Source: Oculina patagonica
Taxonomy: Eukaryota
NCBI RefSeq assembly: GCF_052425735.1
Contig: NC_135759.1
Location: 29,388,001 to 29,452,000, forward strand
DNA: 64,000 nucleotides
Direction: 5' to 3'
The position numbers were made by a program, and so were the translations under genes. How positions within the stretch are numbered: position 1 is the stretch's first letter; every line of letters starts with the position of its first letter. The notes under the pieces were generated by a model. That model saw nothing but the letters and a program-made list of their open reading frames with translations, was not told the origin of the DNA and did not search any database. Of the stretch, positions 1 through 64,000 are shown one piece after another.

Positions 1-12110: not shown

Positions 12111-13099
12111 TAACAATAAAATGATATTATAAACTAATGAAGCAATAAATGTATTGAATTAAAAGTTATTAAAGGAACTACAAATTCTTTCTGACTTTTT
12201 ATCGATCTCAAGTGAAACAGGTTCACTGTACAGTCACGAGTCACTCACCTTGATTAATTAAGTCTCCGACTAATTTAACAAAGTCCACGCTAGACATATA
12301 TTAACCACACTTTTCAATAGCTCTGAGTAATGCTAAAATATAAAGAGAAAGAGAAAATTGTAATCCCATAATTCGTAGTCAAATTCTTTTAATATAGCTA
12401 CAAGACCAAAAATATATTTTAAGAATTTAGAAATGCCCCTCTCCCAGACCCTGTGTCTCTACGATTATATAGTAAAATCCCGCGAGTAAGAACCTTAGAC
12501 CCCATTTTTATAAGAACCTGTTTAGCCTCGAATTTGGACACAGGTTTTTATTTTACTAAAATTGATTATAAATGTTTACTTTTGAGAAATAAGTTTCGAC
12601 AAAGCATTACTGAGCATGTATATAATATCATTTTCTAAATGATTAGTGCTTCATTTTTACATAAACACTTAGGTGGTATGAAAATTTTATACAAGGAATA
12701 GGCCGAATATCACTAAAAGTTCTATTAGCATCAATATAAATTTTCTTCAGAAATAAGAACCTATTAAGAACCTAAATAGCCTAAATTTGTGTTTAATAAA
12801 AAAAATAAAAAATAAATATATGTTTATAGTGGTCATGCACTTAGCTTCATATCTCGGCGAGATAGCTAGTGTTAACTACCATTTATATAAGAACCTGTTT
12901 ATTCTAACCTGGAAAAAGTTATTTTCTTACTCTCGGGTTTTTCATTTTATTTTGTTATTAATTTTGAAGGCTGGTTCTCATGCTCACTTTTACGTCATGC
13001 ATACATTGTTATAAACGTGTTGCATAAATTCGTACAAAAAGAACGTACAAAAACAAAAGTTCTACATTAACACATACCATTTGAACATTGACAACCCGG

Positions 13100-13350
13100 T
13101 TTGCATACTGCTAGGATCAGCAATGTCGAATTCATCAAGTTTGTAGTAAATAATAAAGATGGTAAATTTTAAGCTCGGTAATAAATAATGAAGATGAAGT
13201 ATTCAACATGACACGAGCATGGGACAAAGAAAAATTCTGAGTCCCCAACGGGAATCGAACCCATGGCCTCCCAGATACCGGTTGGGCGCTCTAACCAACT
13301 GAGCTACGAGAGACTCGTTGTGAGCTGGGCCATTTTACTAGGTTGATAAG
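13100..13350 (-). repeat. tRNA-derived interspersed repeat (SINE-like)
   Basis: Minus strand carries an A-box (TAGCTCAGTTGGTTAGAGC) and a B-box (GGTTCGATTCCC) at ~13240-13310, but no clean acceptor stem. Confidence 0.6.
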
Positions 13351-13794
13351 TGTTAAATACTTCATCTTCAATACTGTATTATATCTCTTCAACGTTACTG
13401 TAATTACAGTATGTGCGCAGTAACGTGGCCCAAATCAAAAAGTAAAACAAGTAAAACATGTAAAACATTGTTTTCAACATTGTTTTCTAAAAGTCTACCT
13501 ACCTGGAAAACATGAACATCAGTGAAACGAAGAAGTCATTTGCTGACATATTCAGAGAAAACAAACTCGAGCTCGAGAGCATTGACCTGGAAGATTAAGC
13601 CAAAGAATCGAAACAAGACCGAACAATACCAGTCAATTGTAGAATTTGCATTACCTCGTTGACTAGCACTGCATGACATCAGGAAAAGCTTAAAGCAACA
13701 GAATGAGACCCAAGAAAGGCGATAACAAACTGATCAGACTCCAGATGGGTAAATATCAGTGTTAGCACGTGCCTTTGGATTATAATAGTTTGCA

Positions 13795-14845
13795 ATAGGG
13801 ACAGTTTATAAAGGTCCTTACCAAACCACGACGGCGACGGCGACGGCGACGGCAACGACACTAAACGTCGCCAAACAATAACTGGGTTTAACGTGAGTTT
13901 ATATCCATATTGGTACATTTCCCATCGCCCTCTACAAAACAATAACTTGAAAGGACCAATCCTGTGTATTCTTGAGATCATGAACCACCACGACGGATTT
14001 TTTCATGTTTCTATTTTGAATTTAATACTGCGCGTATAATTTAGCTAGAGATTAGTTCTACAGTCGTGCCAAGAGAAGCGTACCCCCCCCCCCCCCCCGA
14101 GTATATTAATGAATCGATTATTTGAAAATTGAACCCGTTAGTCGCTTCAATAATGCATTCACATTGAAAAGGCGCGGTCATTATTCAAATCAAAAGTAGA
14201 CTTCTGATTGGACTTTATCCCTCTCATCTCTTCTTATAGAGCATACCTTTTTAACCCTTTAAAATCCAATAATATTGTTCTTCCTGAGGAATCCTGAAAA
14301 TGAAAAATTTGCAGCTATGGATAAGCTCACTGTTGCGAAGTCAATCGAACATATTCACGAATAAAGTTGTAAGAGCTTCGCCGGTAAACTACTTTTCCCT
14401 ACCATGTACACGAATAAGAATTTCTACAAGTTGTTCTAGATGTAAATAGCCACGAAAGCTCGATAACAATGTTTACAAGAAGTTTTACACATCACTCGAA
14501 CTCACTCACCTTTCCCGTCATGTTGGACGCCATGTTGAATATATCCATATAAGGCGCATCTCTGTTTCGCATAGTCCAATCAGAAGTCTACTTTTGATTT
14601 GAATAATGATCCGCGCCTTTTCACGGTGAATGCATTATTGAATCGACTAACGGGTTCAATTTTCAAATAATCGATTCATTAATGTACTCTTGGGGGGTAC
14701 GCTTCTCTTGGCACGACTGTAACACCGATGAACGCACTAAATAAATTACGATAGATGCGAGATTTTATCAGTAAAATATGAATTATTTTTTAGTCGACGT
14801 TGCATGTCGTCAGTGTCGCCGTCGTGGTTTTGTAAGTTCCCTGAT
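13795..14845. mobile_element. MITE with (GACGGC)n subterminal repeats, hosting a nested element
   Basis: Left AGGGA...CTTACCAAACCACGACGGCGAC; right GTCGCCGTCGTGGTTTTGTAAGTTCCCT. Confidence 0.6.
14061..14719. mobile_element. Tc1/mariner-type MITE with long (~150 bp) TIRs
   Basis: TA|CAGTCGTGCCAAGAGAAGCGTACCCCCC...GGGGGGTACGCTTCTCTTGGCACGACTG|TA. Confidence 0.9.
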
Positions 14846-15447
14846 ATTGAGCACAAGAAACGAACGCAACTCAAACTTGGTCTTGTATTTTTTATATACA
14901 TAAGGTAATAGCAAAGGAAAGAAAAAGACAGACGAAATCTATGGTCCGAGAAGACAACGCGTAAAACGCTGACTTTAGGATAGACTTGCAAGCTGCCCTT
15001 TTAGCCAATCGGTCGAAAAAGTGAAAACAAGTGCAAATTGTTATGACTTCTGTCGTTGACTTATGTCATATTGTGGATAATACCTTTTGAACCGAGACAA
15101 AAACAGTACGATAAATTGTATTTCATACCAAACAAGAAAGTAAGAAAGGTTAAGAAAACTACGTGACCACTTGAATATAAACATGTACTTTAAGATAACC
15201 GAAATTCATCTACCTTTGCAAGCTGGAAGTATTTCAATAAGTCCCAATAACAACAACACGAATTATCTTGAGCAAAATATGGTTGTTTAAAACACTTAAA
15301 GACAGCTGCTGGCAAACAGTGCAAAAAAATATATTTACCTTTTTAGCCACGATCGTAGGCTAAGACTAAATTTGTGCTTGGTTTCAGTTCCATTGCCATC
15401 AGATCGGTGCGTTAGATCTGAATCCCTGACAAGCCTGAATGTTTGAA

Positions 15448-15947
15448 NNNNNNNNNNNNNNNNNNNNNNNNNNNNNNNNNNNNNNNNNNNNNNNNNNNNN
15501 NNNNNNNNNNNNNNNNNNNNNNNNNNNNNNNNNNNNNNNNNNNNNNNNNNNNNNNNNNNNNNNNNNNNNNNNNNNNNNNNNNNNNNNNNNNNNNNNNNNN
15601 NNNNNNNNNNNNNNNNNNNNNNNNNNNNNNNNNNNNNNNNNNNNNNNNNNNNNNNNNNNNNNNNNNNNNNNNNNNNNNNNNNNNNNNNNNNNNNNNNNNN
15701 NNNNNNNNNNNNNNNNNNNNNNNNNNNNNNNNNNNNNNNNNNNNNNNNNNNNNNNNNNNNNNNNNNNNNNNNNNNNNNNNNNNNNNNNNNNNNNNNNNNN
15801 NNNNNNNNNNNNNNNNNNNNNNNNNNNNNNNNNNNNNNNNNNNNNNNNNNNNNNNNNNNNNNNNNNNNNNNNNNNNNNNNNNNNNNNNNNNNNNNNNNNN
15901 NNNNNNNNNNNNNNNNNNNNNNNNNNNNNNNNNNNNNNNNNNNNNNN
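15448..15947. other. Assembly gap (500 N)
   Basis: Run of N. Confidence 1.
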
Positions 15948-16234
15948 TTAACAAAAATTCAGTGTTTTTCAAATCCATGTTATCTTTACAAATCCAGCCA
16001 ACTGAGCGGAAGTGACGACTGTACAATTTCCTGTCTTTCCAAATTCCAGATCAGCACCTGGATGAGTCCCAGTCAGATATCTAGAAAAACAGGTCTGACA
16101 GGTTTAAGTGGGATATACAGCCAGATGTCTATAGAAAACCGGTCTGACAGGTTCAATTGGATAAAATTGCGCTGGGTGTAGTCTAACTCTTAGTTCGGAG
16201 TGTTGATACAGCAAGGCCGGTAGCCCTTTTCATC

Positions 16235-19200
16235 ATGAAGAACATTTGGTTGATTTTGTTAGTAATCGCTGTCGTGTTGCTCGTCGCAGCAGAGTCTAAG
16301 AGAGACCGCAAGCCTGGTAAAAAGTTTGGGCTGGGTAAAGGAAAAGGAGGCAACAAAAGGCCAAATAAAAATGGTAAGTTATTTGACAACGATTTTCAAT
16401 TTGTAAAATTGAAAATATAAACAATTAGCACCGTAGGCAAGAAATGCGCGTTAGCTTTTATCTGAATGATTACAGATACCACTCTGCGCCAATATTTCGA
16501 TACGTCATGATCCTGTTGAATATCGCAGAAACACTAGTAGATGTCTGCGCATTCTTGTGCAGCTACTCAGTGTTCGTGTTTAGAATTAGGAACGTAAATG
16601 ATCTGTCGCGTATTAAGACAATTTCCAAACAATGATTCGCTCTGCAATTTTTATGTTTGGTTTAAAATGGTGTCATTTGATGTTTTAACAGTCATGATAA
16701 AGAATTCTCAGGTATAGGAATGAACGGGAATTCTTAGAAATGACCGGGATTTCTAAATCTTTAAACTGATTGTGTTTTCTTATCCTCCACCAGAATGCCC
16801 CAGAAACTGCATAACCTGCGGGCTAGCTGGGAGATGCCTCGAGTGCGACGACGGATTTGCCAAAATCACCTTGCCCAAACGAGCGAATAAAACCATTTGT
16901 GTTCCTTGCAGTCAACAGCCATCAAACAAAAGAAAAGGCCTGAACCGAGACAACTCCAAATGTCCTTCAGGTAAGGATAGCAGAGGATTTTGTCATCATT
17001 ACCGTGTCTAATGGTCAAGTCACAATTTCCCACTACTTGGTCTCTGTTTATTTCTTGTTATTATGCTTGGGAGAATAAAAGTACAATCGTTCCTTTGTTC
17101 CCATGACCTTGGATCACACTGGAGCTTGTATTGTTTCTTGATCCGTGTTGATTATTCGAGTGACAAAGGGCCATGCGCCAAAGTGACAATTATCACGGGC
17201 TGTGAAATTACCCAACTGCTGCTTGACATCTGTCATATCGTATCGCTGTGCACGTGCTCAAATTTACCTGAAAGGCTTGATAATCAAGTTAAAATGACCT
17301 TTCTAATTCCAGACATGTTATGATACGTTTGATCTGTTATAACAATGTACAGGGGCCAACTGTGATCAATTATTTGTTTGCCACTTAATAGTGCTTTATT
17401 ACTGTACTTATATGTAGTCTTTCGCATGTGATGATTCAGGGTGATTTTACCAAACCCCGTCAAAAAGTTATTACTTCTTCACATACAATAAGACTAATTC
17501 CATGGTTTCCTACTGTTTAGCTTTGACTATTACGCACTAACTGCTAGATATTGTTTTGTGGGTTAAATGAAATCACTCTATCTACTTAGTTGTTTGGGCA
17601 ATACCATCTGTAAATGGGAATGCTAATAAAATTGTTGTTATTGTTTTTGTAGTAGTTGATCACCTTTCCTCCTAACAGCGGCTTAGAACTATGAGGTAAC
17701 AATTAACCAGGCAGCAAATTAGACAATTTGTTCATGATATCAAAGATGCCAGGGTACCACTTAGCTCGTGTGGCAGTGTTGTAATACATTTACATGTACA
17801 CTTAATTGAAGAAATGTTGACTTTGTAAAAAGCATAAACCATGAACGATAAGACACAATGTTTTTTTCTTTTGGGGTCTAAAAAGCGTGATTTAAGCAAC
17901 CTGCCATATCATAATGCTTATTTTGTCAAAGACAGGGATTAATTTTTCAGATTTCCCAGCAAACATTGGGTCGCATCTTTCATGGTTTATGCTTTTCACG
18001 GGTCAACGTTTCTTCAATTATAAAGTATATATAGATTTAAAATCGTAAAACAAAGAGACTTAAAATACCATAATTACAAAGTAGTTTATAAAATAGTAAT
18101 AATTAAAAGGTTAAAAAGTAGAAACGATGCAAAGATATAAAGATGTAAAAGACATATCATAATCACATTTGTAAGTTAGCCAAACAAATGGGGTTAAATC
18201 GGCGGTAACAAACTCAACGAAAAAACGTTGCCTAATGTGCTTCGACTTGTGTTGCATGTTTCAGTGCCTACACCCGCACCTGTCTGTCCTAAGAACTGCT
18301 CAAGCTGTCAAGATGGAACCTGCCTTGTCTGTGACGGTGGATTTGCGTTAGTTTCTAGGCGTAAAAATAAAACAATCTGTATTCCCTGTGGCTTGGGAAG
18401 AAATGGCAAAAAAGGCGACCGATCACAGTGTGGTGCAGGTAATTGTTCTTGTTGTTGCTCTGTCTTGAGATGTGACTTAAAAGTCTTGTCCCTTAAGCTG
18501 ACAGTCAGTTCAGTTGAATTCATCTCCCTTTTAATTTTGGGCAACTTCTTAGAAGGTAGCGAAAACTTGAATTAACCGGTTCCATTTGTTGGTTTGCCGG
18601 ACTCAACCGGGATGGCTTCTTTCAGACACTGTTAGCTGTGAAAAAATAATAAAACTAAGAGATTCATCTAAAGGAACTACGTCATGGGGATTTTTCAGAT
18701 TTTTGGCTTAAACTGCTCTACTCGCCCTACCTGCTATAGTTATGGTTGTAATATTTCATTTCAAAAATGGCTTGTAAATGATGTTGATGTTGATAAAATT
18801 AGAGGTAAGCAACCCATAAAAGACTTTACCTTTTTACATCCAAAGAAAGATATAACCTTAATGTAGGGATAGAAATTAAGTTTCGGCTATAAATATCGGT
18901 CTTTCTTTTTTCAACTATAATTATAATATCGGAAACAAATAAAAAAGTTTAGCCTCAATTTTTCAAAGTGGCAAACCATTTCAATCGTTATAGCCATCTG
19001 CAGCCAAAGACGCTTGTTAACAGTTGCAGTGCTCTAACATAGCAATTGTCAATAAAAATGGACCATTATTTTAGGTTTCCTGCGACATAAATATAAATTT
19101 TGGCAATTCAAAAATCTGTTAAAATCAGTGACAAAGCCCCCTTGAAATTCCCTAGCTTTTCATTTCCTCGCCACATGTACCCATTAAAACAACTGCTGCA

Positions 19201-20494
19201 ATCGTGAAATAAATTTTTAAATTTGCTTTTAATATTGTCTTTCAGAGTCTTGTGGAAAAGGCTGTCTTAACTGCACAGAGAGCATCTGCAGTGAATGCAA
19301 AGATGGATTCGAAATGATTGAAGAGAAGAATAAGTGTAAAAAGAAGAAAGGCAAGTTCTAATTCATTAGATGCTAGATGCAAGAGTCTGTTCGCAGGCTA
19401 GTATGTAGACCACCTTCCAATCAGGACTTAACAATCCCTGTTCTTTTTCGGTTATAATTAATGTGTGTCTTTCAAACAACACATTGTTCTGAGGTGTTCT
19501 CACACCGCAAAAAATTACTAATATTGATGTATTATCTCTGAATCGGTAATCCAAACATCGACTTGAAGGCCAGCCAGAACTCTGGACTCCAAATGCCGCC
19601 GATTTTCCCATAAGGCATTTTATTAACAATGGCAATCAAATCTTAATCCTCCCCATCGACAAAAAACCTCATCATACCAGTTTTTCTAGACAAAATATCT
19701 TCATCTTCCAGAAGCCAAGAAATTTTGTAAACAAGGGAGTTCGATAGCTGGCGTATTCTTATACGCTTTTGTTATCTACTAACTACTCTACTACTTCGTT
19801 CACAGATTGTGGAAAAGGTTGTCTTAATTGCACATCAGGTGTTTGCTCCCAGTGCAAAGAAGGCTTCACTCTCAACCGGAGGTCAAGAAGATGCGTTAAG
19901 CCATGCACACCCGCTGATCCTGATTTTAAAACTCCAGCCTGTGAAGGAAAAGGCAAAGGAAAGGAAGGGAAAAATAAACGAAAAGGCAAGTTCACTGATT
20001 TCTGTTTTGTTGCATACTTTCATGGATTCAGTCAGGTTCACATTAAAAGGAAAGTGTCACGAGAAATCTTCTAAGTTTTGTAAAGAGGCCCTGTTCCGGC
20101 CAAAAATGTTTAGTAAATTACTCGCAATCAATGGTTTTCGAGAAACTTTCTTTCAACTTGAAAACTTCAACTTGAAATTTTCATTAAATTTGAAAACAAC
20201 GGCCCGACGTTTTCAAGATTACGTCCAAAACTTTCCTACCAATTTGTACCCAAACAACATTTTAAGGACTTGTAAAGTACGTTTCAGCAAGGCCAGGCCC
20301 CTATGAGTGGATTTACAATTCAAACCAACACTTTCATGGGATTTTCAAATTGCACTATAAAATCTTAGTGATACTGCCCCTTTATGGTTTAAACTAAGCA
20401 GTGTACTGATACGTTTCTTTCTGTTTAAAAAACAGGAGGCAAAGGAAAACCAAAGCGCAAGCCGACACCTAACCCTGTAACAAAACCACAGTAA
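16235..20494 (+). CDS. Secreted cationic furin-like-repeat protein, type A (gene 1, 277 aa)
   Basis: Exons 16235-16373, 16794-16970, 18265-18438, 19246-19350, 19806-19985, 20436-20494 total 834 nt in frame; all introns phase 1; introns 4 and 5 use AG|GCAAGT donors. Signal peptide MKNIWLILLVIAVVLLVAA, K/G-rich arm, four CxxxCxxCx4-5CxxC modules, tail GKGKPKRKPTPNPVTKPQ*. AATAAA at 20552, 20651 and 20699. Confidence 0.9.
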
Positions 20495-21292
20495 CTGCAG
20501 ATTCAGAAGACCACTGCCCGTATTAAATGGAAACTACCTATACCGGAGCCGAATAAAGCCACAGTAACCTAACACTTCTAAACTAACCCAGCACAACCAC
20601 ACTAACGCAAGACAGCACAGACAATCGCTTAACATAACCAACTGATTAGTAATAAACATTTAACTATAATTGCAAGAACATGGTTGCGATCATGTTGAAA
20701 TAAAAGCTGATTGGATCAAGCCATTGTTTTCCTTTATTCCTAGCTTCATAGTTACAGCACTTACTCTTTAGCTTAGTGATTATTTCATGTATAAACAGAA
20801 TTAACAAAATCACACGGGGTGATTGATAAGGGTTTTGAATAGATTAGAGAAACCTGTTTTTATTAAGTTCGGGTTATTGAGAACCTGTATTACTAGACGG
20901 AACTGTCACAGATACGAAGAGACCGTTGATCGCTGTTATTGAAGTATCATATGTAGAATAGAAAGTTTCGTATTTTGTTATAAAGCTGCACAGTTAAAAT
21001 CTGTTGTTGTATTTCCAAATCTGACTGTTATGAGCGTGCAAGGAAAACTTGTTATCATGCCAGGGCATTGGCTGACCATATCCAAAAAGTTAAGATAGTT
21101 ATTACGTGATCTTCCCCACCCTTCTTGTCCTCTACTGTGTAGCAATGCATTTGTTTCTTGATTAAATGTCCATCAATCCAAAAGGAAAAAAAAAACTTTT
21201 GTATGGAAATCATTGAAGAGGAATTGCCAACTCTCATATCGGTATCGTAGCAACGAAATTCTACAACCCGCGCGCAAGGAAGTCAGGGGGTA

Positions 21293-21780
21293 CACTCTTT
21301 TTTTTCTATAAGAATCTTGTTTATAAGAATATCGAGGCTGAAATTTGTGAACTTTTAAGAATATCTTAAGAATAAACCCGAGGCTGATGTTTTTGAAAAG
21401 AATAATTTGAGTTGCAATTAATGCAATTAATTATGTTTTTAATTGAAACAAAATCAGGTGTTTTCATTTCCTTCATTGCATCATTGTAGCCCTGTGAGGA
21501 ATGCTTTGTGTTTAAAAAGCCAAACGGCCAAGTGTTATCTGACGCGACATGTTGATCTTGCTGGCTGCAAGGCTAGGAGTGATGCAACACTTGCACAATG
21601 TAACACGATACAGAATTGGACACTAAACACTAATAATTGATTACCCAATACTTGCTAAAACGGACATTTCAAACGGTATTTTCTAAGAATGTTCATAAGA
21701 ATATTTTCAGCCTAAAATCGGCAGAAAAATAATACTCAGCCTGGGTCGGAAAAACTGTATTCTTATAAAAAAAAAGAGTG
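21293..21780. mobile_element. TA-flanked MITE
   Basis: TA|CACTCTTTTTTTTCTATAAGAAT...ATTCTTATAAAAAAAAAGAGTG|TA. Absent from the paralogous site near 32415; a related copy lies at 22871-23254. Confidence 0.8.
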
Positions 21781-22329
21781 TATCCCTCTTAATATCAGGG
21801 GGGTAGAGGTTAGGGTGTGCTGACTCCACTTACCCGGCCTATCTTATTCAATTTTTTCACGACCCTGTACCCTTTTGCTTAAAGCGGTCTTTGATTCGAT
21901 TAAACGCTTAAACGCCGGGTACCGTATAAACGCCGGGTATCTAAGGTGCAGTTGAAAATAGAAGTTAATTAAACGCGGGGTTCATCAGGCTAAGTTTGAA
22001 TAAATGCTGGGGGTGTTTAATCGAGAAAATACGTTTGCCCCTCTTACCTTTAAAGGCCAAGGTTTCCTTTTCCGTGCCGGCGGCCGCAATTTAAAAATAT
22101 CTTGACAAACTCATATTATGTAACATGACAAACATGAGTAATGATTCAAACTCACCCAGGGCGCATACTTCAAGCTTCGCAGCGTGTTTTTCGGTTCCCG
22201 CAGACGGCAACTATTTCTGAAATCCCTTACCGTGACCTTTAGTGCATTAAATGAAAACAATGCAATTTTTTTACTTCCCACATTAAGCAAAGCATTTTAT
22301 TTTAGCAAAGCGTTAACAGCCTATCAGTT

Positions 22330-22830
22330 AAAATTAATTGGCACCAACAGGAAATTCGACTTTTATGCCTCATTTGAATCTGGTTTCCTGGATGTGATAA
22401 ACAATCCTCGCCATATAACTGCTACAAACATATTTCGATTTGGAAATCATAAATCACGTATTGAAACTGGTAGATACACAATATCCAAGACGTTTATTCT
22501 TTAATAAATTCGAAAACCTGCTCTTTCTGCCACATTTTCCATTTTTGTGCAATTAATGACAGTTACGTTTCAAATTGAGATATAGTATTTTTAATGCGTT
22601 CCATGTGAATGCAAAAACTTCGTTCCTTTGTAACAGTATTGATCCTGCTGTAGTCAACTGCTGCTTTTGTTTTTCATGCAATGTCCCTTAGAGATAAAAC
22701 TTTGTTTGTAAAATGAGAGCATTATCTATTTATTTCTGATATAATCATATTTTCTTTAGTTTAATAGGTAATGCCGTGCACTGTTATAATTTGTTGTTGT
22801 CGTCGTCGTTGTTGTTGTTGTTGTTGTTCA
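22330..22830 (+). mobile_element. Degenerate 3' fragment of a non-LTR retrotransposon (RTEX-like C-terminus)
   Basis: Peptide FRFGNHKSRIETGRYT resembles a LINE ORF2 C-terminal motif; followed by a (GTT)n tail; paralogous remnant at ~32860-33125. Confidence 0.5.
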
Positions 22831-24235
22831 TACTCTCCAGCCTGACAAAGGTACCCCTTTCGGGCGGAAACACTCTTTTTTTTCTATAAGAATCTACTTT
22901 ATAAAAATATCGAGGTTGAATTTGCCAGATTTTAAGGATATTTCAAGAATAAACCCGAGGTTGAGATTTTGTAAATACAATATTCCAATTTCTAAACGGC
23001 AAAACTGGTTAAAAAAAGGCAATAAAGGCAGCGCGAGCCGTATGTTTAGCTATGTTTGATGCTAATAACATTTCTGCAAGACGATGTATACACCAAACAC
23101 TTGTTTTTGATACCCCAATACATTCTAAAATGAAAATGTCATACGCTATAATATATCTAAGAATATTCACAAGAATATTTTCAGCTAAAATCGACAGAAA
23201 AATAAGAATATTCAGCCTAGGCCGAAAAACAATATTCTTATAGAGAAAAGAGTGTAGTCGTCATGATAGGGAGTACCCTCCTCGCTGGGAACGTGACGAT
23301 TTATAATATATATTGATCAGTAAAAAACCCTGCAGAAATAACCACCAATTAGACAGATTGAATTAGAAGAACGAAAATTATGCAATTTTATTAACCAAGT
23401 AAAAGATTAAATTAGATTATTCGTAGGCCCGCTAAGTGTTTTACTGGTCGGTACTGTTTGTCTGTACTTCGTAACTGGTACGTGCAAAAAGCCAAATTCC
23501 ACGCCGTATTGCTTGTGCTGTATGGAGAGTCAGACTGCTAGCCTGTATTGTAGGCTACGTAATGCCGAGACTGAACTGGCTGCCAGCCAATGCATCGTCC
23601 GGAAGTTCTCTCTCTTTTTTTAACTTTTTCTTAAAACATTTTTCCGGTAATGGAACTAAGCTGTTTAATATCCTTCTGCAGGTCAAGAGTGATACGGCAG
23701 GAGTCACGTTCAAAATAACAATTACTTTTAACATACCTTATAATGAATAATTTCAGACAATTCAGTATGATCAAAGACTTGGTATTTTATACAAAATTAG
23801 CTTTAGCGGGTATACAGAATCGCTCACAGGGTCGACGTATGCATGTGTGATATGACGACCTGTGAAACAAAGTACGTATTGTTTGTTTTTTTTGCGATTA
23901 TCTTTTATCTGAATGGATCATTCTTGGGCAGTGTATTCCAAAAGGGACATACTGAGACAAATAAGGTCATCTTTCAATAACCTGCGATCAGGCTTTCTTT
24001 TTTTCGCGGCGGAGGAAAGGAGAAAATTCATTTTTCCGTTGACCCCTCCGCCCCGAGAAAAATAACGCCTGATCGCAGTTTAATCTTTCAAAGACTTCTC
24101 TGCTGTACTGTAGTGTCAAAATAACTTCTTTTCTGTGGTAAGAATTACATCGGGAATGTAACGTGCCAACACTTACGAGGGCGTTTAATCTCGCATGACA
24201 TCAGCCAAGGCTATCTTTCACGAGGCTTAAATAAC

Positions 24236-27200
24236 GGCATAGTATAAAACAAGGACTGGACTCTGGACTGGACTCTGGACTCTGGACTCTGGACTCAAAA
24301 AAACCTGGACTTGCAATGAAAAAAAAAAAAAAAAAAAAAAAAAGGAATTAAATTAAATTATCCACACGATGATTTATGTGAAATACAGACCTGTGTTAAG
24401 GCTGATAATATTAAAGGCTGATTTTTGTTCTATCAAAACTCTATTTCTTCTAGTCTCTCTCTTTCTGCAGCCGTTTATAGGGATGTCACACAACGCTCTG
24501 AACGCTTCCCAAGAGGGGGAGCGTTGTGTGACATCCCAAAAAATGCTGCAAAGGAGACTGCGTTTCTGTCGAAGTATTTATCGTTGCGCAGTGGTGGATG
24601 GTATGTTGTAACAGAAAGAATGAATTGCTATTGTGTCTTTTCTTTTCTCTTTTTGAAGTGCCTACTGCCTGTATCTCTTCAGATGCTGTGTAAAGTGGAG
24701 TCTGTTCTCGGCCCGATGGCTGTTACTACTCTCGTATGGGTGTCAATAACATATGTATAACTAATTATCAAAACGACAGGGCTCTGAAACGTTCAGAGAG
24801 AAATCACGAATCTGTTATCTTTAATCAGTTCGATATATAGGTACTAGGTGAACTGTCACGGTTGATAAATTAAACGGCTTCTAAGTAAACGCAAAATATA
24901 CAGACACTGAAGTTTACTTGTTAAAAAACAAGTTACTCGATGGAACGTAAAGATGTTCTAGCATTCTTTACATGGACATTTCCGTCAATTTTCGACTACT
25001 ATAAAAACCCAACAATAAGCTCGCTAGCACGAAAAATGCTTCAACGTAACTTGCACGTTATCTGACAGCCCATCGAGTTCTCTAGCTGCCTCGAATACCT
25101 CACTATCTGTTGGTTCACACGATCAACTGATTCTAGTCGTCTGTTTTCTGGTTGAAGTTAGTTATTGGAGGAATAGTTAAATTCAGTACAGCCTTGTTCA
25201 TGCCCGTCTGGACAGTGCCGTGTGAAGGACTTATTTCCACTTTCGCGGATGATGGCGTGTTTAGCGTGCCGGTTCTTGCCTGATTTCTATTCGGCGCTGT
25301 CGTGCTTTCTCCAGCTTGAGCGTTTGTAATATCATTCACGCGAGGTTTTCTCTATGGAAAATAGCATGAAATCGACGGGCAAAATTGGTTACCATGTGTG
25401 ACATACCCAAACCCGTAACCGTTTTCAGACCCGGCTTCTGAAAGTTGTACTCGGTTTGCGATCAAAGCATTCCAGCTAAATTGCATTTTATCGCCTTGAA
25501 AATCAAAGGAAACCATTTGCTTTGTAAACTGATAAAGTATCACACAATTTACCGCACATAAACGTTGTGGTTAACGAAAGTAAACGCTTACAAAAGAAAG
25601 TTTAAAATTCAACTCTAATTACAATTTTTGGTTATTTCTCTTTCTCTCTTATTCAATTGGAGTTTAAATGACAAATACACCCATACTGAACCAAAACGGC
25701 TTAAAAGCCATACCCTTTGAAGAGACGCATATCCAAAAGAGCTTATATAGGATAGGCCCTCCCCACCCCGGGCCTACTCTGCTTAAATGCAGCAACAAAA
25801 CGAGCTGGAATTACCCTGATTAGTTCACGCTTAATAAAGAAAAATAAGCAAAAACTTATAAGAACAGAATTGTTACTATCGATTTAAATCAAAGCTCCAA
25901 AACTCATCCCAAAGGGCCTTTGATTATTTTATCTGTCTATCAGGCGGCATGTGAGCCAATCGCTCACATTATCGATCGATCCAATTATCACTCATTACAT
26001 TCCTACTGCGCGGGGGTAAAATATAGGTAAAATAAATGTTGCAAGTTGCTAGAAACTGGTGCATGCAGCGTTGTTATGTTTCATAATTTTAGCGACATTT
26101 TGAGCTGACACTCGAGGGTTGCGTGCTGGTAAATATTGTAATCATAGGCGAGCTTATTGTTAGGTTTTTATAGCAATTAAAAATTGACGCAAATGTCGAT
26201 ACAATGTATGAGTTCACACTACACACTCTAAGCCTAAGTCAAGCCAAGTCATCCTAAGTCCGCTTAAGCATTCAGACATATATTTGAAGACAAATTCTTT
26301 TCGTGCAAAACTGTCATCATAAGCGATAAAAATTATCGCTAATGATGACATATCGTATCGTCTTAAATTTCGTGAGGTAGTCACGATCCATTTTAGCGAC
26401 GAAATTGAGATCAAAATGAGACCGAGAAGCCGTAAAATCGCTGTAATTGCGACTGTTGTCTGTTTAATTATTAAATTTACAACGTTGATCAGCCAAATAA
26501 CCTTTTTCAATACGAAATCTCATGTTCCTTCATGAAAGAATGATGGAAGATTTTCTCCAAGAGAGTGAAAGCTTGCTTTTTCTGACCGCCGTACTTTTGA
26601 GCGTTCGTCGGATAAGGTGGAAAGTCCGTAGCGTAATTTGCCTTCAAACTTTCCGTCCTCTCAGCGATGCATGTTCAGTGGTTCTTGTTCGTGGCAGAGA
26701 AGTAGCCGTGTCGTGATTTTTTTGGTTTTCGTGCCTAACGCGAGAATCTCTATCTGATAAAACTCCCCGCTTTTGAAATTTTTTTGCTATCAGGTTTCTT
26801 AAGTCAGCCTTTGTCATGTTTGAAACAGACTTAAGAACTGCTTAGATCGTTTGAGTTCGCCGACACTAAGACAGAAATTTAGCTTTTGTGACTTAGCGGT
26901 TCAGACCTTTCATTTTCACTAAGTTCACTAAGTCGACTTAAGAGATTGCTAAGTCGTTGCGTGACATCCCTAAAAACGGCTGCAGAAATAGAGACTTGCA
27001 GAAAATGGAGCCTTGATAGAAAGAAATAAGCCTTTGTCGAAAAATACAATAAGGCCGAGGTATATTTTTTTGACAGAATAAAAATACGCTCTGTATCAGA
27101 ACGCCCTGATTACACCACACCCCTAAAAAAAAATTAACTCTTTTCTAAACAGAGGACTCTCTTTGTCTAAACGGCATGCCAAACACCTCAAGCAAAGCAA

Positions 27201-27458
27201 CAGGCATTACTGTCTTTTAAAACTGGTCTGTATTTAACTTAATCCGTGGCTCTGTGGCTAATTTTTATCTTTATTCTTATTTTTTTTCGTTGTTTTTAAT
27301 TGTTTTGTAGTGGAGTCAATAGGTTTTTTTTGAGTCCAGATTTTTTGAGTCCAAGTTTTTTTGAGTCCAGAGTCCAGAGTCCAGAGTCCAGAGTCCAGAG
27401 TCCAGAGTCCAGAGTCCAGAGTCCAGTCCAGAGTCCAGTCCTTGTTTTATACTATGCC
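24236..27458. mobile_element. 3.2-kb non-autonomous Mutator/MULE-like element in the promoter of gene 2
   Basis: TIR GGCATAGTATAAAACAAGGACTGG plus (CTGGACT)n subterminal arrays; perfect 9-bp TSD TTAAATAAC at 24227-24235 and 27459-27467; empty site visible at ~41295. Confidence 0.9.
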
Positions 27459-27648
27459 TTAAATAACGTATATGACACGCTGTTTGTGACGGCGAAGAGG
27501 CAATTAATTGTTCAACACCTACGCACCCCATTGTTTCTAGACATATCTGGAGTAAACCGATCTCAGTTAACAGTCCTGAAAATACCGAGATGAAAAGGAC
27601 TGTCCCATTTGCGCAATTCAGTCTTGGAAAATCTTCGAAGGCATCACT

Positions 27649-30600
27649 ATGAAGAGCGTTTTGATAACTTTGTTGTTGGTCGTCGCTGTGCTGCTTGTTA
27701 CAGCTGAACCCAGAAGACGAGGCGGAAAAGGAAAACCCGGTGGACAGAGACCTGGAGGCCCGAGACCATGGCAAAAGAAGGGTAAGTTACAAAACCAGTT
27801 ATGTCTTCTTCTGTTATCAACTGCAAATCCAGTAGTTGATTTATTGTTTTACATTTGGTGTCCCCAATGATTTTGTTCTTTATGTTTAGAATGTCACAGA
27901 AACTGTTCAGACTGTCAAGAGGGGACTTGCCGGGCGTGTGATGACGATTTTGCGCTGAAAACGATAACCCTTCGTCGCTTTAATAAAACTACCTGTGTCC
28001 CTTGTCGGCGACTTAAGATGAAGAACCCTGCTCTTTTTCTTGAACAGTGTGTGACTGGTAAGTAATTTCACTTGAAATTCTGATGATGTTGGTACAAATG
28101 CTTCGAGTCCCGTATACAGTCAACGGGCTAAAAAGCCAGAAGGGAGAATTTCATGCGCGGATCGTGCACCACGGACACTTGATTTTCATTTATTCACGCA
28201 ACACGCGCGCGGTACACGTTTCGAACTTTTCACTTATTGAGCCCAGTTTTATATATTTGGTCGTCTTTAGAGACGAAAAGGCTACACCCTCATCGAAGCA
28301 ATAATTTTTTTCTCCATTTCAGCAACGCATTAGGTGTCTACGTCAGAGCGTCCCTTTAATTAGTCAATGAGGGGATATTATCCTTGGCTACCTACGTACT
28401 GTCCGCTTTATAGAGGGTGTCCATATATAAGTTTGACCATTAGACAAAAAGCTTTGCATGAAATTTTGAATTATAGTTTATAATTTATTTGATAATTATG
28501 CTGATCTTTTCACTTGAAAGAAATTACCTATTTTTTATTAAACTTTCCAATTACGATACACTTATTACAATGTAAAGGGGGCCAACTGTGATCAATTAAG
28601 ACTGTAATTAAGGTTTTACTGTTCTTATATTTAGAACGTCTATCGCATGTACGTATTGCATTGTTTTAGATTGTTTTTACTAAACTCGTAGAAAGGTATT
28701 ACACTTTCAGATACTATTAGACTAATTCCATGGTTTCCTATTGTTTTGTTTTGTCTATTACGCACTAACTGCTAGATATTGTACTATAAGTAAATGAAAT
28801 CACTCTAAGTGTACTTAGCTTTTCGGGCAATACCATCTGTAAATGGGAATGCTAATAAAATTGTTGTTGTTGTTTTTGTAGTAGTTGATCACCTTTCCTC
28901 CTAACAGCGGCTTAGAACTATGAGGTAACAATTAATCAGGCAGCAAATTAGACAATTTGTTCTTGATATCAAAGATACCAGGGTACCACTTAGCTCGTGG
29001 CAGGTCCTTAGTACAATAATACAATGCAAACAATGCTTTTGTGTTGTAATGCATTTACATGTACATCTAACTGAAGAAATGTTGACTTGTAAAAAGCATA
29101 AACCATGAACGGTAAGACTGGATGAGTAATATTCCATTTTCCCTTTCTTAATAATCACAATGTTTTCTTCTTTTGGAGTGTAAAAGCGAGATTTAAGCAA
29201 CCTGTCATATCATAATACTTATTTTGTCAGACAGGGAATGATTTTTCAGATTTCCCAGCAAACATTTAGGTCGCATCTTTCATGGTTTATGCTTTTCACG
29301 GGTCAACGTTTATTCAATAACATATATTTATAGTTTTATAAACGTAAAACAAGGAGACAAAATACCATAGCTACAAAGTAGTTTATAAAATATAAAAGGT
29401 TAAAAGATAAAAACGATGCAAAGATGTAAAAGACATATCATAATCACATTTGAGAGTTAGCCAAACAAATGGGGTTAAATCGGCAGTGACAAACTCAACG
29501 GCCTTATGCGCCTACTGGCGCGACGAGTATTGATGATGATGACAAACTCAACGAAAAAACGTTGTCTAATGTGCTTCGACTTGTGTTGCATGTTTCAGTG
29601 CCTACACCCGCACCTGTCTGTCCTAAGAACTGCTCCAGCTGTCAAGATGGAACCTGCCTTACCTGTGACAGTGGATTTGCGTTAGTCTCTCGGCGTAAAA
29701 ATAAAACAATTTGTATTCCCTGTGACTTGGGAAGAAATGGCAAAAAAGGCGACAGATCACAGTGTGGCGCAGGTAATTGTTCTTGTTGCTTTGTCTTGAG
29801 TTGCGACTTAAGTAGTGAAAAATTAAATTAACGTTCCATTTGTTGGTTAGCCTGCTTAGCAGGAGCCTGTCATGGTAGTTTGCCAACGTGTTTTTTTTTT
29901 TTTGCGCCTTTCGTGTTTTCCGAACGCGCGCTCAAAAACTCCACAGGCGCCTGCTTCGCAGGCTGTTCGTTGGTTTGCCGGACTTAACCTGGATGGCCTT
30001 TTCGGACACTGTTAGCTGTGAAAAAATGTTGAAACTAAGAGATTTATGTCACGGAATTTCGCAGATTTTTGGTCTAAACTGTTCCAACATTAGAACATTT
30101 CAAGAAAGATATAACCTTAATTTGGGGATAGAAAGCCTCCGCTATAAATATCGGGTTTTTTTTTCAGCTTTAAATATCGGAAACAACTAAAAAACTTAAT
30201 CCTCGTTTTTTCAAAGTAGCAAACCCTTTCCTTCCTAGCCATCTGCAGCCAAAGACGCTTGTTAACAGTTGCAGTGCTCTAACATAGCAATTGTCAATAA
30301 AAAATGGACCATTATTTTAGGTTTCCTACGACATAAATACAAACTCAGTTGGTTGTTGCTGTTATGACAAAAGCCCCTTTAGATTCCCTAGCTTTTTATT
30401 TCCTCGCCACATGTACCCACTAAAACAACTGCTGCAATCATGTGTAATGAATTTTAAAATTTGCTTTTAATATTGTCTTTCAGAGTCTTGTGGAAAAGGC
30501 TGTCTTAACTGTACAGAGAGCATCTGCAGTGAATGCAAAGATGGATTCGAAATGATTGAAGACAAGAATAAGTGTAAAAAGAAGAAAGGCAAGTTCTAAG

Positions 30601-31640
30601 TCACGAGATGCTAGATGCAAGAGCTCCCGTATGTAAACCGCCTTCCATTTAGAACTCTAGACTCCTTTAATATGTCGCCGTTTTTCCGAAAGGCATTTTA
30701 TTTATTACTCAGTATACCAGTTTTTCTAGACAAAATATCTTTATCTTACTCGCTCTAGATATATATTTTAAAAGCCAAGGAATTTTATAAACAAGTGAGT
30801 TCATTAGCTGAAAGTTCCTTGTACGCTTTTGTTATCTGCTAACTACTTTACTACATCGTTCACAGATTGTGGAAAAGGTTGTCTTAATTGCACATCAGGT
30901 ATTTGCTCCCAGTGCAAAGATGGCTTTACTCTCAACCGGAGGTCAAGAAGATGCGTTAAGTCATGTACACCTGCAGATCCTGATTTTAAAACTCCAGCCT
31001 GTGAAGGTAAAGGCAAAGGAAAGGAAGGGAAAAATAAACGAAAAGGCAAGTTCACTGATTCTTAGATTTTTGCATACTTTCAAGGATTCAGTAAGCTTCA
31101 CATTTAAGTGACAGTGTCACGAGAAATCTTCTAAGTCTTATTGTAAAATATTCTAGAACTACGAGGATACAATCACTGTTAAGCATTAATCATTTTCCAA
31201 GATGTAAAGAGACCCTGTTAGAGAATCCAATTACAAGTATCCGGCCAAAAATGTTTAGTAAATAACCCACAATCAATGGTTTTCGAGAAACTTCTTCCAA
31301 CTTGAAAACATTTCATTTTGAAATTCTCATTAAATTTGAAAACGACGGGCCGACGATTATGTCCAATTCTTTCCTACCAATTTGTACCCAAACCACGTTT
31401 TAACAATATTAAGGACTTGTAAAGTACGTTTTAGTAAGGCTAGGCCCCTATGAGTGGATTTACAATTCATACCAACACCTTCATGGATTTTCAAATTGCA
31501 CTATAAAATCTAAGCGATACTGCCCCTTTTTGGTTTAAACTAAGCAGTGTACTGATACGTTTCTTTCTGTTTGATTAACAGGAGGCAAAGGAAAACCAAA
31601 GCGCAAGCCGACACCTAACCCTGCAACAAAACCACAGTAG
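27649..31640 (+). CDS. Secreted cationic furin-like-repeat protein, chimeric B/A (gene 2, 272 aa)
   Basis: Exons 27649-27781, 27890-28057, 29599-29772, 30484-30588, 30866-31045, 31582-31640 total 819 nt in frame. Exons 1-2 match genes 3/4; exons 3-6 match gene 1, including both GC donors. Confidence 0.9.
29501..29539 (+). mobile_element. Severely 5'-truncated RTE LINE tail
   Basis: GCCTTATGCGCC...GAGTATTGATGATGA resembles the RTE 3' end at 61712-61765; flanked by a TGACAAACTCAACG direct repeat; absent from gene 1 (~18210). Confidence 0.75.
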
Positions 31641-31809
31641 CTGATTCAAAAGACAACCGCTGGAATTAAATTGAAACTACCGGAGCCGAATGAAGCCACA
31701 GTAACCTAACACTTCTAAACTAACCCACCACAACCACACTAACGCAAGACAGCACAGCCAATCACTTAACATAACCAAGTAACTGATTAGTAACAAACAT
31801 TTAACTATA

Positions 31810-31930
31810 CAGTTGAATCCCGATAACTCGAACCTTCAAGGGAAATATATCGAAAAAGGTTCGAATCAAAAAAGGTTCGAGTTAGCGGGAGTTCCGGAGT
31901 TACTGAGGGTTCGAGTTATCGGGATTCACT
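31810..31930. mobile_element. Tc1/mariner (pogo-like) MITE in the 3' UTR of gene 2
   Basis: TA|CAGTTGAATCCCGATAACTCGAACC...GGTTCGAGTTATCGGGATTCACT; absent downstream of gene 1. Confidence 0.75.
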
Positions 31931-34342
31931 AACTCTTTTAGCTTTGTAATTATTTCAGTAACAGAATCAACAAAAACGCGCGGTGTGATTGATAAGGGTT
32001 TTGATAGTTTAGAGAAACCTGTTTGTATTTAGTTCGAGGTAATGAGAATCCGATTTACTAGACGGAATGTCATGGCTACGAAGAGAACGTTTATCGCTGT
32101 TATCGAAGTATAATATATGTAGAATAGAAGGCTTCATATTTTGAATAATAAAGCTGCACAGTTAAACCAAGTCTGAATGTTATGAGCGTGCGAGGAAAAC
32201 TCGCATTATGTCAGGGCACTAGCTGACCATATCCAAAAGTTAAGATAGTTATCAGCTTCTTCTTACAGGATGTACACCAATACAATACCTTCCCCTAGCT
32301 TGTACGTTATCTTCCCAACCCTTGTATGGCAATAATTAAAGAGAAATTGCCAACTCTCATATCGATATCTTAGCAACGAAATTCTACAACCCGCGCGCAG
32401 AGTGGAAAGTCAGGGGGTGCACCTCTTAATATCAGGCATCAGGGGGGTGGGGGTAGAGGTAAGGGTGTGCCTGCTCTATTTACTCTGTCTATCCTATTCA
32501 AAAACGGAATATTCAAGTATTATATGATTTTCAAGACCCTGTACCCTTTTGCATTTAGCGGTCTTTGATTACTATACTACTTAGTCTAACTGTCACTTCG
32601 TCTCATTCGCCCTTCTGTCAATTTGAAGTCTTTTATAAAGGCCAAGGTTTTCTTTTCCGTGCCAGCGCCCACAATTTAAAAATATCTTGACAAACTCAAA
32701 TCATGTGACATGACGACAAACTAATTATTCAACAATAACTCACCCAGGGCGCATACCTCGGACTTCGAAGCGTGCTTTCCGGTCCCAGACTGTAACTATT
32801 TTTGAAATCCCTTACCAGTGCCCTATTTGAAAACGACACAAAATTCTTTACTTCCCAAAATTCGACTTTTATGCCTCATTTAAAACAGATTCACAAAAAT
32901 CTGGTCTTTGGATGTCATAAACAATCCGACCTCATAACATAACTACTATAAATGAATTTTGACTAGGGAATCATAAAGTATTGATCCTGCTGTGCGTCGA
33001 CCAACTTTGTTTCCAAAATGAGACCATTATCTATTTATTTCTGATTTTATTATGTTTTGTTCAGTTTAAACGGGTAATGCCGTGTACTGTTATGCTTAAT
33101 AAATTTGTTGTCGTCGTCGTTATTAATATTTTTTTATGCCTCTCAAAAAAACAACAATAAAAGCAGCACTAGCCGTATTTTTGATGCCAATAACATCATC
33201 TCAAAGAAGTTATCCACCAAACACTTGATTGATACCCCAATACATTAATTCTAAAATGGAAATGTCGTATTTACCAAAATGGTGCAATTTTATTAATCAA
33301 AAGATAAAATTACTTATTCGTAGGTCCGCTACGTGTTTTACTGGTCAGTACTGTACTTAGGAACTGGAACGTGCAAAAAGCAAAACTCTACGCCGTGTTG
33401 CGCGTGTTTTCTGGAGACTGCTAGCCTGTATTGTAGTATACGTAATGCTGACACTGAACTGGCTGCTAGCCAATGCATCGTCCGGAAGTTCTCTCTCTTT
33501 TTTTTAAACGTTTTTTAACATTTTTCCGGTAATGGAACTAATATGTTTAATATCCTTCTGCAGGTCAAAGAGTGACACGGCAGGAGTCACGTTCAAAAGA
33601 ACATCAAATAACTTTTAACGCCCTATAATGTACGCTAATGTATAATTTTAGATAGTTTTATGATCAAAGCCCGTAGAAAGCATTCGCTCACTGTAGCTGA
33701 GAGGTGCACTGAATCAGAATGTGCCCACAGCAAAATAGCCCATGATTTCTGCACTCCTACTGGCCCAATGATATGGCGCGTGCAGCAAAAGTGTGTATGA
33801 CGACTGCTGACTCATCATTTGGCGCGCCTGCACATGGTCAACGTATGCATGTGTGATATGACGACAAGTGAAACGAAGTACGTTTCGGGTTTTTTGAGAT
33901 TGTCTTCTATCTGAATGAATCATTCCTGGGAAGTATAATCCAAAAGGGACATACGTACTGAGACAAATAAGGTCATCTTTTGAAGACTTCACGGCTGTAC
34001 TGTAGTGCCAAAAATAATTTTCTTCCTGTGGTAACAATTACATCGGGAATGTAACAAAGAAACGTGCCAACACTTACGAGGGCGTATTATCTCGCATGGC
34101 ATCAGCCAAGGCTATCTTTCAACTGGAACTGCAAATGCCCACGTTACGAGGCTTAAATTACGGATGTGACACGCTGTTTTTGACGGTAAAGAGGCAATTA
34201 ATTGTTTAACACCTACGTACCCCATTGTTTCTAGACAAATCTGGAGTAAACCGATCTTGGGTAACAGTCATGAAAATACCGAGATAAAAAGGACTGTCCC
34301 ATTTGCGCAATTCAGTCTTGGAAAATCTTCGAAGGCATCACT

Positions 34343-37108
34343 ATGAAGAGCGTTTTGATAGCTTTGTTGTTGGTCGTCGCTGTGCTGCTTGTTACAGCTG
34401 AACCCAGAAGACGAGGCGGAAAAGGAAGACCTGGAGGACTGAGACCCGGAGGACCGAGACCAGGAGGACGAAGACCGGGAGGACCGAGACCATGGCAAAA
34501 GAAGTTTCGGGGTAAGTTACAAAAGCAATAATGTCTCCATCTGTTATCAACTGTATATCCAGTAGTTCTGATTTATTGCTTTACATTTGGAGTCCCCAAT
34601 GTTGTCGAAGCTGATTTTGTTCTCTATGTTTAGAATGTCACAGAAATTGTTCAGACTGTCAAGAGGGGGCTTGCCGGGCGTGTGATGACGATTTTGCACT
34701 GAAAACGATAACCCTTCGTCGCTTTAATAAAACTGTCAGTGTCTGTGTCCCTTGTGGTCGGCGACTTAAGATGAAGAATCCTGCTCTTTTTCTTGAACAG
34801 TGTGTCACTGGTAAGTTAATATCCTTTGAATTTTTTTATGATGTTGGTTCAAATACTTCGAGTCCCGTTGACAGTCAAGGGGCTGTAAAGCCAGAAGGGA
34901 GAACTTCATGCGCGGATCGTGCACCACGGGCACTTGATTTTCATTTATTCGCGCAGCACGCGCGCGGTACACGTTTCGAACTTTTCCCTTTCGTCTTTAG
35001 AGACGAAAGGGCTACACCCTCTCCGAAGCAATATTAGACTGCAAAACAGTCGTTTTTTTCTCCAAAGTCGTTGGAAAAGCGCTTATCGCTCTCGTTCGAA
35101 AGCCGAGCGCGTTCGCAAAAGAAACGACTATTTTGCAGTCTAAAGCATTATGTAAAACTTTTACAAATAACAAAATCCTCCTGAAATTGCCCAAAATACA
35201 CTGTTATTAAAACCCCTTCTGCTTGTACTCCTTTTTAAAAACGGTTCTCTTATATAACGTTTCCCTTAGAGTGTCCCAGAAACTGTACGACTTGTGAGGA
35301 CGGCTCCTGTAAAATATGTGATGATGGATTCTTCAACGTTGAGACACGACTTCTGCAAAGGAAGATATGCGTTTCTTGCGGTCCGAGAATGAAGAAAAAT
35401 TGGCCGGACGTTTATGTGAAAGAATGCTCACAAAATGGTAACAGTCTCTTTATGTACTGGCTCGCTTGAGAAGGACCACATTGAACGAGTTTCTTTGTAT
35501 TCATAATAAATACGTTGTGGCTGCCATCTTTCAGTGGAAATTCTGTAAAATGTTTTGACTACCGGGCATTTAGTCTATTTAAGACCGTGCCCGGCTGCCG
35601 GGCATATAGCCACAGCCATATAAATAAACAGAGAAGATAATCTTTTTTTGAGAACGGAGGGAGAAGTGGCCCAGTCTTATCTGGAAACGCTCACATAATA
35701 ATCATTGTCATCAACAACAACTTTCTTACTTTGTCAAATGGCTTCTAGCTGACCAGAGGTATCCTACTATTGAATCGAGGGCACTTTTAAAATAGAAATA
35801 ACAATAATTAATAATCAACTTCCAACTCGTTTAATTAATATATATCTGATCGGAACTTACAATAATTTCTCGGCGTTGGCCGAACACGGTATAACTTGGT
35901 ATTAAAAGATTGTTTATGTTCTCAATACAGGCTGTGGACGTGGCTGTGCCAACTGTCCTGAGCCTGGTGTATGCACCGAGTGCGAAGAAGACCTAAAGCT
36001 TTTCACTCCACCCGGCAGTAACATCACCAGGTGTATTAAAAATTGCCCCCCATTTTACACACTCGAGAAGGGTTCGTCTCCTCCAAGATGCGAAGTTAAG
36101 CAAATCACAAAACCAAACAACAGTAAGTTTTTCCTTCAAATTGTTGTATAAGCGGAAGTAATAAACTTGGATATATTGTCTAGGTGTGCTATCAAACTCA
36201 AACTCGTATTGCTCTTAATCCTCTGGGCCAGTGCGTTGCGATCATACTGAGGGAGTTTCCTGATAAAAGGGATACAACGGACGGAGGAGACTCGTGATAA
36301 AAAGCCCTAAGGATCAATTGATGCGTCAAGGGAAAGAGTTTTAAATGGGACCGTAAGTGTCCCATTCCAAATATCCATGGAAGTGGGTAATGTCTTAATT
36401 GCAACCTTCTTTTCTATTTTATCTTGCAGAATGTGGAAAAACCTGCGCTGCATGCACAGAACAAGGAATTTGTACGGAATGCTTAAAGCCATCGGTACTC
36501 ATAAAATTTGGTGACCGCTCAATGTGCAGACAGCGATGCCCATTCCATTTCAGAAAGTTTGTCGATCCAAAAACGAGGGCTACAATCTGCGAGAAACTTA
36601 ACAAGCAACAGCGTAAAGGTTAGTTCTCTAAAAATAAACATGGAGGGTTGGGCAAGGGGGATTAGTACATACAGAATTCCTTAGCTCTTACAAAATGACA
36701 CGAATTTTCATAGTCTTTTTGCACTGAGTTGAACGAAAAAAAGGAAAAGATGCGGGTGCAAAAAATAAAGGAAAGGGAAAAATATTATTCCGTCCTTTCC
36801 TTTATTTCATCACAACCTCCTGACATTATGCCACTTACTTCAATTTGGGAGAAATTGATAAGCCATCCTAGCTGCTTTTTGCAGTACTCATGCACTAGGT
36901 AAAGGCCGTTGCCATGTTCAAACTAATACATCAACCTAATAAGCTATCTCTATCGCATCGCATTGTTGTGCGATTCAATAATGAAATAACGTTATCACTG
37001 GGCTCTTTATGAAAATGCTGATTTCTTAATTGGTTAATTGGTAATTAACGTTGTTTTTCTCTTCTTTAATTTACAGGCGGAAGAAAGAATCTGTCTGACC
37101 CATTCTAA
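34343..37108 (+). CDS. Secreted cationic furin-like-repeat protein, type B (gene 3, 308 aa)
   Basis: Exons 34343-34511, 34634-34810, 35270-35437, 35931-36122, 36430-36618, 37077-37108 total 927 nt; all phase-1 GT-AG introns. Signal peptide and (RPGGx)4 arm. Exons 4 and 5 are canonical furin-like repeats (CGRGCANCPEPGVCTEC...CIKNCPPFY...C). Ends GGRKNLSDPF*. Confidence 0.9.
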
Positions 37109-37882
37109 ATGAAGTGATTTCGGAAAGCGCTTCAACAAGGAAGCATTTTTGGCATATTTCTCTTTTCTTTTTTCCTTACAGAAATCAGATTAGGTTAGGT
37201 GTGTGTTGATGTCTTGTGCTCCGGTCAAACATTGAACCCACACCCTAAAACATAGCACAGTTTCGTGCGACAATATAGAAATAAGGACCAAATTAAATCA
37301 AATCGATTCTAAGACGGCACCACCTTGTTTAGGGCAAAAGACGAAGGACATTTTTGCCACAAAAAGGACTTGATCGTCTTTACTGAGCTTAGTCGAAAAA
37401 AAAAACAAAAGAATTAAAACGAATAAGAACTTTGGCACGCTGACAGCATTGTAATTTGTTAGTTAGTTTTGAGCAGGGTTTTAAAAAGGCAAGTGACACG
37501 GGACACGCTGCTAAATTTAATTTGTTGCTGAATATCACCTTTTACGCAGTTAACTTGTATGAGCGTGTGCCCAACATGTGTCGTCTTCTTTATATTTGGT
37601 ATCATTTAAAATAAATGTTATTAAACTGAGCTGAATTGCGTTGTTGACTTCAATTTAATATATTTAAGCCTGGAGTGTACATAAATACTTGACAAAATAC
37701 CGAAACGAAATTTCTGAAAACTGAATAAACCCAACCCAACCCTAACCCAAATTTCAGATGCAAAAATCATTTTGAAAATAAGCCAAATCGAATGTTTGGA
37801 TTTATACTCAGTTATAGCTCTTGAAGAAAGATAATCCCCTACCGTAGAGCTTGTTTTGCCTTTTACGCTGTTAGGACTGTGT

Positions 37883-37954
37883 TAGCCTGCGTTGCAGACG
37901 AACAAAACCCCGGTTATGTATAACCGGGGTTTTGTTCGTCTGCAACGCAGGCTA
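37883..37954. mobile_element. 72-bp palindromic miniature element, TAG...CTA ends, 9-bp TSD
   Basis: TAGCCTGCGTTGCAGACG...CGTCTGCAACGCAGGCTA; TSD GGACTGTGT; absent in the duplicate copy (~45100). Similar elements at 23978-24082, ~29848-29965, 35035-35142 and ~39808-39893. Confidence 0.85.
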
Positions 37955-38528
37955 GGACTGTGTTAGAGAATGCTCAGATCTACTGTGGCACTTTAAGTTT
38001 GGGTTTCAGAACGTTATGTTCAGAGAGTTTTACTCTGTGGTATTCTTGCGCGCACCAGATGTGTATCAGCCAATAAAATCTCCTGCATCACAATCAGTTC
38101 AGGTCAGTTCCTTTGTCCCAGCAACCTTCGTGTTTTTCAGACAACTTAAGAGGAATGCGTGACACCATTTGTTTGTAACGCAAAATGGACCACACCACGC
38201 CTGATATATGCACTAGAATACTATTCTCGCAGCCGTTCAATGGAACGTCTATTGAACTAGTAAAGGTAAAAGATAAAATGAATACTATTGCATTACGTAA
38301 AATATATATCCGTGATCACGTGCGGAGATGAATAGTTCGAAATTGATTCTGTTTACACAAAAATATTCGGTATGAACACATATGCAAATCGCAAGTCTGT
38401 CGTCCATTTCGCGCCAAAGCGTGTTTGAACCTGTTAAAGCCAATTCCTGCACATCCTCAATCCAGTTTCTACTCTAGGCTTTTCATCCTGTGAATTATAA
38501 AAAGATTATTTCTCTGATTTCGCCAAAG

Positions 38529-38738
38529 TCATAAGAGTTTAACGGGATTCTTCTCTTCAAACAAATGATGCCTGGTGTAATCGTTGTTCAGCACTCGATT
38601 GGGCGTCCGTTCCAGTGTTGTTTTGATGTCTTTAAGCGGCTGTCTTGTGCAGATTATTGAAACGATCCACAATGTAACGAATAGGGCAAACAGAAGCGCA
38701 GAAATATCAATTGCTGTAGCCAAATCGAGACCCGACAT
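38529..38738 (-). CDS. Small single-pass membrane protein (69 aa)
   Basis: ATG-initiated ORF with an N-terminal TM segment (AIDISALLFALFVTLWIVSII). Intact in the duplicate (2 synonymous and 1 non-synonymous change). Similar to the ORF at 48693. Confidence 0.6.
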   Translation of the reverse strand: MSGLDLATAIDISALLFALFVTLWIVSIICTRQPLKDIKTTLERTPNRVLNNDYTRHHLFEEKNPVKLL

Positions 38739-39176
38739 GATTCGTGAATATCATCGATGCGTTTACGATTGGAGCGGTCGCAAAGTTGTTTCGTGGTTGC
38801 GTGACTTGGTACACCCAATCTCATGTTGCATACAAAGTGATTTTGTCCAGATTTTTTTCTTTCAGTGAAGAAACACGAAGAAAATGATAGTAACTTCCTT
38901 TGATCATCAGATAAAAATATAATAAAGCACATAGTCAAAAACCATCAAGAAATAACGAATGATGTCGCATCGCCGTGGAAATGAAGGGTGTCACGTACGT
39001 AAATATTGTAACTGAATGTCAACATCAGTGATCAGAGATAAGTCGTGCTCGCCCGCGATCGCTTCGAATCCAGCTTTATGTGATATATTTTACTGATGAA
39101 ATGACATGATAATCGCATTCCCGGCTAAATTGCAGCACAAAGACAGAACGTTGGTCAATTAAGATGGAATTCAGCC

Positions 39177-39551
39177 ATGGAAGAGGAAATACAACCGAGA
39201 TCTGTGCGAAAGAAATTGATGCGCGACACCATTTTCATTTTCGTTGGATTTTGTTTCATCATTTTGTGCTTCGTTTTCCTGGGAGTCGCACAGCAACAAC
39301 AACATATAACTGAGGAGCACTGTGAGGATTGTAATGGTGCGAATAATCCAAAAGTGTTTCGACTTCTTTCGGCGATATGTTTCATATTTGGGTTTACGAT
39401 CATGACCGTGTTTTGGTGGCATTGGAAAGCGATCAGAAGTGCTTATGTATTGCACCAAAGACACTTGGAATTGGAGAGATTGATAGGGAACGTTGATCAA
39501 CCAGTCAGAAGAGCAAATAGATTATCACTTGGAAAGAGAAACAGCGGTTGA
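39177..39551 (+). CDS. Small two-TM membrane protein (124 aa)
   Basis: GCCATGG start; two hydrophobic helices around a CEDC loop. The duplicate at 46368 has no indels or stops and several synonymous changes. Confidence 0.7.
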   Translation: MEEEIQPRSVRKKLMRDTIFIFVGFCFIILCFVFLGVAQQQQHITEEHCEDCNGANNPKVFRLLSAICFIFGFTIMTVFWWHWKAIRSAYVLHQRHLELERLIGNVDQPVRRANRLSLGKRNSG

Positions 39552-40044
39552 TATATAGATATATCTACCCAAGTAAACTCCCATAAGCATATTTTGTAAG
39601 ATGTCAATCAAGCCTGACTGGAATTTGCATGACTCAGCAGTGGTATTTTTTATGTTGAATTTTGATTACTGTACTACTTCAGATTTCGTTTCAAGTGAAA
39701 ACGTGCCCGTTGAAGAAAATGGTAAAGTTTTTTGTGAACCTTGATTGACACAAAACGTGAAATGACAGTTTTTTTAATTTTATAGAAAACCGTCCGACCG
39801 TGACAGATAGCCTCGACTCTCGTTGGGCTCGTCACGCGTTCGTTCGTAGGGAGGAACGCGTGACGAGCCCAAAGAACTTCTGCGTAGGGGCTAGTGGCTT
39901 CATGATGAGATCATGAGAGAGCAACAACTCAATAAAACGTGAAAGGGCATTTCTGTTATATGTAAATCGTGATATCTAGATACAACTCCAACTAAGGTCG
40001 TAAAAGCTCGAACAAAGTTGTCAAAAATAATTATATAAACGAAT

Positions 40045-40544
40045 NNNNNNNNNNNNNNNNNNNNNNNNNNNNNNNNNNNNNNNNNNNNNNNNNNNNNNNN
40101 NNNNNNNNNNNNNNNNNNNNNNNNNNNNNNNNNNNNNNNNNNNNNNNNNNNNNNNNNNNNNNNNNNNNNNNNNNNNNNNNNNNNNNNNNNNNNNNNNNNN
40201 NNNNNNNNNNNNNNNNNNNNNNNNNNNNNNNNNNNNNNNNNNNNNNNNNNNNNNNNNNNNNNNNNNNNNNNNNNNNNNNNNNNNNNNNNNNNNNNNNNNN
40301 NNNNNNNNNNNNNNNNNNNNNNNNNNNNNNNNNNNNNNNNNNNNNNNNNNNNNNNNNNNNNNNNNNNNNNNNNNNNNNNNNNNNNNNNNNNNNNNNNNNN
40401 NNNNNNNNNNNNNNNNNNNNNNNNNNNNNNNNNNNNNNNNNNNNNNNNNNNNNNNNNNNNNNNNNNNNNNNNNNNNNNNNNNNNNNNNNNNNNNNNNNNN
40501 NNNNNNNNNNNNNNNNNNNNNNNNNNNNNNNNNNNNNNNNNNNN
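40045..40544. other. Assembly gap (500 N)
   Basis: Run of N between two near-identical ~6.7-kb blocks. Confidence 1.
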
Positions 40545-41484
40545 GGAGACTGCTAGCCTGTATTGTAGGCCACGTAATGCCGAGACTGAACTGCATGCCA
40601 GCCATGCGCCAATGCATGGTCCGGAAGTTCTCTCTCTTTTTTTAAACTTTTTCTTAAAACATTTTTCCGGTAATGGAACTAAGCTGTTTAATATCCTTCT
40701 GCAGGTCAAAGAGTGATACGGCAGGAGTCACGTTCAAAATAACAATTACTTTTAACGCCCATACTTTACGTAATGGATAATTTCAGACAATTTTATGATC
40801 AAAGACTTAGAGTTTTTTCTTACAAAATGTAGCTTTAGCGGGTACTGAATCAGAATCGCTCACTGAAGCTAAGATGGGAACATGATTTCTGCATTCCTAC
40901 TGGCCCAGTATATGGCGCGTGCAGCAAAATTGCGTATGATGACTGATGACTCATAATTTGGCGAGCTTGCACATGGTCGACGTATGCATGTGTGATATGA
41001 CGACCTGTGAAACAAAGTACGTATTGTTTTTCTTTTTGAGATTATCTTTTATCTGAATGGATCATTCTTGGGCAGTGTATTCCAAAAGGGACATACTTAC
41101 TGAGACAAATAAGGTCATCTTTCAAAGACTTCTCTGCTGTACTGTAGTGTCAAAAATAACTTCCTTCTTGTGGTAAGAATTACATCGGGAATGTAACAAA
41201 GAAACGTGCCAACACTTACGAGGGCGTTTAATCTCGCATGACATCAGCCAAGGCTATCTTTCAACTGGAACTTCAAATGCCCACGTTACGAGGCTTAAAT
41301 AACGGATGTGACACGCTGTTTTTGACGGCGAAGAGGCAATTAATTGTTTAACACCTACGTACCCCATTGTTTCTAGACGTATCTGGAGTAAACCGATCTC
41401 GGGTAACAGTCATGAAAATACCGAGATAAAAAGGACTGTCCCATTTGCGCAATTCAGTCTTGGAAAATCTTCGAAGGCATCACT

Positions 41485-44308
41485 ATGAAGAGCGTTTTGA
41501 TAGCTTTGTTGTTGGTCGTCGCTGTGCTGCTTGTTACAGCTGAACCCAGAAGACGAGGCGGAAAAGGAAGACCCGGAGGACTGAGACCCGGAGGACCGAG
41601 ACCAGGAGGACGAAGACCGGGAGGACCGAGACCATGGCAAAAGAAGTTTCTGGGTAAGTTACAAAAGCAATATTGTCTCCTTCTGTTATCAACTGTATAT
41701 CCAGTAGTTCTGATTTATTGCTTTACATTTGGAGTCCCCAATGTTGTCAAAGCTGATTTTGTTCTTTATGTTTAGAATGTCACAGAAATTGTTCAGACTG
41801 TCAAGAGGGGACTTGCCGGGCGTGTGATGACGATTTTGCACTGAAAACGATAACCCTTCGTCGCTTTAATAAAACTGTCAGTGTCTGTGTCCCTTGTGGT
41901 CGGCGACTTAAGATGAAGAATCCTGCTCTTTTTATTGAACAGTGTGTCACTGGTAAGTTAATATCCTTTGAATTTTTTGATGATGTTGGTATAAATACTT
42001 CGAGTCCCGTTGACAGTAAGGGGTGTAAAGCCAGAAGGGAGAACTTCATGCGCGGATCGTGCACCACGGGCACTTGATTTTCATTTATTCACGCAGCACG
42101 CGCGCGGTACACGTTTCGAACTTTTCCCTTTCGTCTTTAGAGACCAAAGGGCTACACCCTCTCCGAAGCAATATTAGACTGCAAAACAGTCGTTTTTTTC
42201 TCCAAAGTCGTTGGAAAAGCGCTTATCGCTCTCGTTCGAAAGCTGAGCGCGTTCGCAAAAGAAACGACTATTTTGCAGTCTAAAGCATTACGTAAAACTT
42301 TTACAAATAACAAAATCCTCCTGAAATTGCCCAAAATACACTGTAATTAAAACCCCTTCTGCTTGTACTCCTTTTTAAAAACGGTTCTCTTATATAACGT
42401 TTCCCTTAGAGTGTCCCAGAAACTGTACGACTTGTGAGGACGGCTCCTGTAAAATATGTGATGATGGATTCTTCAACGTTGAGACACGACTTCTGCAAAG
42501 GAAGATATGCGTTTCTTGCGGTCCGAGAATGAAGAAAAATTGGCCGGACGTTTATGTGAAAGAATGCTCACAAAATGTTAACAATCTTTTTATGTACTGG
42601 CTCGCTTGAGAAGGACCACATTGAACGAGTTTCTTTGTATTCATAATAAATACGTTGTGGCTGCCATCTTTCAGTGGAAATTCTGTAAAAATGTTTGACT
42701 GCCGGGCATTTAGTCTATTTAAGACCGTGCCCGGCTGCCGGGCATATAGCCACAGCCATATAAATAAACAGAGAAGATAATCTTTTTTTGAGAACGGAGG
42801 GAGAAGTGGCCCAGTCTTATCTGGAAACGCTTACATAATCATCATTGTCATCAACAACAACTTTCTTATTTTGTCAAATGGCTTCTAGCTGACCAGAGGT
42901 ATCCTACTATTGAACCGAGGGCACTTTTAAAATTGAAATAACAATAATTAATTATCAACTTCCAACTCGTTTAATTAATATATATCTGATCGGAACTTTC
43001 AATAATTTCACGGCGTTGGCCGAACACGGTATAACTTGGTATTAAAAGATTGTTTATGTTCTTAATACAGGCTGTGGACGCGGCTGTGCCAATTGTACTG
43101 AGCCTGGTGTATGCACCGAGTGCGAAGAAGACCTAAAGCTTTTCACTCCACCCGGCAGTAACATCACCAGGTGTATTAAAAATTGCCCCCCATTTTACAC
43201 ACTCGAGAAGGGTTCGTCTCCTCCAAGATGCGAAGTTAAGCAAATCAAAAAACCAAACAACAGTAAGTTTTTCCTTCAGATTGTTGTATAAGCGGAAGTA
43301 ATAAACTTGGATATATTGTCTAGGTGTGCTATCAAACTCGCTCCTCGCGTATTTTTGCGCCTGTAATGCATAATTTTTTGAGTTGACTAAAATTAAAAGG
43401 GTTCGCATTGCTCTTAATCCTCTGGGCCAGTGCGTTGCGATCGGACGGAGGGAGTTTTCCAGATAAAAGGGATACAACGGACGGAGCAGACTCGTGATAA
43501 AAAGCCCTAAGGATCAATTGATGCGTCAAGGGAAAGAGTTTTAAATGGGACCGTAAGTGTCCCACTCCGAATATCCATGGAAGTGGGTAATGTCTTAATT
43601 GCAACCTTCTTTTCTATTTTATCTTGCAGAATGTGGAAAAACCTGCGCTGCATGCACAGAACAAGGCATTTGTACGGAATGCTTAAAGCCATCGGTACTC
43701 ATAAAATTTGGTGACCGCTCAATGTGCAGACAGCGATGCCCATTCCATTTCAGAAAGTTTGTCGATCCAAAAACGAGGGCTACAATCTGCGAGAAACTTG
43801 ACAAGCAACAGCGTAAAGGTTAGTTCTCTAAACATAAACATGGAGGGTTGGGCAAGGGGGATTAGTACATACAGAATTCCCTAGCTCTTACAAAATGACA
43901 CGAATTTTCATAGTCTTTTTGCACTGAGTTGAACGAAAAAAAGGAAAAGATGCGGGTGCAAAAAATAAAGGAAAGGGAAAAATATAATTCCGTTTTTTCC
44001 TTTATTTCATCACAACCTCCTGACATTATGCCACTTACTTCAATTTGGGAGAAATTGATAAGCCATCCTAGCTGCTTTTTGCAGTACTCATGCACTAGGT
44101 AAAGGCCGTTGCCATGTTCAAACTAATACATCAACCTAATAAGCTATCTCTATCGCATCGCATTGTTGTGCGATTCAATAATGAAATAACGTTATCACTG
44201 GGCTCTTTATGAAAATGCTGATTTCTTAATTGGTTAATTGGTAATTAACGTTGTTTTTCTCTTCTTTAATTTACAGGCGGAAGAAAGAATCTTTCTGACC
44301 CATTCTAA
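41485..44308 (+). CDS. Type B furin-like-repeat protein, second copy (gene 4), with a mutated exon-3 donor
   Basis: Exons 41485-41653, 41776-41952, 42410-42577, 43071-43262, 43630-43818, 44277-44308. The donor after exon 3 reads G|TTAACA instead of G|GTAACA. Confidence 0.75.
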
Positions 44309-45704
44309 ACGAAGTGACTTCGGGAAGCGCTTCAACAAGCAAGCATTTTTGGCATATTTCTCTTTTCTTTTTTCCTTACAGAAATCAGATTAGGTTAGGT
44401 GTGTGTTGATGTCTTGTGCTCCGGTCAAACATTGAACCCACACCCTAAAACATAGCACAGTTTCGTGCGACAATATAGAAATAAGGACCAAATTAAATCA
44501 AATCGATTCTAAGACGGCACCACCTAGTTTAGGGCAAAAGACGAAAGACATTTTTGCCACAAAAAGGACTTGATTGTCTTTACTGAGCTAAGTCGAAAAC
44601 AAACAAAAAAACAAAAACAAAAAAAAAGAATTAAAACGAATAAGACCTTTGGCACGCTGACAGCATTGTAATTTGTTAGTTAGTTTTGAGCAGGCTTTTA
44701 AAAAGGCAATTGACACGGGACACGCTGCTAAATTTAATTTGTTGCTGAATATCACCTCACCTTTTACGCAGTTAACTTGTATGAGCATGTGCCCAACATG
44801 TGTGTCGTCTTCTTTATATTTGGTATCATTTCAAATAAATGTTATTAGACTGAGCTGAATTGCGTTGTTGACTTCAATTTAATATATTTAAGCCTGGAGT
44901 GTACATAAATACTTGACAAAATACCGAAACGAAATTTCTGAAAACTGAATAAACCCAACCCTACCCTAACCCAAATTTCAGACGCAAAAATCATTTTGAA
45001 AATAAGCCAAATCGAATGTTTGGATTTATACTCAGTTATAGCTCTTGAAGAAAGATAATCCCCTACCGTAGAGCTTGTTTTGCCTTTTACGCTGTTAGGA
45101 CGGGAACAGGGAAAGGGTGTGGCGAGGTAGGACTGTGTTAGAGAATTCTCAGATCTACTGTGGCACTTTAAGTTTGGGTTTCAGAACGTTATGTTTAGAG
45201 AGTTTTACTCTGTGGTATTCTTGCGCACACCAGATGTGTATCAGCCAATCAAATCTCCTGCATCACAATCAGTTCAGGTCAGTTCCTTTGTCCCAGCAAC
45301 CTTCGTGTTTTTCAGACAACTCAAGAGGAATGCGTGACACCATTTGTTTGTAACGCAAAATGGACCACACCACGCCTGATATATGCACCAGAATACTATA
45401 ACTCGCAGCCGTTCAGTGGAACGTCTATTGAACGAGTAAAGGTAAAAGATAAAATGAATACTATTGCATCACGTAAAATATATATCCGTGATCACGTGCG
45501 GAGATGAATAGTTCGAAATTGATTCTGTTTACACAAAAATATTCGGTATGAACCACATATGCAAATCGCAATTCTGTCGTCCATTTCGCGCCAAAGCATG
45601 TTGAACCTGTTAAAGCCAATTCCTGCACATCCTCAATCCAGTTTCTACTCTAGGCTTTTCATTCTGTGAATTATAAAAATATTATTTCTCTGATTTCGCC
45701 AAAG

Positions 45705-45914
45705 TCATAAGAGTTTAACGGGATTCTTCTCTTCAATCAAATGATGCCTGGTGTAATCGTTGTTTAGCACTCGATTGGGCGTCCGTTCCAGTGTTGTTTT
45801 GATGTCTTTAAGCGGCTGTCTTGTGCAGATTATTGAAACGATCCACAATGTAACGAATAGGGCAAACAGAAGCGCAGAAATATCAATTGCTGTAGCCAAA
45901 TCAAGACCCGACAT
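45705..45914 (-). CDS. Small single-pass membrane protein, second copy
   Basis: Copy of 38529-38738. Confidence 0.55.
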   Translation of the reverse strand: MSGLDLATAIDISALLFALFVTLWIVSIICTRQPLKDIKTTLERTPNRVLNNDYTRHHLIEEKNPVKLL

Positions 45915-46367
45915 GATTCGTGAATATTATCGATACGTTTACGATTGGAGCGGTCGCAAAGTTGTTTCGTGGTTGCGTGACCTTGGTACACCCAATCTCA
46001 TGTTGCATACAAAGTGATTTTGTCCAGATTTTTTTCTTTCAGTGAAGAAACACGAAGAAAATGATAGTAACTTCCTTTGATCATCAGATAAAAATATAAT
46101 AAAGCACATTAAAATAATTTCAAGTCAAAAACTATCAAGAAATAGCAAATGATGTCGCATCACCGTGGAAATGAAGGGTGTCACGTACGTAAATATTGTA
46201 ACTGAATGTCAACATCAGTGATCAGAGATAAGTCGTGCTCGCCCGCGATCGCTTCGAATTCAGCTTTATGTGATATATTTTACTGATGAAATGACATGAT
46301 AATCGCATCCCCGACCTAAATTGCAGCACAAAGACAGAACGTTGGCCAATTAAGATGGAATTCAGCC

Positions 46368-46742
46368 ATGGAAGAGGAAATACAACCGAGATCTGTGCGA
46401 AAGAAGTTGATGCGCGACACCATTTTCATTTTCGTTGGATTTTGTTTTATCATTTTGTGCTTCGTTTTCCTGGGAGTCGCACAGCAACAACAACATATGA
46501 CTGAGGAGCACTGTGAGGATTGTTATGGTGCGAATAATCCAAAAGTGTTTCGACTTCTTTCGGCGATATGTTTCATATTTGGGTTTACGATCATGAGCGT
46601 GTTTTGGTGGCATTGGAAAGCGATAAGAAGTGCTTATGTATTGCACCAAAGACGCTTGGAATTGGAGAGATTGATAGGGAACGTTGATCAACCAGTTAGA
46701 AGAGGAAATAGATTATCACTTGGAAAGAGAAATAGCGGTTGA
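46368..46742 (+). CDS. Small two-TM membrane protein, second copy
   Basis: Copy of 39177-39551. Confidence 0.68.
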   Translation: MEEEIQPRSVRKKLMRDTIFIFVGFCFIILCFVFLGVAQQQQHMTEEHCEDCYGANNPKVFRLLSAICFIFGFTIMSVFWWHWKAIRSAYVLHQRRLELERLIGNVDQPVRRGNRLSLGKRNSG

Positions 46743-48692
46743 TATATGGATATATCTACCCAAGTAAACTCCCATAAGCATTTTTTGTAACGTAAAACAC
46801 GAAGCTGTCAATCAAGCCTGATCATGACTGGAATTTGCATGACTCAGCAGTGGTATTTTTTATGTGGAATTTTGATTACTGTACTTCTTGAGATTTCGTT
46901 TCAAGTGAAAACGTGCCCGTTGAAGAAAATGGTACAGTTTTTTGTGAACCTTGATTGACACAAAACGTGAAATGACAGTTTTTTGTAATTTTATAGAAAA
47001 CCGTCCGTCCGTGACAGATAGCCTCGACTCTCATCTCGTTGGGCTCGTCACGTGTTCGTTCGTAGGGGAGGAACGCGTGACGAGCCCAAAGAACGTCTGT
47101 GTAGGGGCTAGTAGCTTCATGATGAGATCATGAGATAGCAACAACTTAATAAAACGTGAAAGGGTATTTCTGTTATATGTGAATCGTGATATCTAGATAC
47201 AACTCCAACTAAGGTCGATAAAGCTCGAACAAAGTTGTCAAAAATAATTATATAAACGAATATCGAATAGTTTAATAAGCTGACACGTTATACAACAATT
47301 AGAAAATTTCCAAGGAATGTTTCTGAGTACCACAGATCCCACGAGCGTTGACGCGGAACCAGATTGAGCTGCTGACTGAAAGGAAAGTGATGGTTGAGGC
47401 GAGACCCCCTGAGAAGAGTACAGTGACAGTTGTTGGGAGCTCTGGGTGAACGAGCCACGCTGACGGAGAAAAGGTAGAGGACTGTCCCCCTGACGGGGGG
47501 GCGCATAGCAGAACCAGGCTCATTGCAGTGGTACAACGTTGAAGGCGCAAGACTCGTGATTTGCGGGTTTAATTTTTTTTACCCATATGACGCAGTACAT
47601 GCAAAAAAAACAGTCGCATTGGACACCTATAGTATAAATTCCAATGCTTATTTTTTATTTCTTCCTCTTGAAAGCACATTTGACTCCTTAATTACATAGT
47701 TAAACGTTGAACACCCGAAGTGGAACCAAAAAAACAATATCAAATCCTAAAATACCCTCCCCCCCCCCCCCCTCCCTTCCCCACACTGTAAGACCAGAAC
47801 TTTAAAATGCAAAGTTCACCTTGTAAGCAGTCAACAATTTGGTTAAATTTACATGTCATTAACGTCTTGCAGGTGCATTTCTACTGAACATTACACCCAA
47901 CAACGGTTACGTGCATTATTCTGCGTCGTGTATGTGGTTCTAGAGATCTCTAGAGCTGCATTCTGAAGCAAAGCTCACTTTGGCTGTCATTTTAAATTTA
48001 TAGATATTGGTCGATCACTTACTGATCGTAGAAACTTTTTTTTTTCGAATTTCAACGAAATTATCATTCCCAGAGCCCTCAATATGTTCCCCTTGACTCA
48101 GCGGTAGTCAATAGATCAATTGAGTTTTAAATGCTAGAGCAGCATGCAAATATGATAACTTTTACAGCATGTAGTCATTTGGGCCATCACGCCAGGAAAC
48201 ATCATTATTATGGCGACTTTCAGACAATTAGACCACTGATATATAAATTTTCTATCTATTTACTGATTCCGATGCACAACAACTCCAGAAGCAATCAAAA
48301 TAGACGTCATTGATCATGGCATATTTACGCGAACACGCGCGCGAATCTCGCGTCATTAATATTTTTTTCACCTCCGGTCAAGCGCGAAATGAAATAAACA
48401 CGTTTAAAATTTCACTTTGAAACGCGCCAGACAGGGTTTGATTCTAACCGCGTTCTCGTGTTTTCCATAACTTGCCATCGCCTTTTGTGTATTCTAAAGT
48501 CATCATTCGCTAGTGGCAAACTTTCAAGCTAATGGGATCGGGCCGATGATTTCCTAAAATACTATAAAACTACTACAGACTCTAGAAACATCTTCAGCAA
48601 GGGTGGATGTATGGAAATTTGTGATCAGTGCTCGTAAATTATCAACGACAAGCGATCGACCGCAGAAGTAGCGGGAACATTTCATCTTGAAT

Positions 48693-51600
48693 ATGATTTT
48701 GGCTGATGACTTATTAGCCATCTATATTTCTGCCGGTTTGGCTGGATTTCTTGTACTATTGTGGTGCTGCGCCATGATCGCGTGTAGAGGGCCATGCCGA
48801 TCCTTTGAGGAGCCAGTGAAATCGCCATTTGACATGTACATGGATCCAGCGTCGAGAAACACGGCTTTACGAAACAAATACGACGTATATCAGTACCACC
48901 TAATGGTAAGTCATGAATTTTGGCTATTTAATCGCTTATTACCCCTAAAACACAAAAGCCTTCTGTAATGTCTCAACTTTACCTACGGTCATATACTTTT
49001 GGTTGAGAACATGAAATGTCTATTTCACGATAATAAAGTCGCTTTCAATCTGATATAACATTTTGAATTTTTCACTCAACGTGTTGTTATTTTAGACGGC
49101 ATTTTCAGACGAGAAAATGCAAATTTGTGGTGAAGAGAAGGCGCTGTCAAATTTTTTCCGGAGGAAATATTAAAGCAATAATTGTAGAAGAACGTTACGA
49201 GAAAATCACACCTACAGAAACTGAAAATCGTATGGAAATGCAGGCGTATATTAACTGCGGATGAAAAGTCAAGCTTTGCGATGATGCAGACTCCACCGGA
49301 AACCGTTCATGTTTTTATATTACAATCCAAGCGTAACATCGCTCGAAAAATTGTTTCCATTTAAATGCAAATGAGCTGTGTGGAGAGCAGAAAGGCTCAC
49401 CAACTGTTTGCTCAACACAGTAGAAGCTAGTAGAGTTCAACAAGACTAAAATGCCATTTTTAAATTGTGTTCTCACTCTTTGACCCTGGTTTAGGAATTA
49501 GGTTACCTAATCAGGGGAGCATTTTGTTTCGTCTGTATAACGTGCTCCAATTTGTGAATGACTAGTTACGATTTACGAATGGTCGTATTTAGTGAAATAA
49601 AATGAAGTCCTACGGAAATCAACATATTGACCCGTATTGTCTCTTTTTTTTTATCGTGATACACCTGGTAGACTCCTGGGGTAGACTTCGCTGGTCTCGG
49701 TAGAACAATGTAACTTGTAGCATGGAAAATCATTCAATACTTTTCCACCTATCATTCCCCTCATTTTTTTTTTCAGTGATGAAGAGCTGTTTTTTTTTAA
49801 AAATCACGTTTTAAAAAACAAGGGGATATTTATGGGGTGCTGTTACCGCCAAAATTCAGCCCTCTCAATTTTGTAAATGATACCTTTATTTTAAAAAATA
49901 ATTTGCCTCGATTTTTGCTACAGTTTCAGCGTTCAACGCACAACTAATATACCGTGTAAACGTATCTAAGAAAACATCGATCCAGGCTTAAATTAAAAGG
50001 ATAAATATTATAGCTGTCATAAAACAGAAAATATAGATGATTGAAGTAATACATAAATTCATACAGGCATAATACAATGACATCAATGATATATTGGTTT
50101 GCGTTTCTGCCCCTGTAATAAAACTAAGTTGGGTTATCCCAATCTTGCCGTTCTCAGACTTCTCAGTGCAATATAAATTTAAATAGTGGAATTAACTAAT
50201 TTTAAAGGTCTCCTGAAAAGAATGTCAGTAACGAATGAAATGGTATTAAAAGGTAGTCATTTTTAATGTCTTACTGAGGTTTTTTTGAAAACGAAATAAC
50301 AGTACACTGACAGTAAGACGTAGAAAGTCCGGCAGGTTGGCGAGACAAGGTCATACATACAATAAACAAACAAACAAACCCCAAGTGGTTTACTGTTAAT
50401 CCGAGTGTAAGTCTGAGAAATGTAATTAAGTGTTTTACGTCCGTGAGTTACTATTGATGTATAAATATACCAGAACAGTTTATTCCCTGTAAACGTTTCT
50501 GAATGCGATGGTAATTACCAGGGGGGTGGCAGCGAGGTCTGGGACGAGTTTCGATGATCGCCCCAGTAAAGAAATATGGCCGAGTGGGACTAAGTACCGG
50601 TTTGATTGAAAAAAAGATGGCGGAAGTTTATGGCGGACGGTCGTTTGCGAAGGTCATAATGTTTCGAGAACTGTTTCCACGTTCGAACATCCAGGGGTCG
50701 TAAGCACATCTATTCGATAGAAGATCACAGGTGAAATTTACGCCGCACCGGCGAACGGGACCACCACTGCGTTTTTACATCCAGTGAAGACCGAAATCTC
50801 ACAGAGAATTTTTAGTAATTGTTTCATACACTGGATAGCTGAACGATCTTTTCTGGACTAGTCGCGGTGGGAGCCGCAGTTCTGTAGACAATCAGCTGTG
50901 GGGTCCGAGACTTTGCTATCACCTTGGGAGACTGCAGAGGTGTTGGTAGATGCCATCTACTAGTGACCAGGGAGGAAAAAATTTGAGGGGAAATTAGCGA
51001 TCTGTGCTACAAATACTGTATTTGCAAGGATCTGCCCTCAAATGTACTGTACCTGTAAAGAGACACTGATGGACCCTTGAGACACTAACTCTCCCACCTC
51101 CAAAGAATATTCTACTCCCATCAGTAATCTTCTCTGACAAAAGTAAAAAAAAATTTGCCCAGTTCTCCTAGCAGGAGGGACCACTCCACAGACAAGGGAA
51201 GTGATGACCTAGAACCACGTACGCACTTCTAGAGGAAAAATGAATTTAAAGAGGTTTCGAGGGGGCCCGAGGGGATGGGAGACGGGTCAGATATAGGGCT
51301 TTTTCAGTGTGAAGTGTTTATAAGAAAGCCACCACCTTAGTACCCCCACAAGTTACCAAAAACCTTTTGGAGAAATGACGTAAAGAGAAAAAAAACTTAA
51401 GGCCAATGAAGACCCTATTTATTAATATTGCGAACAGAAAGGAAAAAAAAAAGTTGGGCACGGGATGGAGTCGGTCGAGAAACTTCGTTAGAAAGTTGGC
51501 CGGACGAGGAACTACTGCGCACCCCGAGCAGACCGAATCACTGCCCCTCTTCTAACCTAAAACAGAGGACCAGACCAGAAGCCACAAAAAATATAACGGG

Positions 51601-52544
51601 AAGTAAACGGCAATAACCAACAGCGAATTCGTTTTCTACAGTCAACCGACACGCGACGCCATGTTGTTGTTTTTTTGCCAAGGCATTGTGCGCATGCTCC
51701 GTACGGTTCTCGAATGATGACAGATTTCAACTGGGGCGATCATCGAAAGCAGAAAAGCGGTAAGATCAAAGATAGCTGCCAGCCCCCCCTGGTAATTACT
51801 GTAGACCATCAACAATCCCCCCCCCCCCCCCCCCCCCCCTTACCCTAAGCACTCAGTCTTTGCATAAAACGGCCATATGATACAAAATCCGCCTTGTTGA
51901 ATGGCAAAAGGAATGTGACAGCCTCTAAAACAAATGCGACTTTAACCAGTTTAGCTTGACTTTTCTTTGTTTTGGGTGTCCCAGTGATTGCCATCCAGCA
52001 TGACGAATTTTGTACCATTTGAAAGTTTTATGCGGGTAAAGGCCCATTTATATAACTCGTTATATTTATGTCACCTGGGACGCGCAATGAGTGCCGGATG
52101 AACAAGATGTTACCGGTAGGTCGTGTTCAGTCCAGCTGTTTATCCATGACGTCATGCAAGAGAAAATATCCTCTTGCACCATGTCACTCTGAATTCACCT
52201 GTTTATGCAAGCTAAAGAATGATATTTCCACCACAATTTTTCTTTAGACGCCAAGAACACCAATTGAGCGCCACAAGGTAGTGGTTCCCACACCGCCCAC
52301 CCAGCCGCTGGCCGAGCCAAGCGCACCAGCCGCTGCATTTGATTTTGGAGCTGTGTTGAGAATGCAAGCCGAGGAAAGGGCGCATGTTCAAGGAAGGGAT
52401 CGCCATGTTAGAGACCCGCTATTAAAGAAAGAACAAGGAGATTCTTCACCTGATATAAACAATGTCGAGCCAAAGAAAGTGAATAGGATTACGGTAGATA
52501 TTGAAAGCACTGACCAGCCTCTGATACATGACAGTAGCGTTTAG
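48693..52544 (+). CDS. Single-pass (type III) membrane protein, 169 aa, with Pro-rich tail and C-terminal PDZ-type motif
   Basis: Exon 48693-48905 (MILADDLLAIYISAGLAGFLVLLWCCAMIACRGPC...YQYHLM|GTAAGT, phase 0) joins in frame to exon 52248-52544 (TTTTCTTTAG|TPRTPIERH...IHDSSV*). An alternative acceptor lies at 49096. Confidence 0.7.
50518..51792. mobile_element. Non-autonomous DNA transposon in an intron
   Basis: TIR CCAGGGGGGTGGCAGC / GCTGCCAGCCCCCCCTGG flanked by TAATTA on both sides; subterminal inverted TTTCGATGATCGCCCCAGT. Confidence 0.75.
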
Positions 52545-54223
52545 TTTCTAACACTAAAAGAAGATGAATGTGGCGAGACACAAAAAGGATGACAGTTTCT
52601 TAGATGCTTGCAGTCAAGTATTAAAATTGCCGCCGGCGATGAAGTGGCAATTCGTGCAAAAATGGACGGGGCAGACAGTTTAAATTGAATAATTTATGAC
52701 TTTCAGTGTCTTTTGTTCACTGTCAGGGATCATTCTACGGAAGCCTATGGCTTTCTATTATAAAAGGATAACAACAGTGACTGAAAATTGCCTTCCACCA
52801 ACTAAGTACCTTTTAGATCCCCCTAAGTCGATAGAAAGTTTTGTTCATTTAGTGTACAGTAACTGGGTCAAAACTGTATTGTCATAGAACTTTTGAATGT
52901 GTTCCTTCCTGTTTATTCAAACCTAGAACCTACTCAGTCTACACATAATATGCCGAGCGAACTAATAGTTTGTGTCACTTAGTAAGGAACATAGAAGGTA
53001 TGCGATCGGTGATGCAACAACTAACTTCATAAATCACAAAGCAGCAGTGGTGTGCTATCACTTTGAATATTTGAAACCCTTGGCAATTACAATAGAATTC
53101 CGATTTCTCGAATCCTCAAATTTTCGAACCTCCCATAAACTTAAACCAAAAGTTCCATTGGATTTGCTTCACTCTGAGATGAACACTGCAATTTTATCCC
53201 CTGCCGATTTCTCGAAACAAATCTCGTATCCTTTAGAGGCTCGGGAAATCGGAATATCCGGGCCACTGTAGTCACTAAATGCAAGTTTGCAAATACTATA
53301 ATTAAATGAGCACGTGCTTCGTACAGGTCAATTGGTGTTAGCTAGCTAGTCGTGCTCGAACGTTGGCAATAAGTACAAACAAGTTGTAAAGAGCACGCGG
53401 GTAAAAGCTAAAAGCGCTGTCCAAAATAAAATGTGTTTAGGCGTGTCTTAATTTGAGTCATAACATTACTCACAAGGTACACAAAATTAATATAAAACAA
53501 CTAAAGGTGTTATCGCAAACTATGGGAAGATTTTTAATTTATTAAACTCAACTCTCTGTATACGATGTGGCAAAATATCATATATCGGCGAAAGGAAATT
53601 TGAAAGAGATGTTGTGAAACAATGGAATTATAGCTGGATGAAAATCTTCCAGATACTTCCACTTTCTCTTTTTCTCCCTTTCATTAAGACCATTCCACCC
53701 TCTTCTCAAAGGAAAAACCTGGACTGGCTTTACCCCACAATGGGGATAGGCCAAGGCCGGGTTTAGATTTCCAGGCCATGGACACGGATAGAATGTTAGG
53801 TCATGTCTGTCCCTACCGTGTAAGGCAGTGTAAGTTTGAATTCTATATGAAAAATGAAACCTCCAGTTTTATGGCATTTTTTTTTCTTTATAAGTGATGT
53901 TAGTAATGAATAAGTCAAGTTACAGGTTATGTGGAATTTAATTTGTTTTGTTTCATTTGTGCTACAGAAAGCGAAGTGACCTTACCTTTCCATCCTCGAC
54001 GTAAGGAGCAGATAAGACTTAAGCTACTAATTTTTTGTGTAACATGTAAGAGCTACTGTACATCAACACCGACGAAGTCGTGAAGGTTTTTTCTTTTTAA
54101 GAACTTAAGTGGGATCTTTGGTGGACATCCGCCCAAACTTGAATGTTTTGGGCGGAGAGTCTGTTTTGACAAGTGCCAGCTGTAACTATATGAAGCCTGT
54201 CTATGCAGCTACGTAAGAGTTGT

Positions 54224-57200
54224 TCAGTTATCAGATCCTGCAAGCCTTATAAACAGCTTAAGTCCCATTGGGCGGGTTGTCAACACTGGTACCGCTTTAA
54301 CTGTACATCCGGGAGCCTCGCTGAAAGAGAACGTCTTCAACAAAGTCGCCAACATCACTTTCATCTCCATCATAGCAAACTTGTTGCCAACACAAGTACG
54401 CGAGCCAACCCCAAAGGGAAAGTACGAGAAAGGCTGCACACTTGTTCCGCCATCTATAAAATTTTGACAAAATCAAATTAGTTAACAGGTTGGCATAGCG
54501 CAAAAAGTGGAGAAGCACCGACCCATCTGGCCCCCTATTCCCGAGGCCCTGTTTTCATCTAGTGGAACTTTGCGGGCACAAGGATTTAGAACAGCGCCTT
54601 TTTGGTAGCATGACTAAAGCAAGTGAAACTGGACGATAATGCTTTCCCCTTTAAATTACTTATGTGTATCGACGTGTATATTCGCCACCTTCTCAGCTCT
54701 CCTACTGCCTCTACAAACGTTAAAGAAGGGTCTCAATGGGGTGGTGGCTTTTACGGTTAACGGTTAAATTTTTGGCTTTTTTACGTCTAACGGTTAATTT
54801 ATTTCCATAACGGTTAACCGAAGTTAAAAGTTAATTTTCATTGTTTTAAAAAGTTAAAAATTAATTTCCATGATTGAAAAACATTTTTAGGTCTCAGAGC
54901 CATTCTGGGACGATAAGTGAACTAGTTTGGTTTTTTATATTGCTGGCCGATTTTTTACGGTTAACATATCTTACGGCTAACGGTTAAAATTTTCAATTTT
55001 TACGCCTAACGGCTAAATTTTTGGCCGTTTTACGGCTAACGGTTAACCCCATTGAGACCCTCTTAAAGGAGCTCCGTGACAAGGACTTCGTTGTTTTTTG
55101 GCCTTAACTGTTCTGAAATTAGTAGTAAGCAACTCGACCCATGAAAAACATTGTCTTTGAACAGCTAAAGTAAGATATAACTAATTTGCAGACAGAAATC
55201 AAACTACGCGAAAACAACTTGAAAAGTTTAGCCTCAATTTTTCAAGTAATCCATTTCCATTCTAGCCATCCGCAGTCAAAGATGCTTGTTAACAGTTTCA
55301 GTGCTTTCATATAAATTTTCATTGTTAAGAAATATAGACCATTATTTTTAGGTTTCCTACGACACAAACAAGTATATTTCGGCTGTTCAAAAATATATTA
55401 AAATCCGTGACAAAGCCTCTTAAAGCCCCTCAGTTCACCTTAATTCCTCGCGAAGCGAGGCCGAAGGCCGAGCGTAGCGGGGTGTATAATTTTGTCCCTC
55501 AAAGGGATCAGGCGGGATGAAATCTCGTGTGGAGTTTACGGTCATATATATTTAACAATTATTCGCCGAAGGCGAAGTGATTATTGTTGAATAATCCCCG
55601 AGACGAAGTCGAGGGGATTATTCAACAATAATCACTGAGCCTGAGGTGAATAATTGTTTTAGTATAATTTTCAGAGGTGAATATCAACAACTGCAAAATA
55701 ACAATAGAAAACACGAAAACAACAAACACAAGTGCTCGCTTGCATACGTGTAAACCAGTTTAATTCATCGATTGAAACCGTTATTTACACTAAAGTTTTA
55801 GCAATAAAACGGAACAAAACGAACACTACGAAAAAGTTATATATCTGGTACCTTTGTTTAATCGTTGGTGACTTCTGAGCAATTGTGTGAATCCTCTCGG
55901 AATTACTAGCTAGGGTGAGAAGAGAACTAAATAATGTTTTGACAGTTGATCTGACTGAGTACATGGCCGCCGTGCGATCTCCAAAACCATCATGTTTACA
56001 CTTTACGATCAATTCTAATGCCTTGAAAACCATCTCTTGAAAGTATTTTCGGTCCAAAAGGCTTGGTAGTTACTTTGAAAAATTCCCAATGTTTCAAATA
56101 TCCAGGACTTGGAGGGATTTCTTTTAAATGAGAGAAATTTTCATTCAGCAAATGCCGCCATGTTCACTGGCCTGGATGGCAAACGTGGCATGGCTTAGTA
56201 GCCAAACCTTCAGATGCAATATTCACCGCCTAGCGCGGTGAATATTGCGACATAGTCCGAGCTTCTCGACCAATCAGAATTGAATTTACCTCTGCAAATT
56301 ATACTAATTATATATATATTTGTGAGCTTGGTGTGTGGCGTAAATGACGTCACACGGCCGCCGCGCGCTGGTGGCCTAATGGTAAGGCGTCGAACTTGAA
56401 ATCAGATCTTCGGACCTGAGGTCGGGGGTTCGAATCCGGCTAGGGTTTTTTTTTTCTTTTTTTTTTCTTTTTTTTTTGTGGGTTCGAATCCTGAGCCTTT
56501 CATTTTTATCGTTTTTCTTTTCGGATTAAAATAACATTGATTTCCACATAATACTCCCTCAACGCCAATAAACCTTTCATCGCCATCAGGGGCGCGCGGG
56601 CGGAGGCTTCGAATCCTCCTGCCGTTCGTTCTTCTTTTTTTTTTATGCCATCAAATAAATGTCCAAAATGCGACAATCCAATAATTTGTCGATGATTTTG
56701 AAAATAGCCTGCGCTTCCCAACGCTTTATACCTCTTTACGAACCAGAAAAAGCCACCATCTTTAAAGCGGAATAGACCCTGGGAACGAGGGTGTCGCGGC
56801 CATGCCCGTTAAAATAAAATTTCTAACAAATATATCTTTCTGCCTACTGTGGAAAATTGAATATGTACAATTCAATTAATGTTCAACTTCAAATAATCCA
56901 CTCCTTATTTATAACACCCCCCCCCCCCCCTCCCCAACCCAGAGCTTCGCGAGGCCCTGCGAGTCACGTATGACTAGTTAAATATTATGCCCTACCGTCC
57001 ATGATTTCGATCACAAGCTGCGCAAGCCTCCTTTATTTAGCTCAGAACTAAATTAACAGAAAGTGATACCTTTTTCCTCGAATCTTCCAGGATCAAAGTC
57101 TTCAGGATTTGGCCAATGTTGAGAAACACGCTGCAATGAATCGATGGGCAGTAAAATATCTGTCCCCTTAGGGATAAGATATCCCCCAACAATTTCATCA

Positions 57201-60200
57201 GCGATTGGAGTGCGGCCAGTCAAGTAAGCTGGGGGATGGAGTCGCATAGATTCCTTGATTGTATTTTCAAGGTACTTGAGTTCTTCAACCTTGTTCCATG
57301 TCAAATCATTGTCATCACAGAGCACTTTGTTTGTTTCTGCTCTCACCTTTGCCTGGATGTGAGGATTCTTTGCCAATTCATAGAGAGTCCAGGCCAGAGC
57401 TACACTGGTGGTCTCATGGCCAGCCACCATGAAAGTAAACACCTTAAAGAAAGTCAGTAGTGTAAGCCATTTGCTTACTGGACAAACCATAGCCTGCGTA
57501 GCAAGCGTGGAAAGGGGAGGAAGGGGGAGTTGGCCACGCAGGCTAGACAAACCATTACACCAGAACACAAACAGAACACACTCGCATGTATGTTGTTATT
57601 CAAAGGCTCAACTGATTTTTCTTGATTTTCAAGTGGCCTAAAAGTACAAAAATTTTCCATAACAATTGAGCAGTTGTTGAATCGGCTTCCCTCCAGTTGT
57701 TGACTTCAAGCTCATAGAAAACTCGGGCCTGTAGTCTAATTGTTAAATAGAATAGCATCCAATCTAGGGGGAGTAGCAATATTCCTTTTTGTCATTACAT
57801 TCTACGGAAACCAGGATAAGTTTATTTACGAAGTACAGTACCTGAGATCTTAATTCCTCATCATCCATTTTCGAGTCTGTTTCCTCATCATACATGTCCA
57901 TCAGGAGATCAAGAAGATCTTTCTTTTGTTTTACATTCCCAGACTTCCTCTCTTTACGACGCTCCTGGATTACCTTTAAATAGAACCATGAATTCCAAAT
58001 TACCTAATTACCTCGGAACTTAATTGTTTGTAACATTAATCATAACATTTTATCTCTTATGCTATATAACAGGGGGTGCAGGGATGGCTTATGGTTAGCG
58101 CGCTCGACTCCGAGTCGAACGGCCCGGGTTCGAGGCCTGGCCGGGGCGCTGCGTTCTGTTCTTGGGCAAGACACTTTACTCTCACAGTGCCTCTCTCCAC
58201 CCAGGTGTATAAATGGGTACCGGCGAATTTAATGCTGGGGGGAATTCCTGCGATGGACTAGCATCCCATCCAGGGGGGAGAATTAATACTCCTAGTCGCA
58301 TAATGCTACGGAAACCGGGATAAGCTCCGGCTGTATGCGCCTCATGGCTCGGAGACAGACTTTACAGGGATGGTGTAGTGGTGAGAGTGCTTGACTCCCA
58401 CCTGTGTGGCCTGGGTTTGATTCCCAGACCTGGCATCATTAATGTTGTTGGTTGTTGTCCTTGCTCTGAGGGTTTTTCTATGGGTTCTCTAGTTTTCCTC
58501 CCTCCTGAAAAACCAACATTTCCAAATTCCAATTCGACCTGAATAGAGCGCCTGCAGAGCTGATGTGACTTCCTCTCTCAATAATATATAGCAATTTATT
58601 AATATTGACTATAATATACTAGTTTTCAACAATTGTCAGAACTATACAAAACTTTTTTTTTCATCTCACAGCTAATCACTTAAACTAAGATTTCTAATTT
58701 TCATGCAGTATTAGAGTTAGTTAATTAATTGTTAGCTTTCTACCAGATTTACAGCTATATTTTTTTGCCGTAAAGTAAATTATCTCTTACATTTGAGTGT
58801 CTCGTAAAATGGATCATCCATATGCATATGTATAATTATCATACATACTTCAAGTACTGTGTTGTCAGCTATTTCTGTAGCCTCCTTGATTCTTCTATTT
58901 TCAGCAATTGGCAGGAACTCAAAAAAAGGAATCAAGGACTTGCATATCACATATCTAACGCTCATTCCACCCATGACAGCACCGACTGCTTCAGAGACTT
59001 TGCTCTCTCCTGCCAGCACAGTGTTAAAGTTGTAACCAAATGCAGATTGACCAATAACATCTAGGGTAAGGTGTGTTAAGTCAGCATGAACTGCGACAGG
59101 ATCCTGTAGCTTGTTTGACCACACCTACATTTTGACAAATATTATGCACAGTTAAAAAATTTTAAGTGTGAAGTTAGAAATAAAAAACAAATTGTGTAAT
59201 AATGTGTAAAAAATTTAGGACATTTCATTGACTACAGTTTAAGAGCAACCCTCCAAGTTAAGACAATTTTAGTCGCCATGGCAACTAACATTTTGGAGCT
59301 GGCAACTAAATATAAACCGAGAAGAAGGATTGAAAGAGTGAGCTTAATTTAGGAACTAAAATATTTCACTGGTGACCAATCGGTGGCCAAATGGCCACTA
59401 AGGAAAAAAAAAAGGCTTGGAGGGTTATTTAACTTAAAATTAATGTTTAAAATTAAGAACAATTTCGCACATTTTGTTGACAATCTGGTACACTCATAAA
59501 GAAAAATCTCACAAAAGTAATTATTCGTTAACTGCTTTTTCAAAATTAATTTAATTACCTTTACAAGATTTTGAACATTTTCTGTAAAGATTCCCAAAAA
59601 TTCCTTCAAGTTCTTAGTGCTAAATGCAGGGCCAATCATCCTTTTCTGACGAGAATGGACTTTGCCATTTGAAGCAAACAAGCCATTGCCAATACTTGGA
59701 ATGTTTCTTTTGACAAAGTCTGGTCTGTAAAACTTGTGCCCATTGACTGCTACATATCTGATTAACTCAGGATCTGCTAGATACACTGCATAACCACCTA
59801 AAAAAAGCAAATGTATGAGTATTACTTAAAATGATTTTAAACTACCGACAGTCTGATTTGTATTTCTTTGTTGTTTAAGAAGATTAAACATTAACATGTC
59901 AATCTGAAACCATGAAAAATATAAATAAAACTTGTTAAATTATAGCATTTGAAAACAGTGTAATTGTAGTCAAGGGATGACATAGTTTGTTAAAGGTTTG
60001 TCGCTGACTGTGTTTTGATGTTATTTTTTAAAATTATTATCTTGTGAAGGTAATTTCTGGTGTTGGTTTCTGTAACAATTTATCTTTTACGGGGTGGCCC
60101 TTCACCCTAGACCTATCCAGCATGGTTGAACTTGCCGAAAGCACAAGGCCTCCGCTGGCATAGCTCCAGAGGTCCTAAAGGCGCGCAAGCTACCACACCA

Positions 60201-64000: not shown

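Follow-up and report, generated by a model that had tools for sequence, protein, structure and literature searches.

A cluster of four plus-strand genes (g1 to g4), each of six exons, extends from 16235 (the g1 ATG) to 44308 (the final base of the g4 stop codon) in the stretch of Oculina patagonica DNA analyzed here (64,000 nucleotides, referred to as the window). The best overall explanation, to which we give a probability of roughly 0.55, is that these genes encode a stony-coral family of furin-type (FU) repeat proteins that act as glycan-tethered binding rods; in the anatomy of the genes and their family assignment we have high confidence. Every gene starts with an ATG and signal peptide of its own and ends in its own stop codon. 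All follow one exon plan, in which a signal peptide with a basic arm precedes four cysteine modules of one exon each and the protein closes with a short basic tail; all introns are in phase 1. These elements account for the full length of the proteins (252-308 aa, 25-31 kDa), and in the exon maps the 10-19-aa tail follows module 4 with no extra exon intervening. An earlier sequence-only reading of this DNA had described four genes with a six-exon plan and particular cysteine patterns, and all of this is present in the sequence; it had also considered that the exons might belong to a larger known protein, which is not so. The count of four is as assembled, the copy number across an N gap at 40045-40544 not being fixed by the assembly. 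The genes are as follows:

16235-20494, plus strand: g1, type A, 277 aa, 30 Cys, net charge +38
16235-16373, 16794-16970, 18265-18438, 19246-19350 (GC donor), 19806-19985 (GC donor), 20436-20494, plus strand: g1 exons
27649-31640, plus strand: g2, chimeric gene, 272 aa, 30 Cys, net charge +33
27649-27781, 27890-28057, plus strand: type-B-like exons of g2
29599-29772, 30484-30588 (GC donor), 30866-31045 (GC donor), 31582-31640, plus strand: type-A-like exons of g2
34343-37108, plus strand: g3, type B, 308 aa, 32 Cys, net charge +29
34343-34511, 34634-34810, 35270-35437, 35931-36122, 36430-36618, 37077-37108, plus strand: g3 exons
41485-44308, plus strand: g4, type B, tandem copy of g3 with 98% amino acid identity; product without exon 3, 252 aa, 24 Cys
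41485-41653, 41776-41952, 42410-42577 (skipped), 43071-43262, 43630-43818, 44277-44308, plus strand: g4 exons

Transcription of the four paralogues has largely been demonstrated. For g3, the GT..AG joints (34511/34634, 34810/35270, 35437/35931, 36122/36430, and 36618/37077) come from spliced RNA contigs, exon depth is 50-100x intron depth in contigs of four RNA-like runs under three organism labels, and the translation is identical to KAL9984503.1. The first 198 aa of the g1 model are identical to P0068 (ACROYT_G006801; a KAL9984501-type model), and its exon plan is that of Pocillopora XP_027047119.1 and of P0067, a 279-aa product of a Logan mRNA contig; at 16500-17270 of the window, the RNA-like runs contain a 0.22 share of the words, which is exon-sized for g1. 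Products of mRNA contigs also exist for type A in relatives. Introns 4 and 5 of type A have GC donors (AAAG/GCAAGT) that are kept in Pocillopora, and two such conserved GC-AG introns occur in each of g1 and g2.

The two type B genes lie in a pair of tandem duplication units:

33413-47261, plus strand: two tandem duplication units of ~7.1 kb (33413-40044 and 40545-47261), DNA identity 94.5-96.6%
40045-40544, no strand: intergenic N gap at the junction of the two units, 2.9 kb past the g3 stop codon and 0.9 kb before the g4 ATG
42578-42579, plus strand: destroyed splice donor of g4 exon 3 (TT, compared with GT in g3), the exon-3 reading frame still being intact

The g4 gene skips exon 3 and yields a three-module product; the joint of exon 2 to exon 4 is seen in RNA run X1, and, with exon 3 left out, the translation matches XP_078359509.1 exactly. 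The N gap abuts no exon. Very probably, g4 originated through a recent 7.1-kb tandem duplication and then lost the exon-3 donor. Besides one type B gene, each unit contains a 124-aa ORF of two helices (39177-39551 and 46368-46742).

The g2 model, identical to residues 1-272 of RefSeq XP_078353828.1, could be regarded as a third gene type, but this was rejected based on the window self-BLAST and the tree, which identify it as a recombinant of a type-B promoter and exons 1-2 with type-A exons 3-6. Its DNA at 27458-28235 is 86% identical to g3/g4, while that at 28672-32252 is 81-94% identical to g1. In the tree, support values are 96/99 for placing the 5′ part in clade B and 94/86 for placing the 3′ part beside g1. 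The self-BLAST places the recombination in intron 2:

28236-28671, plus strand: recombination interval of g2, from the last type-B-like to the first type-A-like DNA

The gene very probably originated by unequal crossover within this intron, joining the type B promoter and first two exons to the last four exons of type A.

The proteins combine conserved cysteine modules with strongly basic ends, as outlined for g3:

34403-34510, plus strand: N-terminal arm of g3, Gly/Pro/Arg-rich, PRRRGGKGRPGGLRPGGPRPGGRRPGGPRPWQKKFR, net charge +13, predicted to be disordered (residues 18-55, pLDDT <50)
34634-35437, plus strand: modules 1 and 2 of g3, divergent FU (AlphaFold model, pLDDT 86)
35931-36618, plus strand: modules 3 and 4 of g3, canonical FU pair, aligning with R-spondin Fu1-Fu2

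The successive modules contain 8, 8, 6, and 8 cysteines in type A and 8 each in type B. Modules 3 and 4 of type B follow C-x3-C-x2-C-x5-C-x2-C-x14/16-C-x3-C-P-[PF]-[FH]...C, in agreement with the furin-like pattern that the sequence-only reading had seen in exons 4-5, and the basic hairpins it had listed were all found, as LRRFNKT, LPKRANKT, and SRRKNKT. Its description of the proteins as strongly cationic holds overall, the mature proteins having net charges of +27 to +38 and pI values of 9.4-9.6, but not uniformly, as the charge sits in the N-terminal arm (+13) and module 4 (+10) while modules 1-3 are nearly neutral (+1 to +3). Non-cysteine identity is 63-65% in modules 1-3 vs. 38% in module 4. 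The start of the arm, BBBGGKG[KR]PGG, is kept in types A and B and in the orthologues, which have net charges of +25 to +41 and conserved BBBGGKG motifs. No conserved dibasic or furin site able to free the arm was found in the family sequences. Neither the gene models nor the AlphaFold model show a hydrophobic segment beyond the signal peptide, and the predicted lack of a transmembrane or catalytic domain was correct.

The assignment to the FU type rests on predicted structures and cysteine spacing, because Pfam gives no significant match to Furin-like, GF_recep_IV or Furin-like_2 in the family proteins. In a genome-wide six-frame search, Furin-like_2 (PF15913) matches other loci but none within the cluster. 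The FU spacing C-x3-C-x2-C-x4/5-C-x2-C ... C-x2/3-C ... C and the stacked, disulfide-linked beta-hairpins are present, although modules 1-2 are divergent with weak scores. For the predicted structure (whole-protein pLDDT 68), R-spondin Fu1-Fu2 fills ranks 1-33 of a Foldseek search of the PDB (best E 1.5e-5, probability 1.0), and the cysteine-rich domains of ErbB and IGF1R come next. With VIA-align, residues 172-228 of the model superpose on residues 39-97 of RSPO1 with Z 7.3 and rmsd 2.2 Å over 57 residues, a Z of 7 being in the “middling” range by the tool's own scale. Among the Swiss-Prot AlphaFold models, R-spondins are likewise the best matches, with PCSK5/6 and Giardia VSP also found, and structural neighbors are exclusively FU proteins. 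The earlier identification of furin repeats is thus supported by the predicted fold. A family profile searched against PDB sequences matched RSPO1 solely (E ~0.3). Of 48,161 chains, the four best matches to modules 1-2 were R-spondins, though weak ones (Z 3.2-4.3; Foldseek E 7.5e-3); in the g3 model each of these modules is predicted to have two beta-hairpins followed by two short helices in place of the third hairpin of a canonical FU, the basic hairpin of module 1 bearing an NKT sequon at its tip.

The closest known system is therefore the R-spondins by fold, and these are similarly secreted, with a signal-peptide exon, a separate exon for each FU repeat, a C-terminal exon that is basic, the spacing C-x3-C-x2-C-x5-C-x2-C...C-x3-C-P, and basic regions that in both groups appear suited to glycan binding. 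In RSPO4, too, each domain has its own exon and the C-terminal exon is basic (PMC3532313), and two sources describe binding of heparan sulfate proteoglycans by the TSR/basic region of R-spondins (PMC5800842, PMC4926470). The common domain-per-exon layout is a resemblance and no proof of common descent. These proteins are not R-spondins: they have four FU modules rather than two, an additional basic N-terminal arm, two helices in place of a third hairpin at the end of modules 1-2, no TSR1, and scores below the Pfam Furin-like_2 threshold, and the family was detected solely in some stony corals. No TSP_1/TSR1 or other Pfam family was found in the g2, g3, and g4 products or the orthologues, and the absence of TSP1 noted previously is borne out by Pfam and the exon map. 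In RSPO1, S48, N51, R66, and Q71 of Fu1 contact ZNRF3/RNF43, and F106/F110 of Fu2 (106-FSHNF-110) form the LGR Phe clamp (PMC3937510). In a HMMER profile alignment, the four Fu1 positions are T/P, G, T, and N in the family (the N being within an N-x-T sequon), and the clamp is replaced by T and I/V, the loop being T-E-Q-G-I for g3 and, for the orthologues, T-E-x-G-V. An alignment of all modules shows no aromatic pair in the first hairpin or loop of any of them.

Other FU-containing proteins resemble the family in part. The cysteine-rich region of PCSK5/PCSK6 contains arrays of structurally similar FU repeats and gave rise to the automated names, but family members are strongly basic, total 250-310 aa, and lack both the subtilisin-like catalytic domain and the P domain (no Pfam match to peptidase S8 or P domain). 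Giardia VSPs and ciliate cysteine-repeat proteins share CxxC-rich FU-like repeats and are structural matches; in Pfam, similarity to VSP reaches at most 16.6 bits (cut-off 31.4), and this in one orthologue only. In contrast to Giardia VSP, the family has neither a transmembrane anchor nor a CRGKA tail, and these are animal genes with phase-1 introns and an unrelated biology. The cysteine-rich domains of the EGFR/insulin receptor family (Furin-like, GF_recep_IV) have the same repeat fold at a lower Z of 3-4, but are parts of large receptor ectodomains, with L domains and a kinase that are absent here.

Protein searches returned 14 matches among 1.84 billion representatives and 25 among 5.8 billion proteins, and the named members are all robust-clade stony corals (Oculina, Orbicella, Pocillopora, Stylophora, and Desmophyllum), as expected from the original proposal of a coral family. 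The same searches found none in complex-clade corals. The restriction to the robust clade means “not detected elsewhere” by searches of limited sensitivity for short cysteine-rich repeats. Within its own genome, the family occurs only in this cluster and on one small contig. Databases name the members “PCSK5-like”, as had been forecast, or “trophozoite antigen-like”, and one Pocillopora entry is automatically named “R-spondin Fu-CRD domain-containing protein”. The family was also called undescribed, which is accurate for the literature, where we found no paper mentioning it and no accession number of a member in the main texts searched (skeletal proteome papers included), but the proteins are already in RefSeq/UniProt as uncharacterized entries. 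In both Pocillopora and Oculina, type A is followed by type B, then by a 170-aa gene, and finally by a minus-strand P450. Type A was seen in synteny in Pocillopora only; Orbicella has a canonical-FU gene at the expected type A site. The A and B clades each have 100/100 support, with g2 divided between both, and it is largely established that the two types diverged before these coral families split. The family had been thought to be diversifying; however, paralogue dN/dS is 0.19 for g1/g2 and 0.43 for g3/g4, indicating purifying selection, exons are better conserved than introns, and orthologues are 59-65% identical with conserved synteny.

Based on composition and fold, we tentatively propose a mechanism, at somewhat less than even odds, in which polyanion tethering is combined with binding of a specific partner. 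The four modules would form an extended, rigid, and probably N-glycosylated rod. The conserved near-neutral modules 1-3 may provide a specific protein-binding surface of beta-hairpins, as in other FU proteins, while the basic ends (the N-terminal arm with its heparin-binding-type BBB-GG-K-G, module 4, and the tail) may tether the protein to polyanions, candidates being acidic matrix proteins as well as sulfated glycans, whether in mucus, in the mesoglea or on the cell surface. The two-part logic would be that of R-spondins, with an FU part for the partner and a basic part for glycans. As the ZNRF3/RNF43 and LGR contact residues are absent, the partner should differ from that of R-spondin.

Alternatively, the proteins may be host-defense effectors which, whole or as freed arms, attach to microbial envelopes or LPS within the mucus, killing bacteria or causing them to agglutinate. 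The net charge, the Pro/Arg/Gly-rich arm, the lineage-restricted tandem family with changes in copy number, and abundant mRNA in colony RNA runs (judged by contig depths, a poor measure of high expression by the tool's own warning) are compatible with this. Known coral antimicrobial peptides are small, unlike these proteins of 25-31 kDa with conserved N-glycosylation sequons; the lack of a conserved site to free the arm, purifying rather than diversifying selection, and one-to-one synteny across coral families also make a defense role unlikely. A skeletal or extracellular-matrix component, which at the calcifying front would be a basic partner of sulfated polysaccharides or of the coral's acidic matrix proteins, is improbable. 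Every named member is scleractinian, the extreme positive charge would complement acid-rich matrix proteins, and disulfide-rich repeat rods are common among matrix proteins, but the searched texts, skeletal proteome papers among them, do not contain the accessions, and complex-clade corals, in which no member was detected, also calcify.

A true R-spondin-type Wnt potentiator, linking coral ZNRF3/RNF43 to LGR through FU modules 3-4 and attaching to HSPG through its basic parts, would fit the best structural and profile match, the RSPO4-like exon layout and the basic ends. Such a Wnt function is nevertheless very unlikely, given the replacement of all four ZNRF3/RNF43 contacts and the Phe clamp, the lack of an aromatic pair and TSR1, and Furin-like_2 matches at other loci instead of this cluster. 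The automated names and a RefSeq 602-aa model that fuses g2 and g3 might suggest pieces of a larger PCSK5-like proprotein convertase or one long fused gene, but this can be dismissed almost entirely, as each gene is separately delimited without any peptidase S8/P domain, the fused model has a second, internal signal peptide and no visible acceptor, an X2 RNA contig begins at 34314, slightly 5′ of the g3 ATG (though contig ends are no proof of a start), and mRNA contigs of relatives yield products of 274-293 aa.

A further reading, to which we assign a low probability, is that robust corals invented a family reusing the R-spondin design of FU hairpins and glycan-binding basic arms for a different receptor or matrix partner. 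If true, the family would represent a lineage-specific extracellular signaling or adhesion axis, or a cationic organizer of the acidic skeletal or mucus matrix, in which exon skipping (g4), exon duplication (a 405-aa form in Pocillopora), and exon-shuffling crossovers (g2) would adjust the number of modules.

Cysteine-rich open segments in a six-frame scan of the window are confined to the + strand at 16.2-44.3 kb, where they form four groups, bearing out the tandem Cys-module gene cluster (16235-44308) drawn in the sequence-only reading. We refer to these genes as g1 (type A), g2 (a chimera with a type-B 5' and a type-A 3' part), g3 and g4 (both type B). Each has six exons, encoding a signal peptide with a basic arm, four single-exon Cys modules, and a basic tail. 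The source contig (C2) is chromosome-scale in a genome of 529 Mb, and the proteins encoded in the window have NCBI entries under Oculina patagonica. The features of the locus are as follows.

Features of the window
15448-15947: run of N, 288 nt upstream of the g1 ATG
19351 and 19986 (g1), 30589 and 31046 (g2): four GC-AG intron donors, AAAG/GCAAGT (slash, splice position), conserved in Pocillopora
34343-34511, 34634-34810, 35270-35437, 35931-36122, 36430-36618, and 37077 onward, + strand: g3 exons, with GT..AG RNA joints
40045-40544: run of N between g3 and g4
48693-48941: first exon of a 170-aa gene, counterpart of a neighbour gene in Orbicella and Pocillopora
57053-59810, - strand: cytochrome P450-like exons, belonging to a gene that in Orbicella (locus L001) and Pocillopora (locus L002) is found downstream of type B
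60646-60779: third run of N in the window

RNA evidence is direct for g3 and, via cross-mapping, for g4. In contigs from four public runs, exon bins of the g3 region (34300-37300) are covered 50-100 times as deeply as intron bins, which is the behaviour of RNA. The g3 junctions are in phase 1 throughout, with good consensus splice sites, and the product (308 aa) matches KAL9984503.1 at every residue. Two runs labelled with another organism match g3 at just 90-99%, and spliced mRNA is therefore also present in a related species. The g4 protein is 98% identical to that of g3, but its exon-3 donor is TT where g3 has GT, and RefSeq XP_078359509.1 is exactly g4 minus exon 3. An exon 2-exon 4 joint is present in the public run X1 and, because reads were taken from 90% identity up, is attributable to either g4 or g3.

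For g1 and g2, transcript evidence comes from models in RefSeq, from mRNA contigs of orthologues, and from the proportion of sequence words found in RNA-like runs. Their exons 4, 5, and 6 are not joinable by canonical donors. Instead, exons 4 and 5 are followed by GC donors, shared by g1, g2, and Pocillopora, that correspond to the join ...CKK[IK]K/DC... seen in RefSeq proteins of Pocillopora damicornis and Stylophora pistillata and in a 279-aa mRNA-contig product (Logan). With these donors g1 encodes 277 aa and g2 272 aa, while the depositors' models (201 and 196 aa) miss the GC-AG introns and stop in exon 4. The g2 product equals residues 1-272 of RefSeq XP_078353828.1, and g1 and the authors' model coincide for 198 residues, up to the first GC donor. 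Two other type-A solutions, a canonical T/GTAAAA donor of exon 4 inside the sixth Cys codon and an isoform terminating in exon 4 (...KKKKGKF, then stop), were dropped, as the RefSeq Pocillopora and Stylophora models and the Logan mRNA products favour the conserved GC donor. The RNA-like runs contain 0.22 of the words sampled from a 771-base stretch, 23% of which is g1 exon 2; this share is the expectation of exon-only coverage, and thus fits g1 transcription without proving it. XP_078353828.1 (602 aa) fuses g2 to g3 across the g2 stop codon and keeps the g3 signal peptide internally. As no AG acceptor is seen ahead of 34277, this fusion resembles an annotation artefact; one RNA contig (X9) reaches 344 nt upstream of 34300 and may represent a g2-g3 read-through transcript.

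All products begin with a hydrophobic signal sequence (MK..L[IL]ALLLV...A/E), followed by an arm of Gly, Lys, Arg, and Pro, four modules that each open with C-x3-C-x2-C-x4/5-C-x2-C (8, 8, 6, and 8 Cys in type A; 8, 8, 8, and 8 in type B), and a short tail with a conserved RK-GG-[KR] start at the exon 5/6 boundary. The mature net charge is +27 to +38 (+25 to +41 in orthologues) and the pI 9.4-9.6. In g3 the charge resides in the arm (+13) and module 4 (+10), whereas modules 1-3 are close to neutral; among type-B orthologues modules 1-3 are the best conserved parts, with 63-65% non-Cys identity compared to 38% in module 4. The arm of both types opens with a BBB-GG-K-G[KR]P motif, repeated in the type-A tail, which fits the heparin-binding consensus XBBBXXBX. 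N-x-T sequons lie at hairpin tips: module 1 of both types and module 2 of type A carry NKT, and type-B module 3 has NIT or NFT.

The HMM search proposed in the sequence-only reading, run with Pfam, returned no family above cut-off for single exons or full proteins, and Furin-like_2, run over all six frames of the genome, matched other loci and none in the window. The furin-repeat (FU) structure predicted there was recovered by modelling instead. The AlphaFold model of g3 has a pLDDT of 68 overall and 75-86 within modules, and its first 33 PDB matches are Fu1-Fu2 entries of R-spondins (RSPO; best E 1.5e-5), followed by the Cys-rich domains of ErbB, EGFR, and IGF1R. On re-alignment, model residues 172-228 (module 3) superpose on RSPO1 39-97 with an rmsd of 2.2 Å over 57 residues (Z 7.3). 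Its neighbours among Swiss-Prot models are R-spondins, PCSK5/6, Giardia VSPs, and ciliate cysteine-repeat proteins. R-spondin-1 is also the sole PDB-sequence match of the family profile, albeit at E 0.3. A module profile against PDB sequences gave only zinc-finger matches, which are spurious and arise from CxxC spacing, and a feature search of the ESM Atlas (top score 0.77) was uninformative. Modelled alone (pLDDT 86), modules 1-2 form two hairpins and then two short helices. Their similarity to R-spondins is weak (Foldseek E 7.5e-3); R-spondins fill the first four places among 48,161 chains, at Z 3.2-4.3. We take these modules to be a diverged FU form. Judged by predicted structure, and not by sequence models, the modules of this family are furin repeats.

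In a maximum-likelihood tree, types A and B form clades with 100/100 support each, and each includes several species. The 5' part of g2 groups with g3/g4 (96/99) and its 3' part with g1 (94/86), in agreement with its DNA matches, which switch within intron 2, between 28235 and 28672. A single unequal crossover, with A-B arrays out of register, would yield the order A, B5'/A3', B. The family had been called diversifying, but dN/dS is 0.19 for g1 vs. g2 (E3-E6) and 0.43 for g3 vs. g4, and g1 and g2 are more alike in exons (96%) than in introns (84-88%), which together indicate purifying selection.

When the window is compared with itself, two tandem units emerge, 33413-40044 and 40545-47261, which are 94.5-96.6% identical and meet exactly at the gap 40045-40544, which may conceal further repeat units. 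This gap lies 2.9 kb past the g3 stop (37108) and 0.9 kb ahead of the g4 ATG (41485); as no family exon adjoins it, reading-frame continuity is unaffected. Owing to the gap close upstream of g1, the g1 promoter is known only in part. A 120-nt upstream region is nearly identical in g2, g3, and g4 and absent from g1. The g3/g4 duplication also copied an ORF of 124 aa (39177-39551 and 46368-46742, +) that has two hydrophobic helices and is distinct from the 170-aa gene conserved next to the family in Orbicella and Pocillopora. At 8945-9217 (+), a degenerate type-A-module-like stretch (…KCDLKNCSSCSSKPC…; in-frame stops; tblastn E 0.008-0.06) may be a relic of another family member. Adjoining the third run of N, two 140-aa ORFs (60886-61745, +) resemble retroelement reverse transcriptase fragments.

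Searched with module 1 (phmmer), 1.84 billion representative proteins yielded 14 matches, and 5.8 billion proteins yielded 13 matches by full-length and 25 by profile search. The named matches all come from robust-clade scleractinians (Oculina, Orbicella, three Pocillopora species, Stylophora, and Desmophyllum); the remainder are unnamed contig products. Elsewhere in the O. patagonica genome, the module profile matches only a small unplaced contig (C1528:3280-6468), where g1 exons 2-5 are repeated with identical scores, either as a haplotig or as a genuine extra copy. In both Orbicella and Pocillopora, a gene of 170-178 aa comes after type B and is itself followed by the P450 on the opposite strand, which anchors the synteny, and Pocillopora type A sits immediately upstream of type B. 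Directly upstream of type B in Orbicella (L001:461-3864) is a 329-aa canonical-FU gene (…CIKKCPNGFK…); its Oculina homologue (C2:29177260-29177430) is 211 kb from the window, and the neighbourhoods thus differ. The Pocillopora type B gene (L002:10132-13086) has modules 1-2 doubled as an exon pair, giving a 405-aa product, and this duplication is another change in module number.

Our best reading, with a probability of roughly 0.55, is that the family protein is a partner-binding rod tethered to polyanions. It would be a secreted, glycosylated, rigid FU rod, in which the neutral conserved core (modules 1-3) would bind a specific partner, and the basic arm, module 4, and tail would anchor the protein on polyanionic glycans or acidic matrix. 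The tethered-rod mechanism taken alone is more tentative, at somewhat less than even odds. Calcification, mucus, and immunity in corals rest on lineage-specific secreted proteins. An antimicrobial or defence role is unlikely, and a skeletal-matrix role rather more so; both overlap with the tethered-rod reading and are not exclusive of it.

R-spondin-like signalling through Wnt, one form of the signalling role raised in the sequence-only reading, is quite improbable despite the shared fold, and the family is not R-spondin. One-domain-per-exon plans are common among shuffled extracellular modules. The plan of this family parallels that of RSPO4 (PMC3532313). The TSR1 domain of R-spondins is missing. 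Further, in a profile alignment the RSPO1 contacts with ZNRF3/RNF43 (S48, N51, R66, and Q71) are replaced by T/P, G, T, and N, and the LGR clamp (F106/F110) by T and I/V; these contact residues and their mutational importance are those described in PMC3937510. Finally, an annotation artefact is scarcely credible.

As to novelty, none of the papers searched mentions the family proteins, whether by name, accession number, or locus tag, so that "undescribed" holds for the literature but not for databases, where they already stand under misleading automated names. The family is uncharacterised and built from a known fold, and it opens no long-standing question at present. Its proteins lend themselves readily to expression, localisation, and tests of glycan binding, and the locus is a clean natural case of module-level evolution via phase-1 exons, comprising a crossover chimera, exon skipping following donor loss, and exon duplication. 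If the proposed mechanism is true, corals would possess an abundant secreted family whose automated names wrongly suggest a protease (PCSK5-like) or a Giardia antigen, an error that bears on the interpretation of coral expression data.

Follow-up and report, generated by a model that had tools for sequence, protein, structure and literature searches.

In haemoglobin anti-Lepore chromosomes, a homologous crossover inside highly similar coding sequence produces the order delta, beta-delta fusion, beta. When a tandem duplication begins within one gene and stops within its neighbour, the downstream gene's 5′ end becomes joined to the 3′ end of the upstream gene, and both parents are left intact (2017, PMC5460883). 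In maize, alternative transposition of Ac/Ds elements is reported to generate tandem direct duplications, which can create a chimeric gene (PMC4270019).

Gene 2, a chimeric gene in a 64,000-nucleotide stretch of Oculina patagonica DNA (the window), can be compared with each of these systems. It shares with the anti-Lepore chromosomes the parent-fusion-parent topology and the adjacency of the paralogues, but its breakpoints lie in non-homologous introns with filler between them. As in the case of PMC5460883, it is a product of exon shuffling with a promoter swap, and both parents are intact. Here, however, the parents are paralogues of one modular family and the host is a coral, and the event is old (dS about 0.13) and is seen in runs labelled as two organisms, rather than being a segregating variant. 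Because the parents belong to one modular family, gene 2 is a module-swapped family member and not a fusion of unrelated genes. With the maize duplications, the likeness is that one breakpoint of gene 2 falls exactly at a transposon terminus and its target-site duplication, while the differences are that the internal junction keeps no transposon end and that the element is a 108-base MITE with 9-base duplications, not a hAT-like element. The origin of gene 2 is a clean example of a well-known route to new genes: in all probability, a single tandem duplication across two genes made it from the old tandem paralogues A and B, which were joined without homology.

Gene order and the duplicated unit

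Four genes of the family lie on the forward (+) strand of the window. Gene 1, the type A parent (16235-20494; 277 aa, identical to RefSeq P0039), has the exons 16235-16373, 16794-16970, 18265-18438, 19246-19350, 19806-19985 and 20436-20494. Gene 3, the type B parent (34343-37108; 308 aa, identical to GenBank P0035), has the exons 34343-34511, 34634-34810, 35270-35437, 35931-36122, 36430-36618 and 37077-37108. Gene 4 (41485-44308) is a younger copy of gene 3 (dS 0.025), and the units that contain the two (33413-40044 and 40545-47261) are 94.5% alike. The donor of exon 3 of gene 4 is mutated from GT to TT at 42578; RefSeq P0038 skips this exon, and GenBank P0042 takes another donor. Gene 2 (27649-31640; 272 aa) is located between the two parents, and its coding exons, set from the model and from splice joints in read contigs, are 27649-27781, 27890-28057, 29599-29772, 30484-30588, 30866-31045 and 31582-31640. 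Its reading frame is intact (272 codons and a stop), and all of its introns are in phase 1, introns 4 and 5 being of the GC-AG class. Two donors, the GC donors of introns 4 and 5, were set from the read joints, which gives exon 5 as 30866-31045; a GT donor at 31007 was rejected for this exon, since gene 1 has no GT there and the donor used in the reads is the GC at 31046. Residues 1-272 of RefSeq P0041 match the resulting model exactly, and GenBank P0040 agrees with it over the first 193 residues. Two annotation problems are exposed at the locus: the GenBank models of genes 1 and 2 are truncated by the GC-AG donors, and genes 2 and 3 are fused in one RefSeq model.

Three features characterize gene 2. 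One is that its exons 1-2 match only genes 3/4 (91-95%) and its exons 3-6 match only gene 1 (94-98%) in exon-wise BLAST. The half-gene trees agree with this: the N-terminal half groups with genes 3/4 (support 94/97), and the C-terminal half falls within the A clade (95/96), where it joins gene 1 (92/89). In the chimera, a 5′ end taken from the downstream parent is thus followed by a 3′ end from the upstream one. Another is that the similarity extends beyond the exons. The B-derived part (27458-28304, +), which is 84% identical to 34152-35033 and 41294-42173, contains exons 1-2 with the intron between them, 191 bases of promoter and 5′-UTR ahead of them, and 247 bases from the start of intron 2. 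The A-derived part (28562-33669, +), which is colinear with 17337-23776, comprises the remainder of intron 2, exons 3-6, the 3′-UTR and downstream DNA. The last feature is that these parts belong to a larger repeat. Self-BLAST gives a colinear chain of HSPs in which 17337-28304 (+) and 28562-35034 (+) are two head-to-tail copies of a unit running from A intron 2 to B intron 2, so that the unit ends inside two different genes, and both parents, gene 1 and gene 3, stand intact on its flanks. The chain from 17337/28562 to 23776/33669 has 78-86% identity. The first copy is about 4.5 kb longer than the second, 3.7 kb (23776-27458) standing opposite 0.5 kb. The initial annotation, which was made from the letters alone, had described the match of the promoter, exons 1-2 and the start of intron 2 to genes 3/4, the match to gene 1 from about 28555 onward, and the extent of the duplicated unit; all three were reproduced, and the A/chimera/B layout with both breakpoints in intron 2 holds in self-BLAST, exon-wise BLAST, the half-gene trees and an outgroup locus.

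The joint and the adjacent transposable element

The two parts of gene 2 are separated by 257 AT-rich bases (28305-28561, +), which are single copy in the assembly and also occur in independent contigs, namely records 11 and 25. No template for this filler was found in the missing parts of the A and B introns 2, in the MITE, in the window or in the whole assembly. Introns 2 of A and B gave no alignment at the breakpoints beyond that of shuffled controls; as the introns cannot be aligned there and the two parts are kept apart by 257 unrelated bases, the join is non-homologous.

The course of events may be reconstructed as follows. The ancestral locus would have held two old paralogues in tandem, A and then B. 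One tandem duplication from A intron 2 to B intron 2 would have given A, a gene composed of the B promoter and exons 1-2 followed by A exons 3-6, and B. The ends would have been joined without homology, with the filler left at the joint, presumably by non-homologous repair. The hybrid intron would splice in frame because every intron is in phase 1, gene 2 would be transcribed from the B-type promoter, and a later second duplication of B would have produced genes 3 and 4.

The position of the B-side breakpoint deserves attention. The B homology ends at AAGCAATA(A) (28296-28304), as the initial annotation had pointed out in noting that it stops where genes 3/4 carry a palindromic mini-element. 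This site corresponds to the left target-site duplication of a MITE in genes 3/4, of which gene 2 keeps 8 of the 9 bases, and gene 2 diverges at exactly the base where the MITE begins. The element is palindromic and 108 bases long, and occupies 35035-35142 in intron 2 of gene 3 and, as the same insertion, 42175-42282 (108 bases) in gene 4; no strand is assigned to it. The target duplications in gene 3 are AAGCAATAT (35026-35034) and AAGCATTAT (35143-35151). The family has at least 250 candidate copies with 9-base target duplications, and its classification as a hAT-like element with 8-base duplications was ruled out by the 9-base duplications of ten copies.

These observations suggest a refinement of the tandem-duplication explanation, not a replacement for it, in which the break is ascribed to the transposon end. 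In one variant, a double-strand break occurred in B intron 2 at the MITE's left end, and the broken end was joined with filler to A intron 2 of the sister chromatid; in the other, the duplicated MITE later left gene 2 with a flanking deletion and filler. The chance of landing within 1-2 bases of the terminus in an intron of about 350 bases is approximately 1 in 100-200, and the MITE copy is old, being 86% alike to its nearest relatives and having one mismatch in its target duplication. Furthermore, after one A, the first 12 filler bases (28305-28316) correspond to MITE positions 19-30. This match, however, is a T-run motif that barely exceeds the shuffle maximum (score 24 vs 23), gene 2 has no MITE terminus, and the coincidence was spotted after the fact. 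Nor does an outgroup place the MITE before the duplication: it is missing at the Desmophyllum and Orbicella loci, both of which are too distant to date the insertion. On these grounds, we rate this refinement, taken with both of its variants, at slightly less than an even prospect, and a break induced at the MITE end as about as probable as its opposite. The more specific proposal, that transposase cleavage at the end of the MITE with 9-base target duplications in B intron 2 triggered the duplication, is tentative and leans towards the improbable; the involvement of a transposase is suggested by one coincidence. If it were true, the duplications that transposons induce in maize would have a counterpart in a cnidarian.

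Expression, reading frame and constraint

Gene 2 is expressed. The chimeric splice is used by GenBank KAL9984502.1 and RefSeq XP_078353828.1, and the junction 28057^29599, which had been proposed as diagnostic of the chimera, was found in run X3. In run X2, the joints 28057^28882 and 28924^29599 were found; the chimeric joint is carried by one contig per run, with a shorter side of 29 bases. The X2 joints delimit an alternative mini-exon of 43 bases in intron 2 (28882-28924, +), which brings a TAA into frame after 7 codons. It is identical at 43/43 bases to 17653-17695 of gene 1, with flanks 98% alike, against about 87% for the intron, and it was not found in Orbicella or Desmophyllum. It is a putative poison exon inherited from type A, as it is included, carries an in-frame stop and is more conserved than the intron. 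Among the exits listed in run X2, exon 2 of gene 2 goes only into this mini-exon. The contigs over the stop codon read the TAA of gene 1 (31640 G>A), and the signal of exons 3-6 is not assignable to gene 2 alone; the exon 2-exon 3 joint of gene 1 itself appears as loose ends at 29594. Run X20 shows only A-type joints and does not cover exons 1-2 of gene 2, which does not imply that gene 2 is absent, and run X18, with high-depth repeat pieces only, is uninformative on gene 2. Gene 2 presumably follows the B-type expression pattern.

Because every intron of both parents is in phase 1, the frame of gene 2 was kept automatically, and being in frame is by itself no evidence of selection. The initial annotation had suggested selection from a reading frame that is intact despite many intronic indels and copy-specific TE insertions; the real evidence is the distribution of indels. 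Indels occur once per 46 bases in non-coding DNA. In contrast, the 558 bases of the A-derived coding part contain none against an expected 12 (P 6e-6; for one lineage, about 0.002), and in the B-derived coding part, 4/4 indels are multiples of 3, vs 16% of the non-coding indels. This lack of frameshifting coding indels shows that the frame has been under selection. The pairwise omega is about 0.19 (binomial P = 1e-4). When the changes are polarised with Orbicella, 5 replacements and 3 silent changes fall on the branch of gene 2 and, respectively, 2 and 8 on that of gene 1, so that the substitutions alone are compatible with relaxed constraint on gene 2.

It may then be asked whether gene 2, a real chimera, is decaying, that is, transcribed but partly shunted to the stop-carrying isoform and near-neutral. 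The substitutions on its own branch and the use of the stop-carrying mini-exon would fit such a state, and gene 4 shows that members of the cluster can lose a splice site. We nevertheless consider decay unlikely. The 819 coding bases have neither a frameshift nor a stop despite the indel density of the flanking DNA, all the splice sites are intact, and the cysteines of the four modules are all retained. In addition, the mini-exon is common to, and identical in, the conserved parent gene 1, and it is thus a regulatory feature of the family rather than a sign of decay.

Polarity, remaining alternatives and the encoded family

Both halves of gene 2 are equally old: dS is 0.138 and dN 0.027 for the B-derived part against gene 3, and dS is 0.119 and dN 0.023 for the A-derived part against gene 1. 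The non-coding K2P distance is approximately 0.08-0.15 in the cleanly aligned segments of both halves. Full A-type proteins were found in Pocillopora, Stylophora and Orbicella, and full B-type proteins in Orbicella and Desmophyllum. At the locus of Desmophyllum pertusum (L014), A is followed on the same strand by B at a distance of 6.4 kb, and the interval contains no chimera; this is the only outgroup locus holding both, A and B of Orbicella being on different contigs. Orbicella A intron 2 shows homology to the segment of intron 2 that gene 1 has and gene 2 lacks. With the region of A exons 3-4 as the query, no chimeric protein of another species was retrieved. Gene 2 is the derived form, as judged from the half-gene trees, the equal silent divergence and the A-B locus of an outgroup coral; the possibility, raised at the outset, that its arrangement is ancestral is countered by outgroups carrying pure A and pure B genes.

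The locus had been read initially as bearing the signature of unequal crossover between adjacent paralogues. This reading is right with respect to the topology, which is exactly that of anti-Lepore, and A and B are indeed paralogues with the same exon layout. However, a homologous crossover (NAHR of the Lepore/anti-Lepore type), either between misaligned A and B or between one repeat present in both introns, is very improbable. A and B are very old (dN 0.44-0.63, dS saturated) and their introns cannot be aligned, the breakpoints have no common sequence and are separated by the unrelated filler, and no MITE or other repeat occurs at the A-side site in gene 1.

A mis-join or a collapse of haplotypes in intron 2 might be suspected because the window has three N gaps and a haplotig of gene 1 exists. 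One gap adjoins gene 1, one of 500 N separates genes 3 and 4, and none is inside gene 2; an N gap occupies 15448-15947. An assembly artefact is hardly credible, since an 883-base contig from another study's run, labelled as another organism (X3 record 25), covers 28028-28910 and hence both breakpoints with 1 mismatch, the same stretch is tiled by X2 records 10-12, and spliced contigs link B exon 2 to A sequence. The evidence for the contiguity of the array consists of short contigs tiling intron 2, possibly from pre-mRNA, and the 30-kb array has no single spanning long read. In addition, the silent-site divergence of the halves from their parents is 12-14%, which greatly exceeds the 1.8% between the haplotig and the main contig.

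Conversion between tandem paralogues is common, yet the overwriting of the 3′ half of a complete B copy (or the 5′ half of an A copy) by its neighbour is just as hard to credit, because it requires a homology that A and B lack, the match to gene 1 extends through 2 kb of intergenic DNA after the stop codon, the whole unit remains colinear as far as the next B promoter, and the equality of exon silent divergence and intron divergence indicates no recent conversion. No leftover B exons 3-6 or A exons 1-2 were found near gene 2 by exon-wise BLAST.

The parents A and B encode secreted proteins of cysteine-rich, furin-repeat-like modules, with one module per phase-1 exon. In the product of gene 2, the signal peptide, the basic region and module 1 come from B, and modules 2-4 and the basic tail after them come from A, the junction lying across residues 100-101; an exact look-up of this 272-aa product in public contigs returned no record. 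Neither single exons nor whole relatives had a Pfam match, furin-like or other, above the cut-off; a PDB sequence search gave only chance-level matches to LDL-receptor EGF, and the leads from the ESM Atlas, all of them VSP-like or furin-like, scored below the reliable level. The top Foldseek matches of the family model were all R-spondin Fu1-Fu2, at weak values (E 5e-3, TM 0.3, model pLDDT 62). On this model, the coral family may resemble R-spondin Fu1-Fu2 in being secreted and in having stacked beta-hairpin cysteine modules and a basic tail, but it differs from R-spondin in having no TSP1 domain. The family seems to be confined to stony corals.

As the mechanism, tandem duplication across two genes, is a textbook one, the value of gene 2 lies in illustration and annotation, not in concept. 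It represents a complete and datable birth of a new gene by exon shuffling in a stony coral, in which the parents are preserved, each breakpoint is placed to the base, a chimeric transcript is observed and the ancestral layout is found in an outgroup. It also shows why families in which each phase-1 exon encodes one module tolerate such accidents, since the frame is kept whichever introns are joined. If a transposon end did start the process, exon shuffling and the swapping of promoters in corals could be driven by MITE ends in the introns of modular phase-1 genes. With its A-type protein body placed under the promoter and signal peptide of the B type, gene 2 is, finally, a testable case of regulatory rewiring.

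Composition and gene models of the cluster

The window (G000:C2:29388001-29452000, from a coral assembly of 529 Mb) carries a head-to-tail cluster on the + strand, whose four members belong to one small family: gene 1 (16235-20494; type A, 277 aa), gene 2 (27649-31640; 272 aa), gene 3 (34343-37108; type B, 308 aa), and gene 4 (41485-44308; type B). When A exon 3, B exon 2, and B exon 4 were searched against the whole genome, the only match besides these four copies was a 10-kb haplotig of gene 1. This 10.3-kb unplaced contig (G000:C1528; L004 2432-10000) is 98.2% identical to 15948-21299, with looser similarity outside that stretch, and the N gap at 15448-15947 would fall within its first 2.4 kb. 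Genes 3 and 4 form a younger repeat (94.5% alike, dS 0.025), and their units are probably true paralogues, because they are more diverged than the known haplotig. A 500-N gap (40045-40544) is located exactly between the two units, and their tandem arrangement depends on the scaffold join. The exon 3 donor of gene 4 (42578-42579) is TT, not GT: the RefSeq model skips this exon (252 aa, frame kept), its GenBank counterpart splices from a donor further upstream (289 aa), and the protein may lack module 2.

The gene models match the O. patagonica GenBank and RefSeq proteins letter for letter, which identifies the species: gene 1 is identical to XP_078356205.1, gene 3 to KAL9984503.1, and gene 2 to residues 1-272 of XP_078353828.1, when GC donors are used. 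Every intron in A and B is in phase 1, as in the Orbicella A gene. Read joints revealed GC donors (GCAAGT) for introns 4 and 5 of gene 2 (30589-30590 and 31046-31047), with exon 5 at 30866-31045. The corresponding donors of gene 1 (19351-19352 and 19986-19987) are also GCAAGT; in the Orbicella orthologue, both read GTAAGT. The GC donors cause the GenBank models of gene 1 (201 aa) and gene 2 (196 aa) to run on past exon 4 and end in 'GKF'. XP_078353828.1 (602 aa) joins gene 2 to gene 3 at 31637/34277, leaving gene 2 at the last codon ahead of its stop and entering the 5′-UTR of gene 3; this read-through model is doubtful, since the implied intron (TA...AA) lacks canonical splice sites. In GenBank and RefSeq, the chimera bears no annotation beyond hypothetical or uncharacterized protein, and a literature search found no account of gene 2 or its chimeric origin.

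Structure and transcription of gene 2

All the sequence matches on which the initial annotation based the chimera were reproduced by self-BLAST and exon-wise BLAST. From 191 bases 5′ of the ATG to 28303, gene 2 is 84% identical to genes 3/4 (exons 1-2, 91-95%). The A homology starts at 28562, corresponding to 17337 in gene 1; exons 3-6 are 94-98% identical to those of gene 1, and the introns about 78-87%. This homology extends colinearly through the 3′-UTR and intergenic DNA up to 33669/23776, and the chain picks up again at the next B promoter. Since the colinear matches run from the breakpoints to the next B promoter, the duplicated units are delimited as 17337-28304 and 28562-35034 (both +). 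Between the chain segments, unit 1 contains about 3.7 kb (23776-27458), as against only 0.5 kb in unit 2. Gene 2 and genes 3/4 begin to share promoter sequence at 27458, directly downstream of a short tandem repeat (27330-27450; units like GTCCAGA).

Contigs from four public runs were compared with 27300-31900. In X3, a run from a different study that is labelled as a different organism, an 883-base contig aligns to 28028-28910 with a single mismatch, passing from B exon 2 through the end of the B homology and the 257-base filler (28305-28561) into the A homology. More X3 contigs tile the rest of intron 2, and three contigs of run X2 likewise tile 28028-28854. The proposed junction 28057^29599 was found in one X3 contig, joints 28057^28882 and 28924^29599 in X2, and those of introns 1, 3, 4, and 5 were also seen; loose ends correspond to transcripts of genes 3/4 and to the native exon 2-exon 3 joint of gene 1. 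An assembly mis-join in intron 2 is rejected on the basis of the contigs across both breakpoints and the joints from B exon 2 to A sequence. Such joints are possible in cis only from gene 2, and gene 2 is therefore transcribed. These are k-mer contigs, which carry no expression levels, and the exon 3-6 signal may come only in part from gene 2. In run X18, contig depth is very high, with many divergent loose ends, over 29148-30379 and 31766-31900; these stretches, covering parts of introns 2-3 and DNA just after gene 2, are probably dispersed repeats.

The 28882-28924 segment joined in X2 is a 43-base alternative exon (+) that brings a TAA into frame. It is identical in gene 1 (17653-17695), with flanks 98% alike in a surrounding intron of about 87%, and X2 joints and a loose end show that gene 1 as well as gene 2 transcripts include it. 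The introns of Orbicella and Desmophyllum had no detectable counterpart.

Polarity and mechanism of the join

The reading that the gene 2 arrangement is ancestral was contradicted by the outgroups. Full-length A-type proteins are present in Pocillopora, Stylophora, and Orbicella, and B-type proteins in Orbicella and Desmophyllum pertusum. The D. pertusum locus has an A gene and, 6.4 kb further along that strand, a B gene, with nothing in between. Maximum-likelihood trees place the N-terminal half of gene 2 with genes 3/4 (support 94/97) and its C-terminal half with gene 1 (92/89) within the A clade (95/96). Gene 2 lacks the 5′ portion of intron 2 of gene 1, a stretch that has its homologue in Orbicella A intron 2. 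Silent divergence is equal in the two halves (0.138 vs gene 3; 0.119 vs gene 1) and similar to the non-coding distance in cleanly aligned segments, which indicates that a single event made both new joints, long after the A/B split (dN 0.44-0.63).

Unequal crossover between adjacent paralogues had been proposed for this event. The topology fits such an exchange and equally a tandem duplication with its ends inside two genes, a known route to chimeric genes (PMC5460883). However, the join was not homology-driven: the missing A (16971-17336) and B (35143-35269) intron parts resemble neither each other nor the filler, which is single-copy in the genome and has no template in the window.

The B homology was also said to stop where genes 3/4 carry a palindromic element, and this agreement proved exact. 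The element is a 108-base MITE (TAGACTGCAAAA...TTTTGCAGTCTA); its family numbers at least 250 candidate copies and has target-site duplications of 9 bases. The left target-site duplication survives in gene 2 for 8 of its 9 bases (AAGCAATAA), and divergence begins at the very base where the MITE starts. Given an intron length of about 350 bases, so close a match (to 1-2 bases) is unlikely to be accidental, so a break at the MITE end is a reasonable reading, to which we give about an even chance; it would have arisen either as the duplication took place or when the element was later excised along with a deletion.

Evidence for constraint on the chimera, and the family proteins

The intact ORF had been taken as a sign of selection. 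Being in frame is automatic here and thus uninformative alone, but the indels and substitutions do argue for constraint. The non-coding DNA aligned between the units has 77 indels in 3,565 bases, only 16% of them multiples of three. The A-derived coding part has none in 558 bases, where 12 are expected (P = 6e-6; about 0.002 counting only the gene 2 lineage), and all four indels of the B-derived part are multiples of three. Pairwise omega is about 0.19 for either half, and replacements fall below the neutral expectation (P = 1e-4). Polarised with Orbicella, the own-branch changes are 5 replacement and 3 silent in gene 2, and 2 and 8 in gene 1; this difference is not significant, and the counts are compatible with a relaxed or altered constraint on the chimera.

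The family proteins consist of a signal peptide, a Gly/Lys/Arg/Pro-rich basic stretch, cysteine-rich modules (four in A, five in B, one per exon), and a basic tail. A Pfam scan gave no family above its cut-off, and relatives carry automatic names ('major surface trophozoite antigen 11-like' or 'PCSK5-like'). All best structural matches of the AlphaFold model of the Orbicella A orthologue were R-spondin Fu1-Fu2 furin-like repeats, with weak scores from a model of pLDDT 62. The D. pertusum B-type gene (L014 10001-14043, the outgroup locus) has extra exon-2-like modules, with three matches (10285-10446, 12883-13044, and 13265-13336); therefore, module number in the family varies by exon duplication. 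Gene 2 is a tandem-duplication chimera of a known type, whose parents are here paralogues of a modular coral family.
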